A stretch of 64,000 nt of DNA from an uncultured Bdellovibrionales bacterium (GTDB taxonomy: Bacteria; Patescibacteriota; Minisyncoccia; Moranbacterales; GWC2-37-73). The translations under genes were made by a program, and so were the position numbers. The stretch is from contig CAZCMV010000001.1 in the NCBI GenBank assembly GCA_964500125.1, positions 54,119 to 118,118 on the forward strand. The letters are read 5' to 3'. The notes beneath the pieces are model-generated. The model worked only from the letters and a program-made list of their open reading frames with translations, did not search any database and had not been told where the DNA came from. This document shows positions 1 through 64,000 of the stretch, in pieces; the stretch's first letter is position 1; each line of letters opens with the position of its first letter.

Positions 1-273
1 GCACATATTTCGCTGTTATATCAATTATTTCTTGTTTATTCATATTATTTTGTTCAATTAAAATCGTTATTTTTATTCTATCACAGTTCTAACTTTCCAT
101 TCTCCCTACAAAAAACAAGGTTTGTAAAAGCCTTATTTTGTCGAGCACGCCATCGTAAAGGACGTTAGAACCTGTTTTAGTTAATTATTTTCTTTAGATT
201 GATATAGTGTTATAGCTTTTTTGATATACAATCGGTCTTTTTCATTTTTCTCTTCAACTAGATCAGTTAACTA

Positions 274-474
274 TTATTTACTAAAAAACTTAAGGACTGG
301 CTTTATTGCTAAAATAAGCCATACTGCAATAATCCACCAAATACTGATTTCTAATAGTCCGGGGATTAGTCTAGCGAGTATTATTCCAAAAGCGAAACAG
401 GCCATCTTTGTCAAACCCATATCTATCCAACTTAATTTTTTTAACTTTTCGTCTGTATAAGATGCAAGGCTCAT
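274..474 (-). CDS. small hypothetical membrane protein (66 aa)
   Basis: ORF with two hydrophobic helices; no recognisable family. Confidence 0.25.
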   Translation of the reverse strand: MSLASYTDEKLKKLSWIDMGLTKMACFAFGIILARLIPGLLEISIWWIIAVWLILAIKPVLKFFSK

Positions 475-594
475 ATTTTATCTATTTTAATATATTAATC
501 TGACCTTTATTTTATGTTATAACAAAAAACCGTCTATAAGGCAATTTTTCTTAGCTCGGCGGGATAGACACCATTAGAACCTGCTTTATTAAGT

Positions 595-1173
595 CTAGAA
601 CGATTTAGCTAAGCTTACAATAATAAAAATACCTATTGAATTTAGCAAAAATGTTATTAAAATAAACTGCCATTTTTTTATTTTAGACAATCCCATTAAA
701 CTGACTCCGATTTCATCCGGTAATGGTGAAGCGATTATGACTGCGCCTAAAATGGGAATGATCCAGGCAAAAAATGGACTTTGAAAAATAACTCTTAAAA
801 AAGAAAATCTAGCTTTTTTTAATATTGGGTATAACTCCTCAAAAACCTGGTCTTTAAGGATTTTAAGTATAAGATAATCTCCAACAACAGCTCCAATTCC
901 GGCAGTAGCGGCTACTAGGTATGGGTTTAACACCTTAGCAATATCAAAAAGTATTGCCGAGGCTGGAACAACTGTGAAAGTTGAAACAAACATTACACCG
1001 CTAAGGAAGCTTCCAATATAACCTAGCGAGCCGAGTATCTTGATGAAATTCTGGATAATTGGCTCATTGATGAGATAGAAAAATAAGACTAAGCTTAAAA
1101 ATAAGAGTGTTGTATTCTTGTATTGCCAACTTTTCCACTTTCCGATTGCATTACTAATGTTTTTGTAAACCAT
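595..1173 (-). CDS. integral membrane protein, possibly VTT/DedA-like or DUF-type (192 aa)
   Basis: Multiple predicted TM helices; G/A-rich helix pairs (AATAGIGAVVGDY, GAVIIASPLPDE); weak family call. Confidence 0.4.
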   Translation of the reverse strand: MVYKNISNAIGKWKSWQYKNTTLLFLSLVLFFYLINEPIIQNFIKILGSLGYIGSFLSGVMFVSTFTVVPASAILFDIAKVLNPYLVAATAGIGAVVGDYLILKILKDQVFEELYPILKKARFSFLRVIFQSPFFAWIIPILGAVIIASPLPDEIGVSLMGLSKIKKWQFILITFLLNSIGIFIIVSLAKSF

Positions 1174-1337
1174 TTTTAAATTATATCACAAAAAGTTCTA
1201 TCGTCCTATCCGGGTATAAAAAATAGGGCTTTAAATAAGCCCTAAAAAAGTTTGCACGCTGTGGTGGAGGAGGTCATAACAATCTTTGAAAACAAAAACG
1301 AGTATATTTACATACCCGATTTAAGGAAAAACCATTT

Positions 1338-1985
1338 TTAATTTTCTTCTTCTGGCAGAAAAGGCACATATTTCATATCACCCTCACTTCTCAATTTGTC
1401 ATAATGTCTCTTTTCTTGCCTTAAAAAATAATCAATTCTTTCCATAACTCTTTTTGAATCTTTTTCAGATTCTTCATTAAAACCATCAAGGGAATAACTA
1501 TGTGTATTTTCAGGATGAAGACAATGCAATAGTTCTTCTGTTATCCCAAGGATTTTTTCAACAGCTCCATATTTTATGGGGAATTTTTTTAATATATCGC
1601 CAGGATTCAACAAATGTTGTGCATTATAGTGTGAAAGTTGATGATGCCTTAAAACTGCAAGATTTTTCAATGTATCACCATTTTCAGCAATAATCTCTTC
1701 CGCTCTCGCCTTTCTTTTAATGTCTTTCTGATTAGCAATAAGAGAATAAACAGAAATAATTTTATCTTGCTCGCTATATTTTGAATTTTCAAAAATGTTT
1801 GCCAAAGCCTGAAGCCAAGTCTCTTCCAAGGAAAACATTGTGGCACCCCAAAAATTCTTATCCCTATCGAATTGCGGTTGATATGCTTTGTCTTGCAGAC
1901 CTTTCCAAACATAAAAGCAAAGGTGTGCCCTAGTTAAAAATTGGTATAATTTTTCGAATCTATTTTTATATTCTTTATTATCCAT
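1338..1985 (-). CDS. hypothetical protein, possible Abi/HEPN-like accessory protein (215 aa)
   Basis: Intact ORF directly downstream of the 422-aa HEPN-motif gene on the same strand; contains LRHHQLSH (R-x5-H-like); no confident family. Confidence 0.45.
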   Translation of the reverse strand: MDNKEYKNRFEKLYQFLTRAHLCFYVWKGLQDKAYQPQFDRDKNFWGATMFSLEETWLQALANIFENSKYSEQDKIISVYSLIANQKDIKRKARAEEIIAENGDTLKNLAVLRHHQLSHYNAQHLLNPGDILKKFPIKYGAVEKILGITEELLHCLHPENTHSYSLDGFNEESEKDSKRVMERIDYFLRQEKRHYDKLRSEGDMKYVPFLPEEEN

Positions 1986-2058
1986 AATTTTACAAAACCC
2001 CCGAATGGGGGGAGGGGGTGTTTTATATGAGCTATAGCCAGAAATTCTTCTGAAAATC

Positions 2059-3327
2059 TCAATTCAAACTCTTTATCCAGGAAACAACTTCCCTATTCTT
2101 TTCAATCGCATCTTCCGCCTCTTTCTCATTTATTTCTTTTCCTTTATGAATTACTTCGTTTCTAGTTTCATTGTAAATTAAACGCCATACATTCCAAAGC
2201 GTTTGATTATTAACAGAAAGAGACTTCCCAGTTGCTTCCTTGAGTAAATCCTTCAACCTTTCCTTAGTTCGCCATTTTTGTTCGAGTTTATCTTTTATTT
2301 CTGCCTCTAATAATCCTTTACTAGTAAATTTATTTATTAAATAATTTTCCAAAAAAATTTCCAATGCCTGAAATGATTCAACGACAGCTAAGGTAAACAT
2401 CTTCTTTTTGAGAGAATTGGAAGCATTCAAAAATAAAAGTTCATAAAGTTCTGGGCGAATGTTTTCTTTTAGCATTTTCTCAATTTCTTCAAGTTCATCT
2501 CTGGAACGATTCATAACCGCACTTTGAATATGTCCGTAATTAGAAGAAGTTAACAAAAATCCAGAATTATGTTCAAAAAATAATATGTGAGTTGTATTCA
2601 AAAAACCTACTCTATCAACAAAATCCTCTTCCGTTACAACTTTATAAATATCCAGAAATTTATTAACAATCAACTGGGCTTTTTCATCCAAAACCTTAAA
2701 GATTCCTTTATTAGAATGATCTGCATTATCGATTTCTTCTTTTTTGAAGTTAGTATCAAAAAATATGTTTAACCTAGAATAACGGAAATATCCGTTTGTA
2801 TCTCTAACCTTTTCAATATTTTTTCCTGTAAATCTCAACTCCCATCCAACATTTTCTTCTTGAGGAAATCTGGGAGTAATAATGTCTGGCTTATTAAAAT
2901 AACATATTTTATCTTTTGCCAAAAAATCAGACTCATCGGAGCCAGTCGCTTTGTCAGTCCATATTTTTTTCGACTCAATACAAGCTTTTTCACCATCACC
3001 CAAATCCACTCCAAGTGGGTAATAATTTGGTAAATGTAAACAATATGGAAGATTAACTTGAACTAATGTATTAAATCCATAGTTTTCTATTTTTAATTTA
3101 TCCGAAGGTTCATAAGGAACTGTAATTCCAGTAATAATTAAGGGTTTATCAGCATTAACATTTTTAATTTGTTCTTTTATATCATTCTCAAGTTTTTCTT
3201 TTTCATTTCCTTCTAATATTTCCCTGGGACCAAAAATAAAAAAATCTATTTTTTCTCCCGTATTAGGCATTTTTGCATTTATTATTATTTCTGCTATTTT
3301 TTTATTTCTCTTTTTTGTTTCAGTCAT
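2059..3327 (-). CDS. HEPN-motif (RNxxxH) protein, putative abortive-infection/defence RNase (422 aa)
   Basis: C-terminal alpha-helical region contains ETRNEVIHKG, the canonical R-N-x3-H HEPN motif; large N-terminal domain of unknown function. Confidence 0.55.
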   Translation of the reverse strand: MTETKKRNKKIAEIIINAKMPNTGEKIDFFIFGPREILEGNEKEKLENDIKEQIKNVNADKPLIITGITVPYEPSDKLKIENYGFNTLVQVNLPYCLHLPNYYPLGVDLGDGEKACIESKKIWTDKATGSDESDFLAKDKICYFNKPDIITPRFPQEENVGWELRFTGKNIEKVRDTNGYFRYSRLNIFFDTNFKKEEIDNADHSNKGIFKVLDEKAQLIVNKFLDIYKVVTEEDFVDRVGFLNTTHILFFEHNSGFLLTSSNYGHIQSAVMNRSRDELEEIEKMLKENIRPELYELLFLNASNSLKKKMFTLAVVESFQALEIFLENYLINKFTSKGLLEAEIKDKLEQKWRTKERLKDLLKEATGKSLSVNNQTLWNVWRLIYNETRNEVIHKGKEINEKEAEDAIEKNREVVSWIKSLN

Positions 3328-3681
3328 ACTTTTTTGGATTTAATTTAAGCTAAGCCTATCTATCGAAAAAGCTTTTTTAAGCAAAGCAATCTTAACCCTC
3401 CTATGCAGGAAGAAACAGATTTATTCTGCAAAACAAGATAGCCTTTAGCTTGGGCATTGGAACAGTGGCACCGTTCAATCTGCTCCGAGGCTGAGTTTTC
3501 TTCCTCCTACGGCGGAATTATACTTTACAGCTTCTTTTTATGCGGTGCGGTGAGAATTTACCCCTCGTGTCTCATTGATGGCTTCTGAGGTCAGTTTCTG
3601 CCTCGCCTCCCTTTCGGGATACTTGTCAAACTTTCTTTGTTGAAGTTAATTTTATTATACAATACTCAGTCAAAAACACTA

Positions 3682-4080
3682 CTATCCAAGCTTGAAACTC
3701 TTTGCTTTCTTTCTTATCCCCAATTTCTCATCTTTTAATCTTTTTATAGCAAAATATCCCAAAAAAATTCCTATTACAGCAAACCAAAAAAGTCCAAATA
3801 TTCCATAAAACCAACCTACTTTTTTATCAGTAAATTTATAGCCAAAATATCCCATCAACAAAATCATTGCCGATATGGCTACAAACTGAAAGATAATAAC
3901 CATCAATGCTTCCGTGCTACCAACGACTCCTATGCCAGACACTACGTCTTTTTCCATAGCTCTCGCAAATATTGTTGATGATACTTTTGTGAAAAAAATA
4001 ATCCAAAACCACCTATTAAACATTTTCCATAATTTAGAAATGTCGCTGTCCTGATTTAATCCGCAATTTTTACAAAACAT
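3682..4080 (-). CDS. membrane protein with N-terminal zinc-ribbon (CxxC) (132 aa)
   Basis: MFCKNCG at N-terminus followed by three hydrophobic helices. Confidence 0.4.
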   Translation of the reverse strand: MFCKNCGLNQDSDISKLWKMFNRWFWIIFFTKVSSTIFARAMEKDVVSGIGVVGSTEALMVIIFQFVAISAMILLMGYFGYKFTDKKVGWFYGIFGLFWFAVIGIFLGYFAIKRLKDEKLGIRKKAKSFKLG

Positions 4081-4101
4081 ATTTTTAATTATTTTGAAAG
4101 C

Positions 4102-4599
4102 TTATTTTTCCAAACCTTTTTCCCGAAGGCATTTTTTGTACAGAGTATCGCTATACGATTTCGATGAGCAATCTTTCCTTGCTTGGCTTGGTCTAATTTC
4201 AAACCAATAAAAAATGATTCCTAAAATAATCAAAATAATCAAAATTATTTTATAATTTTTTATATTTTGCATATTTTTATTTATAAATTTATTATTCACA
4301 ATGTTTACAAACCATATCAATATTTTTAATAATAAAAAGATTAGAAAACAAAATAAAAAAACAGTTCCTATTACAAAAAATACGCTAAAATTTATCTTAT
4401 AATCACTAACAAAAATTTTTCCGAAAATATTAAACAGTATTGTTGATATAATTGTTGTAATTAAAAAAGACAAAAAAATTTCTATTATGCTAGCCTCATA
4501 TATATTCAACGAATATTCTTTTATTTTATAAATAATTGATTTAAACATATATTTTTCAATATCTTCTTGGAGCAACAAATGAAGAAATGGAGATTCCAA
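4102..4599 (-). CDS. hypothetical membrane protein (165 aa)
   Basis: Highly hydrophobic AT-rich ORF; start uncertain (overlaps next ORF). Confidence 0.35.
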   Translation of the reverse strand: MESPFLHLLLQEDIEKYMFKSIIYKIKEYSLNIYEASIIEIFLSFLITTIISTILFNIFGKIFVSDYKINFSVFFVIGTVFLFCFLIFLLLKILIWFVNIVNNKFINKNMQNIKNYKIILIILIILGIIFYWFEIRPSQARKDCSSKSYSDTLYKKCLREKGLEK

Positions 4600-4786
4600 T
4601 TATTAGATAAATAACCCCGAACTTTATTCCGTGATTGTAAAAAACACTTATTACGAAACAAAAGAACACAAAAGGACTCAGTAATCCCCCCATCTTTGAC
4701 ATTGTACTACTATATCCATTGGCAAACACACTTCTTCCCATAATAATTACAACTATTGCAGAAATAATAATAAATGTTGTGCTCAT
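4556..4786 (-). CDS. small hypothetical membrane protein (76 aa)
   Basis: Two hydrophobic helices. Confidence 0.25.
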   Translation of the reverse strand: MSTTFIIISAIVVIIMGRSVFANGYSSTMSKMGGLLSPFVFFCFVISVFYNHGIKFGVIYLIIGISISSFVAPRRY

Positions 4787-5044
4787 ATTATTTATAGTAT
4801 GTTAATATATTTTGAAAACAAAAAAGGACAACCCTACTAGTTGTCGCACCCAAATAGACAGGTTATGCCTAATTGTTTTAAGTAAGGTTGCCCTATTCTG
4901 GGCACAACCTTACATTTTGCCTATCTGGCAAAATCCTATTTATTTGAATGCGACACCTAAAGAATACTGCATCGGGAGGCAAAAAGCAAACCTCGCATAG
5001 TTTGATTTTGAGCTAAATTTGGAGTAAATTAAAAGTATACAAAT

Positions 5045-5782
5045 ATGAGCTTAGAATCACTAAAACAAAGAAAGTGGGTGCTTGAAAGGATTGTTAATAA
5101 TTTCGAGAATTATTCCGAAATTGGAGACAAGACCTGGTTTGGCGTTGACCACGAAATAAAATCTCCATCTGTTGATATGCAAAGAGAACTTATTAAAAAA
5201 GTTTTCAATGTTATGGAGGCGATAGAAATTTTAGATACAAGATTTTCTAAATACGAAAAAAACACAGATGAAAAACCAGATGAAAATTGGTTTGAAATAA
5301 AAATAAAAAGACCCGAGTTTACCAAGCTATGCGAAGAATACGGAATCGCATTTGGAGAAAAGCCAAATCCAGCTCAACTAAGAAACAACCCTGAAAATGA
5401 AAAGTTAGAATCATCGAACGAGGAAAATAATAATGGACATCAAGCCATAAGAAAGAAAAATGGAAACTTTTTCTGCGGAGAAGATACAATAAATTTTGGA
5501 GAAAACACACAATATAAGGATTTATTTGATATTATATACAGCAACTGTATCCAAAATAACTTCGTTTCTTACGAAAAAATAGACGAGGAACTCCAAAAAC
5601 TTGGGTGGAAATCATCTCCAAAAAAGAAAAGAAATAAAAGAATACAAAACGCAACAACCAATGGTATATTTAGATTTGCAAAAATTGGAAATAAAAAGTT
5701 CGAGAATTTAAATCCACTAAACGGAAAACCACTTATTGAGATGATACGAGGGAAAGGCGTAAGATTTAATAACTATCGCTAA
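5045..5782 (+). CDS. hypothetical protein, mobile-element cargo (245 aa)
   Basis: Intact ORF co-oriented with downstream wHTH and recombinase genes. Confidence 0.45.
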   Translation: MSLESLKQRKWVLERIVNNFENYSEIGDKTWFGVDHEIKSPSVDMQRELIKKVFNVMEAIEILDTRFSKYEKNTDEKPDENWFEIKIKRPEFTKLCEEYGIAFGEKPNPAQLRNNPENEKLESSNEENNNGHQAIRKKNGNFFCGEDTINFGENTQYKDLFDIIYSNCIQNNFVSYEKIDEELQKLGWKSSPKKKRNKRIQNATTNGIFRFAKIGNKKFENLNPLNGKPLIEMIRGKGVRFNNYR

Positions 5783-5956
5783 AATCTTATAACGGCTTAC
5801 ATCGGCTTATAATGGATTGTGGACAACTCTTTCAAGGGTTGTTTTTTTGTTTTTTCTAAGCATTTTTTATAAAATGATAATCCAAAAAAGTAATTAAAAG
5901 TAATTTGCTTTGGGCAAATAATGAAAACATAAGAAATTTAAGTTTAACTCAAGGTT

Positions 5957-6148
5957 ATGTTTTCTGATGCACAAATCAAAAAATTTCAGATTATATACAA
6001 AAACCTCTACGAGGTTGAACTTAATCTTTCGGAAGTATGCGAAAAATTGGAAAGCCTAGTAAGAGTGATTGAGCTTACCTACAAACCAATGACTGAGAAA
6101 GAAATGGAACTGGTAAAAAAAAGACGTAAAGAAATGAAAATAATATGA
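5957..6148 (+). CDS. small hypothetical protein (63 aa), coiled-coil
   Basis: Stop overlaps start of next gene (ATGA coupling at 6145). Confidence 0.3.
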   Translation: MFSDAQIKKFQIIYKNLYEVELNLSEVCEKLESLVRVIELTYKPMTEKEMELVKKRRKEMKII

Positions 6149-6876
6149 GAGAGCCAAAGCACATTAGAAAGATAATACAAAAATCAGCATATGAAATGAC
6201 ACACGGAGGATTTGTTCCCAATTTACCAATAAGAAAAAAAGGCAAACAAAAAAGATTTTTTATTGACAATGAATACTATGAATGGGGCTATGCCAAGAAT
6301 CTTTCAAGGCAAGCCACGCTTGTTTATTTTTTATTGGCTAAATATGCAAATTCAAAAACTCAGGCGTGTTTTCCTGGAATGGATAGAATTGTTAAAGAAG
6401 GAGGAATTTCCAATAATCGGTATGTGTCCAGGGGATTGAAAGAACTTGAAAAATACAACCTGATTTTTGTAAACCGACCTGGAGCAGGAAAGGTAAATAA
6501 TTATTATCTACTGGACACTTCTGTTTGGAAAAAACTTCCTGGTTATGAAAAAGTTTCAATTTCCACAAAATCAAGTGTCAAAATGAACAACCCTGAGAGT
6601 CAAAAAGAACTACCAACCAAGGTCGAATTTGACCCACTAAATCATAGGAGTAATTCAACGGAAGAAATCATCACAAAAAAAGAAAAAACCATAGAAAAAC
6701 CAGAAGCTAAATTCATTTCTTTTTTTAATGCAAATTACAAAGAACAAGATATTTTATTGGCATTAACTGAAATTAACAAAGAAATCAAAGATATAGGATT
6801 TCAAGAAGTCCGATATAAACTCAAACAACTTACAGTGGAAGGAAAAATAAATCCTATAAGAGCACCATCCTGGTAA
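6145..6876 (+). CDS. winged-helix DNA-binding protein, possible element replication initiator/regulator (243 aa)
   Basis: Segment FPGMDRIVKEGGISNNRYVSRGLKELEKYNLIFVNRPG is a typical wHTH of phage/plasmid Rep or DnaD-like N-domains; sits immediately upstream of the recombinase. Confidence 0.5.
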   Translation: MREPKHIRKIIQKSAYEMTHGGFVPNLPIRKKGKQKRFFIDNEYYEWGYAKNLSRQATLVYFLLAKYANSKTQACFPGMDRIVKEGGISNNRYVSRGLKELEKYNLIFVNRPGAGKVNNYYLLDTSVWKKLPGYEKVSISTKSSVKMNNPESQKELPTKVEFDPLNHRSNSTEEIITKKEKTIEKPEAKFISFFNANYKEQDILLALTEINKEIKDIGFQEVRYKLKQLTVEGKINPIRAPSW

Positions 6877-6995
6877 TTCGTTTTCAATGCGAAAAACAAT
6901 AAAAAAATTCCGTTGTAATTTTCACTTTTGCTGAAAATGTATTTAGAGTCTACCTTTTTAGTAAAATTAAATAAGTTAATAAATTATAAAAATAT

Positions 6996-8660
6996 ATGAC
7001 TACAAATAAAACACAGGAAATCAAGTATTTCCTTTATGCGAGAAAATCTTCAGAAAGCGAAGACCGCCAGGTGCAATCAATCGACGACCAGGTTGGCAGA
7101 TTGGAGCGGTTAGCCAAGGAGAGAAACTTTCACATTAAGCACATTTACAAGGAATCAAAATCAGCGAAGAAACCAAACAATCGTCCCCTTTTTGATGAAA
7201 TGATGAAAAGAATTGAAAGCGGAGAGGTGGACGGAATTTTATGCTGGCACCTCAATCGTCTTTCCAGGAATCCGATAGACAGCGGGAAAATAAGCTGGCT
7301 CTTGCAACAAGGAGTTATCAAGTCGATTCAAACGATGGAAAAAGAATTTAGACCCGAAGACAATGTTTTGCTTTTTAGCGTTGAAAGTGGAATGGCAAAT
7401 CAATTTTGCCGAGAATTAAGCGTGAATGTAAAACGAGGCAATCAAAAGAAGCGAGAGGACGGCTGGAGACCTGGAATTGCACCCACAGGTTATTTAAACG
7501 ACCTAGCAACCCACACGATGCCCATAGACCCGTTGCGATTCAGATTGCTTCGCAAAGCGTGGGATTTGATACTTACTGGAAATTACACCGTGCCACAAGT
7601 TGCCGACAAACTTAATAACGAATGGGGATTCCGAACGATAAAGAAAAAACGACTTGGAGACAAGCCATTGGCATTAAGCGGGATGTATAAAATTTTCACC
7701 AATATCTTTTATGCAGGAATAATTGAACACAATGGAGTTCACTATCCAGGAAAACATAAGGCGATGATTACCTTGGATGAATTTGACCGTGCACAAATCA
7801 TACTTGGACACAAAGGGAAACCCAGACCCAAAAAACATCACTTCCCTTTCACAGGATTATTCCGTTGCCCTGAATGCGGTTGTATGTATACCGCTGAATT
7901 GAAAAAAGGGAAATATGTTTATTATCATTGCACACACAAAAATAAAAAAGTTAAATGTTCACAAAGAAAAGTTCTGGAGGAGAAAAAGCTCTTAGAACAA
8001 CTTGAATACGAACTTGGAAAATATACCATACCCCAAGAACTGCTCGCTTTGGCATTGGAAATAATCGAAAGCAGAAAGGAGACCAAAGCAGACGATGAAA
8101 AAATAATAGCCGAGACTCGCCAGCAAACTTTAGAGAAATTGAAAAACCAACAATCAAATCTCATAAGAATGCGAAGCAACGATATGATTGATGATGAACA
8201 ATTCAAAGTCCAAAGCGAACCGATAAAAAAAGAGATTGAGAGATTAAGTAATGAGCCTATGAGTGCCAAAGACCGAAAAGAAAAAACCCTAGAGCTAACT
8301 GAAAAAACTTTTGCCTTTTATGCTTACGCCCACAAAGCGTTTCTGACTGGCAATGATGAAACACGAAGAGAGCTTATATTTCATTTAGGTTCGAACCACG
8401 AAATAAAAGACAGAATAACCTCCATACAAGCCAAAGAATGGTTTTTGCCCGTAGCAAATAAGCGCAATGATATAAAGCGAGAATTTGAAAGGTTAGAACC
8501 GATGAAAAGTGGCTGTATAAAAGCAAAAAGCGGGCAATTAAGCCCACTTCTTAGCACTATGCACGGGGCTATGGACACGACTAGGAACAATATTTTGGAA
8601 AACTGGGACAGGATTGATGTCAGATTACAGCGCGCTCAAGCCTTATTACAGCGAATTTAA
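6996..8660 (+). CDS. large serine recombinase (resolvase/invertase catalytic domain + recombinase domain + zinc ribbon), element 1
   Basis: N-terminus YARKSSESEDRQVQSIDDQ (catalytic Ser motif), CWHLNRLSRN, and C-terminal CxxC...HC zinc ribbon; 554 aa. Confidence 0.85.
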   Translation: MTTNKTQEIKYFLYARKSSESEDRQVQSIDDQVGRLERLAKERNFHIKHIYKESKSAKKPNNRPLFDEMMKRIESGEVDGILCWHLNRLSRNPIDSGKISWLLQQGVIKSIQTMEKEFRPEDNVLLFSVESGMANQFCRELSVNVKRGNQKKREDGWRPGIAPTGYLNDLATHTMPIDPLRFRLLRKAWDLILTGNYTVPQVADKLNNEWGFRTIKKKRLGDKPLALSGMYKIFTNIFYAGIIEHNGVHYPGKHKAMITLDEFDRAQIILGHKGKPRPKKHHFPFTGLFRCPECGCMYTAELKKGKYVYYHCTHKNKKVKCSQRKVLEEKKLLEQLEYELGKYTIPQELLALALEIIESRKETKADDEKIIAETRQQTLEKLKNQQSNLIRMRSNDMIDDEQFKVQSEPIKKEIERLSNEPMSAKDRKEKTLELTEKTFAFYAYAHKAFLTGNDETRRELIFHLGSNHEIKDRITSIQAKEWFLPVANKRNDIKREFERLEPMKSGCIKAKSGQLSPLLSTMHGAMDTTRNNILENWDRIDVRLQRAQALLQRI

Positions 8661-8814
8661 CTCTTGCGCATCTCATTAAATGACAAATATAAATTAGCGA
8701 GTGAATCTAGCCATTCATCAGCCGTTTCACTTGATACATTCAAGTCATGATTTGCCTTGAAATAAGCGATTAATCTAATCCTTAATTCTTCTGAATATTT
8801 ATATTGCATATAGC

Positions 8815-9327
8815 TTATAACTTTTCATGATTAGTTCCACCTTTTAAATCATTACTAATCGCCTGCGCTAATTCTAGAAAGTTTCCACCCACTTGAATAT
8901 GTTGTATGGGCAGACTTATTGCTGAATATAATTCATCCACGAATTGATCACGATTTTTTCGTCTTGGGTCATTGTGTGATTTTCCATCCAATTCAATGGC
9001 AAGCAATGGTTTTGTTGTGGCATGATTGCACACAAGAAAATCAACATGGCGCGATTTGATTTTGCCACGAAGACCCCAATGACCATTACTGGATATATTC
9101 TTCTTGTCCACATCTACAAAGTCCTCAATGCGCACCTTAGACAATACAATATAAGCGTCTCCCAGCGCCTTCTGCAGATTAATGAATAATGCTTGCTCTG
9201 ATTCATTCATCACCCTGTCCTTCTTCTGATATGAAGACAAGCTCGTCAGTCTTTCCTTCTTCTCAATGAATGCCTTAGCAAGAGCAACAGCGACAATGAA
9301 GACGATTAAGATAATTGTCCAAGTCAT
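8815..9327 (-). CDS. DUF2726-family (restriction-endonuclease-like fold) protein with N-terminal TM anchor (170 aa)
   Basis: RHVDFLVCNHATTKPLLAIELDGKSHNDPRRKNRD matches the DUF2726 core (VDF..., ELDG.SH); N-terminal hydrophobic helix. Confidence 0.55.
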   Translation of the reverse strand: MTWTIILIVFIVAVALAKAFIEKKERLTSLSSYQKKDRVMNESEQALFINLQKALGDAYIVLSKVRIEDFVDVDKKNISSNGHWGLRGKIKSRHVDFLVCNHATTKPLLAIELDGKSHNDPRRKNRDQFVDELYSAISLPIQHIQVGGNFLELAQAISNDLKGGTNHEKL

Positions 9328-9413
9328 GGTTTTATTATTATTGAATTATATTTAATGAAACACGAAAACAAATCAACCCCGCTGTTTATCATGCAATAGT
9401 TGAAGAAAAAATA

Positions 9414-10214
9414 TTACTTTCCAGAAACATTATTTTCATAAACAAATACTGCACCATTTTTTTCAACAACATCCTTAACACATCGCATCCTTTCAATGAA
9501 ATTATCATCTGATTCATTTAAACTTTTCTTACAATCGTCACTCCATTTTTCCAACAAAAGAAGCCCTGCATGATGTAAAATTTTTTCAAAATCATCCGAA
9601 GAAAGAATTTGCACTTTATTGTTAATTGCATTAGTAATCTTTTCACTTTCCTTGTCATACAATGGAACTAATCCAATTTTGTTAACAGAGAAGAAATGTG
9701 TCAGTGAATTCCTTAAATCACGCAGATTTTTTGCACTTATTTTTCCTGCTCTTTTTGGGTTCTCCATTATCCACTTATTCTCCCTGCATAGGCAAAATTC
9801 GTTTATAAATTGATCCATCGCACCATCCGAAGCATCTCTGAGTTCCGCACTATCGCTCGTTTTTTTCTGATATGCAGTATGAAGACAACGAAGTGTCTCA
9901 AGATGAGCGAAAAGTACAATAAACTCCGACCTAACAGGACGAGGGAAATGGAACTTATCGGCTAACGTTTCCGGATTTTCAGAGAGTGTAAAGTTTAAAT
10001 CGTCCGGCGGATTCATTTTTGACATAAGAGCCAATAGTTCTCTGCATTGTCTTTTTATATCTTTCAGTCTTTTCTTATAGCCCATTAACTCATTAACTTC
10101 TGCTTCAATCTGAATTAAAAAACGAAAGACAACCCCAAATTCTGGATGAATATCAATTCTGTTTTGAACCTTATCCATAATCACAAATGGCATATTTTCT
10201 ATATTCTTGTTCAT
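9414..10214 (-). CDS. HEPN-motif (RNxxxH) protein (266 aa)
   Basis: NLRDLRNSLTHF contains R-N-x3-H; 4-nt ATGA overlap with upstream gene (translational coupling). Confidence 0.45.
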   Translation of the reverse strand: MNKNIENMPFVIMDKVQNRIDIHPEFGVVFRFLIQIEAEVNELMGYKKRLKDIKRQCRELLALMSKMNPPDDLNFTLSENPETLADKFHFPRPVRSEFIVLFAHLETLRCLHTAYQKKTSDSAELRDASDGAMDQFINEFCLCRENKWIMENPKRAGKISAKNLRDLRNSLTHFFSVNKIGLVPLYDKESEKITNAINNKVQILSSDDFEKILHHAGLLLLEKWSDDCKKSLNESDDNFIERMRCVKDVVEKNGAVFVYENNVSGK

Positions 10215-10828
10215 ATTGAAAAAGTTGTATTTTCAATGGTATCACCGACAATAAGTGAAAAGCTTTTGGTGGATGACACACCATTTTGAGTATTTACAGT
10301 AATTGTTATCTTGTATTTTCCACGCTCAAGTTTATGACTAGGATTTTTCCAGTCATAAACATATGATTCATTATTCCAACCATATGCCTCCTTGTCTTTT
10401 TCGTATTTTGTAATCACATCTAAAAATTCCTGATTACCGGCTAAAATTGTGACAGGATCCGGTTCAAAAAGTCTCAAAATGGCGTTGTCCTTTAAAAATG
10501 GTAGCTCTGGCGTTGACGCCCAGCGCCCCTTGAACGAAAGGTGTGTTTTATTATCAACTCCAGAAATATTTATCATTGCCCTGCAATTTTCAGCAGTTTG
10601 ACGAACAAGCCATGTTAATAAAAATGGCATTCTCTGATTAACGACAGCAACTCTGAAAAATTTCCATCGTTGACCAGAATGAGAACTGCTATTTTGATAA
10701 GTATTATCAGAATGAGCTTCTTCTGTAACTAAAATTTCAATCGCAGGCATCCTCATCCGATCAAACCACAATGCAAGCAAAATTCCAAAAAAAGTTGTAG
10801 CGATCGATAAAATTATATTTTCAAGCAT
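10211..10828 (-). CDS. single-pass membrane protein of unknown function (205 aa)
   Basis: N-terminal TM helix; 2 nt after the MTase stop and overlapping the next gene start. Confidence 0.45.
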   Translation of the reverse strand: MLENIILSIATTFFGILLALWFDRMRMPAIEILVTEEAHSDNTYQNSSSHSGQRWKFFRVAVVNQRMPFLLTWLVRQTAENCRAMINISGVDNKTHLSFKGRWASTPELPFLKDNAILRLFEPDPVTILAGNQEFLDVITKYEKDKEAYGWNNESYVYDWKNPSHKLERGKYKITITVNTQNGVSSTKSFSLIVGDTIENTTFSI

Positions 10829-10830
10829 AT

Positions 10831-13800
10831 TTATTTAATGCAATTATTTACTACCTCAACCTCTTCCATTGTAAGTCCGTAAAATCCAAAGATGAGCTTA
10901 TCAATTTGTAATTCAAATTCTCTAATATCGGAGCCATCATTCTCCCTCTTAATATCTAAAATGCGCTCGACAATACTTATAACTTCTTCCTGTTCTTTTT
11001 TATTGCCAATAAAAATAGGTATTTCAATAATTGGATCCTTGTCAATTTGATAATTATTACCCTGCATCTTTCCTTTATTGTGAAGCCAAAAAGCAATTAG
11101 TTTAGAATTCAATATTCCAGTTAAATACTTTTGATTAATTCTACTTGTTTTTATAGAAAAAAATGCCCTAGAAACATAACAAGGAAAATCCGTGTAGGTA
11201 AATGTTGGACATGCACATTTTCTAACGGACATTATTTTTTCTCCTTGAAAAAAAGATTCTTTCCTTGGTCTATTTAAACCATAAGGTCCATTCTCAGATG
11301 TAATAATATCCTTAAATTTATCTAGATGCTTTTTTACCTCAGGATAATCATTGATTTTATCAGCTTTTTTAAATGATGAATCCGTATAGATGATCCAGAA
11401 CTTATTTTTTTTATTTCCAAAAATACCCTTTAATTCTTTTGTTGTATAATATGGTTTTAATAATTTATTTTCTTTTTCTGACAACTTAATGTTTTCTTTT
11501 TCATTATTTGAAAGAACAAATATACCATCTCCTATTTTAAAATTATTGCCAATTTCTTTTAAGGATTTTTTATTTACAAAATCCTGAAGAACATCAATTC
11601 CAGACATTAACTCACTTTTACCATCAATGAAAAACTTACCCTTTTCTGAAATCTTATTCAATATATTATTATCCTGAAGACTGCTAAAGACAAAGGTTTT
11701 ATTCTCGAAATAAGAACGATTGAAATTAGGATTAAGGTAGCAAAACTTATCATCCTTAACTTTATTTAATATTTTATTTACACAATTCAATGAAATTTTA
11801 TCATCAATTATTTTTCTATAATCAAATTGATACTCATTTAAACTATTATTTCGCTGAAGCAACATTATCATTGTTTGAATATCAGCACTTTCAAAAATTT
11901 TATAATTACCAAAATCAATAAAAGAAATCATTTTGGCATCTTTTGCGATCTTTAATCTAAGCTTAGAGGCCCCCGCATTTGTAACCCAATTATTAGAAGC
12001 AATAAAAGCAAGCACGCCAGTATTGGTCTTAAGTAAATCAATGAAAGTACAGGCAAAAAGATACCACAAATCCATTTTCCCTTGATAATACTGACTTTCA
12101 CGAAGTCCATCGAAAGCAGATTTATCTGTATGCTCTTTAATATAAGGTGGGTTCCCAATAACTACATCAAAACCACCCTTCTCTCTGAAAACGTCACTAA
12201 ACTCAAGCTTCCAAATAAAAAATGGACGGATATTCTTACGCCTAAGTTCTTTTATTTCCTCAAGCTTTTCCGTTTTACCCTGTTCTGCCAGTGTAATCTC
12301 AATCAGTTCCCACTTTAAATTATCAATCTCTTCTTTCAATTCTTGCTTATGTGTTCTTCGTGATTCACTTATGTATTGTTCAATTTTATTATGCAGAAGC
12401 TTAGTTTTCTCTTCTGCAATTCTCCTTTTTTCTGGAATTCCAAAAAGATTATTACTACTCGTATCAGAATTTTCAGATCCCTTGGAAAATAATTTAAGTC
12501 TTGATTGTAATGATTTTATTTCCCTCTCAATTTCCATCTTTCTAATTACTGTCAACTTGCCCTTATAATGCAGATCAAAATACTCCCGTTGAAATTTAGA
12601 AATTTCATCATTGACTTCTACTTTTTCTTTTTCTAAAGATTGCGCACTTTCAAGTATTGAATCATCAAATAATTTAATGCCTTCATATTCGGAAATAAGA
12701 CTATTACCTTGCATTATTTTATGCTCGAGATTTGGCAAGGGGTGCGGAATGTTTTCATCAACAACCAATGACAGCCAGAGGCGAAGCTTAGCGATTTCAA
12801 CCGCACCAGGATCAAGATCAACACCATAAATGGAATGGGAGATAGTGTGAAGTTTTAATTCATAATCAGAAATATTATCATCAAGATATATATTTAAGAC
12901 CTTTCTAGCTCTAACTATCTCATTAATCATGCCAAGCGGAAATGCGCCCGAACCAACAGCAGGATCAGCAATTTTTATATTTTCTAAGAGCTGATCTAAC
13001 AAAATTGCTTTTGATCTAATAGAGCCAGGCAGAAGTAATTCATATTTACCTCTATATTCAAAACCGCTAATTTCCTTTTCCCTTATCTTTTCTAGAGCAA
13101 CTTTGTCATTATCAATGATTCTATCTCCCCTACGTATAAGCAACTCTAAATCCTGCCTTGCAATATCAGTGCCGACTTCAGCTTCCAAATAGTTAATAAG
13201 ACTTTCTTGGCACATATAATGTACAATTTCACGAGGAGTGTAAAAAGCGCCCTTGCTTTTTCTATCTTTGATATCAAGCAAGTTTTCAAAAACTTTTCCA
13301 AGCATTTCAGGATCAACCGCAACCTCTTTTTCTAAAGGCTCATTTTCATTTACAGTAAAATTATATCTATCAAAAATATCAAAAATACCATCTCCGATAT
13401 CCCCTTCTTTGGTTCTATTATTATTAGAAAAAAGATCGTCAGGAAGAACAATGTTGGTGGTTTCCCATTTATATCCATTCATTGGTTCAAATAATCCACC
13501 ATTTAAAAATGGCATCCTGCAATTATTTAATCTAGGATAAATCGATTCCTTGCCACGATCTTGTGCAAGAGCTTCGTAAAATAATGGCTCCAAAACATCA
13601 TTAAAGAAATTTTTACCATATTTTTTTCGGCGTTCGAATAGTTCGCGTATGAATTTCTTAGGTCCCTCGCCCCATTTTTTTTCAGGCGAAACACCAAACC
13701 AGCCTTTTTTTTGTAAAAAATAAAGGAAGACAATTTGCCCTAAAGTTTTTTTTGCAAAATCAACCGTTGAAATTTCCTTTTCTTCAAATTCTTTTTTTAT

Positions 13801-14445
13801 CTTTTCATCATTAAGAAGAACAGCATCCAAACATTCCTTGAGATGAAAATATAACTCGGTATATTTACTAAAAAATTCTTTTGTTATTACTTCAATATCA
13901 AAAGCAAGTTCCAATTCTGAAAGATTTGGATTTTCATTACTTATAAGCAGATTCATAAATCTACTTTGTGCTGTATGACTACCTTCATTTTCACCAACCA
14001 AAAATGACCATCTCCGAGCAGGGGTTATTTCTGCCTTGGTTTTTAATTTTTCATTTACAACCTCCAAGGAATGTTCCAATTTTACAAGTGAAAGACGCCA
14101 ATCTCTATTTCCAGGAGAAACAAACGCTACCAAAGCTGCTTCCTTGTTATTTGTCTTAAGATACTCGGCTACAAAATTTCGTTGAGCTGTTCTAGCTCTC
14201 TCAAGAGTTGAATTTTTGTTAAGAGCAACTTCCAATATGTCTATTTTATTCCCAAAGCAATCCTCAAAATATCCAATTACCTTATATTTAAGAATAAATG
14301 GAAGAAATGAATGTTTTATGATCGGCTCAAAACCACTCGACTTATACTCCTTAAAAAGATTTCTAACGAAAAGTAGGAAGTTATTTTCATCAAACTTATC
14401 ATTAAACGCAGATGCAATAATTTTTTTTGCTTCTTCCTTTGTCAT
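10831..14445 (-). CDS. gamma-class N6-adenine DNA methyltransferase, Eco57I/PglX/DrmMI-like (1204 aa); possibly a Type IIG R-M fusion
   Basis: GAFYTPREIV (motif X), DPAVGSGAFPLG (SAM motif I), VVIGNPPYIKEH (NPPY motif IV); long C-terminal TRD-like region; ~170-aa N-terminal domain of unclear function. Confidence 0.85.
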   Translation of the reverse strand: MTKEEAKKIIASAFNDKFDENNFLLFVRNLFKEYKSSGFEPIIKHSFLPFILKYKVIGYFEDCFGNKIDILEVALNKNSTLERARTAQRNFVAEYLKTNNKEAALVAFVSPGNRDWRLSLVKLEHSLEVVNEKLKTKAEITPARRWSFLVGENEGSHTAQSRFMNLLISNENPNLSELELAFDIEVITKEFFSKYTELYFHLKECLDAVLLNDEKIKKEFEEKEISTVDFAKKTLGQIVFLYFLQKKGWFGVSPEKKWGEGPKKFIRELFERRKKYGKNFFNDVLEPLFYEALAQDRGKESIYPRLNNCRMPFLNGGLFEPMNGYKWETTNIVLPDDLFSNNNRTKEGDIGDGIFDIFDRYNFTVNENEPLEKEVAVDPEMLGKVFENLLDIKDRKSKGAFYTPREIVHYMCQESLINYLEAEVGTDIARQDLELLIRRGDRIIDNDKVALEKIREKEISGFEYRGKYELLLPGSIRSKAILLDQLLENIKIADPAVGSGAFPLGMINEIVRARKVLNIYLDDNISDYELKLHTISHSIYGVDLDPGAVEIAKLRLWLSLVVDENIPHPLPNLEHKIMQGNSLISEYEGIKLFDDSILESAQSLEKEKVEVNDEISKFQREYFDLHYKGKLTVIRKMEIEREIKSLQSRLKLFSKGSENSDTSSNNLFGIPEKRRIAEEKTKLLHNKIEQYISESRRTHKQELKEEIDNLKWELIEITLAEQGKTEKLEEIKELRRKNIRPFFIWKLEFSDVFREKGGFDVVIGNPPYIKEHTDKSAFDGLRESQYYQGKMDLWYLFACTFIDLLKTNTGVLAFIASNNWVTNAGASKLRLKIAKDAKMISFIDFGNYKIFESADIQTMIMLLQRNNSLNEYQFDYRKIIDDKISLNCVNKILNKVKDDKFCYLNPNFNRSYFENKTFVFSSLQDNNILNKISEKGKFFIDGKSELMSGIDVLQDFVNKKSLKEIGNNFKIGDGIFVLSNNEKENIKLSEKENKLLKPYYTTKELKGIFGNKKNKFWIIYTDSSFKKADKINDYPEVKKHLDKFKDIITSENGPYGLNRPRKESFFQGEKIMSVRKCACPTFTYTDFPCYVSRAFFSIKTSRINQKYLTGILNSKLIAFWLHNKGKMQGNNYQIDKDPIIEIPIFIGNKKEQEEVISIVERILDIKRENDGSDIREFELQIDKLIFGFYGLTMEEVEVVNNCIK

Positions 14446-14447
14446 AT

Positions 14448-17400
14448 CTAGTTGATATTAAAATATTCAGAAAGTATAATCTCCTTTTTTGCAGATACAC
14501 CATCATTTTGCTCGTTTTGATTTGGCATCAAGAAATCAGCAGGAAGAGTGGTTTTTAAGATTGCCAGAAGTTTAATTGGGTTCGCAATAATTTCTGGCAT
14601 TTCCTGAATTTTATTATAAATTGTTTGAGATATTTTCTTTGGAATTCCACCAGTGTTAAGCTCCTCAATAACTTGTCTAATATAAGATTCATCATCCTCT
14701 GTAAAGCCCTTAAAATTTCTAATTTCTTTTGCGCTCAAAAGCTTGTGAAGACGTGCGGCATTATCCCTACTTCCACGCTTAGATGAAAATTCTTCCTCCT
14801 CATTCTCGCCAACATTTTTCAACATTTCCAAATTCTTATCAAGCAATTCATAGAATAGTTTATCTTGTTTGTTTTTTTTCTCATCTGGCTGAGCCGATAG
14901 TGTTTTTGCCGCTTCCGTAAAATCAATCTCGGAAGAAACTGAGACTGCACCATTTTCCACAATGAAAAACTTTTGTAATTTTCCTTTTCTGAAATATGTT
15001 AGTAATTTAACAATACTATCTTTTGATTCACGAACTGTTCTTGCCTTCTTTGGAAGTCTTTTTATTTTTTCAAATAATTCAGGATTTTCATCCCTTATCC
15101 TTCTGATCTCTTGCAAATACCCAAGCTCACTTTCTCCCTCATCCATCTCACCCTCAATCATTTCTTTTGATAAGATTTGACTGAAAAGGCTGTGCCCTTC
15201 TGGGACTTCACTTTCAGTTAGAAGTTTTGCGTCAGCACCAAGCAATGTGATGAATGCTTGAATTTTAGCTTCTGCCATTTCTTTTAATTTAATCTGCTCA
15301 TTTGATTGGTCTGTTGGAAAAAAAGTATATGTATAAATTTTGTCATGTTTTGCATCGACTCTGTTTATGCGACCGACTCGTTGCATTATACGTGTAGGAT
15401 TCCATGGAATATCATAATTTATAACGACATTCGCCTGATGTAAATTAGCACCTTCAGACAAAACATCTGTTGTTATCAGAAGCGTGAAATCATTCTTAAT
15501 ATTTTTTGCATTTGCATCAAAATTCTCCATCACTATTTCTCGTTCCGCCTGTGAACTCTCTCCTGAAAAATACAGGATTTTATCTGGAAAAATATCTTGC
15601 AAATTCTTCACCAAATATTGTGCTGTTTCTTTTGATTCGGTAAATATTATAGACTTTCCAATTTTTACAGGCTCCTCAATGGCAAGCTTTTCCTTAAATG
15701 CTATGATTTTAGGATCGCGATCGATACCTTTCCATAATTCCTGAATATCTTTCAGGATATTCAAATCATTATTAAGATCAACAATAAAGTTTTCATTAAA
15801 TTCATCACTAGAAAATTTCTCCGCTTTGCCATTCGCAATAAGCTGATCAATAGCATCCAAATTATCGTTCTCTAAATAATCAAATATTTTTTGAATATTT
15901 TTTTTGCTCACATATACATTGCCAGAATTGAACTCATTTATAAATTTTTCATATGACGCAACAAAGCGATTTATCGATTGACTAAATGCAAAAAAACTAC
16001 TTTCTAATCTTTTAATCAAAAGCATTCTCATGAATTTCATCATGTTCTTTTGTTGTTGCTCCTCTGAACTCAAAAGCCCCTTATGATAAAGTAACGGCGT
16101 ATAGCGAGAATACTTGAAATCATTGGTTATAATCTTAATTGTCTCAAAAAAAACATTGTCTTCTTTTTCATTGAATTCATAAAAAATCGGCTCTGGATTG
16201 GCAATTTCAGGAAAACTCATTTTTTGTTTTTTCAAATCATCTCCGTAATATTTTGTGATTTCCGTTCTGGTGCGTCTAACCATTAAATATTTCAATACGC
16301 GCTCTCTAATCAATTTAGAGTTTTCTTTTGTAATGGAAATATATTCTTGTTTATCTTTTTGCCTGTCGAGCCCTTTAAGTTTTTTCTCTAAATTCTTAAA
16401 AAACCCCTCAAGATCAGGAAGACTTGGAATTGTACTTTTTCTTGAGCGCTGAAAAAGTTTAATCTGTGCTAACAAATCAGATGGCGAATTATTATATGGT
16501 GTAGCTGTCACCAAGATAACTTTTTTGCCCCTGCAAATCTGCGCAAGCTTTGCATAGGTATCAGTTTCCTCTGTTCTGAATCGATGCGCTTCATCAATAA
16601 GAACAACATCAAAATCCTTCTGCAAGTCCTTTTTTATTATCTTATCCAAAATCCCAATCGACATGCATTTGTAATCTTTTGCTCGAAATCCAAAATTGCG
16701 AAAAGCGTTTTCCCAGCTTCCCTCATTGCTCTCGCTAATCAAGTGTGGTGGCGCCAAAACCAATGTCCTGCCCTTTAACTCCTGACAAAGCATTGTGCCC
16801 ATGAAGGTTTTACCAAGACCCACAACATCCGAAAGAAAAACACCACCATATTCCTCCACAATTTTTCGAGCGTTAATAACAGCATGATCCTGATATTTTA
16901 ACTCCTTAAAATTGTGCGGACGGAAATTGTGCTCCAATGATTGGCTCTCATTAATCTCTTCCTTAAAATATTCATACAGAAATTTTAGATAGAGCTCGTA
17001 TGGAGTGATATCTTCGCGAAGCCATGTATCTTTTTTTATCGTTTCTAGATATTTTTCACTCACATCAACTCCTTTTTCCCATAACTCTTCAAATTTAGAC
17101 TTGGCAAATTCATAATCAGAAGGATTCTTAAGCTCAACATTAAATTCCAAATTATCCACCAAGCCACTTTGTGTAAAATTGCTTGAGCCAGTAATAACAC
17201 GACCAAGATCCCGATCATCTTCATCGAATGTCATTATGTACAATTTGGAATGAATCTTTTCTTCAGGATAAGCTCGGATTTCTAATTTATCACTAGACAG
17301 CCATTCAATAAATTTCAACACCCCTTCTTCTACTTTTACATTGTTTTCACAATCTTCCATTTCTTTTTTTACCTCCTCACCAATCTGTTCTCCTATTTCC

Positions 17401-17687
17401 TTGTGTGATTGAATTTTTTGAAGCAAATCATAAGTCTGATGATTAGTGCTAATTCCAATCAGAATTCTTATTTTTTCAGTTTTTTCCAAACTAGGATAAA
17501 TAGCATAAAAACCGCTTGTATAAAAATAACCAACCAAGACATCAAAAAAACGTGTGTCTTTAATTAAAACTCTGAAACGATCAGCAAGATTATTGTTTTT
17601 TTCATTGGTTAAAAATGTAAGATCTGTATTCATGTTTTTATTGAAAATAGAAAAATTATAAATCAGTCCATTTAAATTCAAAGGCAA
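14448..17687 (-). CDS. PLD(HKD)-family nuclease fused to SNF2-family helicase (1079 aa)
   Basis: N-terminal PLD: YFYTSGFY..., HSKLYIMTFD (HxKx4D), GSSNFTQSG. Helicase: GLGKT (motif I), VLIDEAHRFR (DEAH), C-terminal QRVGRINR (motif VI). Confidence 0.85.
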   Translation of the reverse strand: MPLNLNGLIYNFSIFNKNMNTDLTFLTNEKNNNLADRFRVLIKDTRFFDVLVGYFYTSGFYAIYPSLEKTEKIRILIGISTNHQTYDLLQKIQSHKEIGEQIGEEVKKEMEDCENNVKVEEGVLKFIEWLSSDKLEIRAYPEEKIHSKLYIMTFDEDDRDLGRVITGSSNFTQSGLVDNLEFNVELKNPSDYEFAKSKFEELWEKGVDVSEKYLETIKKDTWLREDITPYELYLKFLYEYFKEEINESQSLEHNFRPHNFKELKYQDHAVINARKIVEEYGGVFLSDVVGLGKTFMGTMLCQELKGRTLVLAPPHLISESNEGSWENAFRNFGFRAKDYKCMSIGILDKIIKKDLQKDFDVVLIDEAHRFRTEETDTYAKLAQICRGKKVILVTATPYNNSPSDLLAQIKLFQRSRKSTIPSLPDLEGFFKNLEKKLKGLDRQKDKQEYISITKENSKLIRERVLKYLMVRRTRTEITKYYGDDLKKQKMSFPEIANPEPIFYEFNEKEDNVFFETIKIITNDFKYSRYTPLLYHKGLLSSEEQQQKNMMKFMRMLLIKRLESSFFAFSQSINRFVASYEKFINEFNSGNVYVSKKNIQKIFDYLENDNLDAIDQLIANGKAEKFSSDEFNENFIVDLNNDLNILKDIQELWKGIDRDPKIIAFKEKLAIEEPVKIGKSIIFTESKETAQYLVKNLQDIFPDKILYFSGESSQAEREIVMENFDANAKNIKNDFTLLITTDVLSEGANLHQANVVINYDIPWNPTRIMQRVGRINRVDAKHDKIYTYTFFPTDQSNEQIKLKEMAEAKIQAFITLLGADAKLLTESEVPEGHSLFSQILSKEMIEGEMDEGESELGYLQEIRRIRDENPELFEKIKRLPKKARTVRESKDSIVKLLTYFRKGKLQKFFIVENGAVSVSSEIDFTEAAKTLSAQPDEKKNKQDKLFYELLDKNLEMLKNVGENEEEEFSSKRGSRDNAARLHKLLSAKEIRNFKGFTEDDESYIRQVIEELNTGGIPKKISQTIYNKIQEMPEIIANPIKLLAILKTTLPADFLMPNQNEQNDGVSAKKEIILSEYFNIN

Positions 17688-17814
17688 TGCCTATTGATTA
17701 AGGCAAATTTTGGCTTTGTTTCAAGTTTTTCCGTGCTTTAATGGTATCACTAAGTCAGCATTTATTCAAGCTATTTGACAAGAATCGCCACTTGTATATT
17801 ATTGAGGTAAGAAA

Positions 17815-18028
17815 AAGGTTACCCTGCACCGGACTCGAACTAGGAATTCGGAAAAGTCTATGGCAGGGAGTGTTTCCTCGGAGCAAGAGAAAAAAGAATT
17901 GCTCCTGTAATGCGCAGATTGCCAATGCTGCCGGGACACTTTAAGGCACAGTCAAGATCCCTCTTTATGATGTGGTTTTGTATGTGCTCAGATTCTTTTT
18001 CAAGAACCGCATCATATGCGGTTTTTTT
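17815..18028 (+). ncRNA. candidate small RNA ending in an intrinsic terminator; contains a tRNA T-arm-like fragment
   Basis: GC-enriched, non-coding; ggactcgaac (T-loop-like) at 17828-17840; hairpin ggagcaa-N12-ttgctcc at 17878-17905; terminator aaccgcatcatatgcggttttttt at 18005-18028. This orientation would be divergent from the defence operon promoter. Confidence 0.25.
18005..18028 (+). terminator. rho-independent terminator
   Basis: 8-bp GC-containing stem aaccgcat/atgcggtt, 3-nt loop, followed by T7. Confidence 0.5.
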
Positions 18029-18055
18029 GTCGTGAAAAATAAAAATCAAACAAAA

Positions 18056-18232
18056 ATGCAATCCCAATTCAGCCCAGCATTAATAGCCAAGTGCCAAAAA
18101 GTGATCTTCCAGAAATCAGGCAAAAAAATCAGCAAAGCGAAAGCCGAGCTGTATCTGGAAAAATTCGCGCGATATTTCATGCTGGCCGTGAAAGTTTTGG
18201 ATCAAGAAGCAAAAACTAAAAAATTAAAATAA
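18056..18232 (+). CDS. small hypothetical protein (58 aa)
   Basis: ATG at 18056 in frame with listed ORF; lysine-rich C-terminus. Confidence 0.3.
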   Translation: MQSQFSPALIAKCQKVIFQKSGKKISKAKAELYLEKFARYFMLAVKVLDQEAKTKKLK

Positions 18233-18239
18233 AAATCCA

Positions 18240-18515
18240 ATGGCAAAAATCATTAAAATTGACGAAATATCCCAAATTAAACTCCTTTCTGGCAATATAA
18301 TGCTTCAGCATTTGAAAAAATCTAAAACTGGACGAATAGCGTGGGTTACAGACGGCAATTTTTCCACATGGGCATCAACGTGTGAGTTCTACATTTTTCA
18401 GGCACCATACCGCACCATTGAAGGCACAGCGCAAATTGAGAGACTAATCGAAGTCGTGATAAGGTCGACCGACCAGATCAGTCAGGTTTTAATAGATAAC
18501 AATTTAAACAATTAA
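18240..18515 (+). CDS. small hypothetical protein (91 aa)
   Basis: ORF immediately following previous small ORF; same strand. Confidence 0.35.
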   Translation: MAKIIKIDEISQIKLLSGNIMLQHLKKSKTGRIAWVTDGNFSTWASTCEFYIFQAPYRTIEGTAQIERLIEVVIRSTDQISQVLIDNNLNN

Positions 18516-18527
18516 TAACAAAACAGT

Positions 18528-18710
18528 ATGACTGATGAAAAAGCTGAAAAATTCCCTGATGGAATCTGTCCGTTCATGAGCACACCGGAAAATCCGGTAC
18601 CATGTAGCGGAATATGCCAACTTCACAGAAAAGGCAAAAAAGGTTTTGCCTGTCCATGGCATGATCTTGCCATTATTGCCTGGAATTTGAAACCCGAAAA
18701 CAGACGCTAA
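18528..18710 (+). CDS. small cysteine-rich (zinc-ribbon-like) protein (60 aa)
   Basis: CPF...PCSGICQLH...CPWH gives 5 Cys/2 His spaced like a zinc-binding knuckle. Confidence 0.35.
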   Translation: MTDEKAEKFPDGICPFMSTPENPVPCSGICQLHRKGKKGFACPWHDLAIIAWNLKPENRR

Positions 18711-18720
18711 AGCGTGACGG

Positions 18721-18970
18721 TTTCGAAAAAGAAAGGCGCCCCAAAGAAAAACACTATATATACAAAATGCATCCATGTTCAAGAATTGAACTTTCGAAAA
18801 GAAACGATGTACATATAACCATATATTATATATACATTATGTTCCCATGTTCAAGAATTGAACCTTCGATGAGAAAAGATGTATATATAAACATTCAATA
18901 TATATAAATAGCCACCCCATATATATTTTTTGTTTTTTTCCATGTAAGGGCGCCGAACTTTTTCGAAGGT
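18721..18970. repeat. AT-rich cassette: two ~70-bp direct repeats, each with a TTCAAGAATTGAA palindrome, flanked by ~20-bp imperfect inverted repeats (GGCGCC...CTTTTTCGAA)
   Basis: Direct repeats at 18771-18844 and 18845-18910; left flank tttcgaaaaagaaaggcgcc (18721-18740) and right flank gggcgccgaactttttcgaa (18948-18968) are reverse complements with 3 mismatches. Confidence 0.5.
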
Positions 18971-19099
18971 TTAAAAAAAACGGAATTCATTAAAAGATTT
19001 AAAAGAAAAATAAAAATGCATCTGAAATCTGACAAAATCGCGCGATAAGTGCTACAAGCTAGACAGGATTTGTTTTATGGCTCAAAGAAGCCATTATTC

Positions 19100-19900
19100 A
19101 AACACTAACTGGTGAGCCTGATTAAGAGAGCAATTTTCCGCCAGCCCGCACCCGCAACGAACCGCAGACTTCAGCAAATTCACAAAACCAAACAGAGGCG
19201 CAGTTGAGCATTTTGAGAGTTGCTGTCACGCATTCCAAAAAGAAATTTTCTGAGCAGGTGCCTTGTTTTTCTCTTGGCGACCACGGGAGCACAAGAGCAA
19301 AAAACAAGAGCATCAGCGGAGGGAAATTTCGTCGTGACAGCAACGGTCAAGAAAAAGGAGCGGAAAGATTGTGCTTGGAGGACGATTAAGTCCGACAAGC
19401 TTTCATTATCCGCGACCACCTTTGACACGATTGAGAAGCGAACCACCAGCGTTGATTGCAATGAGAGGGAGAGCGAACGACCGTCCCTGCAGAGCGACCA
19501 CTTCTTTTGAAGTCGTTGCAGTCTCAAGCCCCTCAAGACTGAGGGGTTGGGGGTGTTGAAAGTCCAAGCGAGAAAAGAAAAGAGTGTCTGACAATGCTGC
19601 ATTCTTGCGACATTCCAAGCTGTCAAAAATGACGCCGAGGGAACGCAGAAGGAAATTTTTGAAACAGCTTGTGCCAATGTCGCAAAATGTCACATTGTCA
19701 GAGGGTGAGAAACACCTTCCTTCAGAATGTTAAATCGTCAAAGTGTTTCTCAATCCCCTTGCACCTTTTCTTTTCAACTCCTTGAGGGATTGGAGTTTGA
19801 GGAAAACCGCAGTGGTTTTCTCTCATTTTTAAAGAGTTTTTTCAAAATCTATAAAAATAGTGCGGTGAGAAACATTTTTCTATTCGAAAAGAATTGAAAC
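19100..19900. other. GC-rich (~50%) non-coding island; candidate large structured RNA or decayed foreign DNA
   Basis: No convincing ORF on any frame (overlapping low-complexity ORFs on both strands); perfect hairpins e.g. cccctca-agac-tgagggg (19531-19548); long-range complement tgcgacatt (19606)/aatgtcgca (19677); motif ggtgagaaaca twice (19705, 19867). Confidence 0.3.
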
Positions 19901-19935
19901 TTGCCTGTCTGATTTTTCCGGTAATCCGGAAAATA

Positions 19936-20337
19936 TCAGTCTGGCAAGTTCTCCTCTGTGTATTTATATTTTCGAATAGAAAAATGTTTCTGACCGCTTT
20001 CCTTAATGATTGATTTTGAAAAGACCTCCGCTTTGTATTTAAAGAGTTTGGCGAGAATTAAGACTGCTTTTTCGGAAAAATCTTTGCCGAGCCAACTCCC
20101 TATTTGGAGCCGTAGAAGCACGGAAAGTATCACTAGAAATAAATAAAATACTATGATATTATTGATGTGGACACAACTAAAATACTCATCGAAGACAGAA
20201 AGGGCAACCTTTGCTGCAATCTTCGATGAGAAGTTGTGTCCAAAGCGGGGTTGTCCTTTTTGTTTTGCAAAAAATATGAATCTTCTGGACACAATTTCTT
20301 TATCAAATAGCGGAATGGCCAGCGCAGGCGAGCTCAT
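19936..20337 (-). CDS. hypothetical membrane-associated protein (133 aa)
   Basis: ORF divergent from recombinase 2; one hydrophobic helix. Confidence 0.3.
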   Translation of the reverse strand: MSSPALAIPLFDKEIVSRRFIFFAKQKGQPRFGHNFSSKIAAKVALSVFDEYFSCVHINNIIVFYLFLVILSVLLRLQIGSWLGKDFSEKAVLILAKLFKYKAEVFSKSIIKESGQKHFSIRKYKYTEENLPD

Positions 20338-20399
20338 CTTGTTTTTCGGTGTGATCGCACTAATGATTTTTGACGAAATAATTTCTAAAAATAAATAAT

Positions 20400-21989
20400 A
20401 TGAAATACGTCATTTATGCCCGAAAATCAACCGAGAGCGAAGACCGCCAAGCGCTCTCAATTCAATCTCAAATCTTTGAGATGAAAGAAGTCGCCAAGCG
20501 CGAACATCTTAAAATTGTTGAGGTTCTGGAAGAATCCAAATCCGCCAAACAACCCGGCCGACCGATTTTCAATGATATGATTAAGAAATTCAAAAGCGGA
20601 AAATATGAAGGAATTCTCTGTTGGAAAATAGACCGACTCGCCAGAAATTCACTCGACGCAGGAATGGTGCAATGGCTTTTGGAAAAAGGAACAATCAAGC
20701 AAATAAAAACCTTTGAGCGCGATTATAATCCAAGCGACAACGTCGTGATGGCCAGCATTGAGTTTTCAATGGCCAACCAATATGTCCGCGACCTTTCCAA
20801 GAATGTGAAGCGTGGACAGGCGGAAAAGATTCGTCGTGGCGAATATCCTGCCACTCCCCCAGTCGGATATCTCATCGATTATAAAACCAAGAAAATATAC
20901 ATCGACGAAGATAAATGGCATCACATCAAAAAAGCTTTCCAGCTTTATGCGACTGGAAATTATTCAATTCCAAAACTGGCCGAGAAACTTTCAAAGGAAG
21001 GTTTTCGCTCACGCAATGGCCGACCAGTCCACGGATCCGGAATATACCAAGTTCTCAATAATCCTATTTATTACGGATGGTTTCGTTGGAATGACCAAAT
21101 CTATAAAGGAATTCATGCTCCGATGATTTCCAAGGATTTGTTTGATGCGGTGCAAGAAGTTTTTCATCCAAGAAAGCACACAGTTGAACGCAACGTTCAC
21201 AATTTTGTTTTTCGTGGGCACTTGGTTTGTGGAGAATGTGGATTGAAAATAACTGCAGAAACTCAAAAAGGTCATGTGTATTATCACTGCACAAAATCAA
21301 AAGGCGTGGACAAATGTTCACAGAAATATTTGCGCGAGGAAGATTTGATCACAGAAATCGACAGCCGTTTGGCAAAACTAAAAATTGACGAGGATGTGCT
21401 CGACCTTATGATTGAAGCATCAAGAGAATTGAGCAAGCATGAATGGAACGACATCCGCGAAATAGAAAAGAAACATCAAGCACTTCTGGACAATAATAAA
21501 TTCAGACAGGACTCACTCATTGAAAAGTACATCAGCAATGTCATTCCGGATGAGCACTACAATCGCAAATTGGCAGAGCTTCGCAATGAAGAAGCGGACA
21601 TCGAAGACAATCTGCGAAGCACCAAGGAGAATTTTCACAATGTTTTTGAGAAGATTGAATTGGCTGCGAGATTCGCCAAATTTGCCAAAAAGATCTTTGG
21701 GCGTGGCGATTTAGAAATCAAAAAAGAAGTTGTGGCAATCCTGACTTCGAACATTATCATAAAAGACAAGCAAATAAAGGAATTTCGCCTCGCTGAGCCA
21801 TTCGCCAGCGTGATGAAAGATGTTGAAATCACAAAGGGAAAAGGCAACGGAAAATCCAGTATCGAACTTGGCAGTTTTGCTTTATCTAAAACTAAAACAG
21901 CCCCCAAAAGGGAGGCTGTTTCACTTATGCACGGGGTGAGGGAATCGAACCCCCGCCAAAAGTTTTGGAGACTCTCGTTCTGCCACTAA
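20400..21989 (+). CDS. large serine recombinase, element 2 (paralogue of 6996-8660)
   Basis: YARKSTESEDRQALSIQSQ catalytic motif, CWKIDRLARN, zinc ribbon CGECG...HC; about 45-50% identical to recombinase 1 over the N-terminal 170 aa; 3' end reads through the tRNA-Trp 3' half (…HGVRESNPRQ…). Confidence 0.85.
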   Translation: MKYVIYARKSTESEDRQALSIQSQIFEMKEVAKREHLKIVEVLEESKSAKQPGRPIFNDMIKKFKSGKYEGILCWKIDRLARNSLDAGMVQWLLEKGTIKQIKTFERDYNPSDNVVMASIEFSMANQYVRDLSKNVKRGQAEKIRRGEYPATPPVGYLIDYKTKKIYIDEDKWHHIKKAFQLYATGNYSIPKLAEKLSKEGFRSRNGRPVHGSGIYQVLNNPIYYGWFRWNDQIYKGIHAPMISKDLFDAVQEVFHPRKHTVERNVHNFVFRGHLVCGECGLKITAETQKGHVYYHCTKSKGVDKCSQKYLREEDLITEIDSRLAKLKIDEDVLDLMIEASRELSKHEWNDIREIEKKHQALLDNNKFRQDSLIEKYISNVIPDEHYNRKLAELRNEEADIEDNLRSTKENFHNVFEKIELAARFAKFAKKIFGRGDLEIKKEVVAILTSNIIIKDKQIKEFRLAEPFASVMKDVEITKGKGNGKSSIELGSFALSKTKTAPKREAVSLMHGVRESNPRQKFWRLSFCH

Positions 21990-22000
21990 ACTAACCCCGC
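21930..22000 (-). tRNA. tRNA-Trp(CCA)
   Basis: Reverse complement folds as cloverleaf: acceptor GCGGGGT/ACCCCGT (G1-U72), anticodon stem AGAGT/ACTTT with loop CUCCAAA, T-arm GGGGG-TTCGATT-CCCTC, discriminator G. Confidence 0.75.
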
Positions 22001-22166
22001 ATACCCACGCTACGCGTGGAATTTCTAATTTTGAATTTCCAATTCCCAACAAAATTTTAAATCCAAATGACAAAAATTGAAAAAATCATGCATTTGAAAT
22101 TTGAAAATTATTTAGAAATTAGATATTAGAAATTTGAAATTTCATGACGCCATGAGCATCATGATG

Positions 22167-22331
22167 TTATTTCATTTCCTTATGCAGCGTGTGCTTGCGG
22201 CACTTGTTGCAGAATTTGTTCACCTCAAGCTTCTCTTTGATCTTCTTCTTATTGCGTGAAGTGTAATAGTTTATCTCCTTGCATTCACTACAACGGAGCT
22301 TCACCATATTTTCTTTAGTCTTTGTAGCCAT
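22167..22331 (-). CDS. rpmG: 50S ribosomal protein L33
   Basis: Translates to [54 protein letters not shown] (54 aa) with the CxxC...CxxC L33 zinc-ribbon pattern; below the ORF-track length cutoff. Confidence 0.8.
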
Positions 22332-22449
22332 ATAATTAGCTAGGCATTAGCTATTTAGCTTTTTGGGGAGCTAACAGCAAAAACCGTATATATTAACGCA
22401 GAATTATTTCCTATACATGGTGCCGACTGGCAACTGTCGACAAACCTAG

Positions 22450-22522
22450 AGCCGTTGTGCGGGATCGAACCGCAGACCTCATCCTTACCATGGATGCGCT
22501 CTACCAACTGAGCTACAACGGC
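22450..22522 (-). tRNA. tRNA-Thr(GGT)
   Basis: GCCGTTG...CAACGGC acceptor, D-arm GCTCAGTTGGTAGAGC, anticodon loop AUGGUAA, T-arm TGCGG-TTCGATC-CCGCA. Confidence 0.85.
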
Positions 22523-22866
22523 ATATTTTCTTTTTTTAGATAATTACTCAGTTGTTTTTTCAAAAATCTCCTACCGGACCCTGATTTAAGAAATTTTTCC
22601 CTTCCAAGAGCATCTTTTTTGACCAAATATAATTCCGCATAAATCAATCGCCAACTACCCTTTAGTTTATGCGTATATGTACTCTTCCCGTGATTATGAT
22701 CTTGTATTCTCTTTTTGAGATCTGTCGTAAAACCTATGTACCATGAAAAATTCAACTGATTCTCGATCACATATACAACGTAATATTCTTGGCCGTGCCG
22801 CGTAATCATGAGCGGTCCTTTAAAAATACGTAGTCCCCGTAAAATAATTTGATTACAAATTATCAC
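22513..22866 (-). CDS. GIY-YIG nuclease family protein (YhbQ/UPF0213-like)
   Basis: YYVVYVIENQLNFSWYIGFTTDLKKRIQDHNHG is the GIY-YIG core; true start probably the internal Met (MITRHG...); stop lies inside the first 10 nt of tRNA-Thr. Confidence 0.65.
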   Translation of the reverse strand: MIICNQIILRGLRIFKGPLMITRHGQEYYVVYVIENQLNFSWYIGFTTDLKKRIQDHNHGKSTYTHKLKGSWRLIYAELYLVKKDALGREKFLKSGSGRRFLKKQLSNYLKKENMPL

Positions 22867-22908
22867 GGGGCGCTTAAATCATTCGCCAAAGCTCATGATT
22901 TTACGCGG

Positions 22909-22991
22909 TGGGCAGTGAGGGATTCGAACCCCCGAAGACCGAAGTCGGCTGATTTACAGTCAGCTGCGATTGACCACTCCGCCAACTACCC
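22909..22991 (-). tRNA. tRNA-Tyr(GTA)
   Basis: Class II tRNA: acceptor GGGTAGT/ACTGCCC, anticodon loop CUGUAAA, long variable arm GACTTCGGTCTTCG, T-arm GGGGG-TTCGAAT-CCCTC. Confidence 0.8.
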
Positions 22992-23079
22992 ATTAAACAA
23001 GTATCAAGTATTGGGTAGAATGTATAAAGTATTTCCATACATCATACATACTACATTATACATAATACCACTCCTATTG

Positions 23080-23152
23080 AGCCACCTGTCGGACTCGAAC
23101 CGACGACCCACTGTTTACAAAACAGTTGCTCTACCAACTGAGCTAAGGTGGC
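23080..23152 (-). tRNA. tRNA-Thr(TGT)
   Basis: GCCACCT...AGGTGGC acceptor, anticodon stem ACTGT/ACAGT with loop UUUGUAA, T-arm GTCGG-TTCGAGT-CCGAC. Confidence 0.85.
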
Positions 23153-23158
23153 GCTCGC

Positions 23159-23839
23159 CTATCTTTTCGTCAATAGTCTTTCCAATTTGCGTATTTTCAA
23201 TTTCACTTTATAATGCGCCGGGCTCAGCTTCAGCACTTGTCTATAACATTCCAGCGCATCCTTGGCATTTTCCTGATCAGAATAATAATCACCTAATCGC
23301 TCATAAGCCTCAATATCGCGTGGATTCATAGCAATTCTTTTTATTAAAACATCCTCCATTTTTTCCTTTGTTTGCTGCTGTTCGTTTTCGAATTTTTTTT
23401 GAGGCATTGTTGCTTCTCTGCGAACCATTGGGGCAACTTTATTCATCTTTGATTTTCTGGCAAAAACAACTTCATTATCTTCCAATTTCGTATTTTCTGC
23501 ATTTTCAACTTTTTCTGCTCTTTTAAAGTGTTCACTTGGCACTTTTTCAGCTTTAGCAGCTTCACGTTTAGCCCTTATTGAACGCACCCAATCATTGCTA
23601 ATATTATGAAAACGCAATGATAATAATTTCACTCTACGCATCAACCATTCTGCTATTGCCAAGAAAAAACGACCGATAGCCGAAAAAACAGCCATAACCT
23701 TACCTCCATAAAAGCCTTTGGCTCCAGAGTTTGTATTTACAATTCCTTGCTCAAGCAAAGACACCTTACGAAAAAGATACCAGGTCAACAAGGAAAGGCT
23801 TAGCACTATTATTATTGGTGGTACTATATAATATAACAT
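23159..23839 (-). CDS. membrane-anchored TPR-like protein (226 aa)
   Basis: N-terminal TM helix; C-terminal NPRDIEAYERLGDYYSDQENAKDALECYRQVLKLSP looks like a TPR repeat. Confidence 0.4.
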   Translation of the reverse strand: MLYYIVPPIIIVLSLSLLTWYLFRKVSLLEQGIVNTNSGAKGFYGGKVMAVFSAIGRFFLAIAEWLMRRVKLLSLRFHNISNDWVRSIRAKREAAKAEKVPSEHFKRAEKVENAENTKLEDNEVVFARKSKMNKVAPMVRREATMPQKKFENEQQQTKEKMEDVLIKRIAMNPRDIEAYERLGDYYSDQENAKDALECYRQVLKLSPAHYKVKLKIRKLERLLTKR

Positions 23840-23878
23840 GTTTACAAAAAATTTTTGTTGCTAGAATTTGCTATCTTG

Positions 23879-24655
23879 TTACTTTACATCACATTTTGGA
23901 AAAACCGTATATTTACCATCTTCCAATCTCACCTTTATCTCTTGCGTAATTGCATTTATCTCTATAACCTCCCCTTTTCCATCAGGTGTTTGCACTTCCG
24001 AATGAATCTCCGGCATGCCCTGAAGCATTTCCTTATATTGACAAGACTCGTAGGAGAGACAACACATAAGTCTGCCGCAAAAACCTGAGATTCGTTCACT
24101 GCCACGATGTGCGACTTGTTGTATTCTAGCCATGTCGATTGAAATACTTGGCAAATTACCAGCTAAGCGCAAACAACATAGGTCTCTGCCACAAACTCCA
24201 CATCCACCACATTTCCTTGATTCATCTCGTGAACCAATTTGGTGCATCCGCACACTACGATGGAAAATACGTGCCAAATTCTTCACCAACTCGCGAAAAT
24301 CAACTCGTTCTTCAGCAGTAAATATAATGATCATATTACTGCCATCCATACTTACGCGTGCATCAATAACTTTCATTTGAAGTTCAAGTCTCTTTGCTTC
24401 AACTCGAGAAAGCTGCAACACTTCTTTTTTCTTTTCTTCATTCTTTTCAAAGTTCTCTTTTTCCTTTTCTGATGCAGCACGAAGAATTTGCTCCGTACAT
24501 TCTTCGGATGTCTCAATCGGTCCGCCAATTATTTGACCTATCTCCAAAGAATCATCATCGCGAACGATAACCATTTCTCCTTTTACAAAACCATCTTCAC
24601 CCTCACAAAGCCAGGGGCTTTCCCAATTATATACACTTACTGAATATTTTGCCAT
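23879..24655 (-). CDS. PSP1 C-terminal domain protein (YaaT/RicT-like)
   Basis: Cys cluster CGGCGVCGRDLCCL and CGRLMCCLSYE typical of YaaT/PSP1 family. Confidence 0.65.
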   Translation of the reverse strand: MAKYSVSVYNWESPWLCEGEDGFVKGEMVIVRDDDSLEIGQIIGGPIETSEECTEQILRAASEKEKENFEKNEEKKKEVLQLSRVEAKRLELQMKVIDARVSMDGSNMIIIFTAEERVDFRELVKNLARIFHRSVRMHQIGSRDESRKCGGCGVCGRDLCCLRLAGNLPSISIDMARIQQVAHRGSERISGFCGRLMCCLSYESCQYKEMLQGMPEIHSEVQTPDGKGEVIEINAITQEIKVRLEDGKYTVFPKCDVK

Positions 24656-24678
24656 AGCATTTCGCTCAACGTGCCTTA

Positions 24679-25275
24679 TTACAATTCAAAACGAACAAAA
24701 GAACCTATTTGAATATTCTCGCCAATCTTACTTATCTTTTCAGTCAGCAATTGTTCAATCGTCATTGATGGATCCTTGACGAACGCTTGCGTAAGCAATG
24801 CCGCATCCTCGCGGAATTTTTTCTCTTTTCCTTCCATTATTTTAGCAATCATTTCTTTCGGCTTCCCTTCTTGTTCTAATTGTTTTGCCCAAATTTCTTT
24901 TTCCTTCTCAACCACTTCAACAGAAATTTCTTCCGGCTTAATAACCGTTGGACTCATAGCGGTCACATGCATTGCAATATCCCGAGCCAGAGCCTGAAAT
25001 TCCTCATTGCGCGCGACAAAATCAGTTTCGCAGAAAAGCTTCACTAACGCACCAACTCTGCTATTGGAATGAATATAGGATACAACCACACCTTCTCTGG
25101 TTTCACGATCAGCACGCTTCAGTGCCTTTCCATGACCTTGCTCGCGCAAGATCCGAATGGCTTTTTCTTCATCACCACCAGCTTCATCGAGAGCTTTCTT
25201 GATATTCACCACTCCCGCACCTGTTTTTTCACGTATTTTTTTGATAAGATCTAACATATTTATAGCAATTTCCAA
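24679..25275 (-). CDS. tsf: elongation factor Ts (short form)
   Basis: LIKKIREKTGAGVVNIKKALDEAGGDEEKAIRILREQG UBA-like N-domain; directly downstream of rpsB. Confidence 0.85.
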   Translation of the reverse strand: MEIAINMLDLIKKIREKTGAGVVNIKKALDEAGGDEEKAIRILREQGHGKALKRADRETREGVVVSYIHSNSRVGALVKLFCETDFVARNEEFQALARDIAMHVTAMSPTVIKPEEISVEVVEKEKEIWAKQLEQEGKPKEMIAKIMEGKEKKFREDAALLTQAFVKDPSMTIEQLLTEKISKIGENIQIGSFVRFEL

Positions 25276-25374
25276 TGTTCAATTAACAATGATCAATAAA
25301 TTTTCAATGAATAAATTAAAAAATTTAAAAATTGAGCCTTAATTGAAAATTGATAATTAATAATTGATAATTTT

Positions 25375-26142
25375 TTATTTTAATGCTTTACAAGCATAGC
25401 TCATAATCGCACGCAAAGATGAAACCGCATCATCATTGGCCGGAATAACATAATCGATTCCGGAAGGATCAACATTGGTATCCGCAATAGCCACTATCGG
25501 CACACCAACTTTCTGAGCTTCCTTAATTGCCAAATTATCTTCTTTGATACTCATGACAAATATAGCAGCAGGTAATTCAATCATGTGTTTAATTCCGCCC
25601 ATACGCTTTTCCATCTTTTCAAGCTCTTCAATCTTTTTCATCTGTTCAAACTTGGTGTATTTTTTGAATTCACCTCTGGCAAATTTGTCCTGTGAGTCCA
25701 CCAAATATCTCGCACGCTGACGAATTATCTTAAAGTTAGTAAATGTTCCTCCTAGCCATCTTTCCGTCACAAAAGGCATATTAGAGAATTCAGCAACGTT
25801 GCGAGCCAAATCACGAGCCTGGGTTTTTGTCCCCACAAAAAGAATCTTCTTGCCCGATTTTTTAATTTCTGCCAAAAAATCCATTGTTTCGCTCAACTTT
25901 TCTGCAGTTTTTTGTAAATCAATTATGTTAATACCCTTACGAGTTGTAAAAATATACTGGTCCATTTTTGGATTCCTACGAGCTTTTTGATGGCCAAAAT
26001 GAACTCCATTTTTAAGAAGATTTTCCAATGTTAGTTCCAATTTGTCCAAATCAATACTAGCGAAATAGTTTTCCGCCTCTTCTGTCTTTTTAGAAGCTAT
26101 TGCTTCAGGCGCAGATACTGCCATGTCTTTTTTCATTGTCAT
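25375..26142 (-). CDS. rpsB: 30S ribosomal protein S2
   Basis: GVHFGHQKARRNPKMDQYIFTTRKGINIIDLQKT and VGTKTQARD conserved S2 blocks. Confidence 0.9.
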   Translation of the reverse strand: MTMKKDMAVSAPEAIASKKTEEAENYFASIDLDKLELTLENLLKNGVHFGHQKARRNPKMDQYIFTTRKGINIIDLQKTAEKLSETMDFLAEIKKSGKKILFVGTKTQARDLARNVAEFSNMPFVTERWLGGTFTNFKIIRQRARYLVDSQDKFARGEFKKYTKFEQMKKIEELEKMEKRMGGIKHMIELPAAIFVMSIKEDNLAIKEAQKVGVPIVAIADTNVDPSGIDYVIPANDDAVSSLRAIMSYACKALK

Positions 26143-26520
26143 TACTTTTATTCCTTAATGTGTTACTTACTCGCCATTTGGCAAGCTGTCTGAAAAATCA
26201 GACCGTAAAACCTCCTACCCAAGCCATTTTTGGCCACATTCCCCCAATGAGGGACAGGATTGACCAGGTCTTGGATATAATGGATCGCGCTCCGGATCTA
26301 TCCGTCCAGCACGTATATGGCTCAGTATAGCGAAAGACTGAGCACTTGTCAATTTTCCTTCTATATGCTACATTATCCAAGCGCTATCAAATCATTATAA
26401 ATGAAATTCGAGTCATTCGAGTGCTTATTAGAAAATTAGCGTCACCATTTGTGCAAATTCAGCAATAGTGACCCTAATGCTCTAGTTTTCACACTAATAA
26501 CTCAAATAGATGACTATTTT

Positions 26521-26790
26521 ATGAAAAAAAATATCCATCCCGAATACCATGAAGACGCTAAAGTTATCTGCTCTTGTGGAGCAATTCTGGAAACCGGGTC
26601 AACCCTAAAAGAAACGCATGTGGAAATCTGTTCCCAGTGCCACCCTTTCTATACTGGCAAGAAAAAAGTTATTGATACTACCGGACGCGTTGATCGTTTC
26701 AAAAAACTTGCCCAAAAAGCTGCAGCAGCTAAAAAAACAACTAAATCAAAGAAGGAAAAGCTTGCAAAGAAAACTGAAAAGAAGAAATAG
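26521..26790 (+). CDS. rpmE: 50S ribosomal protein L31
   Basis: [11 protein letters not shown]...CSCG...[24 protein letters not shown]; start taken at internal ATG 26521 rather than the ORF-track start. Confidence 0.85.
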
Positions 26791-26804
26791 TTTATCAATA
26801 TCAC

Positions 26805-26835
26805 AAAACCCCGCTCAAAGCGGGGTTTTGTTTTG
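26805..26835. terminator. bidirectional intrinsic terminator between rpmE and mscL
   Basis: aaaaccccgc-tcaaa-gcggggtttt hairpin flanked by A-run and T-run. Confidence 0.55.
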
Positions 26836-26841
26836 TAAAAT

Positions 26842-27225
26842 TTATTTTTTGAGCAAATCTCGAATTTCACGTAGCAGCAAAATTTCCTCTGTCGGTTTTG
26901 CCATTTCTTTTTCTTCTTGTTTTTTAAGTTTTTCCAATTGTTTAATTACTACAAAAATCGAAAAGGCGATAATCAAAAAATCAATCACTGAATTGATAAA
27001 TAAACCATAGTTGATCGTAACCGCCGGGATATTACCAGAAGCTTTTTTGAGCGTAATGGCCAAATTCGAAAAATCAACACCACCTGTAAGCAAGCCAATT
27101 GGTGGCATAATGATGTCGGAAACAAAAGAACTTACAATTTTACCAAAGGCACCACCAATAACAACACCGACCGCTAAATCAACAACATTGCCTTTCATGG
27201 CAAATTTTTTAAATTCTTTAATCAT
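26842..27225 (-). CDS. mscL: large-conductance mechanosensitive channel
   Basis: [44 protein letters not shown] is the MscL TM1 signature. Confidence 0.85.
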
Positions 27226-27257
27226 ATCATTAACCTACTTCCACATATTACTTAAAA

Positions 27258-28400
27258 CTAAAAAATATCTTTTAACTTTCCTATGAGATCAAATTTTAGA
27301 AAATCGCGATACGTTACGAATATCATTAACCCTATCAAAATAGCAAATCCCGCTGTGTGAAAAATCTGTTCTACTTTTTGACTTACCGGGGATCCCTTTA
27401 TTTTTTCAATTAGTATAAACAAAACCCTTCCACCATCCAAGGCAGGAAAAGGGAAAGCGTTAATAATACCTAAATTGACGCTCAATATCGCTGCAAAACG
27501 CAAAATATGAGCAATTCCCAATGGGATAACTTCGCCCGTATACACGGCAATACCAACCACGCCTGTAACCTCCAATCCTCCACCTTGTCCCAAAAGCAAC
27601 ATTTTGAGAACCATAAATATCATCAAAAACACATTACCCAGTTCAACAAATCCTCGCCAAAGCGCAGGAAAAAATGAATATGACACTTTTGCAACTTGTA
27701 CCAAACTCACACCAATTCTTCCTTTTTCACTATCTGGAGAAATTTCAGGAGTGCCTTTTAATGCCATTTTTTCATCTCCTCTTTTGATATTGAGACTTAT
27801 TTCTTTTCCGGTATTTGTACCGATAAATTCTTGCACCCCTTCAACCCCTTTAATATTATATATTTTTCCATCTGGACCTTTTTGCTTCGTCTCAATGACA
27901 TCTCCCATGCGCAAACCCATCTTCTGAGCCGGCGAGCCATCCTCCACTTTTTCAATCAACACATATGACCCTTTAGTGTTGGCATTTTCCACTTCTTGCG
28001 GAATTCCTAGCATATATCCAACTGAAAACAATAGCCAAGCAAAAACAAAATTCATCACCACGCCAGCAATCAAAACCTTACTGCGTACCCATGGACTCTT
28101 GCTGGCAAAACTGTCTTCTCCACCTTCATCACCATTTTCTCCCTTAATACGCACAAACCCGCCAATCGGCAACCAATTAATAGAATAAATTGTGTTCTTT
28201 GATTCAACATGCTTGCTGCCCCAAATCCAATCCCACTTCCCTGTCTGATCGTTTTTCACCACCCCCAAGGCACGCGGTGGGAATCCAAAACCGAATTCAT
28301 CAGCCTTGATGCCATTCCTTCGCGCCACCACAAAATGCCCAAACTCGTGGACAAAAACCAAAAAACCGAGAATTATGATAAAAACCAATATTGTAAGCAT
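27258..28400 (-). CDS. rseP: RIP zinc metalloprotease (site-2 protease, M50) with PDZ domain
   Basis: HEFGHF zinc-binding motif in TM1, central PDZ-like segment, LDGG motif near C-terminus. Confidence 0.8.
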   Translation of the reverse strand: MLTILVFIIILGFLVFVHEFGHFVVARRNGIKADEFGFGFPPRALGVVKNDQTGKWDWIWGSKHVESKNTIYSINWLPIGGFVRIKGENGDEGGEDSFASKSPWVRSKVLIAGVVMNFVFAWLLFSVGYMLGIPQEVENANTKGSYVLIEKVEDGSPAQKMGLRMGDVIETKQKGPDGKIYNIKGVEGVQEFIGTNTGKEISLNIKRGDEKMALKGTPEISPDSEKGRIGVSLVQVAKVSYSFFPALWRGFVELGNVFLMIFMVLKMLLLGQGGGLEVTGVVGIAVYTGEVIPLGIAHILRFAAILSVNLGIINAFPFPALDGGRVLFILIEKIKGSPVSQKVEQIFHTAGFAILIGLMIFVTYRDFLKFDLIGKLKDIF

Positions 28401-28492
28401 TATCTTGTTGTTTAATTAACGAGTTAAAGTGTTAACGAGTTTTACGCATAAACATCCCAACACACTAACTCGTGAACTCTTTAATAAATAAT

Positions 28493-29050
28493 TTACACCG
28501 TCATAATGTCTTGTTCTTTCTTCGCTCTGATTTCTTCAATTTTTTTATTATATTGATCAATAACTTCCTGCAATTTGTCTTTGCCTTTGAATTTATCATC
28601 TTCAGAAATCTCACCAGCCTTCTCCATATCCTGAATTTCTTTGAGAGCATCCTCTCTTGCCATACGCACCGCAATGCGTGCATCTTCCGCTTTTTGATTA
28701 AGCACTTTTACTAAGTCCTTGCGACGTTCTTCCGTAAGAGCTGGAACATTGATGCGGATCACCACTCCGTCATTGTTTGGATTAAATCCTAAATCAGATT
28801 CACGAATTGCTCCTTCAATTATGGCTAATGCACCACGATCCCATGGCTGAATCATGATTGTACGCGGTTCCGGTGTGTTAATTGTTGCAATTTGCTTGAG
28901 TGGAGTTTTGGTGCCATAATAATCAACCTTTAAATCCTCAACTAATGATGGCGTTGCTCGTCCGGTTCTTAATCTTCCAAGCTCAATCTGAAGATGCTCA
29001 ATCGTCTTTTCTAAATCAGTTTTTTTTCTTTCAATCACTTGTGCGTACAT
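28493..29050 (-). CDS. frr: ribosome recycling factor
   Basis: 185 aa; TGRATPSLVEDLKVDYYG and RINVPALTEERRKDLVK conserved RRF blocks. Confidence 0.9.
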   Translation of the reverse strand: MYAQVIERKKTDLEKTIEHLQIELGRLRTGRATPSLVEDLKVDYYGTKTPLKQIATINTPEPRTIMIQPWDRGALAIIEGAIRESDLGFNPNNDGVVIRINVPALTEERRKDLVKVLNQKAEDARIAVRMAREDALKEIQDMEKAGEISEDDKFKGKDKLQEVIDQYNKKIEEIRAKKEQDIMTV

Positions 29051-29103
29051 GTTTTTAGAGTTATGAATTATGAATTTATGCCACTTATTATGTAAAGTTA
29101 TTT

Positions 29104-30171
29104 TTAGATGTTCCTCAGCCCCATATATACCTTTTGTGAATCAACAGGACTGAATTTTATTACGCCAACTCCCTTCTTAGTATCAAGTTGATAAGTAGAC
29201 CATTTTATTCCACCATCTGTCGTACGATAGATTGCCCGTGCCGCGACATAAATAATTTCCTTATTATTTTTAGGATTAATAGCTAATCCGCGAATGGCAA
29301 ATCCTTCACTACTAGCAATCACATTCAGAGACTCCCATTTACTACCTCCTTCAGAAACTTTTATTACACCTTTTTTTGTTCCTACATACACAACACCTTT
29401 GACCTGAGGATCTGCAATAACAGAATATACATCACTTCCCGTTATCCCCGAAACAATTCCTTCTTTTGCAACCATGTCAGACATTGTGGCGCCACCATCA
29501 ACTGTTTCTAAAATACCTTTTTGAAAAACCCCGAAGTATAAGTGAGTGCCGCCACCAGCATCAAACACGATACTTGTCACTGGTCCGTCAGCTTTTTGGA
29601 GATTTTTCCAGGTGTCCCCACCATCTGATGATTTTATAATAACTCCAGTAGAAATTCCAGCATATATATAAGAGTTATTTAATTCATCTACTGCCAGAGA
29701 GGTAATCAAAGTGCCATCAGCTGGCTCGGTATATATTTCCTTCCATTCGCCATCTCCCTGCTTCTTAAAGATCTTACCGCGATTATTATATGCTCCTCCC
29801 GCATAAATCGTTTCCGTATCATTAGGATCAAACGATATGGCATAAACTTTTTGTGCAAACGCCTCCACCTGCCACGTCTCAGCTCCATCCACACTTTTAA
29901 GTAAACCGTTCTTCTCGGTACCAGCATAAACTATATTTGCATCAGTAGGATGTACAGCAATTGTTAAAATGTCAGCGGCAGTTATATTCTTTTCATCATC
30001 CACTTTTATCTTTGGATTCCAATTTACGCCACCGTCCGTAGACACAAAAAAATTATTAGCCGACTTTCCTGATACTGAGGCACCAGTATTGCCAGGCACC
30101 AACGAGCATCCGGAAAGAAAAATTACTACAAATAATATACTACCTAATAAATATATATTTTTCATAATCAA
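29104..30171 (-). CDS. BNR/Asp-box repeat beta-propeller lipoprotein (Ycf48-like)
   Basis: Lipobox LSGCS after signal peptide; repeated SxDGGxTW/NW motifs (STDGGVNW, SVDGAETW, SSDGGDTW, TTDGGIKW). Confidence 0.6.
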   Translation of the reverse strand: MIMKNIYLLGSILFVVIFLSGCSLVPGNTGASVSGKSANNFFVSTDGGVNWNPKIKVDDEKNITAADILTIAVHPTDANIVYAGTEKNGLLKSVDGAETWQVEAFAQKVYAISFDPNDTETIYAGGAYNNRGKIFKKQGDGEWKEIYTEPADGTLITSLAVDELNNSYIYAGISTGVIIKSSDGGDTWKNLQKADGPVTSIVFDAGGGTHLYFGVFQKGILETVDGGATMSDMVAKEGIVSGITGSDVYSVIADPQVKGVVYVGTKKGVIKVSEGGSKWESLNVIASSEGFAIRGLAINPKNNKEIIYVAARAIYRTTDGGIKWSTYQLDTKKGVGVIKFSPVDSQKVYMGLRNI

Positions 30172-30271
30172 ATAATAACATAAAAAAACAACTCTGTTTA
30201 GAAAAGGCTGATAAAGTTTGACTTTCCCCTTTCATAAAGCTATAATCACACTGTTATTATAACAAAAAATC

Positions 30272-31339
30272 ATGAGAAATCAATTAAACACCATTAAAAA
30301 CGAATACCAACAAATTACCGAGCAACTCAGCTGCCCTGAGATTCTTTCCAATTCTCGCAAAATGGCCGAACTTGGCAGAAGACAATCTGAACTTTCCGAA
30401 ATAATCAGCAAAATAGACCACTTGGAAAAAATAGAGCACGACATGAAAGGCAATGCACAAATAATCAACGCTGGAGATGATGCGGAAATGAAGCAAATGG
30501 CCTTAGATGAAAATGTTCAACTTGCCCAAGAAAAAGAAACTCTGGAAAAAGAAATTGAAACGCTACTTCTCCCCAAAGACCCCAACGACACAAAAAATTC
30601 AATTGTAGAAATCCGCGCCGGCGCGGGTGGCGATGAATCAGCGCTTTTCGCCGCTTCCATCTTCCGCATGTATTTAAAATACGCCGAAAACAACGGCTGG
30701 CAAACATCAGTACTGAATTCCAATCAAACCGAACTAGGTGGTTTCAAAGAAGTAGTATTTGAAATAAACGGCCAAGGCGTATATGGCAAAATGAAATATG
30801 AGTCCGGCGTACACCGAGTGCAACGAGTGCCAGAAACCGAAAAAATGGGTCGCGTGCATACTTCCACTGCTACTGTTGCCGTTTTACCTGAAGCTGAAGA
30901 AGTTGAATTAGTTATCAATGAAAAAGATCTGCGCATCGACACTTTCGCTTCCTCCGGTCCTGGCGGACAATCCGTCAACACCACTATGAGCGCCGTACGC
31001 ATCACACATCTTCCAACCAGCACCGTTGTTTCCTGCCAAGATGAGAAATCTCAGCATAAAAACAAAGACAAGGCGATGAAAGTTTTGCGCTCGCGCTTGG
31101 CTCAATTGGAAGAAGAGACACGTGCCAAAGAATTGGGAGAAGCCAGAAAAAGCCAAATTGGCACTGGCGACCGCAGCGAAAAAATCAGAACATATAATTT
31201 CCCGCAGGACCGCATCACCGATCACCGCATCAAGCAAAATTGGAGCAACATCGAAGGCATTCTCGCTGGAAACCTTGAATCAATCATCAGCGCACTCCAA
31301 GAAGAAGACATCCGACTCAAGATGTTGAGAGCATCTTAA
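30272..31339 (+). CDS. prfA: peptide chain release factor 1
   Basis: GGQ motif ([12 protein letters not shown]) and PET tripeptide (RF1-type PxT) in QRVPETE. Confidence 0.9.
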
Positions 31340-31443
31340 AGATTTCAAAGTTCTAATTCCCAATTTCCAATTAAATCCCGATTATCAAATAATTAAATAA
31401 AATAAGGGCATTGAGACAATGTCTCAATGCCCTCGTAAGCATA

Positions 31444-32493
31444 CTATAAAGCACCGATTTTGCGAGCACAATCTAATATATTTGTGCCCATTTTTAAGCC
31501 CGTAAAAGCTTTGGGATTCCTTACCCAGGCGTTCCTGTTTCTTCCAGAACTTTTTGCTGCATACAGAGCAACATTCGCAGCATTCATCAAGTTTTTGATG
31601 CCCTCTTCCAAAGAATATATCTCCTTGGAAAAAGGACAGATCCCTGCGGAAAAAGTAAGTCTTCTGTCGATAATCTCCATCTGCAAAATATCGCATCGCA
31701 GCTGTTTAAGCATCTTTTCTGCAGAATCACTTGGCATATAAAATGCAAACTCTTCTCCTCCTATTCTTGCAAAAAATGCCTTTGGATATTTCTCTTGTAT
31801 TTTACGAATGCTTTGAGCAAAAAATACCAACACATTGTCTCCGACAGAGTGTCCGTATTCGTCATTGATTTTCTTAAAATAATCAATGTCAATCATTCCA
31901 AAAACATAACCCTCCCAGAAAATCCCTTCCTCCCTTGTTTTCTTTTCCCAAAATCTCCTGTTTGGAAGTTGCGTCAAATCATCAATATAAATACGCGTAT
32001 CAGGAAAATCAGGCTTGCTGTGCATAATCATCATTTTCAGCAACATCGTTTCTCGAAGCAAACCACATATCATCTTTAATTCATTCTCACGATATGCATA
32101 GTTGCGAGCATTTTCAGTATCATCGATTCCAACCAAAAAATATGCCGGCGATTCTCCATATGTTACCAAAAAAGTGAATGTAACATCATTACCAATTCCT
32201 TCTCTTGCTGACACTTCTAAAAAACCATCGACAGGCTCTCCTTCTGGAATATCTTCCAATTCATACAAACCAGTCATTTTGAAAATACCAGTGGAAGCTA
32301 TTAATATCCACCGCTTTTGCAATGAATCGTATTTCAGCAATGAGATACGGTTTGCATCAGTTAAATCAGCCAAATCGTCGAGGATAACATCCAAAAATGC
32401 TTCGAATTGATAAGTGCGTATAGCATTAAGCCATCGCCAAAATTCCTCTCCTATAATTTTGATTCCAAACTGCTCAAATGCTTTTTTGAACAT
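31444..32493 (-). CDS. GGDEF-domain diguanylate cyclase with N-terminal sensor (GAF-like) domain
   Basis: RIGGEEFAFYM (GGEEF active site) and upstream DxLTQLPNRR I-site-like segment. Confidence 0.75.
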   Translation of the reverse strand: MFKKAFEQFGIKIIGEEFWRWLNAIRTYQFEAFLDVILDDLADLTDANRISLLKYDSLQKRWILIASTGIFKMTGLYELEDIPEGEPVDGFLEVSAREGIGNDVTFTFLVTYGESPAYFLVGIDDTENARNYAYRENELKMICGLLRETMLLKMMIMHSKPDFPDTRIYIDDLTQLPNRRFWEKKTREEGIFWEGYVFGMIDIDYFKKINDEYGHSVGDNVLVFFAQSIRKIQEKYPKAFFARIGGEEFAFYMPSDSAEKMLKQLRCDILQMEIIDRRLTFSAGICPFSKEIYSLEEGIKNLMNAANVALYAAKSSGRNRNAWVRNPKAFTGLKMGTNILDCARKIGAL

Positions 32494-32641
32494 TTTGCGA
32501 CACCTCCTTTTTGGTTTTTATTCTTTTGGGAAATAACTTACAAAGTAACGCATTAAAACCTACCATACAAACAAGTATAAATCAAGACTTTACACAATAC
32601 CAACATTTGCCTATAATCCACACATCTATAATATATTTCAA

Positions 32642-33574
32642 ATGAAGCAAATATCCCAAAAAACAATTCTGAACATAACAAGAGGAAATCAGAAAAAGCT
32701 AGCTTTGTTTGAAATTCAGCTTCTTTGCGCTGAGGTTATTGGCAAATCGCGCGAATTCGTCATAACACATCCAGAGTATGTCCTATCCTCCTCCCAACTA
32801 TCAACTCTCCAATCTCAAATCCGTCGACGCCTTAAGGGGGAGCCGATTGCTTATATTTTAGGCCACAAAGAATTTTATGGACTAGCTTTTCTAGTAAACA
32901 AGCACACACTTATTCCCCGCCCAGAGACAGAGTTGGTCACAGATTTGGTGCTTGATAAATTACGTAACTTATTACGTAACAAGTTACGTAATACCTCGAT
33001 TATTGATATAGGAACCGGAAGTGGGAATATTATCATATCTATTGCGCATAATATACAGCATGAAACACATAACATAAAACATGCAACAAAATTATACGGG
33101 ATTGATATTTCCAAAGAAGCATTGAAAGTTGCACGCAAAAACGCCAAATTACACAAAGTAAACGAGAACATAAAATTCCTCCAGGGAGATTTGTTACTAC
33201 CCATATCAAAATCCAAAAACTATAAACCAGAAGCTGGAAACTTAATCATTACTGCCAATTTGCCATATCTTTCCAAAGAAATTTATAACAGCACACCACG
33301 CGACGTCAAAAACTTTGAACCAAAGTCCGCCCTCCACTCCCCTAAATCCGGTCTAGCGCATTATGAAAGACTGCTAAAACAAATTCAAAAAATGCTCAAA
33401 GAATGTTACATGTTACACGTTACATGTTACATGGAAATTAGTCCCGAACAAAAACCCCTACTGCTCTTACTTGTTAAAAATTTTTTTCCAAAAACAAAAA
33501 TACGATTTCACAAAGATCTTGCAGGTAAATGGAGAATATGTGAAGTATATAATTTACATTTTCTGCAATACTAA
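32642..33574 (+). CDS. prmC: release factor glutamine methyltransferase (HemK/PrmC) with in-frame repeat insertions
   Basis: IDIGTGSGNI SAM motif, ITANLPY (NPPY-type), FEPKSAL; unusual inserted segments LRNLLRNKLRN and ECYMLHVTCYME. Confidence 0.75.
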   Translation: MKQISQKTILNITRGNQKKLALFEIQLLCAEVIGKSREFVITHPEYVLSSSQLSTLQSQIRRRLKGEPIAYILGHKEFYGLAFLVNKHTLIPRPETELVTDLVLDKLRNLLRNKLRNTSIIDIGTGSGNIIISIAHNIQHETHNIKHATKLYGIDISKEALKVARKNAKLHKVNENIKFLQGDLLLPISKSKNYKPEAGNLIITANLPYLSKEIYNSTPRDVKNFEPKSALHSPKSGLAHYERLLKQIQKMLKECYMLHVTCYMEISPEQKPLLLLLVKNFFPKTKIRFHKDLAGKWRICEVYNLHFLQY

Positions 33575-33614
33575 TAATATTTGCGATTATATCCAAATCG
33601 ACCTGAAAAAACAT

Positions 33615-33640
33615 AAAACCCCGCTATAAACGGGGTTTTA
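33615..33640. terminator. bidirectional intrinsic terminator
   Basis: aaaaccccgc-tataaa-cggggtttta perfect hairpin between convergent prmC and the lysine-rich gene. Confidence 0.5.
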
Positions 33641-33688
33641 TGCATGTCGGCTTACGATGAAACCGAACAAGAGCTATTCAAGAAAAAA

Positions 33689-33859
33689 TTATTTTCTTTT
33701 TTTTGCTACTTTTTTAACAGTCTTCTTTTTTGGAGCTGCCTTTTTAACTGCCTTTTTTACAGTTTTGGTAGCTTTCTTTACTGTCTTCTTGGCAACCTTC
33801 TTTTTAGCTACTTTCTTGACTGTTTTTTTAACTGCCTTTTTAGCTTTTTTTACGGCCAT
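33689..33859 (-). CDS. lysine-rich histone H1-like small basic protein (56 aa)
   Basis: Minus-strand ORF MAVKKAKKAVKKTVKKVAKKKVAKKTVKKATKTVKKAVKKAAPKKKTVKKVAKKRK with GGAGGTG Shine-Dalgarno 6 nt upstream; below ORF-track cutoff; the plus-strand ORFs here are antisense artefacts. Confidence 0.5.
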   Translation of the reverse strand: MAVKKAKKAVKKTVKKVAKKKVAKKTVKKATKTVKKAVKKAAPKKKTVKKVAKKRK

Positions 33860-34462
33860 GGAACTCACCTCCTTCTATACATCTTGTCTATTCTATATTC
33901 ATACTGAACACCTAAGTCCCGCATCCTTTTTTGAGTGTCATAGCTCAATTAAAGAAAATACGAAACCAAATATATTCAGCGAAAGAATTTTTTTTGACTA
34001 AGATATTTTATTTTTTATTTTCTGTGAGAATTTACTCTCACAATTTAATTATAGATTATAATTTCCAAAATGCAACAAGAAAAAGTTATCCACAGTTGCA
34101 GAAATTAAAAATTAAAATACGAAAATCAAAATACATAGAAAAACACTGGGTAAAATAAAACATTTTCATCTTCCAAAAATTAAATTGCCACTCCGTAATA
34201 TTTCATACACAATAAACTAAAATTAATTTCAGACACTTCTTGCTAGTTGCAAATTTAAAATCATAATTTTTATTTTCACATTTTTCATGTTTCATCTTCG
34301 CATAAATTTCGTCTTAGAAAAATATTATAAATTTTTTTCAATTTTCACTTGGATGAATTTACCGTCTGATAAACTTTCGCTCCCCATATTTTTTATTGCA
34401 TAACATATATCTTACAATCCAAATGATTGAAAAATTATGCCAAAAATTACAATATTGTCCAG

Positions 34463-34491
34463 TTGACGCTATTAATCGCCCTATGTAGAAT
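34463..34491 (+). promoter_or_regulatory. sigma70-like promoter (TTGACG-17-TAGAAT)
   Basis: Near-consensus -35/-10 with 17-nt spacer about 95 nt upstream of the 34585 ORF; a 22-codon uORF (MSSDYVRDCFNESVLYQEVTLI) lies between. Confidence 0.3.
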
Positions 34492-34584
34492 GTAGAAGAA
34501 GAAGGAAATGAGCTCTGATTATGTCAGAGACTGCTTCAACGAAAGCGTCCTTTACCAAGAAGTAACTTTAATCTAGAAAGGAAG

Positions 34585-35292
34585 GTGATACGAATTATGA
34601 TGGAAGAATATACACCAGGTTCCGAATCTGATGAATCACAAACAGGACAACTTAAGCAATGGATTCAAGAAAATCTCAGAATTATCGTAAGTATTTTTAT
34701 TGTGGTTGTAATCGCAGGAGGGATTTATTCATATTCTAAGCGCAGTGACAATCAGATAAACAAAGAAGAAAGTGTTGCTATTGAAGAAAAAATTGAAGGA
34801 GATGATGTTGTCCAAATAGCAGAAGATTCCCAGCAAGAAACGAAGGAATCAGCTGAGTCAATTCAGGGAGAAAAGACGAAGGAATCAACTGAATCAACCC
34901 AGGGAGAAGAAGCTAAGCCCATTGAGAAAAAAGAGGCTGAGGTTAAAACCGAATCTCCAAAGGAAAATGTGTCTTCCGCAGCAACAAGCAAGGAGACCAC
35001 TGAGGCATTCATAGAAACAGCAGCAGAAGGTAATGGAACAACACACCTAGCCCGCAGAGCACTTGCCAACTATCTCGAAAAAAATCCGGATAGCGCTCTA
35101 ACCAAAGAGCATAAGATTTATATCGAGGATTATCTGCGTAAGAATATAGGACACCGTGGAAATGTTTATGTCGGAACACAGATAGAATTCAGCAAAAGTC
35201 TTATTCAGAAAAGCATAGAACAGTCTAAGAAATTAAGTGAAGGTCAACTCAAGAATCTTCAGAAGTATTCATCCTCTGTGTCTGTGATGTAA
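34585..35292 (+). CDS. hypothetical membrane-anchored E/K-rich protein (235 aa)
   Basis: One TM helix then acidic low-complexity repeats (KESAESIQGEKTKESTESTQGEE) and a C-terminal globular part. Confidence 0.45.
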   Translation: MIRIMMEEYTPGSESDESQTGQLKQWIQENLRIIVSIFIVVVIAGGIYSYSKRSDNQINKEESVAIEEKIEGDDVVQIAEDSQQETKESAESIQGEKTKESTESTQGEEAKPIEKKEAEVKTESPKENVSSAATSKETTEAFIETAAEGNGTTHLARRALANYLEKNPDSALTKEHKIYIEDYLRKNIGHRGNVYVGTQIEFSKSLIQKSIEQSKKLSEGQLKNLQKYSSSVSVM

Positions 35293-35398
35293 AAGATAGA
35301 ATCACAATATAAATCGCTCTTTTGTGAAAATTATTTCTTTTTATAACAAAAAGTCCGCAACTGCGGATTTTTTGTTTAATAAAATCAAAAAAAATTCA

Positions 35399-35866
35399 TT
35401 AAAACTCAAGCTTATCACCTTTTTTTAATTGATATCTTTCGACTGCACCCGCATTTAATTCCAAAACCATATCAACATCATTGTTATACGAAAATGTTCT
35501 CGAATCATTCTCTGATATTTCACGTTCAATATGAACAATTGTGCCATTTCGAAGCCAAATAATATCAAGAGGAAATTTCATGCCTTTCATCCAAAAATAA
35601 CGAATGCCCGGTTCTTGAAATTGAAACAACATACCACAATCAATACATATACTGTCTCGCCCCCCTAATCCTTTTTGCATTTTTTCATCATCAAAAACGA
35701 CTTCGGCTCGCACAATTTTGTTATTTATATTTATCTCAACGATCTTGTTTCCTTTAGGCAAGGAACTTTCCAATCCAACAAAAATCCAAAGTAAACCCAA
35801 AATTAAAATAGTCAAAAAAACAACTGAAAATATTTTTGTAATTTTTATTCTTATTTTCTTGTCCAT
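35399..35866 (-). CDS. DUF192 family protein
   Basis: GLGGRDSICIDCGMLFQF...MKGMKFPLDIIW matches the DUF192/COG1430 core; signal anchor. Confidence 0.55.
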   Translation of the reverse strand: MDKKIRIKITKIFSVVFLTILILGLLWIFVGLESSLPKGNKIVEININNKIVRAEVVFDDEKMQKGLGGRDSICIDCGMLFQFQEPGIRYFWMKGMKFPLDIIWLRNGTIVHIEREISENDSRTFSYNNDVDMVLELNAGAVERYQLKKGDKLEF

Positions 35867-36903
35867 GTTTTTTGTCTTTCTTTGATCAAAACAGCAATTC
35901 TTAGGTAAAAAAAGGCTACAATTATCAAAATAAAGGATATTATAATAGCAAAAGCTTTGCCTATTGCGTGAGTGAAAATTGCAACAATCCCAATAAACAT
36001 TGTCACAACACTAAAGAAAATAACTATTTTAAACTGACTCCAACCAAGTTCAAGAAGTACGTGATGTATATGTCTCTTATCAGGAGTAAAAATTGATTTG
36101 CCCTTTTTAATTCTTTCAACAATAACCCATAAAGCATCCACAACGGGAATAGCAACAACCAAAAGAGTTGTAGCAATTTTTGTTCCAGCAATAATACTCA
36201 GTGCCGCCAATATAAATCCAAAAAACAAAGATCCACTTGTCCCTGCAAATATTTTTGCCGGATAAAAATTAAAGACCAAGAAACCCAAAATAGCACCAGC
36301 CAAAATAATTGCAATTATGGCTATTGGCGGCTGATTAACTTCCGGTTTAAGCGAAAGCAAAAAGATAACTAATGAAGCGACAAAAGAAATACCTCCGCTA
36401 AATCCATCTATGCCATCAATCCAATTCATTGCGTTCATAAGCAATAAGATCCAAACAAAAACAATGACTGAAGAAGTTATTGTTCCCCAAATGTTATCAT
36501 CAAATACAATCGCCTCGCCAAAAGGATTTGGAATATAAGACAACTCGAAGCCAAAAAGAAATATCAACCCAATAATAGCCGCCTGCAAAAATAATTGTAC
36601 TTTCCAGTCAAGCTCACACAAATCGTCCCAGATCCCCACAATAACAATAACCATGCTGGCAACAATAACCCCCAAGATCTGTGATGTGATAACCAAATTC
36701 TTATCTAAAAAAATTGTCAGAATAAAGGCTGAAATAATTGCAACACCTCCAAAACGGGAAATATGCTTTTTATGTATGTGCCTATTTTCCCTTCTAATGT
36801 CGCACTTCCTATTTTTTTGCATAAAAACAAAAAAGGCACACAGGAGCGCCGAGATAAAAAATGCAATAAAAAATGGTAATGTATACAAGTCGTAAAACAT
36901 CAC
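35851..36903 (-). CDS. glycosyltransferase family 4 (WecA/MraY-like polyprenyl-phosphate sugar-1-phosphate transferase)
   Basis: About 10 TM helices; NAMNWIDGIDGFSGG motif; GIWDDLCELD. Confidence 0.75.
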   Translation of the reverse strand: MMFYDLYTLPFFIAFFISALLCAFFVFMQKNRKCDIRRENRHIHKKHISRFGGVAIISAFILTIFLDKNLVITSQILGVIVASMVIVIVGIWDDLCELDWKVQLFLQAAIIGLIFLFGFELSYIPNPFGEAIVFDDNIWGTITSSVIVFVWILLLMNAMNWIDGIDGFSGGISFVASLVIFLLSLKPEVNQPPIAIIAIILAGAILGFLVFNFYPAKIFAGTSGSLFFGFILAALSIIAGTKIATTLLVVAIPVVDALWVIVERIKKGKSIFTPDKRHIHHVLLELGWSQFKIVIFFSVVTMFIGIVAIFTHAIGKAFAIIISFILIIVAFFYLRIAVLIKERQKTWTRK

Positions 36904-36938
36904 AATAAAAATACGGCTAACAAGAAAAATAACCCTTT

Positions 36939-38630
36939 TTATTTCCTAATTTTTTCCGTTACCCAAAATTCTCCAAAATATTTTTTTATCAAAATTCTGG
37001 TTTGCGAATCAATAGCAGGCAAAGCGCCCAATGTTGGAGCTATAATAGGCGTGAGAAACCATTGCAAAAACATATAAATATATCTTTTGCGTGAATATTT
37101 TGCCGGACGTGGCGGTAAAAGCATAAAACTGAGGAACATTGAAGCAATTAATCCACCCATAGCAAGCATCATCAGATATCTCGTTACAAAAGGCAGATTA
37201 TGCGCTAGAACACTTTCATTAAAAGCAGGTCCTCCAATAAGCAAAGGGAGCCATCCTAAGAGAGCTAGAATCAAAGCAGAAGTGGCCCAAGAATGATGTC
37301 CTTCTAGCATTTCAAAAGCGACACCTAATTTCTTACGCAATTTAATTTTTTTATCCGGCCAAATAGCGCGCATGATTATTGGAAAATTTTCTACACCATA
37401 GGCCCATCTCCTCTTTTGTTTATATTGATTTTTAATTGTTTTCCAATATGTTGATGCAAGTACCGCATCCAAAGAAATTGGCAGGTAAATAGGTTTTACT
37501 TGATAATCCCCATGATAATAAGCAAAACACTTCCAATAAATAATAGAATCTTCACTGATCATATTAACCGGCCAAAAATTGACCTTAACCAAGGTATCGA
37601 ACGGTTCACTATGTGAAGAAAAAGTTACCATTTCTAAACGAGTACTTTGATACATATGCCAAAAAGATGAGCTGGTAACAATCACACGCACAAAAGCGTT
37701 TGTATCCCAAAGATTATTATGATACATAGGCAAGGGTTGATATGAACGCTGCAAGCGCTTAGGGTCCGTTATATAAGCATAGGTTAATGCAGCAAAATAT
37801 TGAGGGTGACAAACACTATCACAGTCAAAATTGGAAAATATTACCCTATCATAAGGGATATTTCTTTCATCGAGGTATATCATTAACTTTTTAGCAGCAT
37901 AGGTAGCATTGGAAGCCTTACATTTCATTTCACCATCAGCCACTTCATGCGTAGTAACCAAAAAATCGCGAAAGGTACCGTGAAATTTGTTCTTGAGATA
38001 ATTAACCTTTTCCAGGCGTTGTTGCTCAGACTCTCTTTCTTCAGTAGCAAGCAATATGATAATTTGTTGATTTGGAAAATTACAATCAGCAATAGCCTGA
38101 ATTGCTGGTTCAATCACATCAGCAGGTTCATTAGCAGTTGGCAACATAACTACATGTACAATGCTGCGCCAATCCCAAATATGATTTTTTATCCTTTCCA
38201 GATCTTCAACTTCACAGGAATACGTTCTTATTTTCAATAATTCTTTTTTAATTTTTCTCCTCTCAAAAAAGGTTATTCTCTCTGACAATATTTCTCTTAA
38301 TGAAACTACCCTTTCACGCAATATAGCTTTATATGCTGTAGGATTGCTAATATTTTGACAACGATCCCACCAATCAATCTTTTTGCCGGTTTGAAATTTA
38401 CGATAGGCAGAAATCGAATAATAGGTAATAAAGATAGTTCGACATATCCAATACACGTCAAATGCGATAACAAAGACAGCGACCCATATCGGTAACAAAA
38501 AAGACAAAGCAAACATGCCTACAAATGTGCTCCAAGTAAGAATACCAGGGATCATTTCCAATATTCTTTGTATTTTACGTTGCTTGGGATTCTTAGTCTT
38601 CGGATCAGGAAAGTCAAATATTTTGTTCAT
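36939..38630 (-). CDS. membrane glycosyltransferase family 2 (processive, QxxRW type)
   Basis: DCDSV (DxD), KQKRRWAYG (QxxRW), N- and C-terminal TM bundles. Confidence 0.7.
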   Translation of the reverse strand: MNKIFDFPDPKTKNPKQRKIQRILEMIPGILTWSTFVGMFALSFLLPIWVAVFVIAFDVYWICRTIFITYYSISAYRKFQTGKKIDWWDRCQNISNPTAYKAILRERVVSLREILSERITFFERRKIKKELLKIRTYSCEVEDLERIKNHIWDWRSIVHVVMLPTANEPADVIEPAIQAIADCNFPNQQIIILLATEERESEQQRLEKVNYLKNKFHGTFRDFLVTTHEVADGEMKCKASNATYAAKKLMIYLDERNIPYDRVIFSNFDCDSVCHPQYFAALTYAYITDPKRLQRSYQPLPMYHNNLWDTNAFVRVIVTSSSFWHMYQSTRLEMVTFSSHSEPFDTLVKVNFWPVNMISEDSIIYWKCFAYYHGDYQVKPIYLPISLDAVLASTYWKTIKNQYKQKRRWAYGVENFPIIMRAIWPDKKIKLRKKLGVAFEMLEGHHSWATSALILALLGWLPLLIGGPAFNESVLAHNLPFVTRYLMMLAMGGLIASMFLSFMLLPPRPAKYSRKRYIYMFLQWFLTPIIAPTLGALPAIDSQTRILIKKYFGEFWVTEKIRK

Positions 38631-38722
38631 ATAGTGTATAACCCATCTGCTAATTTATTATTCTCCTGCTTTATATATTAATGTTATATTAGCAAAAAAT
38701 TAGTATTCCGGTATTTATCTTT

Positions 38723-39124
38723 CTAATAGTTTATCAATATTATTCCAACCGCAGCGATAGCTAACAAAATTTGTGCTATACAGGTTGCCAAAAGCAATAA
38801 ATGAGATATTACTCTTTCCTTTTGATCATAAAAAACTATTCCTAAAATTGTATTCACCACCATAATACACATTCCTATTGTAGGCAAAGCATAAATTTGC
38901 CACCAGTCACCAATCATATCCACTCCGAAATAAGCATTGTAGTGTAAAACTATGGGAAAATCAACCGGTCTAACAAAATAAGCCAAAACACCCCAAAGAG
39001 TCGCATTTACAATTAAAGCGCTTATTAAAGCCCAATGCACGACACTTGATCGAAAAAACTCTTTAGAAAAGAAATGTTGCATAATACAGGATGTCCTGCG
39101 CCATACCAGCACACGGAGAATCAT
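38723..39124 (-). CDS. hypothetical membrane protein (133 aa)
   Basis: Four hydrophobic helices. Confidence 0.35.
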   Translation of the reverse strand: MILRVLVWRRTSCIMQHFFSKEFFRSSVVHWALISALIVNATLWGVLAYFVRPVDFPIVLHYNAYFGVDMIGDWWQIYALPTIGMCIMVVNTILGIVFYDQKERVISHLLLLATCIAQILLAIAAVGIILINY

Positions 39125-39144
39125 CCATGAAATTGTACGGCCTT

Positions 39145-39750
39145 TTAATATTTTTTCAGATTTATAATCAGACGCTTAAGTCCAGGAATTTTATTGACAA
39201 CTTCGTCATGTGGACCCTCAAGAAATTCAAGTAGAAATCTATCCAACATATCCATACGGTATTTAAATTCTTCTGAATTCATCAACACAAAACTGATTTC
39301 TCTGCCAACCTCCGCCTCCAAGCCATTCATTAGCGTTCGCAATTTGCCACGATTTATGTTATTGGCAACCAATATCATATCCGCCTTACTTTTTGGATAG
39401 TTCAAAAACAACCCACTTACCAATAAAAGTTTAACATCACCGACAGCCTTCACCTTAGCAAGTGATTTACACTGTGGAGTAGCATTTGCCTTTGCCATTA
39501 AGCTTTTTAATTCTGGATAAAAATGATAATCATTATTAAGTGAATAGGAACGCACTTTCTTTTTAATTTTTAAATTCAAGAATTTGATCTTAGCAAGATC
39601 ATTTAATTCTTTGCGTGCACTGGCAAAAGGAACCATATTACGCTTTGCCACCTCTGCGACTGAAAATTCTCCTTCCTGATTAAGTAAGAAAAAACGCAGA
39701 ATTCTCGCACGTGTACGAGACCCAAAAAGCACATCGAGTGTGTCAGACAT
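39145..39750 (-). CDS. hypothetical protein, possible wHTH regulator (201 aa)
   Basis: N-terminal RARILRFFLLNQEGEFSVAEVAKR resembles ArsR/MarR-type wHTH. Confidence 0.35.
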   Translation of the reverse strand: MSDTLDVLFGSRTRARILRFFLLNQEGEFSVAEVAKRNMVPFASARKELNDLAKIKFLNLKIKKKVRSYSLNNDYHFYPELKSLMAKANATPQCKSLAKVKAVGDVKLLLVSGLFLNYPKSKADMILVANNINRGKLRTLMNGLEAEVGREISFVLMNSEEFKYRMDMLDRFLLEFLEGPHDEVVNKIPGLKRLIINLKKY

Positions 39751-39957
39751 ATCGGTATAATAAATTTATATTATCATTTATATATGCGCCATAGTACAAT
39801 TTCTCACACCCCCTTAAATCTAAGTATATATCACTAATGCCCTTACGTAAACCCCGTCAAAAAAATAAGGACCCGAGATACTGCCAATGATTCACTATTT
39901 GATGTTAAAATTCCACGCGGTATGTTATAATATACTAGAGCTATACCTAATCGAGAA

Positions 39958-42414
39958 ATGGACAAGATTAATAATACACAGAGGGAGCTACAGAAGCAAT
40001 ATACGCCCATAATGGCTTTTAGCAGCGCTTCTCGTAAACCTTACATAGAATCTTTCTACTACGAACCAGAGAACATAGTGCAGCAACCACTGGGCACTCT
40101 TTTGGGTTATTTTGAGGTGCGTGAATACAGTGAAGAATCAGCATACATAGTTAATTTTCTAAATTCTGTATTAAAGAAAGAATATTACATAAATCCAAGA
40201 CGTTCCGTTGGCGAAAGTTTGGATGCTGCCTTACACAAGGTAAACGTTGCTCTTTCGGAAATAGCCAAACACGGAAACGTTGACTGGCTTGGAAATCTCG
40301 ATGCTGCCATATGTGTTTTAGAAAAAAACAGCCTTCATTTTTCAGTATCCGGAGAAGCCAAAATACTTCTTTCCCGCGGCGACACTTTTAATGAAATCAG
40401 CGATGGACTTTCTTCTGAAATTATAGAACCTCACCCTCTTAAGACTTTTGTTAATGTAGCAAGTGGAAGATTGGAAACAAAAGACAGATTAATAATCGCC
40501 TCTCGGGATATTTTTTCTCTTTTCACATCACAGCAACTCAAAAAAAACAACGACCGACTGGATGATAACCAATTCATACAATTTCTAAAAACAGCATTGG
40601 TCAATAATTCCAACACAACCCACGTTGGTGTTGTTCTACTTTCTGAAAAAAAATTGCCCCCTAAAAACAAAAAAAAAGAAAAATTGATCATATCAGAAGA
40701 AAAAAGCACAAACGTCTTTAGTCAGCAAGCCTTCGTCTCTCCAGAACAAGCAGAAAGCATGGCTGACAAAAAAAATACACAAACCACTGAGGAAAAACCC
40801 GAATATATCGATAGCAAAACCGGTCATATATACGTAAAAGGAGAGCAACAGTCTGAAAAATCAGAAAGTTATTTTAGCGAATCAATATCCACAATCTGGG
40901 AAAACATTGCTGATTCCCTACAGCACCTCAAAAACAAATTACGCCGAAAATTAATAATAGCCCGCAAAAGCTTACATAAATCATCTATTCACACTGAAAA
41001 AACAATAGAGGAGCTGAGACCTGAAAAACAAATTGAACAAACACCTGAACTAAAAATAAAACCAGAAATAACAAAATCACACACCACCGTCCTGTCCGAA
41101 AAAATACCAGCAAAAATCAAATCCGAGTCAACTGTCCATTCGGAACCAAAAAAAGAAAAGAAGATCATTTCAACGCCAACTGAAATATCCGCCAAAATTG
41201 AACCTAAAACCAAATTAGAAAGACCCAGCTTTTTTGAAAACTACAAAAAACAGTTTTCGGACGTTTTAAAAGAAAAAACTCCACAATTATCCGAAAGCTT
41301 AATGAAAAAAATCTCAAATTTTGTCGGGATGTTTTTCAAAACTGCTTCAAATACTGTTGCAAGGTTGATTGGATTTATAAAAAACACTTTAGAAAAACGC
41401 AAAGAGACCCAGATAAAATCTTCAGAAAAGAAAGAATTTAAAGAAAAAGAGCAAAAATTTCGTTTATTGCCAAGTTTGGCAAGGCTTAAAAATACTTTTT
41501 TTTCACTTAATTCAAAACAAAAATTGTGGGGACTCATAGCGATAGCAGCAATAATAATCCTTCCAATGATTCTAGCGGCTATTACCAATAAAAATAATAT
41601 TCCTGAACAAGCACAAACCACTCAGGCACCAAGTCGTGAAGATCTGTTGATAAATGAAAAAAACATATCATTCTCAACCTCCCTATCCTCAATAAACACA
41701 CTTACTGATATTATTTTTATACTACCCACAGAAAACAATACTATTTTTATCAATAAAAACAGTTTATTCATTGATGAAAACCAACAACAAGTGCCATTAC
41801 CATCGAGTGATATTATTTCTGCTGCCTATATGAAGGACCTATCTCTTGTATTTTTACTTACATCTGACAATAAAATTATTTCTTTCAGTCCAAATACAAA
41901 GCAATTTAAAGAAAATAGCATTGAATTTCCTTCTGGCTTCAAACCAAAAGAAATTGGCACCTATCTGACCTACCTATACGTAACTGATGCCAATAGCAAT
42001 CAAATATACCGTTATCCTCGCGCCGAAGGTGGTTTTGGCACAAAAACAAATTGGCTCAAAGACACTGCCGACATCTCGCTTGTCAGCGACATGACTATTG
42101 ATGACAGTGTTTATCTTGCATATTCAGACAAATTAATTAAATTTTTCAAAGGAAAACAGGACCATTTAAACTTCGAAAACTCCGCTACTCCTATTGTGTT
42201 TTCCGCCATATATACAGACACCAACCAGTCAAGCGTTTATGTTTTGGATAAGCAAAATTCACGAATAATAATTTTCAACAAAACTAACGGGCAAATTAAA
42301 AAACAATATTATAATGAATCATTCACTTCAGCCACCTCTATAGCTGCTAATGAAAAAAGCAATCAAATATACATAGCAACCCCTTCTAAAATGCAATCCA
42401 TTGCTATTGAATAA
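39958..42414 (+). CDS. large membrane-anchored hypothetical protein (818 aa)
   Basis: Cytoplasmic N-domain, long K/E-rich linker, single TM (LWGLIAIAAIIILPMILAAI), extracytoplasmic C-domain. Confidence 0.45.
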   Translation: MDKINNTQRELQKQYTPIMAFSSASRKPYIESFYYEPENIVQQPLGTLLGYFEVREYSEESAYIVNFLNSVLKKEYYINPRRSVGESLDAALHKVNVALSEIAKHGNVDWLGNLDAAICVLEKNSLHFSVSGEAKILLSRGDTFNEISDGLSSEIIEPHPLKTFVNVASGRLETKDRLIIASRDIFSLFTSQQLKKNNDRLDDNQFIQFLKTALVNNSNTTHVGVVLLSEKKLPPKNKKKEKLIISEEKSTNVFSQQAFVSPEQAESMADKKNTQTTEEKPEYIDSKTGHIYVKGEQQSEKSESYFSESISTIWENIADSLQHLKNKLRRKLIIARKSLHKSSIHTEKTIEELRPEKQIEQTPELKIKPEITKSHTTVLSEKIPAKIKSESTVHSEPKKEKKIISTPTEISAKIEPKTKLERPSFFENYKKQFSDVLKEKTPQLSESLMKKISNFVGMFFKTASNTVARLIGFIKNTLEKRKETQIKSSEKKEFKEKEQKFRLLPSLARLKNTFFSLNSKQKLWGLIAIAAIIILPMILAAITNKNNIPEQAQTTQAPSREDLLINEKNISFSTSLSSINTLTDIIFILPTENNTIFINKNSLFIDENQQQVPLPSSDIISAAYMKDLSLVFLLTSDNKIISFSPNTKQFKENSIEFPSGFKPKEIGTYLTYLYVTDANSNQIYRYPRAEGGFGTKTNWLKDTADISLVSDMTIDDSVYLAYSDKLIKFFKGKQDHLNFENSATPIVFSAIYTDTNQSSVYVLDKQNSRIIIFNKTNGQIKKQYYNESFTSATSIAANEKSNQIYIATPSKMQSIAIE

Positions 42415-42442
42415 ACCATGTGGAAGGCATTAAATAATCCAA

Positions 42443-42467
42443 ATACCGCCAATCACGGCGGTATTTT
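42443..42467 (+). terminator. rho-independent terminator
   Basis: ataccgcc-aatca-cggcggtat hairpin followed by TTTT. Confidence 0.5.
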
Positions 42468-42492
42468 AAAGTATTTTTAAGTATTTCCATAG

Positions 42493-42648
42493 CTACCACT
42501 CTCCTCCGACGCTTACGCCTCCACTGCTTCTAAAAGAAGTTGATGCATTTGTTGCAATAGCTGATGATAAACTTTCCATGGAAGAAGAAAAACTGTCTGC
42601 ATTAAAGGTTCCGGTATTTCCGACATACTTCAATTCAATATCTTTCAT
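42493..42648 (-). CDS. small Ser/Gly-rich peptide (51 aa), speculative
   Basis: Minus-strand ORF MKDIELKYVGNTGTFNADSFSSSMESLSSAIATNASTSFRSSGGVSVGGEW; not in ORF track (<60 aa). Confidence 0.15.
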   Translation of the reverse strand: MKDIELKYVGNTGTFNADSFSSSMESLSSAIATNASTSFRSSGGVSVGGEW

Positions 42649-42815
42649 AAAATTACTAATATTTTTTTCAAAAAATATTTTTTAGCAACTTCACATTATC
42701 ATTTTCCCACTTTTCAAAAACACTTGCAAACAAATTATCACATTCGTGTATATTTTATAATTAAATAAAAAAAACAGCTCTTGGTAATTTCCTTGAGCTG
42801 ATTAAATTCATTTAT

Positions 42816-43448
42816 TTAAAAGCAAAGTTGCTTGAGATCCATGGGATCATCAAAGACAAAATCGGGCTTGAAAATCTCAAGCTGACTTCTCTTTCCCATG
42901 CCCCAAGTCACAGCTGCTGTTTTTACTTTAGCACTCTTGCCAGCTATAATATCGGCATGGGTGTCTCCGATCATAATTGTCTCCGAAGCATCAATACCCG
43001 TCGCATTCATTATGAGAAATATTCCTTCAGGATCTGGCTTAACCATTCTAACATCATCACTTCCCAGAACATAAGCAAAATATCCCAACACATTTTTGAG
43101 TGATTTTTTGACACTTGTGGAAGATGCTGCTGAAAGAACTGCCAAACAATGACGTTTTTTCAATTCTTGCAACATTTCATTCACCCACGAAAAAACTGTA
43201 ATTTGCGGGTCATATATTTCATGAAATATTCTTATTATTTCAGAATAATCACTACCTTCGGGCATACCCATTCTTTCGAGATTGTGTTGCCAACGCATTA
43301 AATTTACCCAGCCTTTGAAACATTCAGCATTTTGCCAAAATTCCAGCGGGTCTCTTTCTAGATATAAAGCGATGGCCTTGTATGCATCATACATAGCATT
43401 TTGGCAGGTTGACCTCAGAACGCCGTCACAGTCGAAAATCACTAACAT
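42816..43448 (-). CDS. HAD-superfamily hydrolase (phosphatase)
   Basis: MLVIFDCDGVL (DxDGV motif I), S/T motif II, GDTHADI motif IV. Confidence 0.75.
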   Translation of the reverse strand: MLVIFDCDGVLRSTCQNAMYDAYKAIALYLERDPLEFWQNAECFKGWVNLMRWQHNLERMGMPEGSDYSEIIRIFHEIYDPQITVFSWVNEMLQELKKRHCLAVLSAASSTSVKKSLKNVLGYFAYVLGSDDVRMVKPDPEGIFLIMNATGIDASETIMIGDTHADIIAGKSAKVKTAAVTWGMGKRSQLEIFKPDFVFDDPMDLKQLCF

Positions 43449-43584
43449 GCTTTTGCCCTCCTTTCTTTGAATGTTTTTAAGCTACTGAAATCATTTTTAT
43501 GTTCACCCATCCTATAACAAAACCGCAAACTCGTAAAGCCTGCAGCTGTTTTAAGTCAATCTCGAAATAGCAGCTTCTTTTTTT

Positions 43585-46053
43585 CTAAAACTTCTCCGCC
43601 AATTTAACCCGTTCCATGATTTCCCGGTTGACTATGCGCGCATCACGACCATAAGTAAGACGCGAAAGCTCTTTTAGATACACTGCCAATTTTTCATCGC
43701 CAGGCGTTGGCGGATATGTCTTCATACTGAAAGGTTTAGAAAGTTCATTATTGAGCAACACCCTGGCAAAAAAGTTGTAATTGTCAACATTAACAATATC
43801 TTGAGCACCAAAAACCGGGGCAAATTGCTTTTCCAAAAATTCCGCATCTTCCGGTCCCACACGAAATGAACACATGGAACCGACATTACCGAACACTGCC
43901 TTGGAAATCTCTTCACTCAATTGACCGATAAATTGATGCGCAATCGTGAGCGACAAGCGATATTTGCGCGCTTCAGAAAGAATCTGCGAAATAGAGTCCG
44001 TAGTTACATTTTGGAATTCGTCGATATAGAGATAAAAATCCTTACGCTCATCTTCCGGCATATCCACACGCGAAAGCGCCGCCATCAAAATCTTGCCAAC
44101 AATAACAAGCCCGAGCAGATGACTGTTAATTTCACCAATTTTTCCTTTGGATAAATTTACAATCAAGATCTTGCCCTCATCCATGACTTTGCGAAAATCC
44201 ATTGTACTCTTTTGTTGTGCAATAATCGGACGCATCATGTCATTAGAAATGAATGTGGTGAGTTTAGAGGTAATATATGGAACCATATTAGCCAGTGCAG
44301 CTTCTCCGCCTGCTTTTTCCGCTTCCTTGATCCAAAAATCGCGCACCACCGGATTTTGGCATTTGGTCAACTTCATGCGGCGAAAATCCTCATCCGCAAG
44401 CACTTTGGAAATTTCCATCAGCGTCGAACCGGATTCTGGATCTTCCATAATAAGCAACATGGCGTTACGCACATATTGTTCAAACATCGGTCCGCCAGTT
44501 TGTTTTAGATCATACAAACGGTCAAATATATTAATCATTTCATTAATCACAAACGTTTTTTCTTCCGGACGTGAATATTCCAACATATTTAAACCAAAAG
44601 GTCTCTCCATATCAGAAGGATCAAAATAAATCACATCCTCGGCACGCTCTTTGGGAACAGCCGCCAGAACATCTGTTGCAAAATCACCATGCGGATCAAT
44701 AACGCAGACGCCTTTACCGTTTCTAACATCCTGTTTGGCCATTTCTTTGAGCAACACAGACTTTCCAACACCGGTCTGACCAATAACGTACATATGCCTC
44801 CTTCTGTCGCCATCCGTAAGTCTTATATCCGTTTTAGTACCGCGATAATCATTATGGCCAAGCAAAATTCCCTGCTGCGGAACATTAAGCGGGGGAGGGG
44901 CTGCGCCAGCCTTGAGCCATTTGATTTTTGGTGTCTCCGTTGTGGAAATAGGAAAATGATAAATACTGGAAATCTCTTCTGAGTTTAATATCATGACATG
45001 ATCTTCATCATATGCCCTAAAGATATAATCAAAAGATATCTTTTTTTCCTTAAGCCTCTTGGCAATTCTAAAATGATTTGACTGAGCATATTCAAATTGA
45101 GCAAATGCATTTTCCAAATGAGCCAATATTTCATCGGCACGATGCTGCGTCGAAGCCGAAGCAAGCAAGCGAATATTCACGGAAAAACCAGCTTTATTTG
45201 TCTTTCCCTCTATTGCCTTAACCAATTCTTGTTCTTCTGGTGTAAGCTGAACTTGTTGCGATGAAAAGGGCTGGTGTTGCTGATCGGATGAGCTGGCCAA
45301 TATTTTAAATGATTCTTTTGCAATTTCTTTCGCTAAGGAATTGGTATATGCATCTTTAAGCTGCTTCCCTTGTTGCATCCTATGCGCAATCATTCTTCCT
45401 GACTTGCGCCATTCTGTTCCTGCAGGCCTCAAAATCAACTGCACAGCTGCTCCCTCTTCCACTGTTTCCAATTTACTTAAGGCATTGGAAATTTCATTAA
45501 GCGGATCAATATCCATGCGTTCGTATGTCTGAATCGGCAAAGCATATTTATCCTTTAACTCAAGCATTGCTGCAGACGTGTATCCCCCAGATGTAAAAAT
45601 AGTATAATCGGGAACCTTTTCCACCATTGCATGAGGAAAATAACTATGTACTTGCTTTTCTATGCTCTCGCGAAATTTACGAGGTACTATCAGATAAAAA
45701 GAAATTTCTTCACTATTGGAAGGATTAGCTATTTCCAAAGCCACATGGGGATTATCATATAGAAAATAAGCAAAAAAAGACTTTTTTTCCTTTAGATTAG
45801 CCAAAGTGGTAAGCAATTGTTCCATAGCACCAATCTCTTCTTTCCACACTTGAGGATTTTGCGCTTGTTGCGAATGATCCTTGTTTATTTTGGTGACTTT
45901 AACCACCTCTATATCCATGTTCAAGGAACGATTAATTTGTGCACGATAACGAAAAAAGCTGCGTATAACCAAAAGCACACCGCTCACAAAAGCAACCAGC
46001 GACAACAAAATAACTACCGGAACAAAAAGATAGTTGAAATCAAATGTCTCCAT
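43585..46053 (-). CDS. VirB4/VirD4(TraG)-like P-loop ATPase with N-terminal TM anchor (822 aa)
   Basis: Walker A GQTGVGKS followed by VIDPHGDF, Walker B YLYIDEFQNV; single N-terminal TM helix. Confidence 0.6.
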   Translation of the reverse strand: METFDFNYLFVPVVILLSLVAFVSGVLLVIRSFFRYRAQINRSLNMDIEVVKVTKINKDHSQQAQNPQVWKEEIGAMEQLLTTLANLKEKKSFFAYFLYDNPHVALEIANPSNSEEISFYLIVPRKFRESIEKQVHSYFPHAMVEKVPDYTIFTSGGYTSAAMLELKDKYALPIQTYERMDIDPLNEISNALSKLETVEEGAAVQLILRPAGTEWRKSGRMIAHRMQQGKQLKDAYTNSLAKEIAKESFKILASSSDQQHQPFSSQQVQLTPEEQELVKAIEGKTNKAGFSVNIRLLASASTQHRADEILAHLENAFAQFEYAQSNHFRIAKRLKEKKISFDYIFRAYDEDHVMILNSEEISSIYHFPISTTETPKIKWLKAGAAPPPLNVPQQGILLGHNDYRGTKTDIRLTDGDRRRHMYVIGQTGVGKSVLLKEMAKQDVRNGKGVCVIDPHGDFATDVLAAVPKERAEDVIYFDPSDMERPFGLNMLEYSRPEEKTFVINEMINIFDRLYDLKQTGGPMFEQYVRNAMLLIMEDPESGSTLMEISKVLADEDFRRMKLTKCQNPVVRDFWIKEAEKAGGEAALANMVPYITSKLTTFISNDMMRPIIAQQKSTMDFRKVMDEGKILIVNLSKGKIGEINSHLLGLVIVGKILMAALSRVDMPEDERKDFYLYIDEFQNVTTDSISQILSEARKYRLSLTIAHQFIGQLSEEISKAVFGNVGSMCSFRVGPEDAEFLEKQFAPVFGAQDIVNVDNYNFFARVLLNNELSKPFSMKTYPPTPGDEKLAVYLKELSRLTYGRDARIVNREIMERVKLAEKF

Positions 46054-46102
46054 TTTTGTTTCTGTTTTTTATAAATTCCACATTATTGACCATTGAAAAT
46101 TT

Positions 46103-46567
46103 TCACAGTTCTTTCAACATTCCCTTTTCAACAAGCGCATCATGCAATTCCTCTGCCATCATCTTGTCATGGAAAGTATCGAGCACATAGTTATTTTCTA
46201 AATGTTTGGCAACATTGACTGCATGTACGACTCCCTTATTAATTGCTATATCCACCAAATGCTGTACTTGCGCTTGAGTGTCAGCTTTATTTGCTACTTC
46301 ATCGGCATCCTGACTGACTGCAGCCACACCAAATGATTGCTGTTGAGTTTGGATTTTGGACAAAATATTATTATAAGCATTGTCTCGTTCCGCGCCAACT
46401 ACTTCCTTTGGCGTTTCCTTTTCCACTGCCACTAGTGCTATTTCTGCTTCGCTGCCATTACCCATTACATTGTCTTTTTTCAAATGTCTCTCCAAATTCA
46501 AATCATCTTCGCTAATTGGTTCAAGATTTGATTTAACTGGCTCCATATTGGTAAAATCAAAATTCAA
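46103..46567 (-). CDS. hypothetical protein (154 aa)
   Basis: Co-directional, close-spaced with ATPase gene. Confidence 0.35.
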   Translation of the reverse strand: MNFDFTNMEPVKSNLEPISEDDLNLERHLKKDNVMGNGSEAEIALVAVEKETPKEVVGAERDNAYNNILSKIQTQQQSFGVAAVSQDADEVANKADTQAQVQHLVDIAINKGVVHAVNVAKHLENNYVLDTFHDKMMAEELHDALVEKGMLKEL

Positions 46568-46662
46568 AAATCAAAATGTCATTCCAAAAATCAAAAATAA
46601 ATTTTTCATTTTACATTGTCATTTTGCTCCGCCAACCGGCGAATTAATATTTGCATTTTGCA

Positions 46663-46983
46663 TTAAGAATTATTAGCTTCCATCATCTCCCTCCTGAATC
46701 CATCAATTGTCTGCTGAATCATATCATCATAATTAGGTATGCGCTGTTTGAAAAAACCCTGCGCTTCCTCCGGACTTATATTATCATTTTCCAGAAATTT
46801 TTCATATTCTGCACGACCTTCCTCGCCCAATTTTTCCATAGTCTCCACAAAAATGCGCTTAAGCAGCACTTCTGTCATTTTAATAAGCAACTCATTGCGC
46901 TTATCTTCCGGTAATGTGTCAATACCCATATCCTTAACTAACTGATCCAGTGCTTGAGATTGATCTTGTGTTATCTGATCCAT
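46663..46983 (-). CDS. hypothetical protein (106 aa)
   Basis: Acidic helical protein in same operon. Confidence 0.35.
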   Translation of the reverse strand: MDQITQDQSQALDQLVKDMGIDTLPEDKRNELLIKMTEVLLKRIFVETMEKLGEEGRAEYEKFLENDNISPEEAQGFFKQRIPNYDDMIQQTIDGFRREMMEANNS

Positions 46984-47038
46984 AAAAAATTTTTTAATTG
47001 TAAATTATATTTTCAAATAAAACCCTGCAATAACCCAG

Positions 47039-49489
47039 TCAAGCGGCAATTTTATATGAGTTATCCATATTCAATAAGCCATCTTCATATTTTTTAGAAG
47101 CCATCATGGAAATACGCCCTATATAATGACCTAGACTTTCTTTCCCACCAAACTTTGGTTTCATTTCTTCTTTGCTTAAAATATTAAGGTATTTCATTGA
47201 TAATTTATTGATGTTAAACTTCAACTCCTGCTGACTAAAAATATCATTACATGGAATATTTTGAATGGATTGCCATTTTGCAAAATTACCATTGGTAATT
47301 TCCTTGGCCGAAGCTGTGGCAATCGTACGAAAATCACCATTTGTAATCTTCATCTCTCTTGCAAACTTCATAAATTCCATATTCCCAGTTTCAGGAAAAT
47401 AATAATCTGCATTTTCAATTCTTCCTTCAATATCATTACCTTGGTATTCATTATCAACTTTTTCAGGTTCAGCAGAATCAATAACATTCATATCCTTACC
47501 ACGGTCATCGATCAATTTCTCATTATTTTGATTTTGATAATCATCATCCTGAGAAACTTCATCTGAAATTTCTATCTTTGAGCTATTATCAACATCATGA
47601 AAATCATGTTCGTTACCATCAAAATTTAAATTTTCGATATGATAACCATCTGCACCACCTTCTGCAAGATCAAAATCGGCAAATTTAATGTGGTTCAATT
47701 TATCAAATGGTATACCGTGCTTATCTGCATATTCCAAAACCATACGATGTGCTACCGCTCCGGAATTATCCACACCTTTTTCTTTCAATGTTTCTATAAG
47801 AACATTTTCAATTCCCTTGCCACTTCCCGCTGTTACTTCCAAATGCATTCCTGCAACTTCAACAGTCGGCTCATCGACAATCTGCTTTGTGATTTCCCCT
47901 TGGCGTGCAAAGTCTTTGATATTATCATCAGCAACCATCGAATCTTGCGTTGGCACATGCTCAACAAATGGAGAAGGAATCGACTGCGGCTTAATGAAAG
48001 AATCAGTAACCGGAGTATTTAATTTAGATTCACTAGAATCAAAAACTTTTTGAAGGAGTTGCTTATTGGGAATTGCTGTCTTATCGCTAAAATAATCCAC
48101 AGCCGCGCACGTAGCAGATGCTCCAAATAATATACCACTAGTAAAAGCAACGACTTTATTTATTCCTGACCTTTTTATATATTTTCTATACCTGCCGTCT
48201 ATATCATCAACTTTGCCATAAAGAGCATCCTTTAATTTTTGAAAATCAGCAGAACCCTCTTTCTCCATCATACCAAGCGCAAACTTATTTTTATCATACC
48301 AATTGACCCCTCTATCCTTTTGCTGCATTAATTTATCCAAACTCATACCTCCCACAGAAACCATCATGAAAGCTCCCCACATCCTCTTAGCTGAAATTAG
48401 GGCTGTAGCTCCCGTAGCAAAAACTGTTCCAGCCATTCCGAGTTTTACATACCAAGGCAATTTATTGTAACCTTCTGCAAGTTTTGCCGATTTTGATTTT
48501 ATCCAATTCCAACCACGCTCAATTTTTCCATTACCTTTCCCTTCCTTCTCTGCAAGATAATTCATTTTTGATTCAGTGCGGGCATCATATAGATTCAAAA
48601 ATTCCTTATAATTAACCATGGTGTACAGTTCTGCTAAATCTTTGCTGAGTTCTGCACCTTTTTTGCCACTTTCCTCAAGTTTTTTAACTTCAGAATCAAT
48701 ATATTCTTTCAAAGTTTCTTCATATGCCTTGCGCATTTGCCCCACCTCCGGACTTTCTTTGTCACTTTTGAGCGCAAAAAATTTCTTCAGTGGCCCCCAT
48801 TCTTGCCTATTGCGAAATTCAATATCGGCAAATGCACTTCTCGCATTATTTAACTTTTCCAAAAGCGGATCTTTTTCTTCTTCTTTTATTTCTTCGTCCC
48901 CTCTTTCCGATAATCCTATTCTTTCCGTCCTGCTTTCATGATAATTATTCCATTCTATAATTGCCGCCAAAATAGGGCCATTTGCTTGATTTAGGAAGTA
49001 AATCATGTCTTGCTTTTCACTTCCAGTCAAACCTTCAAAAAACACTTCCACATCAAAATCTCCCCTTTTCAAGATATCTTTATCTTTATCAAGCAAACCA
49101 TTGTCTTCATGAGATCGATTTTTTATTTCCTCAATTTTTGCATTCACTAAATCATTAAAAGGATTCTCCCTCTTTTTTTCTTTTTCTTTAACAACAAGTT
49201 CTTCTTCCCTGCTTCTTATTACTTCCTCAATAGCTTCATTTGCGCCTAAGTCTGGCTTGGTGTAGATTGCATATTTTGCTTTCTCTTCTTTCAATATTTT
49301 CTCCTTCTCTCTCTTTTCTTCTTCATTTTTTACATAGTCCGACACTCCTAAATCAGGCTTTGTGAACAATGCATATTTTTCATTTTCCGCATGTATATTA
49401 TCAATTTCAACATCTAAACCATCCCCGTGCTTCTCCGAGGATTTGCGAAAAGCTTCTTCCAATATTTTTTGAGTATTTTTGCTTGTCAT
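47039..49489 (-). CDS. large hypothetical membrane protein (816 aa)
   Basis: Coiled-coil N-half, central TM helices (WYVKLGMAGTVFATGATALI..., VVAFTSGILFGASATCAAV), acidic C-half. Confidence 0.45.
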   Translation of the reverse strand: MTSKNTQKILEEAFRKSSEKHGDGLDVEIDNIHAENEKYALFTKPDLGVSDYVKNEEEKREKEKILKEEKAKYAIYTKPDLGANEAIEEVIRSREEELVVKEKEKKRENPFNDLVNAKIEEIKNRSHEDNGLLDKDKDILKRGDFDVEVFFEGLTGSEKQDMIYFLNQANGPILAAIIEWNNYHESRTERIGLSERGDEEIKEEEKDPLLEKLNNARSAFADIEFRNRQEWGPLKKFFALKSDKESPEVGQMRKAYEETLKEYIDSEVKKLEESGKKGAELSKDLAELYTMVNYKEFLNLYDARTESKMNYLAEKEGKGNGKIERGWNWIKSKSAKLAEGYNKLPWYVKLGMAGTVFATGATALISAKRMWGAFMMVSVGGMSLDKLMQQKDRGVNWYDKNKFALGMMEKEGSADFQKLKDALYGKVDDIDGRYRKYIKRSGINKVVAFTSGILFGASATCAAVDYFSDKTAIPNKQLLQKVFDSSESKLNTPVTDSFIKPQSIPSPFVEHVPTQDSMVADDNIKDFARQGEITKQIVDEPTVEVAGMHLEVTAGSGKGIENVLIETLKEKGVDNSGAVAHRMVLEYADKHGIPFDKLNHIKFADFDLAEGGADGYHIENLNFDGNEHDFHDVDNSSKIEISDEVSQDDDYQNQNNEKLIDDRGKDMNVIDSAEPEKVDNEYQGNDIEGRIENADYYFPETGNMEFMKFAREMKITNGDFRTIATASAKEITNGNFAKWQSIQNIPCNDIFSQQELKFNINKLSMKYLNILSKEEMKPKFGGKESLGHYIGRISMMASKKYEDGLLNMDNSYKIAA

Positions 49490-49498
49490 AAAATATAA

Positions 49499-50986
49499 CT
49501 AACCCTGATTAGGTTTTTTAATTTCGCTAAAAATTTTTTCAGCCATTTCCTTAATTAAATATTCAACAGCTTCTCCGTCTGCAGATTGAAGTCCAATCTT
49601 TTCTTTATTTCCACCAAGCCATTCTGAAATTCCTCTTTTTATAAAACCAGCTACGGATAAGTCTATTTCATCCGAAGAAAGATCTTCACCATTGTCAATA
49701 CAAATATTATACATGTCTTCACCTAAACCTCTCCCAAACTTCTCTATAGCCAATCTATACCTGACATCCAACTCTATTTTGTTTTCCCTCTTTTCATTCT
49801 TAATTTCTAAATATTCCTTCAGTTTTCCTTCGGGAATAAATTCCCCGTCCGTCATCTTATTTAATATTTCCTGTAATGTAACATGTAATTCTTCTTCGTC
49901 AGCATTGTTTTTTACCCACATGCGTTCCCTCACCCTCAACCCCTGTGAATATGTTTCCGCTATTGGCGTTACTGATGATGAAATTTTAAACTTCTTGTTT
50001 GCAGGATCCCAAGTTACCAAAGCATCCGCGCCAAATGCTCTAACAGCTTCAAAATCTCCTGGAATATTTTTCTTTCCATTTCCATTCCCTTTATCATTAC
50101 CATCTTTTTCCACATTTACAACTATCTGACCATATCTTTTTGATGGAACAAAAAACCCATCTTTTTGCATTTGCTCAAGTCTTTCACGTGACACTTCAAC
50201 AACTCTTTTTTGATTTTCACCCCTATCTTTTTTACCTGAAACAAATCCATATTTTCTCATTTCATCTTCAGTGAGTTCCCTTTTGGGATCAGGATTTTTA
50301 TCTTTGGAAAAAAAATTAAGCAAGCACGGTCCAGAAATATATCGATAAAGTCCGGCTATTGTTTTCCAGGAATTGTTGTAGTAATTTTCATTATCAGGAT
50401 ATTCACCACTATCCACACTAGTAACAAAATCAATCATGGCATCCAATTTTTTGTTTTTTTTAAACAGTCCCAAATCCGCAAGCATTCTATACGCGAAAGA
50501 AGCTGCGGAACTCCCGAAAGGGGATTCCTTTGCATGATGATCAATAAACGCTGTTTTATTCCAATCGACACCCTGAGTAGAAATTGTTCTTTCTGTAGAA
50601 ACACCATGTTTTCCTCCCGTATCCAGGTTTATTCTACCCTCTTCATAATCCCCAGGAGCTATATACTTTAAATCTTCATTTAATGCATCTTTATTTATCC
50701 CGGCTAACTTAAATAATTCCAAACAACATTTTCCATCAAGATCCGTATTACTATCAACATACAATTCATTTGTCTTTTCGTCTCTTTTGAGAAAACCATG
50801 CACAGCAAACTCTTTCCAAAGTTCTCTAGTCTTAGCCAGAAAAATCTTATTCCCCTCGATTAAGTCTGGCGCATTGAGTTCCTCAAAACTATTTACTCTG
50901 CCTAGAGTTATTTCTGCACCAGCTCTAGAAAATCTATACCTTTCTGCTTTTTCTGCATCATTATATTTTAACACTTTTTTTCCCAT
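49499..50986 (-). CDS. hypothetical protein (495 aa)
   Basis: First gene of the ATPase-containing minus-strand operon. Confidence 0.45.
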   Translation of the reverse strand: MGKKVLKYNDAEKAERYRFSRAGAEITLGRVNSFEELNAPDLIEGNKIFLAKTRELWKEFAVHGFLKRDEKTNELYVDSNTDLDGKCCLELFKLAGINKDALNEDLKYIAPGDYEEGRINLDTGGKHGVSTERTISTQGVDWNKTAFIDHHAKESPFGSSAASFAYRMLADLGLFKKNKKLDAMIDFVTSVDSGEYPDNENYYNNSWKTIAGLYRYISGPCLLNFFSKDKNPDPKRELTEDEMRKYGFVSGKKDRGENQKRVVEVSRERLEQMQKDGFFVPSKRYGQIVVNVEKDGNDKGNGNGKKNIPGDFEAVRAFGADALVTWDPANKKFKISSSVTPIAETYSQGLRVRERMWVKNNADEEELHVTLQEILNKMTDGEFIPEGKLKEYLEIKNEKRENKIELDVRYRLAIEKFGRGLGEDMYNICIDNGEDLSSDEIDLSVAGFIKRGISEWLGGNKEKIGLQSADGEAVEYLIKEMAEKIFSEIKKPNQG

Positions 50987-51286
50987 AGGCGCCGTACCAT
51001 AGAAGAAACCTTTTATTAAATTATATTTATTTTATTCACCATAAAAATTTCACTCACCAAACAACTCAAAACTTCGTTGATTTATATATTGGAATATCAT
51101 AAGCATGTTTGAATTGTTGTTTACAATTATACCATAAAAAAATTACCTTGCACAATTTTTACTTTTTACTTTGTGCATAACTCAAGTCTTGTGGAATTTC
51201 ACTACAAAATATGTTAAAATTATATTGTAAAGAATTCGTAGATTATGTAGATTATTATGATTCGTAATTAGTAGAACAAAACAAAA

Positions 51287-52906
51287 ATGAAAAAAATTCA
51301 AAAATACTCGCCTTGGATCATTGCAGCTATAATCTTCAGCGCCGCACTTTTTCTGAGAGCATACGATATCAACAACATTCCCGCCGGAATATATCCAGAC
51401 GAAGCAGTCAATGGAATCGATGCTCTTAAGGCCAACAATACCGGGGATTACAAACTTTTTTATGAAAACAACTACGGACGCGAGGGTTTGTTTATAAATC
51501 TGCAAGCCCTTACCATCAAAGCTTTTGGTAATACCATATTCGGGCTAAAATTTTGGTCGATTCTTTTTGGAGCACTTACCGCATTTGGCGTCTTTCTACT
51601 TACAAAGGAATTATTCAAAAGCTCCCGTGCTGGACTAATCGCTTCCTATTTCACCGCCTTTTCCTATTGGGCTATCAATTTTTCCCGCATTGGATTCCGC
51701 GCCAACATGGTTCCCTTAATCCTAACTTTCACTTTTTACTTTATTTTCCGAGGATTGCGCACAAAAAAATATAGCGACTTCATATTGTCAGGTCTAATTT
51801 TCGGCTTAGGCGTGCATACCTACATTGCTTTTCGCGTTTCACCTTTAGTAATGGTTGTGCTTTTAATTGGTTTAGTTTTATCCCATGAGAACTTTCTCAA
51901 AAATTATTGGCGTCACATCTTGGTTTTCATTATAGCTATGCTAATTACCTCCGCACCAATGCTCATGGATTTCTTCTATTTCCATCCGGAGCATTATGCT
52001 TCACGAACCGGAGGTATTTCTGTGTTGAATTCAGATGTGAATAAAGGCGATCTTTTGGGCACCCTAGTAAAAACATTTGGGCTTTCCTTAGCTAAATATA
52101 ATTTTTGGGGAGATCAAAATTGGCGTCATAACTACCCACCATATCCAATTCTAAATCCACTAATTAGCATCTCCTTCTTAATCGGACTTTTTTATATTAT
52201 TGCAAAAATTGTCCGTCTCTCTTGGTTTAGATTGGTTGAAAAGATTCGCAACGAAAAACTTGCTATCTACATCTTCTTATTGACTTGGTTAATTATTTTA
52301 CTTATTCCTGAGTTTCTTGCATATGAAGGCAACCCCCATGCCTTGCGTGCCATTGGCACAATTCCTGTAGTATTCATTATTGCCACCATCCCCGTACTTT
52401 GGGTTATGGCAAGAATCAGGAATTATGGCATAGGATTCAGGTCATTTGCTATCACTATTTTGCTTGGATCTTTTATTTTTATTGGATTGTTCGACCCTAT
52501 CAAATATTTTGTCTATTTTGGCAATAATCCAAATCAATATGCGGCGTTTGAATCAAGATTTACCTATATGGCAAAATATCTAATGACTTTACCACAAGAG
52601 ACAAAAAAATATATCATTGCTAATGCAGGTGGCAAAGAGATGAATGACAGCCTCCCTGTAACCGCCGAGCCAATAAAATATCTAACTGCAGGAAAAGTAC
52701 AGAATATCTCATTTTTAGTATGTGAAAACAATCCTGATAGCGACTTGTTGCCTGAGCTAGAAACTCCTTCAGAATTGATAATGATGCAATATAATCAAAA
52801 AATAATAGACCAAATAAACCAAAATTATCCCAATTCAAGTTTTGAAAAAATAGACTTCATACCAGGAAAACAGTCTGATTTCTTTGTAGCACACATAAAC
52901 AAATAA
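51287..52906 (+). CDS. GT39/GT83-family (ArnT/PMT-like) membrane glycosyltransferase
   Basis: YPDEAVNGIDA (DE motif in first periplasmic loop), >10 TM helices. Confidence 0.65.
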   Translation: MKKIQKYSPWIIAAIIFSAALFLRAYDINNIPAGIYPDEAVNGIDALKANNTGDYKLFYENNYGREGLFINLQALTIKAFGNTIFGLKFWSILFGALTAFGVFLLTKELFKSSRAGLIASYFTAFSYWAINFSRIGFRANMVPLILTFTFYFIFRGLRTKKYSDFILSGLIFGLGVHTYIAFRVSPLVMVVLLIGLVLSHENFLKNYWRHILVFIIAMLITSAPMLMDFFYFHPEHYASRTGGISVLNSDVNKGDLLGTLVKTFGLSLAKYNFWGDQNWRHNYPPYPILNPLISISFLIGLFYIIAKIVRLSWFRLVEKIRNEKLAIYIFLLTWLIILLIPEFLAYEGNPHALRAIGTIPVVFIIATIPVLWVMARIRNYGIGFRSFAITILLGSFIFIGLFDPIKYFVYFGNNPNQYAAFESRFTYMAKYLMTLPQETKKYIIANAGGKEMNDSLPVTAEPIKYLTAGKVQNISFLVCENNPDSDLLPELETPSELIMMQYNQKIIDQINQNYPNSSFEKIDFIPGKQSDFFVAHINK

Positions 52907-53020
52907 ATATCATCGTAAATTTACCATATTTAATTAATATTATCTCATTTAATAAATTAATTTTTGTAGACCAAAATTCAATTTGTTTTTAATTAAAAAA
53001 TAAAAAATAACATTAAAAAA

Positions 53021-54850
53021 ATGACAGGAATCAAAAAAATTGCGCCGTATATTGTCGGCATCATTCTAACAGCATTCGTAGCTGTATCTCTGGTAGTTTC
53101 ATCACAGGAATCAACCACTATGGATGAGCAAGCCCATATCCCTTCTGGTTATTCTTATGTAAAATACCATGACATGCGCTTAAATCCAGAACACCCTCCT
53201 CTACTAAAGGATTTGGCAGGTATACCCCTTCAATTCCTCAACGTCAATTTTCCTGTTGATGATCCCCAATGGACGAATGGAGTCAATGCGCAATGGTATA
53301 TGGGCAACACTTTTTTGCATACCAACGACGCTGATGCAATAACTTTTTGGTCACGTTTTCCAATTATACTAGTCGGCGTATTGCTTGGTTTTTTCGTTTA
53401 TCGTTGGACTCGTGAATTGGCAGGTACAGCCGCAGGACTTATTGCTTTGATTTTATATGCCTTTAATCCAAATATCCTTGGTCACAGCCACTATGTTACC
53501 ACAGACATTGGAATAGCAGCGTTTATTTTCATTTCTTTCTATTACTTCGTCCATTTTATCAAAAGGCCTTCTTGGAAAAACACTGTTCTTGCAGGAATCT
53601 TTTTGGGAATCGCCCAACTAACAAAGTTTTCAGCAGTTATGCTTTTCCCTATGTTTGGTTTAATAATTACCATCTACGCATTTGCCCAGAAGAAACCAGA
53701 CAATGATCCCACCCCTCAATGGAAATACTCTCTGAAAAAATTTTTGGAATATGTCTTGAAATATGCCATAGCCATAATCATCTGCTTTATCCTCATTTGG
53801 GTGTTATATGTGTACAACACCATATCAATGCCGCCGGAAAAACTGCATGATATTTCCAATTATGTTTTCAGCGACAAAGGCGCCGGCAAATATGCAAAAG
53901 CTTTTGTTATCTATACCAGCAATATTCCAGTCCTCAAACCCCTGAGCGAATATTTTTTGGGCGTATTTATGGTTTTCATCCGGGTAACAGGCGGAAACAC
54001 TTTCTATTTCCTTGGCGAAGTTTCCAATCATGCCTCAAAAGCATATTTTCCTGTTGTTTATCTGATCAAAGAAACTTTGCCAATGCTTTTGCTGCTACTC
54101 TCAGCATCAATCATCACAATCTGCCAATTCATAAAGCATATATCTGCAATGCAAGGCAATATATTGAAAAGAGTTTGGGCAGTAACACTTAATTATCTCC
54201 GAACAGGCGTTGCACAATATTCCATGATTGGATTCGTCTTACTATATGCATATGTCAGCATCACCGGCAATCTCAATATTGGCTTTAGGCATTTATTTCC
54301 AATATTGCCATTTATATATATCCTTACGGCCAAAAAAATATTCGAGTTCTTGCGTAATGTTTCCTCTCCAACCAAAAAAGTTGCCTATGCAGCATTTGGC
54401 ATTATTATGATTTGGGTAATCCTGGAACCGATAATTTTCTTCCCTAGTTACATGTCCTATTTCAATGAATTGGTAGGCGGGCCATCAAACGGCTACAAAT
54501 ATGTAACCGATTCCAATGCTGATTGGGGCCAAGACCTCAAACGCCTCCGCAATTGGGTAGCTCAATATGATAGCGAACATCCGAATGCTCCGATCGATAG
54601 AATTAGGGTCGACTATTTTGGAGGCTCCAATCCTCAATATTATTTTGGCGACCGTTATATTTCTTGGCACGCCGATCTTGCTCCAGAAGCCGGTTGGTAT
54701 GCTATTTCCGCAGGCTTCTTGCAAGAAAGCACTCACAAACAAAAGAATCCGGGCGACATGAGCTATAACTGGATCCTCAATTATACTCCTGTAACCAAGG
54801 TGGGTGATTCCATATTTGTCTACTACATTCCCGAAACACCACAATTGTAG
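53021..54850 (+). CDS. GT39/GT83-family (ArnT/PMT-like) membrane glycosyltransferase, paralogue
   Basis: MDEQAHIPSGYSY DE-motif loop, polytopic, C-terminal periplasmic domain. Confidence 0.65.
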   Translation: MTGIKKIAPYIVGIILTAFVAVSLVVSSQESTTMDEQAHIPSGYSYVKYHDMRLNPEHPPLLKDLAGIPLQFLNVNFPVDDPQWTNGVNAQWYMGNTFLHTNDADAITFWSRFPIILVGVLLGFFVYRWTRELAGTAAGLIALILYAFNPNILGHSHYVTTDIGIAAFIFISFYYFVHFIKRPSWKNTVLAGIFLGIAQLTKFSAVMLFPMFGLIITIYAFAQKKPDNDPTPQWKYSLKKFLEYVLKYAIAIIICFILIWVLYVYNTISMPPEKLHDISNYVFSDKGAGKYAKAFVIYTSNIPVLKPLSEYFLGVFMVFIRVTGGNTFYFLGEVSNHASKAYFPVVYLIKETLPMLLLLLSASIITICQFIKHISAMQGNILKRVWAVTLNYLRTGVAQYSMIGFVLLYAYVSITGNLNIGFRHLFPILPFIYILTAKKIFEFLRNVSSPTKKVAYAAFGIIMIWVILEPIIFFPSYMSYFNELVGGPSNGYKYVTDSNADWGQDLKRLRNWVAQYDSEHPNAPIDRIRVDYFGGSNPQYYFGDRYISWHADLAPEAGWYAISAGFLQESTHKQKNPGDMSYNWILNYTPVTKVGDSIFVYYIPETPQL

Positions 54851-55035
54851 CTTATAAAAAAATAAAAAAACCAAGTGTTAGAAAGCTTGGTTTTTTATTC
54901 GTACATATTTACACTAAATTAACTGATTCCATAGCATCATCTTGAATTTATTTTAGGGTATACCGTGAAATTTATTCAAGAATCTAAAAACGGACAAAAC
55001 ATGGGTTATAGAAACCATCTCCATAGCAATTCGTA

Positions 55036-56010
55036 TTATCTTTTTTTCTTTTTCTTCTTGCTACTAGCATCATTGTCTTCATTTTTATCTTTTGAAGTTT
55101 CTTCTCCTGCAACCATAGATTCACCATTCTCCCCATCTTGAGGCTGCTCTCCCTTTAATTTGTAAAAAACGCGATTTTCAAAACGAAGATCCAAATATTC
55201 CAAATTAGCTTTTTCATTATCATCAATTTCTTTTTTCATAAAAAGTACCAGCGTTTTCATTGTTGTTTCAAGTGGCAAATTCATAGATAAAGAAATATCA
55301 ACTCCATCTGTTGTTTTACAAGAAACCTCTTCGGCTAAAGCTGAAGGAGCGTGACATTCTCCGGACATAGCAAAATTATGTTCACTGGAAAGTCTTTGAT
55401 TAGCGCCAATAATGAAATCTATATATTCAACTTTCAGAACTTGTTCGCCCAAGCTAACCGGTTTAGCTCCTGTGTTTATTACTACTATCAAATTATTTTG
55501 TTTGATTTCAGGAGATTCAAAATCCGCTCCCGTATACGCAAAACCGTTTTCATCAATAATATAGCACGGTCCGCCACTACACCAAACCAAAAGCGAATCT
55601 CTTTCCTCTATTTTTATGCGCACTTTGTTGGGAAAAATTCGTTCAACATCAACACTGCTTATTTTTCGAAAATTTTGTTTCAATAATCTCTCTATTTTAT
55701 GTTCAGGAAATAATAGGAGATTGTTTTTAGGCAAAAAACCCAGCATCTTTCCTTCATACAAACTTTCGGCAAATAAAATAATTTCGCTTTTAGCAAGAGA
55801 TTTTTCTCCCTCCAGGGAAACAGCATTTACTTGCATGTAGGGAGAAATGATCAATATCCAAAAGCAAGATGTGATAAAAAGCGCAGCCATAACAAAAAAA
55901 AGTATCCGCGACCAAAAAGAGGCTGAGGCCTTTTCTTTTTTACCTTCAAATTGCACAACCTGACAACCTTCAGGTACCCTCCTTTTTTGTTTTTTCTTTC
56001 TTCCAAACAT
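55036..56010 (-). CDS. FtsQ/DivIB-like cell-division protein (POTRA)
   Basis: Basic N-tail, single TM, POTRA-like VSLEGEKSLAKSEII...VRIKIEER; acidic low-complexity C-tail. Confidence 0.45.
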   Translation of the reverse strand: MFGRKKKQKRRVPEGCQVVQFEGKKEKASASFWSRILFFVMAALFITSCFWILIISPYMQVNAVSLEGEKSLAKSEIILFAESLYEGKMLGFLPKNNLLLFPEHKIERLLKQNFRKISSVDVERIFPNKVRIKIEERDSLLVWCSGGPCYIIDENGFAYTGADFESPEIKQNNLIVVINTGAKPVSLGEQVLKVEYIDFIIGANQRLSSEHNFAMSGECHAPSALAEEVSCKTTDGVDISLSMNLPLETTMKTLVLFMKKEIDDNEKANLEYLDLRFENRVFYKLKGEQPQDGENGESMVAGEETSKDKNEDNDASSKKKKKKR

Positions 56011-56110
56011 TTTTATTTAAGACTCTAATATACTAATTTCGCCAGCTGGCGAACGATCTAATGACTCAAATGGAATATTTATTAGAGTCATTAGGGTGCA
56101 AATTCGCTTA

Positions 56111-56980
56111 TTAGAGTCGCAGCAACATACTTTCCAGCGCCAATCGCGCACTAGCATTGGTCTTTTCCAAAGCTTCAATGCAATTTGACAATACTTGCGA
56201 TTTTTCATCAAGTGAAGCTAAATACAGCCTGTCAGCCGAATTGCTAATTTCTCTCTCAATCAACCAAAGCCAGAGTTGCAAAACCAAAATCGCACCAGCC
56301 ACGTCTTTGGATATTTTTTCCGCAAAAAAAAGTCTTTCGCTCATATTTACACCATCTAATTTCCTGAAAAACATCTCACCATCTTTTAATCTTTCCAACA
56401 AATCAGCACTCCCTTCAAGTAATTTTACCATTCCCGGCCTGCCCATGGCCAGCTCAACCATTTCATTGTCTATATTATTCTCAACCAAAGAAAAATTGAT
56501 TTTTTGCATGCGCGAATGCAAAGTTGACAAAATCCTCCCTGGCTGATGCGTTACCAAGATCAAAACAGATGTAGAATTTGGCTCTTCCAGGGTCTTGAGC
56601 AGAGCGTTTTGCGCGCCAATTGTGAGACGATGTGCATCATCAATAATCAATACTTTTTTCTTGCCACCATAGGGATATTGCGCCAACAGTTCTTGAACTT
56701 CTCTTATTTTTTCAACTGAGATATCTTTGATTTTTATAATGCCTTTCTTTTCTTCCCTTTCCGGCTCAATCAAAATAAAATCCATTGCATACGCCTTGTC
56801 ATTTTCCAAAGCTAGCTCCAATTTATCCATCCCGATTATCAGAGCACGCGCAAAAACCTCAGCCAAAGTTTTCTTGCCCACATGTTCCGGACCGGAAAAA
56901 AGATAAGCCTGTGCGACATTTCCGGTCTGCAGACTCCGACTAAGCGATTCAACTATTTTGTTGTTACCAATAAATTTCAT
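56111..56980 (-). CDS. holB: DNA polymerase III delta-prime subunit
   Basis: AYLFSGPEHVGKKTLAEVFARAL (degenerate Walker A of delta'), LIIDDAHRL, LKTLEEP. Confidence 0.75.
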   Translation of the reverse strand: MKFIGNNKIVESLSRSLQTGNVAQAYLFSGPEHVGKKTLAEVFARALIIGMDKLELALENDKAYAMDFILIEPEREEKKGIIKIKDISVEKIREVQELLAQYPYGGKKKVLIIDDAHRLTIGAQNALLKTLEEPNSTSVLILVTHQPGRILSTLHSRMQKINFSLVENNIDNEMVELAMGRPGMVKLLEGSADLLERLKDGEMFFRKLDGVNMSERLFFAEKISKDVAGAILVLQLWLWLIEREISNSADRLYLASLDEKSQVLSNCIEALEKTNASARLALESMLLRL

Positions 56981-57096
56981 GCAAAAAATCTAAAATCTAA
57001 AATCCTAATAACAAATAAATTTTAAAGTCTCAATGATAAAAAATTTGAATTTTGGATTTTAGATTTTATTGGAAATTTGATATTTAGATTTAAGAT

Positions 57097-58284
57097 TTAA
57101 GATTTATTAATGATTCTATCAATATATTCCCCAAATTTCTCAATAAATCTCTCCCTGCTAAACTCTCCCGCTCTAGCTCTTACAACTTCCCTGTCATATT
57201 CCCCTTCTTTCTCCAAAAATCTCCGTACTCCATCAGCTAACACTTCCGGGGTTTGGGCATCAAAAAACTCACCGGTTTTTCCTTCGATAACTGTTTCACA
57301 TACTCCTCCACTGCGATAGGCAATAACCGGCACACCGCAAAACATTGCTTCCACTGCCGTAATGCCAAAATCATCTTCCGCCGGGAAAATAAAAGCGCGT
57401 GCATTGGCATATAATTCAGCTATTTCCTCATCATTTTTCCAACCGACAATCTTCACGTTTTCTTTGGCAATTTTGCGCAAATGCTCCAATTGCTCCCCTT
57501 CACCCACAACCACAAGCGGTAACTTTAACTTATTGAAAGCCTCCACCACAATATCCACCCGTTTGTATGGAGAAAGCCGAGAAACAACCAAGAAGTATTT
57601 AGTATTTAGTATTTGGTATTTGGTATTTTTCAAGCCCTCGTCTCTTGCATTTTGCATTTTGTTACATGTTTCATGCTTCATGTTACATGTCTCTTGTGCA
57701 ACTGGTGGATATATAACCTCCGCTTCTCTCCGATAATACTTTTGGATGCGCTTTTGAGTGTATCTAGAATTAGCAATCAAATAATCAGGCCGGTCCGCCG
57801 CCAAACGATCCCATACCCGCACATAGTTCAAAACAACCCGTGCCAAAAGCGACAACTTCTTTTGTTTTATTTCCTTGGCATATTTATCATTGTAATCCCA
57901 AACAAAACGCATCGGGGAATGCAAATAGGCCACATGGATTGTATCCAACTTGGTCACAATTCCCTTGGTCCATGCCCCGGAAGAAGAAATGACCAAATCA
58001 TAGTCGCGAAGATCGAACGCCTCAGGCATAACCATGAAAAATGGCAGAAGCCAACGATGACGTCTGCGCAAAAAATTAGGAAATTTTTGTAAATAAGAAG
58101 TTTTTATGCGTTTCTCATCAATCATTCCGCGCATTTTTTTTCGGTCATACAAAAGCGTATAGATAGGCGCCTCGGGATACATCTCACCAAATACTTTCAA
58201 AACCCTTTCTGCCCCACCATATTGGTTGAGAAAATCATGCACCAATGCCACTTTTAGTTCTTTGTTATCCATATGTCTTCTCAA
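57097..58284 (-). CDS. glycosyltransferase family 4 (GT-B) with repeat-derived linker insertion
   Basis: VVGEGEQ, EDDFGITAVEAMFCGVPVIA (EX7E region); insertion QETCNMKHETCNKMQNARDEGLKNTKYQILNTKYF encoded by tandem heptamers. Confidence 0.75.
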   Translation of the reverse strand: MRRHMDNKELKVALVHDFLNQYGGAERVLKVFGEMYPEAPIYTLLYDRKKMRGMIDEKRIKTSYLQKFPNFLRRRHRWLLPFFMVMPEAFDLRDYDLVISSSGAWTKGIVTKLDTIHVAYLHSPMRFVWDYNDKYAKEIKQKKLSLLARVVLNYVRVWDRLAADRPDYLIANSRYTQKRIQKYYRREAEVIYPPVAQETCNMKHETCNKMQNARDEGLKNTKYQILNTKYFLVVSRLSPYKRVDIVVEAFNKLKLPLVVVGEGEQLEHLRKIAKENVKIVGWKNDEEIAELYANARAFIFPAEDDFGITAVEAMFCGVPVIAYRSGGVCETVIEGKTGEFFDAQTPEVLADGVRRFLEKEGEYDREVVRARAGEFSRERFIEKFGEYIDRIINKS

Positions 58285-58548
58285 AAATTAACTAAAACAA
58301 GCCAATTTTACCTTAGCTCCAACTATCCCTATTATACCAATTATCCCCATATCCTTCAATCGCCCCTCGCCCACCCTCTTTCGCACAGAGTATTAGCATT
58401 TCTGGTCTTTTTTTGCTATTATTAAAGCATCAATGATATACAAACGAGTTATACGCAATTGCGAAAAAGCCCCATTTATTCCCCGATAATCACCGAGAAT
58501 TCAACATGGCTTAAAAGATGAATTATTTTATATTTTTTAAATGAGCTT

Positions 58549-59598
58549 ATGAATGATATTAACTTAGATACTTTCTCAAAACTTGTATCAGAAAAGCTTG
58601 GTAAACAAATAACTTTTTCTGAAATCGAAAAAATCGGTGGCGGTTATCATTCTGACGGCTTCAAATTAAGCACGACCGACGGCAAATCTTTCTTTTTAAA
58701 ATATGTCAGGTCTCACGACCTGGGCTTTGAATTTCCCGAGCGTCATATTATGTCCTTAATGATTAGCAATGGTATGGGGCAAAGGGCTAGAAATAATCCT
58801 GCTTCTGTCGGGGTTGTCATTCAGAACGAACATGAAGAAATAATGCTTCCGGAAATAACAGATTCAACAAAAGTTTTCCATCTTCAAGAATTCGGTGGAA
58901 TAGGCACGAGTTACTCTACATTATTGAATGGAAACATTAACAAAAAATCAGTAGATAAAGAGGACAAGAAACAACTTAACGCTATTGCCGACAAGCTGAT
59001 AGAAATACATTCGGTCAAACACCCCTCAAAGGATAGAGATAAGCTCAAAGCAGTATATGATGATGGGCTACGAAATATGCTCATTAGTCCGGAGTTATCA
59101 ATCATGGTACTTTCTGAATTTCCAGATGATTATAAAATTCTTGATTTGGAAGGACAAAAGGAAATGATTTCATTGATGTATGAAAATATCAAGGCGTGCA
59201 TGGGCCGATTTGATAGATTAACGGCACTACATGGTGACTTTTGGGGAGCTAATATTTTTTTCAAAGATGATGGCAACATATTTATAATCGATTTTTCTCG
59301 CATACCATGGGGCGATCCCGCCATTGATGTTGGTTGGTTCATTACTGAGTATCTTTGGTATTATCATTCAACAGGAAACAAGTATTTCAAGGATTTGACT
59401 GAAACATGGCTAAGAATTTACGAAGAAAAATCAGGCGACAAAGAACTCCGCAAATTCATGCCTATTGTCATTGGTTGGCTTGGAATTGTGAGAATTTATC
59501 CACGCTGGTTTCCAGGCCATGAAATTGAAATTGCCACTCGTTTTATAAATCACGTGAAAGACATATTAAGAAAAAAAGAATTTATATGGAACGATTAA
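58549..59598 (+). CDS. APH/choline-kinase-family protein kinase-like phosphotransferase
   Basis: HGDFWGANIFF (Brenner motif), IIDFSRIPWGDPAIDVG (DFS...GDP). Confidence 0.7.
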   Translation: MNDINLDTFSKLVSEKLGKQITFSEIEKIGGGYHSDGFKLSTTDGKSFFLKYVRSHDLGFEFPERHIMSLMISNGMGQRARNNPASVGVVIQNEHEEIMLPEITDSTKVFHLQEFGGIGTSYSTLLNGNINKKSVDKEDKKQLNAIADKLIEIHSVKHPSKDRDKLKAVYDDGLRNMLISPELSIMVLSEFPDDYKILDLEGQKEMISLMYENIKACMGRFDRLTALHGDFWGANIFFKDDGNIFIIDFSRIPWGDPAIDVGWFITEYLWYYHSTGNKYFKDLTETWLRIYEEKSGDKELRKFMPIVIGWLGIVRIYPRWFPGHEIEIATRFINHVKDILRKKEFIWND

Positions 59599-60452
59599 GC
59601 CCAGAACCAAATCTAAGCAAAAAAGAATTGAAAGTTAATATTGTTCGTCATGGCCCATCATCTTATCGACAACCCGAATGGAATGATGTAAAAACTGCCG
59701 ACGACTTGAACACCATTGGCCGATATGTCGATGGTCAAAAAACAGGCGAAGAAATCTTAAAAGGAAAAATTGAGGCTACTGAAATAATAGAAAAGACAGC
59801 TGAAAAAATCGCAGCTGAGGTTGAATCGGATGAAGAAGTTGCTATTTGGTCATCTCCAACGGGCAGAACGCTCGAAACAGCCAGAATAATCAGCGAGGTT
59901 CTGCAAGAAAAGGGCATCAAGCTTAGAACGAAAAAAGCTTCTGACGAATACGGGATCAAAACTTTTGAAAAATTGGGGGAGGTTAAAAATTTCTCTTGGC
60001 CACTTTTTGAACCTTTGATGAATGGCGGAGAAATAGAATATGGTGAAGTTAAATTTAAAATCGAAAAGTCATTGTCAAATCCAAATAATCTTGGTTATCC
60101 TGATTATTTCACATCTGATGCAATCAAAAACATTCCTGATGAAGTAAAAGCAATGTGGCCCAAAAGTTATGTGGACGAAATTGAAAAATTTGAAAGTTTT
60201 GCAGAAGTGAATAAAAGAATGATTGATACACTAAGTCACCTTAAAAAAGTTGGTGACAAAAAATACAGGGTAATTATTGTTACACACGACGCGCTCACGG
60301 GAGGAATTGTAAAAACATTTACCCATGATAAATTTGCAGGAATTGACCCCGGTCAACTCATTTCCATAGAAAGAAAAGATGATAAATTAGTAGCAACACG
60401 AGTTGGCAATATTTCCGAGGGTGATAGCGAAAAAGACATTACGGAGCAATAA
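59586..60452 (+). CDS. histidine phosphatase superfamily (PGAM-like) protein
   Basis: VNIVRHGPSSY (RHG catalytic motif) and later TGRTLETA, VIIVTHDAL. Confidence 0.6.
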   Translation: MERLSPEPNLSKKELKVNIVRHGPSSYRQPEWNDVKTADDLNTIGRYVDGQKTGEEILKGKIEATEIIEKTAEKIAAEVESDEEVAIWSSPTGRTLETARIISEVLQEKGIKLRTKKASDEYGIKTFEKLGEVKNFSWPLFEPLMNGGEIEYGEVKFKIEKSLSNPNNLGYPDYFTSDAIKNIPDEVKAMWPKSYVDEIEKFESFAEVNKRMIDTLSHLKKVGDKKYRVIIVTHDALTGGIVKTFTHDKFAGIDPGQLISIERKDDKLVATRVGNISEGDSEKDITEQ

Positions 60453-60476
60453 GAAGTTTTAAGTTTGATATAATTA

Positions 60477-61706
60477 TCACTTCAAAATACCGGCAATTTC
60501 TTCCGCGCATTTTTCCCAACTGAATCTCTTCACATTTTCCAATCCCCTTTGCACATATTCTTCGCGCAAAGAGCGATCATCGATAAGCAAAGCCATGGCT
60601 TTGGCAATGGATTGGGCGTCATGCACATCCACCAAGACTGCACTCTCCTCAGCAACTTCCGGTATGGAAGAATTGCGACCGGCAATAACTGGGCAACCCA
60701 CGCTCTGTGCTTCCAAAACCGGAATGCCAAAGCCTTCATATAATGTTGGAAACACAAACGCCTCCGCACTTTTCATTAACTCAAACTTCTCTCCATCACT
60801 AACGTAACCAAGTTCCATTATATCATCCTGAAACCTAGAACCTAGAACCTGAGACCTTATTTTTTCATAGCCATAGCCAGGCTTTCCTGCTAAAACTAAT
60901 TTATGCAACACCTGATATTTTTCCTTCAGAATTTCAAATGCCTTAACAATATTTACCACGTTCTTCCGCTCTTCAATCCGCCCAATGAATAACAAGAATT
61001 TTGAATTTTTAATTTTTAATTTTGATTGAATTTCCAATGTTTCAAATTTTGAATTTTTAAAATTCTGATTTGATTCGAAATTCGAAATTCGAAATTCGAA
61101 ATTCTTCTCGTATCCTTCATACACTACCTCAATCTTATTCTCCGAAACTCTATATAACCGCTCCAAATCAAACCTTGTATTTTGCGAAACGGAGATAATT
61201 TTATTGGCCCACTTGCAAGACATTTTTATGCTTAAGCGCATATACAGTCGTTCCCAAAAAGAATATGCATTTGGGCAGAATTCATATTCAAGTCCATGTA
61301 TTGTAACAACTGTATTTTTCGGATGAATCCAAGGCACAGTATGCGCCGGCACAAAAAGCGCATCAACCGGATGAATCAACATTTCCCAAGCCAATCCTAC
61401 CTGCGTCCAAAGTCTCGGCATTTTTACAACCCTGACTCTCCAATTCGCTGGAATTACAATTTCCCCATCTTTTATATCCGCACTTTCATTTTGATTTTTG
61501 ATTTTTGATTTTTGATTTTTTCTAATATACAAAACTACTTCGTAATCACGAAGTTCATCCAAAAGATGCCTAATAACCTGATAAGAATATTCCTCTATCC
61601 CTGTGCGCTTATCCAAAAAAGCACGGGAGGCGTCGATACCAATAATCATAAGCGACTCTAATTTACTAATAAGCACTCTAATGACTCCAATAACAATTCG
61701 GGTCAT
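60477..61706 (-). CDS. glycosyltransferase family 4 (GT-B) with repeat-derived linker insertion
   Basis: EGFGIPVLEAQSVGCPVIA; inserted low-complexity NFEFRISNFESNQNFKNSKF and KNQKSKIKNQNES encoded by gaaattc and gattttt tandem repeats. Confidence 0.75.
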   Translation of the reverse strand: MTRIVIGVIRVLISKLESLMIIGIDASRAFLDKRTGIEEYSYQVIRHLLDELRDYEVVLYIRKNQKSKIKNQNESADIKDGEIVIPANWRVRVVKMPRLWTQVGLAWEMLIHPVDALFVPAHTVPWIHPKNTVVTIHGLEYEFCPNAYSFWERLYMRLSIKMSCKWANKIISVSQNTRFDLERLYRVSENKIEVVYEGYEKNFEFRISNFESNQNFKNSKFETLEIQSKLKIKNSKFLLFIGRIEERKNVVNIVKAFEILKEKYQVLHKLVLAGKPGYGYEKIRSQVLGSRFQDDIMELGYVSDGEKFELMKSAEAFVFPTLYEGFGIPVLEAQSVGCPVIAGRNSSIPEVAEESAVLVDVHDAQSIAKAMALLIDDRSLREEYVQRGLENVKRFSWEKCAEEIAGILK

Positions 61707-61736
61707 TCGAGTGAAAATTCGAGTATTAGAGTCGCC

Positions 61737-62744
61737 TTATTTAGCCAATAGAACTGTCTTTTTATACAAATCCAAATTATCCAAAGCCATGCCAATTCCC
61801 TTGATCACACAAAAAAGCGGGTCATCAGCAACATAGGTAGGCACTCCGATTGTCTTGGTAATCAATTGATCGAGATTGCGCAAAAGAGCCCCCCCACCTG
61901 AAAGCACCATACCTTTATCCATTATGTCCGCAGCCAATTCCGGCGGCGTTTCTTGGAAAACTTTCTTCACCGCATTGATCACTTCGCGAAGTTCATCTTG
62001 CAAAGCCTCTGTCACCTCATTAGAAGAAATACGCACAGTCTTTGGCAAACCTCCCATTAAATCACGTCCGCGCACATCCATGTATTCCTCTTTCACTTGC
62101 GCAATTGCACTGCCAATCTCAATCTTAATTTCTTCAGCCGTACGATCACCAATCGCCAAGCCATGTTTGCGCTTGATATAGTCTGAAATTGCTTGATCAA
62201 AACGATTACCACCCACACGCGCACTATGTGCCGCCACCACGCCACCCAAAGAAATCACCGCAATTTCCGAAGTACCACCGCCAATATTAATAATCATGTT
62301 CCCCTGCGCATTATGGATTGGAATACCTGCGCCAATTGCAGCAAGTAATGGTTCTTTCACAACATAGGCGGATTTAGCACCTGCTTTTACCGCCGCGTCC
62401 ACAACCGCACGACGCTCCGTTGAAGTAACCCCAGCAGGAATAGAAATCATCACTTCGGGACGCACTAAACGAAACTTGCCGCTAATCTTGTTTATAAAAT
62501 AGCGCAGCATCGCTTCTGTTACACGATAGTCGGCAATCACGCCATCTTTCATTGGTCGCGAAGCCATGATATTGTCAGGTGTGCGTCCCAACATTTCCTT
62601 AGCTTCGTTTCCAACCGCCAAAACCTTATTCTCAATCATTGAAACAGCCACCACCGATGGCTCATTAACGACTATTCCTTTACCAGGAACAAATACCAAA
62701 GTATTGGCGGTTCCCAGATCCACACCCATTTTTCGAATAAACAT
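61737..62744 (-). CDS. mreB: rod-shape determining protein MreB
   Basis: GVDLGTANTLVFV, actin-fold phosphate motifs, 335 aa. Confidence 0.9.
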   Translation of the reverse strand: MFIRKMGVDLGTANTLVFVPGKGIVVNEPSVVAVSMIENKVLAVGNEAKEMLGRTPDNIMASRPMKDGVIADYRVTEAMLRYFINKISGKFRLVRPEVMISIPAGVTSTERRAVVDAAVKAGAKSAYVVKEPLLAAIGAGIPIHNAQGNMIINIGGGTSEIAVISLGGVVAAHSARVGGNRFDQAISDYIKRKHGLAIGDRTAEEIKIEIGSAIAQVKEEYMDVRGRDLMGGLPKTVRISSNEVTEALQDELREVINAVKKVFQETPPELAADIMDKGMVLSGGGALLRNLDQLITKTIGVPTYVADDPLFCVIKGIGMALDNLDLYKKTVLLAK

Positions 62745-62800
62745 ATTTCAAAATCAAAATGCAAAAGTCAAAAATCAAAATGACAATGCAAAATTCAAAA

Positions 62801-63250
62801 TTACTTCAACTTTATATATCTTTTTTGTTTATAATTCCTAATTCCCTCGCACGTAGTTTGCACCATTTTAGTAGGAAGGTTGTCTAAAGAAAACCATCGC
62901 ACATCATCACACTTTTCTGGTTCCATATTTTTAGCTTCCCCTTTTTTCAAATCTGCCAAAAAATTTATTGCTATCCAATGCTGATTTTCTTTTTTTATTA
63001 TATGATCAGTATGCGGAAGCTGCCCCCAAATATCAATATCAATTCCAATTTCCTCTTTTATCTCCCGTTTTGCCATAGCAACCGCTTTTTCACCATATTC
63101 AATGGAGCCACCAGGCTTTGACCACCATCCAGCCTCATTTTTTGCATTTTTGCTACGCTTCATCAACAATACCTCTTTCTTTTTATTGAATATCAATACT
63201 CCTCCACCAACACCAATATAATCTCTTCCCGCTTTAAATTCCTTGTTCAT
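62801..63250 (-). CDS. NUDIX hydrolase
   Basis: Nudix box GGSIEYGEKAVAMAKREIKEEIGI. Confidence 0.75.
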   Translation of the reverse strand: MNKEFKAGRDYIGVGGGVLIFNKKKEVLLMKRSKNAKNEAGWWSKPGGSIEYGEKAVAMAKREIKEEIGIDIDIWGQLPHTDHIIKKENQHWIAINFLADLKKGEAKNMEPEKCDDVRWFSLDNLPTKMVQTTCEGIRNYKQKRYIKLK

Positions 63251-63330
63251 ATGGATAAATTATTCAATCACTTCAATATATTAAAATATGAACGTATTTT
63301 GCATTTCCTAAAAAGCTAACAAGCTAATAC

Positions 63331-64000
63331 CTAAGAAGCTACCCTTTTAATCTCCGCTCCTAATTTTTGCAACCTTTCTTCAATCTTTTCATATCCCCTG
63401 TCCACCTGGTATATGTCTTCAATCACACTTGTTCCATTTGCACAGAGCGCCGCGATAATCAAAGACGCTCCGGCACGCAAATCATAACTCTTGATATTGC
63501 TGGCCTTCAATTTCACAGGTCCTTTGATCACGACTTGGTGCGGATTCAATATCGTAGCATGCACACCCATCTTTTCCAATTCGCTGACATAATTAAAGCG
63601 TCCTTCAAAAAGCGTATCGAAAATCATCGTCTCGCCCTCGGCCTGCGTCGCCAACACTCCCAACGGCGCTTGAATATCAGTCGGTATTCCCGGATACGTA
63701 CGCGTATCGATTTTTTCAATGGCTCTGAGATTTTCAGTGGGAATCACTTCTATCACATCTTTTTCAATTTTAAAATCAGCACCGAATTGACGCAGTCTCT
63801 CCAACACCAAATCCAAATCGTTCTCACGAGCATTCTGCACACGAATAGGACTTTTGGTTGCCACGCCCATAATCAAAAATGTCGCCGCCTCATTGGCATC
63901 AGGAATAATCTCATGATTTGTTCCCTTCAATATTTTATTTCCTTCGATTGTCAAAGTGTGTGTTCCCAATCCCTCAATTTTAGCGCCCATTGAAATCAAA
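63331..64000 (-). CDS. murA: UDP-N-acetylglucosamine 1-carboxyvinyltransferase, C-terminal part (gene continues beyond window)
   Basis: LRAGASLIIAALCANGTSVIEDIYQVDRGYEKIEERLQKLGAEIKRV; ORF runs off the 3' edge. Confidence 0.85.
   Translation of the reverse strand, partial: LISMGAKIEGLGTHTLTIEGNKILKGTNHEIIPDANEAATFLIMGVATKSPIRVQNARENDLDLVLERLRQFGADFKIEKDVIEVIPTENLRAIEKIDTRTYPGIPTDIQAPLGVLATQAEGETMIFDTLFEGRFNYVSELEKMGVHATILNPHQVVIKGPVKLKASNIKSYDLRAGASLIIAALCANGTSVIEDIYQVDRGYEKIEERLQKLGAEIKRVAS

Follow-up and report, generated by a model that had tools for sequence, protein, structure and literature searches.

What arrangement of mobile DNA accounts for two paralogous large serine recombinases (LSR1 and LSR2) beside a tRNA-Trp gene, the nearer of which runs into that gene on the opposite strand? 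The window, the whole 64,000-nt stretch analysed here, comes from a genome of Candidatus Moranbacteria, a member of the candidate phyla radiation (CPR). The locus is very probably a stack of integrative elements, assembled in tandem at the tRNA-Trp 3′ end by large serine recombinases whose genes contain attP. The features on which this reading depends are collected in Table 1.

Table 1. Features of the array at tRNA-Trp, in window coordinates
Feature	Position	Strand	Remarks
Unit E_C	1-144		no recombinase; only its right end in the window
Flank-like segment left of site B	86-144		from alignment
Site B	145-184	+	core GCACG (145-149); arm remnant encoding HAIVKDVRTCFS and stop
Unit E_B	150-1253		no recombinase; arm remnant, two ORFs, flank-like right end
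E_B, 66-aa ORF	274-474	-	
E_B, 192-aa membrane ORF	595-1173	-	
Flank-like segment left of site A	1195-1253		GTTCTATC, hairpin 1224-1244, T-rich spacer
Site A	1254-1341	+	core GCACG (1254-1258); far (P) arm of element 1
Element 1	~1259-8568		~7.3 kb; left end set by cognate arm at 1254-1341
Element 1, AbiU2-type HEPN protein	1338-1985		cargo
Element 1, HEPN-like 422-aa protein	2059-3327		cargo
Element 1, two small membrane proteins; 245-aa ORF			cargo
Element 1, replication-initiator-like HTH_36 protein	6145-6876		cargo
LSR1	6996-8660	+	large serine recombinase of element 1; C-terminus chimeric
Terminator-like hairpin	8524-8553	-	12 bp + T-run; within LSR1 3′ end
Core, hybrid junction	8558-8568		P1′-O-P2; LSR1 end/far arm of element 2
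Far (P) arm of element 2	8569-8660	+	encodes type-A tail AMDTTRNNILENWDRIDVRLQRAQALLQRI; now read as LSR1 end
Element 2	8569-21936		13,368 bp; absent from contig L002
Element 2, DUF2726 protein	8815-9327		cargo
Element 2, type IIG restriction-modification enzyme	10831-14445		cargo
Element 2, HKD/PLD + Snf2 helicase	14448-17687		cargo
Element 2, conserved small-ORF module	~17750-20398		cargo; common to L006
LSR2	20400-21989	+	large serine recombinase of element 2; C-terminus is the integrated form
Intrinsic-terminator-like hairpin	21893-21923	-	13 bp + T-run; directly 3′ of tRNA-Trp
Core, LSR2 end of element 2/tRNA junction	21926-21936		attL-type, P2′-O-B
tRNA-Trp (anticodon CCA)	21929-22000	-	chromosomal target; ARAGORN

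The target gene and the two recombinases

The tRNA-Trp gene encodes no CCA and lies in a tRNA-Trp/rpmG context that is syntenic in contigs L004, L009, and L089. An 11-nt core, TATGCACGGGG, takes in the 3′ end of this gene, from the acceptor 3′ strand over the discriminator to the first bases of the trailer; the core is present in identical form at the LSR2/tRNA junction and near the end of LSR1. This 11-mer is the exact common part of the 14/15-nt match with one indel that the initial annotation had correctly reported. Taken as bare DNA, the match is at chance level (E ~1.5 for an 11-nt match to the tRNA region of 131 nt; a 10-mer search with one mismatch allowed gave 3 matches vs 1.5 expected); it is meaningful because it lies in frame, at homologous positions in homologous proteins, and falls precisely where a natural insertion has its breakpoint. 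The hairpin directly 3′ of the tRNA is encoded antisense to the C-terminal codons of LSR2 (KTKTAPKREAV). With an intact tRNA, flanking direct repeats, and an integrase at one end, the locus has the makeup of a genomic island.

Resolvase, Recombinase, and Zn_ribbon_recom domains are found in both enzymes (PF00239, E = 8e-20 for LSR1 and 7e-19 for LSR2; PF07508 and PF13408 are matched by each). In the catalytic domain, residues Y14, R16, S18, Q25, R88, and R91 are invariant in alignments of 25 and 44 sequences; in the zinc ribbon, C291, C294, and C321 are invariant and C330 nearly so (P0125 numbering), and an AF2 model places long helices at 356-403 and 409-460 as an embedded coiled-coil. The resolvase domain, Recombinase domain, zinc β-ribbon, and coiled-coil expected of large serine recombinases are thus all present. 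LSR1 and LSR2 are 37% identical, in an alignment that extends to an S-x-M-H-G motif whose MHG is kept in close homologues. It had been asked whether this C-terminal similarity is homology or att-derived, and it proves to be both: within the motif, H-G together with the first base of the codon that follows corresponds to the tRNA acceptor end read antisense. The LSR1 ORF terminates in …LSTMHGAMDTTRNNILENWDRIDVRLQRAQALLQRI and that of LSR2 in …SLMHGVRESNPRQKFWRLSFCH. The previously noted overlap of LSR2 with the opposite-strand tRNA-Trp is confirmed, with 61 nt in common, and its final 17 codons, after MHG, are tRNA antisense. P0121, which is >90% identical to LSR2, comes from another host and has a different tRNA-Trp-derived tail, and P0125, 82% identical to LSR1, has an intact C-terminus with a type-B tail. 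The exact chimeric LSR proteins had no match in the protein collection.

Element 2 as a discrete insertion

Element 2 is a discrete insertion. The public contig L002 matches the window with 0 mismatches over 9,334 nt, up to 8568, and its next 19 nt are window 21937-21955, that is, the tRNA. For element 2 this supplies the comparison with an empty site proposed in the initial annotation, and the presence or absence of element 2 is precise at the 11-nt core, with the breakpoint at 8568/8569. The junction is not an assembly error, because an 11-nt repeat cannot give a k=31 misassembly. Since L002 joins 8568 to the tRNA, element 2 has the extent given in Table 1, although either end could be off by 11 nt, the core being common to both; of the earlier estimate of ~8569-21929, the left end stands and the right end is now 21936. 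In L002 the hairpin of the LSR1 3′ end stands directly after the tRNA.

Contig L004 carries a single LSR2-type element in the same host context, with a recombinase 82% identical and with flanking direct repeats of 9-11 nt. At its far end a terminator hairpin is followed by TATGCACGGAG and then by an arm ~90% identical to window 8569-8650, and its similarity to the window begins exactly at the core and is lost left of it. L002, where LSR1 abuts the tRNA, and the single element of L004 support the serial site-specific integration at tRNA-Trp put forward initially, while the L002 break and the L004 far end bear out the location of the attP core inside the recombinase 3′ coding end. The comparison indicates that the 30 residues of LSR1 past the core derive from the far arm of element 2. 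Codon differences in the type-A tail are 9 synonymous vs 3 non-synonymous.

Element 1

The left boundary of element 1, initially thought to lie possibly beyond position 1, is instead found at ~1254-1258, where site A carries the cognate arm. Site A encodes a detached type-B tail, HAVVEEVITIFENKNEYIYIPDLRKNHF followed by a stop (tblastn E = 1e-8; tail HMM 31.8 bits), and matches both the far end of the L009 element and the intact C-terminus of P0125. The L009 element is related, with a recombinase 88% identical to LSR1, and is flanked by a 5-nt repeat, GCACG. Between the type-B tail and the L009 remnant (HAVVEE...DLRKN) there are 15 synonymous and 0 non-synonymous codon differences. Evidence for the absence of element 1 is indirect, consisting of the arm and flank homologous to L009 and an unoccupied-looking flank/tRNA junction in L089. 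Elements 1 and 2 both bear anti-phage defence genes together with their own large serine recombinase.

Family-wide pattern and tail conservation

The family of tRNA-end-targeting LSRs with an in-gene attachment site is large. Among loci from species-representative genomes, the recombinase ORF ends in, or reads through, an antisense tRNA in 57 of 72; among metagenome loci it does so in 38 of 64, and among 59 shorter relatives (~420 aa) from a viral contig collection in none. The tRNAs overlapped are those for His, Asn, Trp, Ser, Gln, Asp, Gly, Leu, Ile, Pro, and others. A T-arm antisense signature (D/E-S-N-P) is carried by 128 of 234 homologues, and in 64 of the 234 the ORF stops ≤3 residues from the core. 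Family members that target tRNAs have a C-terminal extension of ~70-100 aa, which contains attP. The C-terminus is tRNA antisense in integrated forms and a conserved tail in non-integrated or hybrid ones, and detached tails lie at element far ends; some members have native-looking, uninterrupted tails with no tRNA nearby. Conservation reaches 50-70 nt past the core (YIYIPDL motif), a span that exceeds the expected reach of a recombinase half-site. Judged from the codon differences, the detached tails are under purifying selection, and the tail is probably functional. No description of this LSR family, using tRNA ends and with the attachment site inside the recombinase gene, was found in the literature searched.

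Proposed mechanism and alternative readings

In the model we propose, the attP of each LSR element would lie within the last ~100-170 nt of the recombinase gene that it carries: the P′ arm would be the coding sequence directly before the short core, the core would match the tRNA from the acceptor end over the discriminator to the first bases of the trailer, and the P arm would encode the last 25-30 residues of the enzyme. Recombination with the tRNA end would keep the tRNA intact, place an element-encoded terminator hairpin directly 3′ of it, and detach the native tail, so that the ORF would continue into the antisense tRNA to a chance stop codon. Element 1 would have adjoined the tRNA first; element 2 would then have come in at their junction or, equivalently, could leave there, and its entry would make LSR1 end with the tail of element 2. 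Integration and excision of element 2 cannot be told apart, as two states give no order of events. The junctions at the short core are precise, as conservative recombination would leave them. LSR1 and LSR2 themselves probably catalyse these events, the crossover dinucleotide would be CA or AC within GCACG, and the tail swap may alter activity or regulation. Exact-match searches among assembled contigs gave no excised circle or free attP, the predicted attP2 junction was absent from JGI metagenome contigs, terminal overlaps were seen in none of the contigs examined, and no recombination directionality factor was identified. A hybrid (attL-type) site is not an expected partner for attP when a serine integrase acts alone; element 2 occupies precisely such a site, which counts against the model.

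The shared 11-14 nt could instead be conserved C-terminal coding sequence (S-x-M-H-G) of paralogues, with one island or none and no recombination at 8558-8568. The chance-level DNA match and the conservation of MHG among close homologues would suit this reading, but it is refuted by the L002 breakpoint, past which the contig runs on into the tRNA, and by the onset of L004 similarity exactly at the core; the sequence past the LSR1 core, moreover, belongs to LSR2-type and not LSR1-type elements, and we give the idea practically no credence. It is also very improbable that LSR1 keeps its own intact attP as a passenger in one composite element integrated once via LSR2. Its tail does look native and uninterrupted, like those that other family members have away from tRNAs, but this tail is of type A, cognate to LSR2-type elements (L004), whereas the closest LSR1 relatives (P0125, L009) use the type-B tail, detached here at site A, and in L002 element 2 alone is missing. 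As for the tail itself, read-through into the tRNA could be incidental, the functional protein stopping before the core and attP lying merely downstream. tRNA-derived tails range from 0 to >30 residues, which cannot all be functional, and structure prediction gives the tail pLDDT <50 (predicted disordered), hence no hint from structure as to its role; the detached tails are nevertheless conserved as protein, with many synonymous changes and beyond half-site expectation, and we consider an incidental tail unlikely.

Recombinase-less units to the left

The array was initially described as two elements, and is found to have at least four units, at least two of them short, recombinase-less units further left than element 1. 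The segment at 86-144 is a homologue of the tRNA-Trp 3′ flank, which occurs both at the tRNA junction of L089 and at the far ends of the L009 and L004 elements. The segment at 1195-1253 reads, on the minus strand, as a terminator and then an extended -10 (TGATATAAT), after which the 192-aa ORF starts. In E_C, an HD-domain gene begins at 43 and runs leftward beyond the window. A fourth arm remnant (LHGIVNDVRTIFMSKNEMI) is located at window -733 to -671, in contigs L001 and L002 only. Both window units (150-1253 and <1-144) fit the definition of an att-bounded, recombinase-less cassette.

Such units (window 1-1253; L050, L089, L051, L072, and others) have a slightly better than even chance of being decayed older elements, immobile by themselves. 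Those in the window lie on the older side, distal to the tRNA, the cores and arm remnants of the units are degenerate, and accretion is known to leave decayed, integrase-less elements that retain their att sites, as in ICESt1/ICESt3. No unit gene was seen moving between arrays, none being found common to different arrays, and no single-unit presence/absence polymorphism was found among L001-L003. Against decay, recombinase fragments occur in 0 of the 12 units examined (ten loci), the units are compact, with the largest intact ORF on the tRNA strand in 11 of the 12, and both window units have a terminator-plus-promoter end ahead of their first ORF. In L050 and L089, moreover, the unit has an intact LSR element on one side and the tRNA on the other, the younger position, and the L050 unit has a 39-nt arm 95% identical to that of the resident element; as evidence on unit mobility, this position is suggestive only.

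Comparison with known systems

Like LSR1 and LSR2, the phiC31, Bxb1, and A118/LI integrases combine Resolvase, Recombinase, and zinc-ribbon domains with a long coiled-coil insertion, and phage-type serine integrases share with the tRNA-targeting family a 5-11 bp identity core and a recombinase gene adjoining the attachment site. Int-S cores are short (5-8 bp), and phage-type large serine integrases typically enter and disrupt protein-coding genes (PMC8092301). Unlike them, the tRNA-targeting LSRs use tRNA 3′ ends, restore the tRNA, add a terminator, and have the extra ~70-100 aa C-terminus with attP.

The chromosomal site of myxophage Mx8 is at a tRNA-Asp locus. Its attP lies within the integrase coding sequence, integration yields a recombinant gene whose 3′ end is new, and changed properties of the altered integrase were shown experimentally (PMC6070905). 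The Mx8 integrase belongs to the tyrosine family and is unrelated in enzyme and chemistry to LSR1 and LSR2. As in Mx8 and SSV1, the crossover here falls inside the integrase ORF and integration changes the C-terminus; LSR1 and LSR2 are serine recombinases by domain, without tyrosine recombinase chemistry, and they resemble Mx8 and SSV1 in logic without belonging to that family. The SSV1-type integrases of Sulfolobus viruses are tyrosine recombinases with attP inside the integrase gene, which integration into a tRNA gene splits into two large parts. The LSR family, in contrast, swaps only the last 25-30 codons and leaves the catalytic and DNA-binding domains intact.

Serine recombinases at tRNA 3′ ends are called rare in an excerpt of a paper that names phiRSM1 (tRNA-Ser) and the AICEs (actinomycete integrative and conjugative elements) of Mycobacterium (tRNA-Leu); in that excerpt phiRSM1 has a small resolvase-like enzyme, unlike LSR1 and LSR2, and neither an attP-in-gene arrangement nor a tail swap is reported (PMC3218068). 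As far as the excerpt goes these are isolated cases, whereas the LSR family uses >10 tRNA species.

Elements with a common attachment site stack in tandem in ICESt1/ICESt3 and SXT/R391, and in accretion of the ICESt1/ICESt3 type att-flanked units without an integrase remain part of the array. Those systems rely on tyrosine recombinases, and the present array on serine recombinases. Also unlike them, the recombinase-less units here are very small (0.7-3.5 kb), those in the window have a terminator-plus-promoter end, and the ORFs of most units are on the tRNA strand.

Target tRNA and attachment core

The tRNA-Trp gene at which elements 1 and 2 are integrated has rpmG and a Thr-Tyr-Thr tRNA cluster at its upstream side, in the sense of the minus strand. 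The large serine recombinases of the two elements, LSR1 and LSR2, both contain Resolvase, Recombinase and Zn_ribbon_recom domains and are 37% identical, in an alignment that extends to S-x-M-H-G. The exact DNA common to their ends is TATGCACGGGG, at 8558-8568 and 21926-21936. Taken alone, such an 11-nt match is at chance level; it is significant through its position. The recombinase/tRNA-Trp overlap and the shared core proposed in the initial annotation were thus correct, as judged by ARAGORN, the ORF ends and the exact match. Source names of homologues assign the organism to Candidatus Moranbacteria, in the candidate phyla radiation (CPR, or Patescibacteria).

The core corresponds to the antisense of tRNA positions ~70-73 plus the first bases of the trailer, and the tRNA-Trp is still predicted by ARAGORN to form a normal cloverleaf after integration. 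Directly past the tRNA 3' end, on the tRNA strand, a strong terminator-like hairpin lies within the C-terminal codons of the recombinase. The T-run of this hairpin, read in antisense, encodes the conserved peptide KTKTAP, and in relatives with a host-encoded CCA the codon for the conserved Trp ahead of the junction is TGG, the antisense of CCA. The tRNA-Trp genes of the window and of the hosts of loci L004 and L006 have a G1-U72 wobble pair atop the acceptor stem and G73, and encode no CCA, CAT being found in its place; their U72 and G73 fall within the recombination core (window 21929-21936).

Coordinates and sequences of the main features of the tRNA-Trp locus
Feature	Position	Strand	Details
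tRNA-Trp(cca)	21929-22000	-	ARAGORN
LSR2 ORF	20400-21989	+	ends ...SLMHGVRESNPRQKFWRLSFCH (stop); 61-nt overlap with tRNA-Trp
LSR1 ORF	6996-8660	+	ends ...LSTMHGAMDTTRNNILENWDRIDVRLQRAQALLQRI (stop)
Terminator-like hairpin in LSR2	21923-21893	tRNA strand
Terminator-like hairpin in LSR1	8553-8524	tRNA strand
Site B arm remnant	145-184		encodes HAIVKDVRTCFS (stop)
Outermost arm remnant (C)	-733..-671		encodes LHGIVNDVRTIFMSKNEMI; visible only in L001 and L002
Predicted attP2 junction			GGCTGTTTCACTTATGCACGGGGCTATGGACACGACTAGG
LSR1/tRNA junction			CTTAGCACTATGCACGGGGTGAGGGAATCG
Predicted attP1 junction			CTTCTTAGCACTATGCACGCTGTGGTGGAGGAGG
Predicted element-free site			TTATTTTGTCGAGCACGGGGTGAGGGAATCG
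Element 2 cargo			HKD/PLD+Snf2 helicase, type IIG restriction-modification enzyme, DUF2726 protein
Element 1 cargo			AbiU2-type HEPN protein, HEPN-like protein, replication-initiator-like HTH_36 protein adjoining LSR1

Boundaries of the two elements

A look-up of the leftmost protein of the window identified the Logan contig L002 (sample SRR16951081), which shows 0 mismatches to the window across 9,334 nt, positions -765 to 8568 (negative positions lie left of the window). It departs from the window exactly at 8569, and its final 19 nt are window 21937-21955, the antisense of the T-arm of tRNA-Trp. LSR1 therefore abuts the tRNA in this sample and element 2 is absent. A second Logan contig, L001 (sample SRR8925823), is arranged as in the window. 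Assembly at k=31 cannot yield a chimera from an 11-nt repeat. Element 2, a discrete insertion, occupies 8569-21936 (13,368 bp), with the crossover somewhere within the shared core. Of the extent given in the initial annotation, ~8569-21929, the left end stands, the break in the L002 comparison lying exactly at 8568/8569, and the right end is corrected to 21936.

In a syntenic host, L004 carries a single LSR2-type element (recombinase 82% identical) at tRNA-Trp and rpmG. The far end of this element, ~10.9 kb upstream, consists of a terminator hairpin and TATGCACGGAG, followed by ~90% identity to window 8569-8650; left of the core, similarity to the window is lost. What LSR1 encodes past its core, a stretch of 30 residues, is therefore an in-frame reading of the far (P) arm of element 2. 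The two ends of LSR2-type elements share TATGCACGG.

The arm belonging to element 1 was found elsewhere. Full-tailed proteins closest to LSR1 (P0125, 82% identical) have the C-terminus ...TMHAIVKDVRTLFIENDKYIYIP..., unlike that of LSR1. Searching with tails of this kind revealed a detached copy at 1254-1341 (site A), encoding HAVVEEVITIFENKNEYIYIPDLRKNHF followed by a stop, and a matching remnant occurs at the far end of the L009 element, the recombinase of which is 88% identical to LSR1. Element 1 thus spans about 1259-8568, and does not extend leftward possibly beyond position 1 as had been considered before. The proposed serial integration at tRNA-Trp, with the attP core in the 3' end of the recombinase gene, was right in substance in view of L002, L004 and site A. 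In LSR1-type elements the end-to-end identity is only GCACG, of which CA and AC are non-palindromic dinucleotides, and we infer that one of these two is the crossover dinucleotide. The motifs GTTAGAAC and GTTCTAAC, found at some sites, were rejected as symmetric recombinase-binding motifs because LSR2-type sites lack them and the LSR1 gene has them wrongly oriented.

A recombinase family directed to tRNA 3' ends

Homologues at E<=1e-20 numbered 2,783 and 3,005 proteins in two lists, both with C-termini such as ...RWHGWRESNPRQRFWRP... or ...RWLGRRDSNPR..., in which D/E-S-N-P corresponds to the T-loop read in antisense. This T-loop signature was present in 128 of 234 full-length homologues; 64 of the 234 stop no more than 3 residues from the core, and native-type tails were found in about 20. 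A species-representative set comprised 80 loci listed, 72 of them with a complete recombinase 3' end; the best match among the 80 listed was 88% identical, the window's own genome not being one of them. The ORF stops within an antisense tRNA in 54 of the 72 and reads through one in 3. The tRNAs hit are His (23), Asn (10), Trp (8), Asp (3) and Gly (3), and further Gln, Ser, Leu, Pro and Ile. An independent JGI metagenome set gave ORFs ending in or through an antisense tRNA in 38 of 64 loci. As a negative control, and not as free forms, distant and shorter relatives (~420 aa) were taken from IMG/VR, a collection of viral contigs; none of 59 ended in a tRNA. Their ends coincide with a motif that the tRNA-targeting recombinases carry 70-100 residues ahead of their own C-terminus, so the attP-bearing region is a family-specific C-terminal extension. 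This large serine-recombinase family, mostly from CPR, targets tRNA 3' ends via an attP embedded in its own gene. Its hosts are mainly Patescibacteria, and tandem LSR elements also occur beyond the window (L031 and L045 on one contig).

By bin label, members also occur in a Pacearchaeota MAG (L077), an Aminicenantes chromosome (L072), Melainabacteria (L057) and Chitinophagales (L030); on the first of these contigs, binned as a DPANN archaeon, the recombinase ORF ends in tRNA-His. A whole antisense tRNA is read through at L069 (1897-2090), L010, L037 and L064, giving tRNA-antisense C-terminal extensions of up to ~50 residues, and the L069 ORF continues into a second tRNA.

Detached tails and a probable excised form

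Once an element is integrated, its recombinase is translated without the detached tail. The site A tail (HAVVEE...DLRKN) differs from that of L009 by 15 synonymous and 0 non-synonymous codons, and window 8559-8660 differs from L004 by 9 synonymous and 3 non-synonymous ones; on these codon comparisons the detached tails are conserved as protein, a sign that the tail matters. In many lineages conservation reaches a YIYIP(D)L motif at a distance of 50-70 nt from the core, farther than a recombinase half-site should extend. Such conservation implies that the elements would repeatedly return to a form with recombinase and tail joined, namely the excised form. An AlphaFold model of P0125 has a mean pLDDT of 79.7, with tail residues 534-565 below 50.

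Exact look-up in the protein collection returned neither LSR2 with its native tail nor LSR1 with a tRNA tail, the latter being missing because its junction occurs only on a contig that ends within the tRNA. A degenerate pattern for the predicted attP2 junction gave 0 matches in JGI metagenome contigs, and terminal overlaps indicating circularity were found neither in L089-L091 nor in whole JGI contigs.

Recombinase-less units and the array

Window 1-1253, together with -765..0 in L001 and L002, contains two compact units with intact ORFs on the tRNA strand, each bounded by a recombinase-arm remnant on the left and a conserved terminator-plus-promoter segment on the right. Each of the two arm remnants left of element 1 has a degenerate core and a terminator-like hairpin before it. 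Homology links the segment at 86-144, left of site B, with that at 1195-1253, left of site A, and both of them with the far-end flanks of L009 and L004 and with the sequence immediately adjoining an apparently unoccupied tRNA-Trp in L089; on the tRNA strand, each comprises a terminator, then an extended -10, then the beginning of the following ORF. From these arm and flank segments the array reads [arm C] HD gene - [B] 66-aa and 192-aa ORFs - [A] element 1 - [core] element 2 - tRNA-Trp, and the recombinase-less units left of element 1 are older. A perfect 28-nt palindrome, AGAATTACGTAATTAATTACGTAATTCT, with a T-run lies at -765..-738, just left of the outermost arm remnant; the two independent Logan contigs end there, and the array is visible only up to this point.

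Similar units were seen at L050, L089, L051, L063, L072, L076, L080, L088 and L014, and several arm remnants per locus are common, as in the last seven of these. At L050 and L089 a one-gene unit separates an intact LSR element from the tRNA. The tRNA-Trp 3' flank at L089 5135-5280 (hairpin, TTATCG, AGCACG) resembles an unoccupied native site, and an LSR element with an intact tail lies ~1.1 kb from it, past a single 322-aa ORF that is either a host gene or a cassette.

These units have somewhat better than an even chance of being decayed elements, as against cassettes inserted in trans. Twelve of them, at 10 loci, contain no recombinase debris, and 11 of these 12 have their largest ORF on the tRNA strand; the 39-nt arm of the L050 unit is 95% identical to that of the resident element. 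No unit-level presence/absence polymorphism was found among L001-L003, and cassette genes common to different arrays gave no convincing case. It is rather unlikely that the units are real gene cassettes inserted in trans and, jointly, that tail exchange acts as a sensor of integration state. Under this joint proposal, a cassette would combine an arm bound by the recombinase with one to three ORFs and with a terminator-plus-promoter end mimicking the natural tRNA flank, and would be placed in trans beside the tRNA by resident serine recombinases. Each insertion would restore a usable target, and integron-like arrays could then grow at tRNA 3' ends in CPR. Tail exchange on integration would sense whether the element is free or integrated and might set the direction or level of recombination.

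Relation to known systems

SSV1-type integrases carry attP within the integrase gene, and ICESt elements form tandem arrays at one shared site. Serine integrases are preferred tools for large-DNA insertion, with natural targets that are usually protein-coding genes, and CPR/Patescibacteria are still hard to manipulate genetically. The Int-S (serine integrase) systems of mycobacterial prophages use short cores of 5-8 bp and disrupt the ORFs into which they integrate (PMC8092301). Insertion at tRNA genes by serine recombinases is rare according to PMC3218068, the examples being phiRSM1 (tRNA-Ser) and a group of Mycobacterium AICEs (actinomycete integrative and conjugative elements; tRNA-Leu); SXT/R391 also form tandem arrays at one shared site, as cited in its reference list. 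In the tyrosine integrase of Mx8, attP lies within the integrase gene and integration creates a new 3' end (PMC6070905). The tyrosine enzymes of Mx8 and SSV1 have in common with the serine family the combination of attP in the integrase gene and a tRNA target.

A literature search of incomplete coverage turned up no publication about tRNA-associated serine recombinases in Patescibacteria/CPR, which is no proof of novelty, and a tRNA-targeting LSR family with attP in its own gene is a variant of already known kinds. It would broaden the target range of serine integrases to the conserved 3' ends of at least 10 tRNA species, with attachment sites readable straight from the recombinase gene and the tRNA restored, and could yield integration tools for CPR/Patescibacteria. 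The serine and tyrosine cases point to convergence on a design coupling integration state to enzyme form. The arrays show a route by which bacteria with very small genomes gather and swap defence genes at one locus.

Cargo

Elements 1 and 2 are small defence islands of the integrative kind that may be able to replicate; among the ORFs scanned, no gene for a phage structural protein was recognised. A near-identical recombinase, P0121, resides at the tRNA-Trp of another host with different restriction-modification cargo. The helicase (1079 aa) and type IIG enzyme (1204 aa) of element 2, at 10831-17687, resemble DISARM/BREX systems (DrmD and DrmMI matches); other components of these systems are missing beside the pair, and two ORFs downstream (205 and 266 aa) have no family match. 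The small-ORF block upstream of LSR2 (17750-20398) is ~70-90% identical at the amino acid level in the P0121 element (L006 7290-9990), where the cargo is different. This block has no family match among the ORFs scanned and is a candidate regulatory or directionality-factor module. The G+C content of element cargo, within 1-22000, is 0.29-0.34, versus ~0.35-0.41 in the flanking host region (22000-64000), and the recombinase-proximal 18-22 kb is at ~0.40.

Follow-up and report, generated by a model that had tools for sequence, protein, structure and literature searches.

The question raised by this locus is whether five closely packed genes, which lie on the minus strand of the 64,000-nucleotide stretch of DNA that was analyzed (the window), constitute a single defense system. 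The initial annotation had read them as one undescribed, DISARM-like system, in which a fused PLD-SNF2 protein and a large adenine methylase are joined by HEPN, DUF2726, and membrane proteins. The five open reading frames on which that proposal was built (14448-17687, 10831-14445, 10211-10828, 9414-10214, and 8815-9327) and their spacing agree exactly with the ORF list of the window: gaps of 2 nt lie at 14448/14445 and 10831/10828, an overlap of 4 nt lies at 10214/10211, and 86 nt precede the DUF2726 gene. GC content is uneven among the genes, from 0.31 for p2 at the low end to 0.39 for p5 at the high end, and promoter and terminator scans of the locus gave counts at chance level. The features discussed below, with the genes named p1 to p5 in order of transcription, are as follows.

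14448..17633, minus strand: p1, a fusion of an HKD (PLD) nuclease and an SNF2-type ATPase, 1061 aa from its ATG, with an ORF that extends back to a TTG at 17687
10831..14445, minus strand: p2, 1204 aa, a gamma-class N6-adenine methylase whose specificity domain is of the Eco57I/TaqI_C type; a 380-aa family-specific N-terminal region comes first
10211..10828, minus strand: p3, 205 aa, an Ig-like beta-sandwich protein with a membrane helix at its N-terminus; outside the conserved pair
9414..10214, minus strand: p4, 266 aa and helical; its R-(N)-x3-H motif is invariant, and it is probably a HEPN protein; outside the conserved pair
8815..9327, minus strand: p5, a 170-aa DUF2726 (PD-(D/E)xK-type) protein with a hydrophobic N-terminus; a stand-alone cargo gene
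20400..21989, plus strand: the large serine recombinase of the island (labelled recA in our analysis), with Pfam domains Resolvase, Recombinase, and Zn_ribbon_recom
21929-22000, minus strand: tRNA-Trp
21926..21936, no strand assigned: right copy of an 11-nt direct repeat, TATGCACGGGG, overlapping the tRNA-Trp 3' end
8558..8568, no strand assigned: left copy of the repeat, the putative left junction of an island of ~13.4 kb, inside the 3' end of a second recombinase gene

All five genes are cargo of this ~13.4-kb island (about 8569-21925), which sits at the 3' end of tRNA-Trp beside a second such element. The repeat that overlaps the tRNA gene supports the earlier claim that an element integrated there carries them. 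It occurs only twice in the whole window, where a mean of 0.40 copies is expected by chance, and both copies fall within the 3' ends of serine recombinase genes; one hairpin stands just left of the left copy and another at the right copy. The island would be moved by its large serine recombinase, whose 3' end overlaps tRNA-Trp in antisense. This protein is 37% identical to the second recombinase (6996-8660) and matches the NCBIfam CcrB and XisF models below threshold. Among flanking ORFs of at least 80 aa, Pfam and NCBIfam scans returned only recombinases, one HTH_36 protein, and unknowns.

The two largest proteins carry intact catalytic motifs. For p1, Pfam identified PLDc_2 (2.7e-10), ResIII/SNF2-rel_dom, and Helicase_C (4.8e-22), as well as RE_NgoFVII over the N-terminal PLD domain (1.1e-05), and the top PADLOC match was 'HKD+Snf2' (4.6e-51). 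Its translation contains HSK...GSSNFT, GLGKT, and DEAH; H128-x-K130 of the HKD motif, GSSN, the Walker A sequence GLGKT, and DEAH are invariant across 13 homologues. Because each chain has a single HKD motif, p1 would have to dimerize to form a PLD active site. We corrected the start of this gene to the ATG at 17633 (1061 aa) from the TTG at 17687 (1079 aa): homologues measure about 1054-1085 aa, most of them 1059-1064 aa, and an identical database protein (P0001) of 1061 aa begins at ATG 17633. For p2, Pfam identified Eco57I (2.2e-33), N6_Mtase, TaqI_C, and MmeI_Mtase. The translation holds FYTP, DPAVGSGAF, and NPPY, and FxTP, DPAxGSGAF, and NPPY are invariant in the family. A phmmer search of PDB sequences with p2 recovered CamA-type and BseCI methylases only, with no Type ISP enzyme among the matches. 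The specificity domain is hypervariable, at 22% identity to relatives versus 48 to 63% for the N-terminal and helical parts. These features support the earlier view that the locus is a methylation-based self/non-self module, built on a PLD-SNF2 fusion and a large adenine methylase of the gamma class.

To define the conserved unit, we compared 80 loci from different species, each with a p1 relative. In 73 of these loci, p1 has a p2 relative downstream of it in the same orientation, and in six of the seven exceptions the contig ends within about 0.6 kb after p1. None of the 80 loci contains p3, p4, or p5 (by tblastn and, for p3 and p4, also by HMM), and clustering of 952 neighboring proteins revealed no recurrent family besides p1 and p2. 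Since p2 accompanies p1 in 73 of 80 loci and p3 to p5 in none, the conserved unit is the near-obligate p1-p2 gene pair; the claim of a single five-gene system fails on these counts. Plasmids from Parabacteroides, Prevotella, cyanobacteria, and Lactococcus, as well as a metagenome locus (L110), keep the pairing at ~30% identity. In about one quarter of loci, genes are inserted between p1 and p2 (Schlafen/AlbA_2, AbiEii, Bro-N, ORF6N, Fic, RhuM, and KilA-N), a set typically embedded in Type I operons. With a probability that we put at about 70%, p1 and p2 (10831-17633, minus strand) form a two-gene, ATP-dependent restriction-modification-type system.

Contrary to the initial annotation, this core pair is of a kind already described. 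On the Lactococcus lactis plasmid pLd8, orf33/orf34 were reported in 2018, from in silico analysis, to encode a PLD, SNF2, and Helicase_C protein beside a large Eco57I/TaqI_C-type N6-adenine methylase; REBASE files the methylase as Type IIG, and the authors infer that the PLD protein supplies restriction and compare the pair with class 1 DISARM (PMC6098607). That paper describes the same architecture as ours and draws the same inference, and the PLD-SNF2 gene is likewise next to, and co-inherited with, the Eco57I/TaqI_C methylase in the 73 loci above. The same adjacency of the two genes is listed in PMC9881135, and the Type IIG enzyme Pin17FIII of Prevotella intermedia, with an SNF2/RAD54 helicase upstream, methylates GGYGAB (m6A) when in E. 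coli (PMC5608340). On plasmid pJM1F, the gene after one annotated as 'DEAD/DEAH box helicase family protein' encodes an N-6 DNA methylase with a match to p2; unlike our locus, this pair is adjoined by an invertase and a spare specificity-domain gene, an arrangement consistent with restriction-system behavior. These loci sit on mobile elements. The Lactococcus methylase is distant (about 35% identity to p2, over residues 230-598 only), p1 shares around 30% identity with its other plasmid relatives, and the partner helicase of Pin17FIII is described as SNF2/RAD54 only. Among the three, the activity shown is methylation (m6A at GGYGAB), for Pin17FIII alone.

The term "DISARM-like" holds for shared domains but for nothing beyond the domain level. 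Class 1 DISARM (DrmD, DrmMI, DrmA, DrmB, and DrmC) has in common with the pair an SNF2 helicase, a large gamma-class adenine methylase, and a PLD nuclease, whereas here PLD and SNF2 are fused in one protein. Matches to its models in PADLOC and NCBIfam are partial, with DrmD covering the SNF2 part (NCBIfam DISARM_DrmD, 132.5 bits versus a cut-off of 610; DrmD_b, 81.6 versus 950) and DrmMI the methylase. A partial DrmMI hit had been anticipated and was found (1.4e-31), but p2 is far better assigned to PADLOC REase_MTase_IIG (PDLC03596), which it matches over its full length at 2.9e-206. No DrmA/YprA helicase or DUF1998 (DrmB) protein is encoded by flanking ORFs of at least 80 aa or found in the 80 related loci, and ARMADA II also requires a DrmAB-like protein, ArmC. 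Similarly, PglZ and BrxC are missing from the flanks and do not recur in the related loci, and BREX_1_MTaseX scored 94.6 bits against a cut-off of 500. The absence of DrmA, DrmB, and BREX partners reported earlier is thus supported, with no drmA/drmB or brx genes just outside the operon, and we place the pair in neither class 1 DISARM nor BREX.

The best mechanistic model for p1 is MtsD of MANTIS (Gao_RL, BREX-related type 2). MtsD joins an N-terminal HKD/PLD nuclease to an SF2 helicase-like ATPase and forms a dimer with one shared PLD site, its targeting depends on a methylase complex, and SauUSI is its structural neighbor; MANTIS hemimethylates asymmetric 6-bp sites (bioRxiv 10.64898/2026.09.23.753747). 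MANTIS needs MtsA (a DUF499 AAA+ ATPase) and MtsB, however, and counterparts of these are neither present in the window nor recurrent in the 80 loci, so the pair does not belong to MANTIS/Gao_RL. In addition, the MANTIS methylase, MtsC, differs from p2, an Eco57I-type enzyme with its own specificity domain, although both are N6-adenine methylases. SauUSI and CglI/NgoAVII, like p1, couple a PLD-family nuclease to an ATP-hydrolyzing SF2 motor; unlike p1, they have no Eco57I-type adenine methylase partner. SauUSI is a modification-dependent single protein; in CglI/NgoAVII, the R protein is separate and the methylase is of the C5 type. Type ISP enzymes (LlaGI and LlaBIII) act at asymmetric sites by ATP-driven translocation, and in them a specificity domain and a gamma-class adenine methylase work together with a nuclease and an SF2 translocase. 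The same four functions are found in p1 and p2 but are split over two polypeptides, with a PLD rather than an Mrr-type nuclease and an SNF2-like motor.

The remaining genes, p3, p4, and p5, are separately mobile add-ons of the kind that accumulate in and after restriction operons, and they are not required partners of the pair. The hydrophobic N-terminus of p3 is conserved in 26 family members, and its residues 2-25 are modeled as a helix by AlphaFold2. Pfam returned the domains expected for p1, p2, and p5 but no match at threshold for p4, for which the earlier HEPN assignment is nevertheless probable: 24 sequences 31 to 72% identical to p4 share the motif LR(N)xLTH, with R168 and H173 kept in every one and N169 in nearly all, which conserves the Rx4-6H motif of HEPN proteins. 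Further HEPN evidence is weak but consistent, and p4 is probably a HEPN protein and putative RNase. The DUF2726 assignment of p5 stands (PF10881, 1e-26; 93.6 bits versus a gathering cut-off of 24.7); its translation carries a D...ELDGK motif, and 77 plasmids carry relatives of it as single genes annotated 'DUF2726 domain-containing protein'. Elsewhere, p3 and p4 turn up next to restriction systems with no relation to this one, of Type I-like, Type III-like, and Eco57I-type kinds. Relatives of p4 occur after a reverse transcriptase and a Cas4-like gene, after an AAA_15/21 ATPase with an upstream Eco57I system, and beside a Type I-like system.

These contexts bear on the alternative that survives best, although we consider it unlikely: p1 and p2 would be an autonomous core, and p3 and p4 (perhaps also p5) would act here as a back-up layer, for instance by abortive infection when restriction is blocked. 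The spacing of p2, p3, and p4 (a 2-nt gap and a 4-nt overlap) argues for their co-expression, and by position p3 to p5 are predicted to be co-transcribed here. In L110, a p3 relative follows the distant p1-p2 pair with a 4-nt overlap; given this and the tight spacing at our locus, p3 may have some functional connection with such systems. The p4 relatives examined have restriction or defense genes nearby or upstream, and p3 and p4 recur together once only, after a different restriction system (L006). The arrangement would resemble one proposed for BREX-related loci, with HEPN and nuclease proteins as auxiliary effectors, and stand-alone HEPN modules are recurrently attached to BREX and BREX-related loci (PMC12839542). 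However, neither p3 nor p4 has a conserved partner in its loci, the neighbors of p3 span 131 Pfam families in 127 proteins, and the association could be plain co-location in defense islands.

A second alternative, which we regard as doubtful, is that p2 is a self-sufficient Type IIG enzyme with a cryptic N-terminal nuclease and that p1 is an accessory or second-line nuclease-motor. With methylase and specificity domain in one large polypeptide, p2 is of Type IIG in the REBASE sense, and its full-length PADLOC match points the same way. Cluster representatives with its N-terminal region number 2913, and the region is N-terminal in all 150 of those listed. The first ~175 residues form a conserved domain, alpha/beta-looking as read from the sequence, in which D69, R117, S119, R145, and T158 are invariant, and which is followed by the helical region, the methylase, and the specificity domain. 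This is the order of Type IIG enzymes such as BpuSI and MmeI, in which the corresponding position is presumably that of the nuclease, and 3 of 37 family members give weak MmeI_hel matches in the helical region. Yet Pfam scans of 37 p2-type N-termini found no nuclease, a profile search of PDB sequences with residues 1-380 found no nuclease relative, and hhalign against an Eco57I-type Type IIG enzyme aligned residues 322-425 alone. The family alignments likewise contain no invariant (D/E)xK triad, and a near-obligate partner that keeps an intact HKD site would be hard to explain if p2 cut DNA by itself. The Type IIG label is also shared with BREX PglX, once so labeled by REBASE and now considered a methylase (PMC12707154), and the pLd8 authors saw no restriction domain in the equivalent protein (PMC6098607).

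An integrated DISARM-like system of all five genes, with the HEPN, DUF2726, and membrane proteins as dedicated effectors, is very improbable: tight packing on one strand, an island with nothing else recognizable but a recombinase, two plausible nucleases in p4 and p5, and the p3 relative in L110 favor it, but it is largely refuted by co-occurrence, with p3 to p5 missing from all 80 p1 loci, p1 and p2 present in 1 of 80 p3 loci and p4 in none, p4 relatives in varied other defense contexts, a locus (L175) that shares the context of L006 without p4, and the spread in GC content.

The preferred reading, a two-gene restriction-modification-type system, suggests how the pair may act in defense. Through its variable C-terminal specificity domain, p2 would read a short, probably asymmetric site and N6-methylate adenine in host DNA; at unmodified sites, it would recruit or license p1. 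The p1 dimer would then move along DNA by means of its SNF2-type motor and cut. In effect, p1 and p2 would amount to a two-chain version of a Type ISP enzyme, or to MANTIS/DISARM reduced to a methylase and a PLD-helicase. The five-gene system is not a conserved unit; what is conserved is a pair of the restriction-modification type, one that is widespread and has been noted in earlier publications.

We recovered all five minus-strand open reading frames (ORFs) at the coordinates first reported for them, with the same 2-nt gaps, 4-nt overlap, and single 86-nt gap, and the motifs ascribed to them were present in the translations. The genes are as follows.

14448-17633, minus strand: p1, a PLD(HKD)-SNF2 protein
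10831-14445, minus strand: p2, a 1204-aa Eco57I-type adenine methylase
10211-10828, minus strand: p3, a membrane helix followed by an Ig-like β-sandwich
9414-10214, minus strand: p4, probably a HEPN protein
8815-9327, minus strand: p5, a DUF2726 protein

Pfam scans bore out the domains assigned to p1 (PLDc_2, ResIII/SNF2-rel_dom, and Helicase_C), p2 (Eco57I, N6_Mtase, TaqI_C, and MmeI_Mtase), and p5 (DUF2726, 1e-26), and no Pfam family reached threshold for p3 or p4. The p1 ORF is real and has its 5′ end at TTG 17687; however, translation likely starts at ATG 17633, giving 1061 aa, because an identical protein in the database has this length and homologues are similar (about 1054 to 1085 aa, mostly 1059 to 1064). 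GC content ranges from 0.31 (p2) to 0.39 (p5), compared with ~0.37 in the rest of the window.

Tight same-strand packing in a defense island is not the same as a system, and a co-occurrence check is needed. We aligned p1 with 12 homologues, across which the HKD, GSSN, Walker A, and DEAH motifs are invariant, and used the alignment to scan one genome per species. Two short p1 peptide patterns identified relatives encoded in 531 stretches of this species-genome collection. The co-occurrence sample was the best 80 p1 loci, each from a different species, which are 53 to 79% identical to p1 and come from Campylobacterota, Bdellovibrionota, Proteobacteria, Patescibacteria, Chloroflexota, Nitrospirota, Bacteroidota, Planctomycetota, and other phyla. 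By tblastn, a p2 homologue lies downstream of p1 on the same strand in 73 of these 80 loci. Among the seven without one, six contigs stop within about 0.6 kb past p1; in locus L060, the remaining 1.5 kb is occupied by an inserted Schlafen-type gene. Locus L053 has only a divergent C-terminal match. Neither p3, p4, nor p5 was found in any of the 80 loci (tblastn, and also HMMs for p3 and p4), and clustering of the 952 neighboring proteins left p1 and p2 as the only conserved families, the next commonest being a Schlafen AlbA_2/HATPase_c_4 protein (11 loci). The initial annotation had read the five genes as one DISARM-like defense system and had proposed a search for syntenic five-gene loci, none of which occurred among the best 80. 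Its observation is confirmed and its interpretation partly supported; the reading of the five genes as one system is not supported.

Adjacency of p1 and p2 is kept even at about 30% identity, on plasmids of Parabacteroides, Prevotella, cyanobacteria, and Lactococcus and in a metagenome locus (L110). The 53 to 79% identity of p1 also holds between very distant phyla (L011 to L090; for example, Sulfurimonas, Patescibacteria, Bacteroidales, and Chloroflexota), and p1 is much more conserved than the p2 specificity domain. This level of conservation across phyla suggests that the pair has often been transferred horizontally. Judged by sequence, p1-p2 is one more member of a widespread, previously noticed restriction-modification-type pair.

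The junction between p1 and p2 is itself an insertion hot spot (about 20 loci, L017 to L087). One or two genes are inserted there in about a quarter of the 80 loci, most often a Schlafen AlbA_2+HATPase_c_4 gene (11 loci), DUF6922+AbiEii (4), or Bro-N (3), and otherwise ORF6N, Fic, RhuM, KilA-N, or small pairs of toxin-antitoxin size. Inserts of this kind, from Schlafen/AlbA_2 to KilA-N, are the usual guests in Type I restriction operons.

The three remaining genes are found elsewhere in varied contexts. The p4 family is small (25 proteins), and the R and H of its LR(N)xLTHFF motif are invariant, as expected from the HEPN signature first ascribed to it. The only repeatedly matched Pfam families, HEPN_Swt1 and HEPN_Apea, hit 7 of 24 members below threshold. 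A Foldseek search of the confident AlphaFold2 model (pLDDT 84) against the PDB gave no significant match. An hhalign comparison of the p4 family with the window's own AbiU2 HEPN protein detected no relationship. We rate p4 as a probable, predicted HEPN protein. In one setting, p4 relatives come after genes for a reverse transcriptase and a Cas4-like protein, and in another after an unknown 438-aa gene; in a third, the preceding genes are an AAA_15/21 ATPase and an unknown gene of 291 aa, and an Eco57I system lies upstream. In locus L006, p4 and p3 relatives occur together downstream of a Type I-like system. This locus is syntenic with L175 (an HsdR-like gene, a small gene, a fused methylase-S gene, small genes, p3, and then NUDIX), and p4 is present in L006 and absent from L175; because the two share this context and differ by p4, the difference is a simple insertion or deletion. 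Among 80 metagenome loci carrying a p3 relative, none has p4 and one, L110, has p1-p2. The L110 locus (1161-9815) encodes a PLD-SNF2 protein (31% identical), a methylase (32%), a p3 relative (51%), a DUF3800 protein, and an unknown 161-aa protein; the p3 relative overlaps the end of the p2 homologue by 4 nt. Apart from the window, only this locus showed a p1-p2-p3 arrangement. The neighbors of p3 comprise 131 Pfam families in 127 proteins, and p5 relatives are annotated as single DUF2726 genes on 77 plasmids, mostly conjugative. In light of these varied contexts, p3, p4, and p5 are three separable modules.

Within the pair, restriction could in principle fall to either protein. Identity of p2 to its relatives is 48% in the N-terminal 175 residues, 63% in the helical region, 58% in the first methylase lobe, and 22% in the specificity domain, a pattern that would be expected for diversifying sequence specificity with retained partner contact. 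A large family shares the N-terminal 380 residues, with matches in 2913 representatives of clusters formed at 50% identity; in 150 of the 150 matches listed, mostly proteins of 1000 to 1300 aa, the match begins at the N terminus. PADLOC matches p2 to its REase_MTase_IIG model at 2.9e-206, a label that reflects a REBASE size-and-domain convention and that PglX once carried (PMC12707154). Pfam scans of 37 p2-family N termini revealed no nuclease family and weak MmeI_hel matches in 3. With a profile of residues 1 to 480, nothing in the PDB matched except at the FxTP motif, and hhalign aligned only residues 322 to 425 with a bona fide Eco57I-type enzyme. In the p2 N-terminal domain, D69, R117, S119, R145, and T158 are invariant, but there is no invariant (D/E)xK triad. 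The domain could still be a non-canonical nuclease, a less likely reading. The likelier restriction subunit would be p1, because its pairing with p2 is obligate and its HKD site is intact, and the authors describing orf33/orf34 of plasmid pLd8 likewise concluded that the PLD protein is the restriction subunit (PMC6098607).

That Lactococcus plasmid, where a PLD-SNF2 gene paired with a Type IIG-like methylase was noted (PMC6098607), provides the closest published description of p1-p2. The same adjacency appears among loci with programmed inversions (PMC9881135), and in Prevotella intermedia the gene upstream of Pin17FIII, a methylase that writes m6A at GGYGAB, is described as encoding an SNF2/RAD54 helicase (PMC5608340). 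On Lactococcus cremoris plasmid pJM1F (L173, 8580-10047), a related helicase-methylase pair is followed by an inverted TaqI-like specificity-domain gene and an Mpi-family invertase, which suggests phase-variable specificity. We found only in silico mentions in the literature, with no paper reporting restriction by the pair or a named or tested system, and PADLOC named no system beyond separate matches to p1 and p2. The best mechanistic model is MANTIS, in which targeting of the dimeric PLD-SF2 effector MtsD relies on a methylase complex (bioRxiv 10.64898/2026.09.23.753747); unlike p1-p2, MANTIS requires two further proteins, both absent here. It is possible, though we think it unlikely, that p1-p2 represents an unnamed ATP-dependent restriction-modification class. 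Such a class would be a minimal system of two genes, related to DISARM and MANTIS, whose Type IIG-like methylase would load a dimeric PLD-SNF2 nuclease directly, with p3-p4 (membrane β-sandwich plus HEPN) as a coupled second defense line in this island. ARMADA and the BREX-related (BR) systems were rejected as a home because the YprA/DUF1998 or DUF499 components that they require are absent. DISARM (DrmA, DUF1998) and BREX were rejected for missing defining components; as initially annotated, their partners are lacking, and no DrmA, DUF1998, PglZ, or BrxC-like family recurs among the 952 neighbors in the 80 p1 loci.

The five genes were also said to ride on a tRNA-integrated element, and this holds. 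The features bounding it (recombinases by Pfam and NCBIfam) are as follows.

6996-8660: second large serine recombinase
8558: left copy of the 11-mer TATGCACGGGG
20400-21989, plus strand: large serine recombinase
21926: right copy of the 11-mer, overlapping the tRNA-Trp 3′ end

The recombinases are 37% identical to each other. The 11-mer has two copies only in the window (chance mean, 0.40), each within the 3′ end of a recombinase gene and preceded by a hairpin; no third copy, with up to 1 mismatch, bounds the left-hand element in the window. This fits two elements inserted one after the other at tRNA-Trp, much as SCC cassettes are; the right-hand one, about 13.4 kb long, comprises p5 to p1, an ORF-poor stretch of 2.7 kb, and its own recombinase. 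The recombinase ORF crosses the hairpin following tRNA-Trp (about 21888-21915) and extends 61 nt into the tRNA gene on the opposite strand (21929-21989); its terminal residues are probably read-through created by integration. The stretch without a convincing ORF (17688-20399) contains two tandem 72-nt repeats, 81% alike (18755-18898), and, just upstream of the recombinase gene, a 29-nt inverted repeat, 97% complementary with a 78-nt spacer (19862-19997). An Rfam search of 17.6 to 20.45 kb gave only one spurious miRNA-family match, on a long hairpin, and promoter and terminator counts from 8.5 to 18.5 kb were at chance level. The genes beyond the tRNA cluster, on its right, are housekeeping ones (EF-Ts, ribosomal protein S2, and an M50 protease). 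The second mobile element (1-8568) directly adjoins the island on the left, and its left end is outside the window; besides its own large serine recombinase, it encodes a HEPN_AbiU2 protein (1338-1985; Pfam, 1.8e-07) and an HTH_36 protein like phage replication initiators (6145-6876). On the small serine-recombinase island, p3 to p5 are three unrelated cargo genes after the pair.

Collectively, these data place p1-p2 in a very common pair (531 p1-relative stretches and 2913 p2 N-terminal cluster representatives) whose p1 shows unusual conservation between phyla (53 to 79% identity). Direct proof of p1-p2 activity would put a large number of "Type IIG" annotations on a firmer footing and would bear on whether a PLD-helicase effector can be loaded by a methylase by itself, with none of the additional ATPases on which MANTIS relies.

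Follow-up and report, generated by a model that had tools for sequence, protein, structure and literature searches.

A HEPN-like protein family and a separate membrane protein family as probable accessory genes at the 3′ tail of a restriction-type operon

We find that two small, overlapping genes on the minus strand of the window (the whole stretch of DNA that was analysed, 64,000 nucleotides) are best explained as two separate accessory genes at the 3′ tail of a restriction-type operon. The upstream gene encodes a 205-aa membrane protein, whose family we call A2, and the downstream gene encodes a 266-aa, mostly alpha-helical HEPN-like protein, whose family we call A1. In the reading that we favour, and that we hold to be moderately probable, the 266-aa protein is an HEPN RNase guarded by the restriction or nuclease components of the operon, while the 205-aa protein is an independent accessory.

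The two genes are part of a run of five minus-strand ORFs (14448..17687, 10831..14445, 10211..10828, 9414..10214 and 8815..9327) in which the first three genes are 2 bp apart each, the third and fourth overlap by 4 bp (ATGA), and the fifth follows after 86 bp. No terminator-like site was found inside it, the interval between 9414 and 8815 included. The first operon gene (14448..17687) encodes a PLD(HKD)-nuclease and SNF2-type helicase of 1079 aa with the Pfam domains PLDc_2, RE_NgoFVII, ResIII, SNF2-rel_dom and Helicase_C, which matches the PADLOC HKD+Snf2 model at 4.6e-51. It ends 2 bp before the gene (10831..14445) of a 1204-aa Eco57I/type-IIG-like N6-adenine DNA methyltransferase (MTase), which gave Pfam matches to Eco57I (2.2e-33), N6_Mtase and TaqI_C, a PADLOC match to REase_MTase_IIG (2.9e-206) and a TaqI_C/MmeI-like target-recognition region. 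The MTase gene in turn ends 2 bp before the 205-aa gene (10211..10828, ATG start), and the pair hence lies downstream of an MTase, as an earlier note on this DNA had claimed. The plus-strand letters TCAT at 10211-10214 show that the minus-strand TGA stop of the 205-aa gene overlaps the ATG start of the 266-aa gene (9414..10214). Together with the ORF list, they bear out both ORFs, their coordinates and lengths and the ATGA overlap given in that note. Homologues with equally long N-termini back M1 as the start of the 266-aa protein. One Logan gene call starts the protein at Met8 (259 aa), which would give a 17-bp gap and no overlap. The gene that follows 86 bp downstream on the same strand (8815..9327) is probably the last one of the operon tail; it encodes a DUF2726 (nuclease-like) protein of 170 aa that begins with a hydrophobic helix (Pfam DUF2726, 1e-26).

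For the large genes we also considered two known defence systems and rejected both. The matches to class 1 DISARM (DrmD, DrmMI and DrmC-like) were partial and below cut-off, core genes are missing, and the operon holds no ORF for DrmA (the DUF1998 helicase) or DrmB. Membership in BREX failed likewise, with partial matches and missing core genes.

The R-N-x3-H signature that had been reported for the 266-aa protein is indeed present. Residues 163-174, NLRDLRNSLTHF, contain R168-N-S-L-T-H173, the putative HEPN catalytic motif, whose codons were read from the sequence at 9696..9713 (minus strand). By itself the motif is weak evidence, because a protein of the same composition is expected to show R-N-x3-H about 0.03 times and Rx4-6H about 1.2 times by chance; it carries weight because the R and the H are conserved across the family. 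A word-indexed search of 5.8 billion proteins returned 25 relatives of A1, and HMMER, run exhaustively over 1.84 billion representatives, returned 219 at E<=1e-3, none of them named by any source database. In our alignment of 108 members, which reaches down to ~20% identity, R168 and H173 are found in all 107 members that have a residue at these columns. N169 is present in 96 of the 107, the replacements being C, S and H. All 108 members have E or D at position 106 (helix 94-117), in the context L-E-T-L-(R) as compared with the Ex3[K/R] that is typical of HEPN proteins, and R95 is conserved in 100/104. The alignment of the 31 most distant members has no invariant columns other than those of this R and H, and seven of these 31 carry an N-terminal SEC-C zinc motif. 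The family's own conserved features are IEKE in helix 1, R95, LETL, LRNSLTHFFS and W224. The 266-aa protein gave no Pfam or NCBIfam match and no significant PADLOC match, and a homology search with the alignment of distant members recovered only unannotated A1 members, some of them with SEC-C, and zero Pfam-annotated relatives.

The AF2 model of the 266-aa protein (pLDDT 84.3, pTM 0.82) is mostly helical. At the level of secondary structure, DSSP on this model shows a helix 161-171 that ends with R168-N169 and places H173 in the following loop; the long helix 94-117 bears E106, and the next long helix after the motif is 206-234. The HEPN motif has been described where core helix-3 ends and the loop to helix-4 begins, and the active site also comprises a polar residue after the R and an acidic residue in helix-2 (PMC3710099). 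A1 shows the conserved Rx4-6H with a polar residue straight after the R, and in the predicted structure its motif sits at a helix end and loop start. The earlier note had tied its HEPN claim to the structural position of these residues, and at the level of secondary structure the motif of the model lies where it does in HEPN proteins.

The profile searches gave faint signals of the same kind. Sub-threshold Pfam matches were found to HEPN_Swt1 in 4/24 A1 members and to HEPN_Apea in 3/24 and 3/31, and sub-threshold PADLOC matches among the 108 members were to Cas13a (10), Cas13-ApeA (3), Csx1 (3), DUF3644 (1) and CARF_HEPN (1). The 266-aa protein itself weakly matches the C-terminal region of Csx1. 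SEC-C is a further recurrent match in Pfam, and other recurrent PADLOC matches, namely E2, E1-E2 and PDC-S12 in up to 7 members, are tentatively attributed to the SEC-C fusion members; outside this fusion, the recurrent weak matches are all to HEPN-bearing models from independent families. No curated cut-off for any HEPN model was reached by the 266-aa protein, Foldseek with the pLDDT-84 model against PDB and BFVD returned zero HEPN structures, and profile searches of PDB sequences with A1, A4 and A2 gave nothing relevant. With hhalign against single sequences, A1 showed no relationship to a DUF3644 protein (locus L014), a DUF5677 protein (L015) and proteins of 229 aa (L008) and 238 aa (L117) that neighbour A2 genes elsewhere, and a local hmmsearch of neighbour proteins was negative. 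Because the fold searches were empty, the HEPN assignment is likely but short of proof: judged from its sequence and its predicted model, the 266-aa protein is likely an HEPN-type RNase. What had been claimed for this protein is partly supported, by the invariance of R and H, the helix-end position and the weak HEPN matches, and not by a curated-threshold profile match or a Foldseek match.

The genomic surroundings of A1 were studied in 89 loci; grouped at 90% protein identity, these amount to 56. The genes directly next to A1 differ widely from locus to locus, upstream as well as downstream, but they are usually on its strand and tightly coupled to it. Among the clusters of neighbours, those of DNA methyltransferases and of type I S/M subunits are the biggest. 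With neighbour clusters annotated via one representative each and many of the contigs short, an RM gene (types I, II, III and IIG) lies at most 3 genes from A1 in at least 24 of the 56 non-redundant loci; slightly further off, RM genes are found in L001, L004, L006 and L113. Seven of the groups with so close an RM gene (L082, L087/88, L089, L090, L095, L101 and L102) have A1 between HsdS and HsdR, where the junctions overlap or measure 4 bp, for example in L095 with HsdS at 4719-5960, A1 at 5965-6780 and HsdR at 6777-9575. Elsewhere the direct neighbour is an MjaI REase, an EcoRI methylase, a D12 methylase, a MutH-like REase, a type III Mod or GmrSD, and type I-like and MmeI-like systems are further RM settings. 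Away from RM, A1 occurs beside a PD-(D/E)xK gene after a reverse transcriptase and beside a GIY-YIG gene near a CBASS operon. We infer that the defining habit of the A1 family is its position within RM operons of many types.

This context is the pattern that Anantharaman et al. 2013 reported for at least 16 HEPN clades linked to RM and read as a PrrC-like second line of defence (PMC3710099). The RM-linked HEPN families described there (ApeA/BMEI1217, EC042_2821 (DUF3644), DUF4145 and the Abi2/Swt1 type) are, like A1, small helical proteins with R-[polar]-x3-H, encoded in or beside several types of RM operon by nuclease and helicase subunits. A1 differs in that it gives only weak profile echoes to Swt1, Apea, Csx1, Cas13 and DUF3644, none at threshold, and in that it has conserved features of its own, no Pfam or NCBIfam entry and a putative HEPN fold. 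In EcoprrI, a type Ic RM operon, prrC lies between hsdS and hsdR (PMC3710099), as A1 does in the seven groups, and, like the genes for guard nucleases of the PrrC/RloC type, the A1 gene of the window lies within an RM operon, there after the MTase. However, the nuclease of PrrC is regulated by an ABC-type NTPase domain at the N-terminus of the protein, whereas Pfam, NCBIfam and PADLOC gave no P-loop, ABC, NTPase or other obvious regulatory domain for the 266-aa protein; moreover, the host system in the window is a PLD/SNF2 helicase with a type-IIG-like MTase and not a type I system.

We regard the 266-aa protein as most likely an RNase of the HEPN type that works without metal, its putative active site being made up of R168, N169, H173 and E106. 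It may be kept silent by a neighbouring restriction or nuclease component, as PrrC is in EcoprrI and as suggested for the RM-linked HEPN clades. A phage that disables or overwhelms restriction would then release A1 as a second-line, abortive-infection RNase. This RM-guard logic, an RNase silenced by the RM complex and freed when restriction is neutralised, is proposed for A1 by analogy.

The 205-aa protein gave a confident AF2 model (pLDDT 93.8), in which helix 2-25 (pLDDT 96-97) is followed by the strands of a beta-sandwich. A 19-residue hydropathy peak begins at residue 4, and helix and peak together bear out the single TM helix ascribed to this protein before. The K+R count rises from 0.27 ahead of the TM helix to 3.18 in the 15 residues that follow it, and on the strength of this positive charge the soluble domain is predicted to be cytoplasmic. 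The homologues of A2 form 102 clusters, zero of them annotated, with 15 invariant residues; many invariant aromatic and polar residues lie in RWKFFR, RQTAENC, GRWASTPE, PDPV, AYGWNNE-Y and TQNG. The Foldseek matches are weak and generic (Ig, arrestin, archaellin and ApaG-like, with a TM-score below 0.5), and the final hairpin has a PKD-like sequence. A2 is hence predicted to consist of a TM helix and a highly conserved, cytoplasmic Ig/PKD-like beta-sandwich. We rejected a type IV pilin or archaellin reading: the Foldseek matches in its favour are weak, with a TM-score below 0.5, and a pilin-type leader was not seen. Some abortive-infection membrane effectors (the Cap15 CBASS beta-barrel/TM protein, RexB and the P4-satellite hydrolase-TM) also combine an N-terminal TM segment and a beta-rich domain with a place in a defence operon. 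They differ from A2, which has a single TM helix, a strongly conserved Ig/PKD-like sandwich and no nucleotide-signalling partner, and we detected no homology of A2 to Cap15, RexB or hydrolase-TM.

A2 is found in CPR bacteria, Bathyarchaeota, Gammaproteobacteria, Omnitrophota and Poribacteria, and this broad host range indicates that the gene is horizontally mobile. Its surroundings are equally mixed. In L014 a type III RM system is followed by DUF3644, an HEPN family (PMC3710099), and then by A2 with a 4-bp overlap. A2 stands with DUF5677 in L015, with a type I-like RM system, two genes of no assigned function, MazE and NUDIX in L117, and in L121 between an SF1 helicase-PLD gene and a further unassigned gene that precedes HEPN_AbiU2. 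A Poribacteria MAG (L029) has homologues of the helicase (34% identity) and the MTase (25%) of the window together with an A2 relative that is 22% identical; it also bears an inverted TRD fragment and a tyrosine recombinase. Non-RM settings are L116 (after an integrase, beside xseA), L120 (in a liv-type operon, flanked by two ABC ATPase genes), L122 (on a conjugative element near an NYN RNase) and L021 (beside a SIR2 protein), and an NYN RNase is also near A2 in L010. The HEPN neighbours of A2 that match Pfam models are DUF3644 (L014) and AbiU2 (L121). At the level of a motif, A2 is also coupled to a 229-aa protein with RHKVAH in L008 and to a 238-aa protein with RNDGFGH in L117, both of which were negative for HEPN with hhalign and Pfam. 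The A2 family is separate from A1 and wider, and it, too, is found at the ends of RM and helicase operons.

The earlier note had read the two genes of the window as resembling a two-component module. In part this holds: between the window and L001 we found a single collinear alignment of 1422 bp (74.8% identity) that spans both genes and stops within ~10 bp of the cassette borders. The flanking RM systems differ, with PLD/SNF2 and the type-IIG-like MTase in the window and a type I-like system in L001, and from this we conclude that A1 and A2 behave as a unit in the window/L001 lineage. The wider comparison does not support a general module. A1 and A2 are adjacent in just these two of the 89 A1 loci, the other 87 have no A2, and about 33 of 35 A2 loci have no A1. 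At the same divergence, A1 is found apart from A2 with PD-(D/E)xK in L115 (72% aa, 73.5% nt), and also in L113 (with a 291-aa protein) and L006 (with GIY-YIG), while A2 is found apart from A1 in L116 and L117 (75-78% nt). The L117 island is syntenic with L001 and yet contains no A1. Since each gene occurs without the other at equal divergence, an obligate two-component system is unlikely; we infer that A1 and A2 are stacked RM-accessory genes, neither of which depends on the other.

A dedicated abortive-infection or toxin module, with A2 as sensor, anchor, antitoxin or pore effector of the HEPN-like protein, nevertheless deserves to be weighed, and we regard it as unlikely. The ATGA coupling and the 1.4-kb block kept in the different RM island of L001 speak for it, as do the tight coupling of A2 elsewhere to genes that are HEPN or HEPN-like (DUF3644 in L014, the 229-aa gene in L008 and the 238-aa gene in L117), AbiU2 two genes downstream of A2 in L121 and the NYN RNases nearby in L010 and L122. 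An HEPN-TM immune system is also reported from PICIs (PMC12948488). These points are countered by the loci that carry one gene without the other, including A1 at equal divergence in L115, L113 and L006 and A2 in L116, L120 and L117. Besides, the L008 and L117 neighbours are HEPN-like in their motif alone, and HEPN genes are frequent in defence islands anyway. The same A2 loci would fit a looser arrangement, which we consider rather improbable, in which A2 serves exchangeable RNase modules as their common membrane partner or effector and forms a new combinatorial abortive-infection system at the tails of diverse RM operons. The modules could be A1, the DUF3644 HEPN, the unnamed Rx4-5H proteins and those of the AbiU2- or NYN-adjacent contexts. 

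In the reading that we favour, A2 would act on its own as an accessory anchored in the membrane, with a sandwich that faces the cytoplasm and binds a ligand or a protein. At this locus it may tether A1 to the membrane or act as a second effector, and the shared cassette with its translational coupling in the window/L001 lineage suggests that A1 and A2 may cooperate there.

Two further alternatives concern the nature of A1. The 266-aa protein could be a helical RM accessory of another kind, for example one that regulates the system, one that contributes to its specificity or assembly, or an adaptor that binds DNA; its R and H would then serve in binding and not in catalysis. The lack of a significant profile or fold match to HEPN, the steady placement by MTase, S, R and REase genes and the SEC-C zinc motif of seven distant relatives are consistent with such a protein, which we nonetheless find improbable. 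The R-[N]-x3-H, the always-acidic residue in the preceding helix and the helix-end position match the HEPN description (PMC3710099), the recurrent weak matches outside the SEC-C fusion all lead to HEPN-bearing models, and A1 also stands away from RM by RT plus PDDEXK and by the CBASS-adjacent GIY-YIG. Least probable to us, and by our estimate very unlikely, is that the pair or A1 alone is an addiction or stabilisation toxin of a serine-recombinase island instead of an anti-phage effector. Two serine recombinases and a tRNA cluster do flank the island, serine recombinases recur near A1 genes, and toxin-antitoxin (TA) modules often contain HEPN toxins (PMC3710099). However, a conserved MNT or other recognisable antitoxin partner is absent, the neighbours are highly variable, and the dominant conserved link of A1 is to RM genes and not to recombinases. 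Indeed, no NTase (MNT antitoxin) neighbour of A1 was found in the window or in the 89 loci, which sets A1 apart from the HEPN-MNT toxin-antitoxin systems with their adjacent minimal nucleotidyltransferase antitoxin.

RM-linked HEPN proteins have been known since 2013, and an HEPN-TM immune system has been reported from PICIs (PMC12948488). New are the A1 and A2 families themselves, which lack annotation and have no entry in Pfam, NCBIfam or PADLOC. If the RNase assignment is true, A1 is an uncatalogued clade among the RM-embedded HEPN "second-line" effectors. Because A1 is spread over operons of type I, II, III and IIG, it lends itself to a test of the long-standing PrrC-style hypothesis that a suicide RNase is guarded by restriction complexes. 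A2 is a separate and widely transferred family (bacteria, CPR and archaea) with enzyme-like conservation that recurs at the ends of restriction and helicase operons. Both families are horizontally mobile, and the locus illustrates how small accessory genes are shuffled as cassettes among unrelated RM systems.

The HEPN-TM system is listed in DefenseFinder as FS_HEPN_TM. The 205-aa TM protein gave no PADLOC match. The window and the PICI system (PMC12948488) are alike in architecture, combining an HEPN or HEPN-like gene with a TM-protein gene on a mobile island. They differ in that A1 and A2 are separable and in that the island of the window is not a PICI: it has serine recombinases and lacks PICI hallmarks. 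A large serine recombinase (6996..8660, plus strand; Pfam Resolvase/Recombinase/Zn_ribbon_recom) is convergent with the operon, and a paralogue with the same Pfam domains lies at 20400..21989 (plus strand). The two recombinases beside a tRNA cluster (21929-23152) mark the region as a mobile island, and homologues of the recombinases recur close to A1 genes in other loci. A phage or plasmid origin was rejected with zero relatives in IMG/VR or PLSDB. Integron-like cassette junctions were rejected as well, a repeated intergenic element of ~75 nt being absent from the borders of the TM/HEPN cassette. This element is found close to AbiU2, both in the window and in L121.

The HEPN-like gene appears among different restriction systems in closely related copies. 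After grouping the HEPN-like proteins by single linkage at ≥90% protein identity, we found in the L050-L054 group of homologous loci and in others that members of one such group adjoin differing restriction-modification types, namely a D12 methyltransferase, an MjaI restriction endonuclease or an N6_N4 methyltransferase. Such close relatives beside different restriction types imply that the gene has been shuffled very recently among these systems. In seven distant members of the family, including P0250, P0251, P0261, P0268, P0270 and P0272, the N-terminus bears a SEC-C zinc-binding motif (GRNDPCPCGSGKKYKxCY). The pairing of SEC-C with a HEPN-like domain is unmentioned in the 2013 HEPN survey (PMC3710099), in which neither "SEC-C" nor "SecC" occurs.

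The surroundings of the defence operon may also bear marks of recombination. Two paralogous large serine recombinases, both on the plus strand, lie on opposite sides of the operon (6996..8660 and 20400..21989), and they are adjoined by a tRNA-Trp/Thr/Tyr/Thr cluster (21929-23152). Around the recombinase-flanked region we found an inverted repeat of 48 nt (4787-4834 and 20248-20295), whose arms are 75% complementary and 15.4 kb apart. Taken together, the paired recombinases, the tRNA cluster and the inverted repeat suggest that the region is a mobile or invertible island. Just past the operon tail, a 74-bp block (8571..8644) is shared at 84% identity with L001 (11317-11390), the only other locus among those collected that holds homologues of both the TM and the HEPN-like protein. 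In the window this block encodes the final 29 codons of the serine recombinase ORF (MDTTRNNILENWDRIDVRLQRAQALLQRI*), while in L001 it is a separate short ORF with a NUDIX gene on one side and Fic on the other; it may be a scar of recombination or the remnant of an attachment site. Upstream of the operon, in DNA that is mostly non-coding, lie a pair of 72-nt tandem repeats (18755..18898, 81% identical) and a 29-nt inverted repeat with 97% complementary arms separated by 78 nt (19862..19997).

At the operon tail, the DUF2726 nuclease-like protein (8815..9327, minus strand) opens with a hydrophobic, TM-like helix (MTWTIILIVFIVAVALAKAFI), as the TM protein does. The HEPN-like gene thus lies between the genes of two membrane-anchored proteins, the TM protein and the DUF2726 protein.

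Independent of the HEPN-like gene, the window holds a second HEPN gene (1338..1985, minus strand), whose 215-aa product matches Pfam HEPN_AbiU2 (1.8e-07, above the cut-off). The DNA at 1237-2056 is 84% identical to 4883-5696 of L121, a locus in which AbiU2 is the second gene downstream of a TM-protein homologue. A conserved intergenic element of about 75 nt, ATTTTCGGAAGAATTTCTGGCTAT...CCCCC-ATTC-GGGGGTTTTG, which includes a terminator-like hairpin, is present once in the window (1985..2059) and twice in L121 (3992-4065 and 4883-4954), where the two copies bracket a 263-aa gene without assigned function. The element may mark cassette junctions; it was not found at the borders of the TM/HEPN cassette.

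In a Candidatus Poribacteria MAG (L029, 2253-7758), a homologous methyltransferase has after it, in this order, an inverted 211-aa fragment resembling the enzyme's own C-terminal target-recognition domain, a tyrosine recombinase and a distant TM-protein relative. The methyltransferase, fragment and recombinase look like a phase-variable, shufflon-type specificity switch. Finally, a 53% identical TM-protein homologue (L120, 5001-5624) is found distant from any defence gene, in a liv-type operon for branched-chain amino-acid transport, where it is inserted between the pair of ABC ATPase genes.

Follow-up and report, generated by a model that had tools for sequence, protein, structure and literature searches.

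Does the frame at positions 14448..17687 of the window (the whole 64,000-nucleotide stretch of DNA that was analysed) encode a genuine fusion of a phospholipase D (PLD) nuclease with an SNF2 helicase, and, if so, in what kind of system would such a protein work? The original prediction had described a 1079-aa fusion of the two and had set it against DISARM, where the PLD and SNF2 functions were said to lie in separate genes.

Reading frame, domains and integrity of the PLD-SNF2 gene

The segment is a single open frame on the minus strand; its plus-strand translation is full of stops, and a reading on that strand was rejected. Taken mechanically, the ORF starts at TTG (17687) and gives 1079 aa. 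Since homologues begin at the matching residue, the ATG at 17633 (MNTDLTF...) is preferred over this TTG and is probably the true start, so that the polypeptide first described stands as one continuous frame but most likely with a length of 1061 aa. This shorter version is identical to a database protein (P0001) and has the same length in more than 100 homologues; its residue numbering is used below unless stated otherwise (Table 1). An open frame exceeding 1000 codons in DNA of about 34% GC, with domain E-values down to 5e-22, is far beyond what chance would give.

Table 1. Coordinates of the PLD-SNF2 gene, the adjoining methylase gene and their parts
Feature	Position	Strand	Residues	Basis or remark
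PLD(HKD)-SNF2 gene	14448..17633	-	1061 aa from ATG	identical to P0001; start and length common to homologues
N-terminal PLD/HKD nuclease domain, single HKD copy	17019..17612	-	~8-205	Pfam PLDc_2 and RE_NgoFVII
HKD motif HSKLYIMTFD (H128, K130)	17223..17252	-	128-137	
GSSNFTQSG, GSxN part of PLD signature	17163..17189	-	149-157	
Swi2/Snf2-type ATPase core: RecA lobe 1, helical insertion, RecA lobe 2	15234..16898	-	~246-800	Pfam, AF2 model, Foldseek
Motif I / Walker A GLGKT	16806..16820	-	272-276	
Motif II DEAH	16584..16595	-	347-350	
Motif VI QRVGRINR	15360..15383	-	751-758	
C-terminal region: small beta-sheet, then helical bundle	14451..15128	-	~836-1061	without Pfam family
Eco57I-family gamma-class N6-adenine DNA methyltransferase	10831..14445	-	1204 aa	Pfam, PADLOC, motifs, synteny
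Methylase C-terminal target-recognition region	10834..11808	-	~880-1204	TaqI_C match; CamA/BseCI similarity
Methylase N-terminal region: conserved alpha/beta domain and helical spacer	13033..14445	-	1-471	
Methylase motif FYTPREIV	13222..13245	-		motif scan
Methylase motif DPAVGSGAF	12940..12966	-		motif scan
Methylase motif NPPY	12142..12153	-		motif scan; lies after motif I

All of the motifs quoted in the original prediction, that is, HSKLYIMTFD and GSSNFTQSG for the nuclease and GLGKT, DEAH and QRVGRINR for the helicase, are present in this one ORF, and TATP is found alongside the latter three (motifs I, II, III and VI were tested). The HxK...GSxN signature occurs in one copy only (H128-S-K130, G149-S-S-N152). 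Pfam matches above the curated cut-offs were obtained for PLDc_2 (40.6 bits against 27, E 2.7e-10), ResIII, SNF2-rel_dom (29.8 bits against 24.9) and Helicase_C (78.7 bits), and RE_NgoFVII also exceeded its cut-off (25.2 bits against 23.8, E 1.1e-5). Thus the N-terminal region, for which a failure to match PLD-like profiles had been envisaged, does match them. Catalytic signature and profile together place it in the PLD/HKD nuclease superfamily, and profile, helicase motifs and a Snf2-like fold place the motor among the Swi2/Snf2 ATPases (SF2). Across 117 divergent representatives of 50%-identity clusters the quoted motifs are 92-100% conserved: H128 is found in 97%, K130 in 99% and the GSSN residues in 98-100% of the sequences, with values of 92-99% for GLGKT (Walker A), 99, 98 and 98% for D, E and H of DEAH, and 98, 100, 97, 100 and 100% for Q, R, G, R and R of QRVGRINR.

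The AF2 model (pLDDT 78.6) was matched by Foldseek to RapA, Chd1, CSB, ISWI and ZorD at the top of the list (E 1e-15 to 1e-12) and also to the PLD-helicase restriction enzyme SauUSI (7clg_B, E 1.2e-13), and a PDB sequence search with the full protein returned generic helicase C-lobes only. Conservation is lowest in the C-terminal region; a Pfam search of the last 200-250 aa of the protein gave no family, with no SRA-like or other known modification reader detectable. The earlier suggestion that a protein with a single HKD copy would act as a dimer is reasonable by analogy with SauUSI and with MtsD of MANTIS (= Gao_RL, a Type-2 BREX-related system). Both have this layout of one HKD copy plus an SF2 motor and have been solved as dimers, and the MtsD dimer forms a single PLD active site.

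The original prediction had itself cautioned that a frameshift or sequencing error might have joined two genes. We searched for points in favour of such a frameshift, or of an assembly error, having merged separate PLD and helicase genes, and found none, and we give this explanation virtually no chance. Colinear homologues of the full protein number in the hundreds, in a family of 1514 clusters at 50% identity (E<=1e-30): at least 120 clusters with proteins of about 1060 aa show 61-83% identity and are colinear over 100% of the query, and a length of 1000-1160 aa is shared by 117 of the 150 best distant representatives, whose alignments begin at about residue 1-30. Many residues of the linker (aa 204-223) are invariant, and a 100% identical protein was recovered from a separate, independent assembly (Logan, SRR8925823). 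Judged by these homologues, together with the Pfam matches, the fold search and the catalytic motifs conserved in the 117 representatives, a PLD domain and a Swi2/Snf2 ATPase are genuinely fused in this gene, which is intact.

The partner methylase and the gene pair

A co-directional methylase gene starts 2 nt past the stop of the PLD-SNF2 gene. In Pfam its product matches Eco57I (E 2e-33) as well as N6_Mtase, TaqI_C and MmeI_Mtase, and in PADLOC it matches REase_MTase_IIG (PDLC03596, E 2.9e-206, 686 bits), a REBASE-derived model by which the protein belongs, in sequence, to Type IIG. Among 62 loci the N-terminal 600 aa could be aligned in approximately 100% and the NPPY region always, whereas the target-recognition domain was alignable in only about half. 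A variable recognition domain attached to a conserved core is the pattern that would be expected for a restriction-modification (R-M) specificity undergoing diversification.

A methylase homologue lies directly downstream of the PLD-SNF2 gene in 83 of the 87 informative loci, mostly 0-10 nt away, and loci with the pair come from Patescibacteria, Clostridia, Bacteroides, Fusobacteriaceae, Gammaproteobacteria, Kryptonia and IMG/VR contigs classed as viral. There is no recurrent third gene, no family being found in more than 8 of 99 loci. On the strength of this gene order, PLD-SNF2 and the methylase are a self-contained two-gene module, and in annotation they should be called together.

Members of the PLD-SNF2 family are scattered patchily over phyla, with identities of up to 77-80%, a pattern suggestive of horizontal transfer. 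The pair was found on plasmids, on viral-classed contigs and in islands beside recombinases and other defence genes; at one locus (L002) it is near OLD/UvrD genes (a Gabija-like domain pair), ArdA and relaxase genes. In the window the pair resides in an island of low GC content, together with AbiU2, DUF2726, a HEPN-like gene and serine recombinases, and PLD-SNF2 is there an ordinary cargo gene of a defence island. Promoter and terminator scans showed no enrichment over shuffles, and no convincing pair of att-type direct repeats was found around the island. The genes orf205, orf266 and DUF2726 were considered as parts of the module and rejected, as they do not recur beside PLD-SNF2 elsewhere. 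At another locus (L121) orf205 and orf266 accompany each other downstream of Type I R-M genes, and orf266 homologues are also present in other defence islands; we treat these candidates as separate cargo.

Proposed function and alternative readings

Given the domain make-up, the conserved catalytic residues, the conserved pairing of the two genes, a recognition domain that varies between homologues, and the island and mobile-element context, we consider it likely that the pair is an ATP-dependent R-M-like defence module, in which PLD-SNF2 would be the nuclease-motor ('Res-like') subunit directed by the methylase. In such a module the methylase would read a short DNA site by means of its variable target-recognition domain and methylate this site on host DNA. 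PLD-SNF2 would form a homodimer in which two HKD domains, one from each chain, jointly make up a single metal-independent phosphodiesterase site, and its SNF2 ATPase would drive ATP-powered movement along, or remodelling of, double-stranded DNA. Cleavage, possibly by a physical methylase-nuclease complex, would be permitted only where the methylase recognises DNA that is unmethylated (foreign). Two components may not suffice for such a mechanism, because MANTIS needs two further proteins and its MtsD could not be reconstituted in vitro. Our literature search yielded no report of restriction, methylation or a methylase-nuclease complex in the PLD-SNF2 subfamily, which appears to be biochemically uncharacterised.

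The methylase could instead be an autonomous Type IIG (MmeI/Cj0031-like) R-M enzyme with a nuclease of its own at the N-terminus, PLD-SNF2 then being an accessory or back-up effector. The Type IIG model is indeed its best PADLOC match, the Pfam search gave a weak hint of the MmeI helical spacer, and solitary Cj0031-like enzymes are listed besides those paired with a PLD+SNF gene (Milman 2023, PMC9881135). Moreover, the N-terminal alpha/beta domain is strongly conserved, and a degenerate restriction-endonuclease fold would be consistent with its beta-beta-beta-alpha-beta order. However, among 43 homologues no conserved D...(D/E)xK triad is found in the invariant residues of the N-terminus, nor is any Lys invariant in aa 1-170; Pfam gave nothing for aa 1-241, and no nuclease family, even at E<=10; Foldseek of the N-terminus found no PDB match at E<=1e-3, solved IIG enzymes included; and a profile search of the PDB found nothing below E 0.1. 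A restriction domain was likewise not found by the authors in the equivalent methylase of L. lactis pLd8 (PMC6098607), and the near-obligate pairing argues for a core, not optional, role of PLD-SNF2. We regard an autonomous Type IIG enzyme as unlikely. Because the methylase N-terminus has neither a canonical nuclease signature nor a known nuclease family, no nuclease other than the PLD domain can be recognised in the pair. The label 'Type IIG restriction enzyme' is probably misleading for the methylase, as it is the neighbouring gene that encodes the recognisable nuclease. A cryptic second nuclease may still be hidden there, given the Type IIG filing and the fold-compatible order of the domain.

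Class 1 DISARM (DrmD, DrmC, DrmMI, DrmA and DrmB) shares with the pair the PLD, SNF2 and Eco57I-like methylase domain types and a weak profile similarity. A compacted or remnant version of it, with DrmC (PLD) and DrmD (SNF2) fused, is in line with the likeness in domain content to DrmC, DrmD and DrmMI, which was remarked for L. lactis pLd8 too (PMC6098607), with partial DrmD-model matches in the C-terminal helicase lobe and with a partial DrmMI match of the methylase. It is nevertheless extremely improbable: the scores are far below the cut-offs for the DrmD equivalogs NF038317 (132.5 bits against 610) and NF038318 (81.6 bits against 950) and for DrmC (15.7 bits against 133), the methylase reaches only 107 bits with DrmMI compared with 686 bits with the IIG model, and no recurrent third gene exists in the 99 loci. 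Neither DrmA, DrmB nor DUF1998 was found by Pfam or PADLOC in the ORFs of at least 120 aa on both sides of the pair or in the three other ORFs of the window longer than 800 aa. The DISARM frame of the original prediction must therefore be corrected: the gene belongs to a very large, apparently horizontally mobile two-gene family of restriction-like character. An N-terminal PLD followed by an SF2 motor is also the layout of SauUSI (Type IV, PDB 7CLG), a dimeric and ATP-dependent enzyme, and the structural match to its chain could point to a SauUSI-like protein attacking modified DNA beside a functionally independent methylase. Yet SauUSI has its own C-terminal methylated-cytosine reader and no cognate methylase, whereas here the C-terminal region lacks a Pfam family or a detectable reader, and the obligate abutting methylase is the signature of a modification-protected, not a modification-dependent, system; membership of this Type IV group was rejected, and a SauUSI-like function is very unlikely. 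Since RapA chains are the top structural matches and many SNF2 proteins are involved in transcription or repair, a role outside defence, as a RapA-like transcription/repair remodeller or an epigenetic regulator, was considered as well. Conservation of the HKD nuclease residues, variability of the recognition domain, the patchy distribution and the presence on plasmids, on viral-classed contigs and in defence islands all speak against it and leave it a very slender chance.

Within the preferred R-M-like reading a more specific proposal can be made, which we put forward tentatively, as close to an even call. That is, the stand-alone pair may represent a distinct, biochemically uncharacterised ATP-dependent R-M class, a minimal counterpart of MANTIS/Type ISP in which the orphan N-terminal domain of the methylase, and not extra ATPase/adaptor proteins, would recruit and license the dimeric SNF2-driven PLD nuclease. 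For enzymology, the family would offer a minimal two-protein system for studying how methylase-borne recognition controls an SNF2-driven, metal-independent PLD nuclease; the same question of control is still open for MANTIS. The candidate class is widespread, and its loci include Patescibacteria and contigs classed as viral.

Comparison with known systems

The novelty implied by the original prediction did not hold, as PLD/HKD-SNF2 fusions have already been catalogued (PADLOC 'HKD+Snf2', pLd8 orf33+orf34, Milman 2023, MtsD and PbeA). Both the architecture and the gene pair are known and widespread, and the present gene is an ordinary addition to them. The best of 35 PADLOC matches, PDLC01075 ('C3a139, HKD+Snf2', E 4.6e-51; a model without a curated cut-off), is near full-length, extending over aa 29-902 of the 1079-aa translation (11-884 in the 1061-aa numbering) and profile positions 7-829 of 948; 'HKD+Snf2' is cluster 139 of Shah et al. 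2018 (PMC6546367). Proteins with 'phospholipase D (cd09178)' and 'SNF (cd18793)' have been described beside Cj0031-like methylases (Milman 2023, PMC9881135), and orf33/orf34 of L. lactis pLd8 are the same gene pair, for which PLD was inferred to supply the restriction activity (PMC6098607). Like the protein studied here, those of all three sources combine an N-terminal single-HKD PLD with an SNF2 ATPase and Helicase_C, and in the Milman and pLd8 records a large Type IIG-like N6-adenine methylase is immediately adjacent; these are catalogue or annotation-level records, none biochemically characterised. As the pLd8 protein was not among the plasmid matches at E<=1e-40, it lies on a more distant branch.

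Like PLD-SNF2, MtsD has an N-terminal HKD/PLD nuclease followed by a Swi2/Snf2-type ATPase, and, as proposed for our pair, its partner N6-adenine methylase bears the recognition domain and unmethylated DNA is restricted. The two further proteins of MANTIS are MtsA (a DUF499 AAA+ ATPase) and MtsB, neither of which is present among the neighbours in the window or recurrent in the 99 loci. Membership of MANTIS / Gao_RL / Type-2 BR was rejected, with MtsA and MtsB absent and a score of 137.8 bits against a cut-off of 1100 for NF042964 ('phospholipase D-like domain-containing anti-phage protein'), which we take to be the MtsD model. The domain of MtsB is given as DUF3780 in PMC12839542 and as DUF3870 in the MANTIS preprint. 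PbeA, the restriction component of the PbeABCD / CxC-ABC systems, likewise joins an HKD endoDNase and an SF2 helicase in one fusion, but these systems centre on an ABC ATPase and DndE, and no such genes occur here. BREX was rejected (BREX-1 PglX, 94.6 bits against a cut-off of 500; no PglZ/BrxC among the neighbours), as were Dpd and Zorya, which were below curated cut-offs or without their signature partners.

Type III R-M systems are defined by a beta-class Mod methylase and by a Res subunit whose PD-(D/E)xK nuclease is C-terminal. Our pair was rejected as a member, its nuclease being an N-terminal PLD and its methylase an Eco57I/N6_Mtase gamma-class enzyme with NPPY after motif I. The logic is nonetheless similar to that of Type III (EcoP15I) and Type ISP (LlaGI/LlaBIII) enzymes, which combine a recognition-bearing methylase with an SF2 ATPase-nuclease and communicate along DNA in an ATP-dependent manner. 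In contrast to both, the nuclease here is a metal-independent PLD instead of PD-(D/E)xK/Mrr, the motor is Swi2/Snf2-like and the methylase is of the Eco57I gamma-class. Type ISP enzymes are single polypeptides, whereas two genes are present here; when the two products are concatenated, the order of nuclease, motor, methylase and recognition domain mirrors that of Type ISP, as is generally known and in keeping with PMC2790908.

The PLD-SNF2 fusion and its homologues

The interval 14448..17687 holds a single uninterrupted frame on the minus strand, and its plus-strand translation is interrupted by many stops. The original prediction had described one continuous ORF of 1079 aa; the single frame stands, but it lies on the minus strand and the length is that of the mechanical ORF, which begins at a TTG. 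Judged from sequence comparison, the true start is most likely the ATG at 17633 (MNTDLTF...), giving a product of 1061 aa that is identical to a database protein (P0001) and shares its length and starting residue with more than 100 homologues. All five motifs originally quoted were recovered in this one frame (see table), with the HxK/GSxN signature present in one copy. Pfam matches to PLDc_2, RE_NgoFVII, ResIII, SNF2-rel_dom and Helicase_C all exceeded the curated cut-offs, the first of them bearing out the PLD assignment of the N-terminal region.

Features of the module and its surroundings (nucleotide positions in the window; aa, residues of the 1061-aa PLD-SNF2 protein)
Feature	Position	Strand	Remark
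AbiU2 (HEPN) protein	1338..1985	-	defence-type cargo
Second large serine recombinase	6996..8660	+	
DUF2726 protein	8815..9327	-	defence-type cargo
orf266	9414..10214	-	4-nt overlap with orf205
orf205	10211..10828	-	starts 2 nt past methylase stop; N-terminal transmembrane helix (membrane-anchored)
Methylase, 1204 aa	10831..14445	-	starts 2 nt past PLD-SNF2 stop codon
HSKLYIMTFD	aa 128-137		PLD-SNF2 protein
GSSNFTQSG	aa 149-157		PLD-SNF2 protein
GLGKT	aa 272-276		PLD-SNF2 protein
DEAH	aa 347-350		PLD-SNF2 protein
QRVGRINR	aa 751-758		PLD-SNF2 protein
Large serine recombinase	20400..21989	+	3' end overlaps 3' end of tRNA-Trp
tRNA-Trp	21929..22000	-	edge of tRNA cluster

The objection that a frameshift or assembly error had joined two genes fails for practical purposes, because the homologues are colinear, the linker carries invariant residues, and an identical protein is encoded in an independent Logan assembly of run SRR8925823; the two domains do reside in one polypeptide, as had been claimed. 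A word-indexed search with the PLD-SNF2 query returned 7883 proteins at E<=1e-10, and in its best 120 clusters nearly all were ~1060 aa long, 61-83% identical and colinear across 100% of the query. An exhaustive search of 50%-identity representatives gave 17259 matches at E<=1e-3 and 1514 at E<=1e-30. Among the best 150 of these representatives, 117 measured 1000-1160 aa with alignments starting around residue 1-30, and therefore including the PLD domain. These 117 full-size members keep the PLD catalytic residues (H128 in 97%, K130 in 99%, GSSN in 98-100%) as well as GLGKT (92-99%), D347, E348 and H350 (98-99%) and the Q and R residues of motif VI (98-100%). The linker (aa 204-223) has many residues that are invariant among 51 closer homologues.

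An AlphaFold2 model for which 51 homologues served as input (mean pLDDT 78.6, pTM 0.67) begins with an alpha/beta PLD domain. A long helical insertion divides the two RecA-like lobes, and after a loop modelled with low confidence (aa ~791-832) the chain ends in a C-terminal beta-sheet with a helical bundle. The C-terminal ~225 aa are the least conserved part of the protein and match no Pfam family. In a Foldseek comparison with the PDB, Swi2/Snf2 proteins ranked first (RapA, E 1e-15, then Chd1, CSB, ISWI, SMARCAD1, Mot1 and ZorD). The seventh match was SauUSI (7clg_B; E 1.2e-13), a restriction enzyme that joins PLD and helicase. The motor is therefore a true ATPase of the Swi2/Snf2 type.

The methylase partner and the gene pair

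The partner gene carries the Pfam domains Eco57I, N6_Mtase, MmeI_Mtase and TaqI_C, with the motifs FYTPREIV, DPAVGSGAF and NPPY. Its C-terminal region is similar to the methylases CamA and BseCI, and the protein's best-scoring PADLOC model is a Type IIG one derived from REBASE (E 2.9e-206). Across 62 loci, aa 1-600 and the NPPY region can be aligned in ~100%, whereas the recognition region beyond aa 880 can be aligned in only about half. Such a conserved core beside a variable recognition region is typical of restriction-modification (R-M) systems, in which DNA specificities are swapped. The N-terminal 471 aa are conserved, with invariant R85, R89, W116, S119, T141, R145, S147, E154, H157 and T158, and no D...(D/E)xK triad is conserved in the N-terminus. 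For aa 1-241 no Pfam family was obtained even at E<=10, and neither profile search nor Foldseek (model pLDDT 77) found a PDB relative of the N-terminus. In four Clostridia-type loci (L007, L010, L011 and L017) a gap of ~190-220 nt separates the initial ~250 aa of the methylase homologue from the remainder; here the N-terminal domain may be encoded by a gene of its own or bear an insertion.

A full-length PLD-SNF2 homologue was located in 99 loci, drawn from genomes, metagenomes, plasmids and IMG/VR contigs; the 87 loci with at least 600 nt of downstream sequence were used to count pairing. A methylase homologue begins within 1.5 kb downstream on the same strand in 83 of the 87, and abuts the helicase stop in ~68. 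Hosts of the pair include Ca. Vogelbacteria, Ca. Woesebacteria, Clostridia, Lachnospiraceae, Bacteroides, Parabacteroides, Fusobacteriaceae, Gammaproteobacteria, Ca. Chrysopegis and Tissierella. When all other flanking ORFs were clustered, even the commonest third family, a serine recombinase, reached no more than 8 of the 99 loci; the module is thus self-contained.

Twelve full-length or near-full-length PLD-SNF2 copies came from IMG/VR contigs classed as viral (L103-L113 and L115), several of which (L104, L105 and L111 among them) have a phage lysozyme-like gene ~300 nt from the module plus other shared phage-like ORFs. Phages or prophages are thus possible carriers of the module. A 1.9-Mb genome contig (L002, regions 1917..5691 and 16680..20773) carries a homologous pair (70% and 58% identity) that follows, at a distance of ~4 kb downstream, an OLD-family ATPase/TOPRIM and UvrD-helicase pair (a Gabija-like domain combination). 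An ArdA anti-restriction gene directly adjoins the homologous pair and a relaxase lies ~3 kb beyond, which places this copy of the module in a mobile element's defence island.

Island context

The stretch that carries the module is low in GC (~0.26-0.36 versus 0.37-0.41 beyond 22 kb) and stops at a tRNA cluster (Trp, Thr, Tyr, Thr); the lower GC to the left of this cluster suggests an integrated island. Two serine recombinases, 36% identical to each other, flank the module on both sides, and homologues of these enzymes lie near the PLD-SNF2 module in ~8-10 other loci. Besides the cargo listed in the table, the island holds an HTH protein. An inverted repeat (4787..4834 and 20248..20295, arms 15.4 kb apart) with a ~20-nt near-perfect core, AAAACAAAAA(A)GGACAACCC, encloses the HTH gene, the first recombinase met from the left, DUF2726, the HEPN-like cassette, the methylase and PLD-SNF2, and may represent the ends of an element or sites of recombination. 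Two tandem 72-nt copies (18755..18898, 81% identical), each with an internal palindrome, TTCAAGAATTGAA, lie in gene-poor DNA upstream of the PLD-SNF2 gene. A 29-nt hairpin, 97% complementary, is found at 19862..19997. Elsewhere in the window, a TrwB/TraG-type type IV secretion coupling protein of 822 aa (43585..46053, minus strand) has on either side an ORF of ~820 aa without a Pfam family (39958..42414 and 47039..49489).

The two small genes downstream of the methylase, orf205 and orf266, match no Pfam family. In orf266 the motif LRxLRNSLTHFF is invariant in 21 homologues, and R168-x4-H173 is a HEPN-type RNase signature. In another locus (L121) a Type I R-M system is followed downstream by both genes (73-74% identity). 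Other defence islands also contain orf266 homologues, which adjoin reverse transcriptase, PDDEXK and HNH genes in two loci (L122 and L123). The two form a cassette separate from the PLD-SNF2/methylase module and, by these sequence features, may represent an uncharacterised HEPN-type abortive-infection module.

Proposed mechanism and relation to known systems

The best-supported reading is that the pair constitutes an ATP-dependent R-M-like system. The methylase's variable recognition domain would let it recognise a short site and mark host DNA, and the PLD-SNF2 protein would be the restriction subunit, presumably in complex with the methylase and with a preference for unmethylated DNA. Its SNF2 ATPase would translocate along or remodel DNA, linking site recognition to cleavage. 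The protein probably acts as a homodimer that would build one metal-independent HKD active site, because of the precedents of SauUSI and of MtsD from the Type-2 BREX-related system MANTIS (Gao_RL); Nuc and BfiI are further precedents. SauUSI is dimeric, and MtsD, solved by cryo-EM, is likewise a dimer, with a single PLD site and a structure similar to that of SauUSI (bioRxiv 10.64898/2026.09.23.753747).

The DISARM frame of the original prediction had to be abandoned. Equivalog models of DrmD scored 132.5 bits (cut-off 610) and 81.6 bits (cut-off 950), far below their thresholds, as did DrmC with 15.7 bits against 133, and neither DrmA nor DrmB was found among the ORFs scanned. SauUSI has its own modified-base reader and no methylase, whereas here a methylase is the partner, and PbeA is part of ABC-ATPase/DndE systems. 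Among the closest records is the PADLOC entry 'C3a139, HKD+Snf2', which matches the PLD-SNF2 protein near full length (E 4.6e-51) and goes back to cluster 139 in Shah et al. 2018 (PMC6546367). The others are a Cj0031-like 'Type II R-M' gene whose immediate upstream neighbour combines phospholipase D (cd09178) with SNF (cd18793) (Milman et al. 2023, PMC9881135), and orf33/orf34 of L. lactis pLd8 (PMC6098607). The architecture and the gene pair have thus been catalogued before, and the same interpretation is already in print.

MANTIS has a like effector, an HKD endoDNase with a Swi2/Snf2 helicase, a fusion reported from 921 taxa (PMC12839542). It requires, however, a DUF499 ATPase and a small adaptor protein, both of which are missing from the module here. 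NCBIfam NF042964, which we take to be the MtsD model, gave the PLD-SNF2 protein 137.8 bits against a cut-off of 1100. No experimental study of the stand-alone two-gene subfamily was found in the literature, which leaves modest room for the pair to be a pared-down equivalent of MANTIS in which the methylase's orphan N-terminal domain would exert control. In functional terms, the pair is like a split Type ISP enzyme or a Type III Mod/Res pair, except that PLD replaces the PD-(D/E)xK nuclease and the motor is of the Snf2 type.
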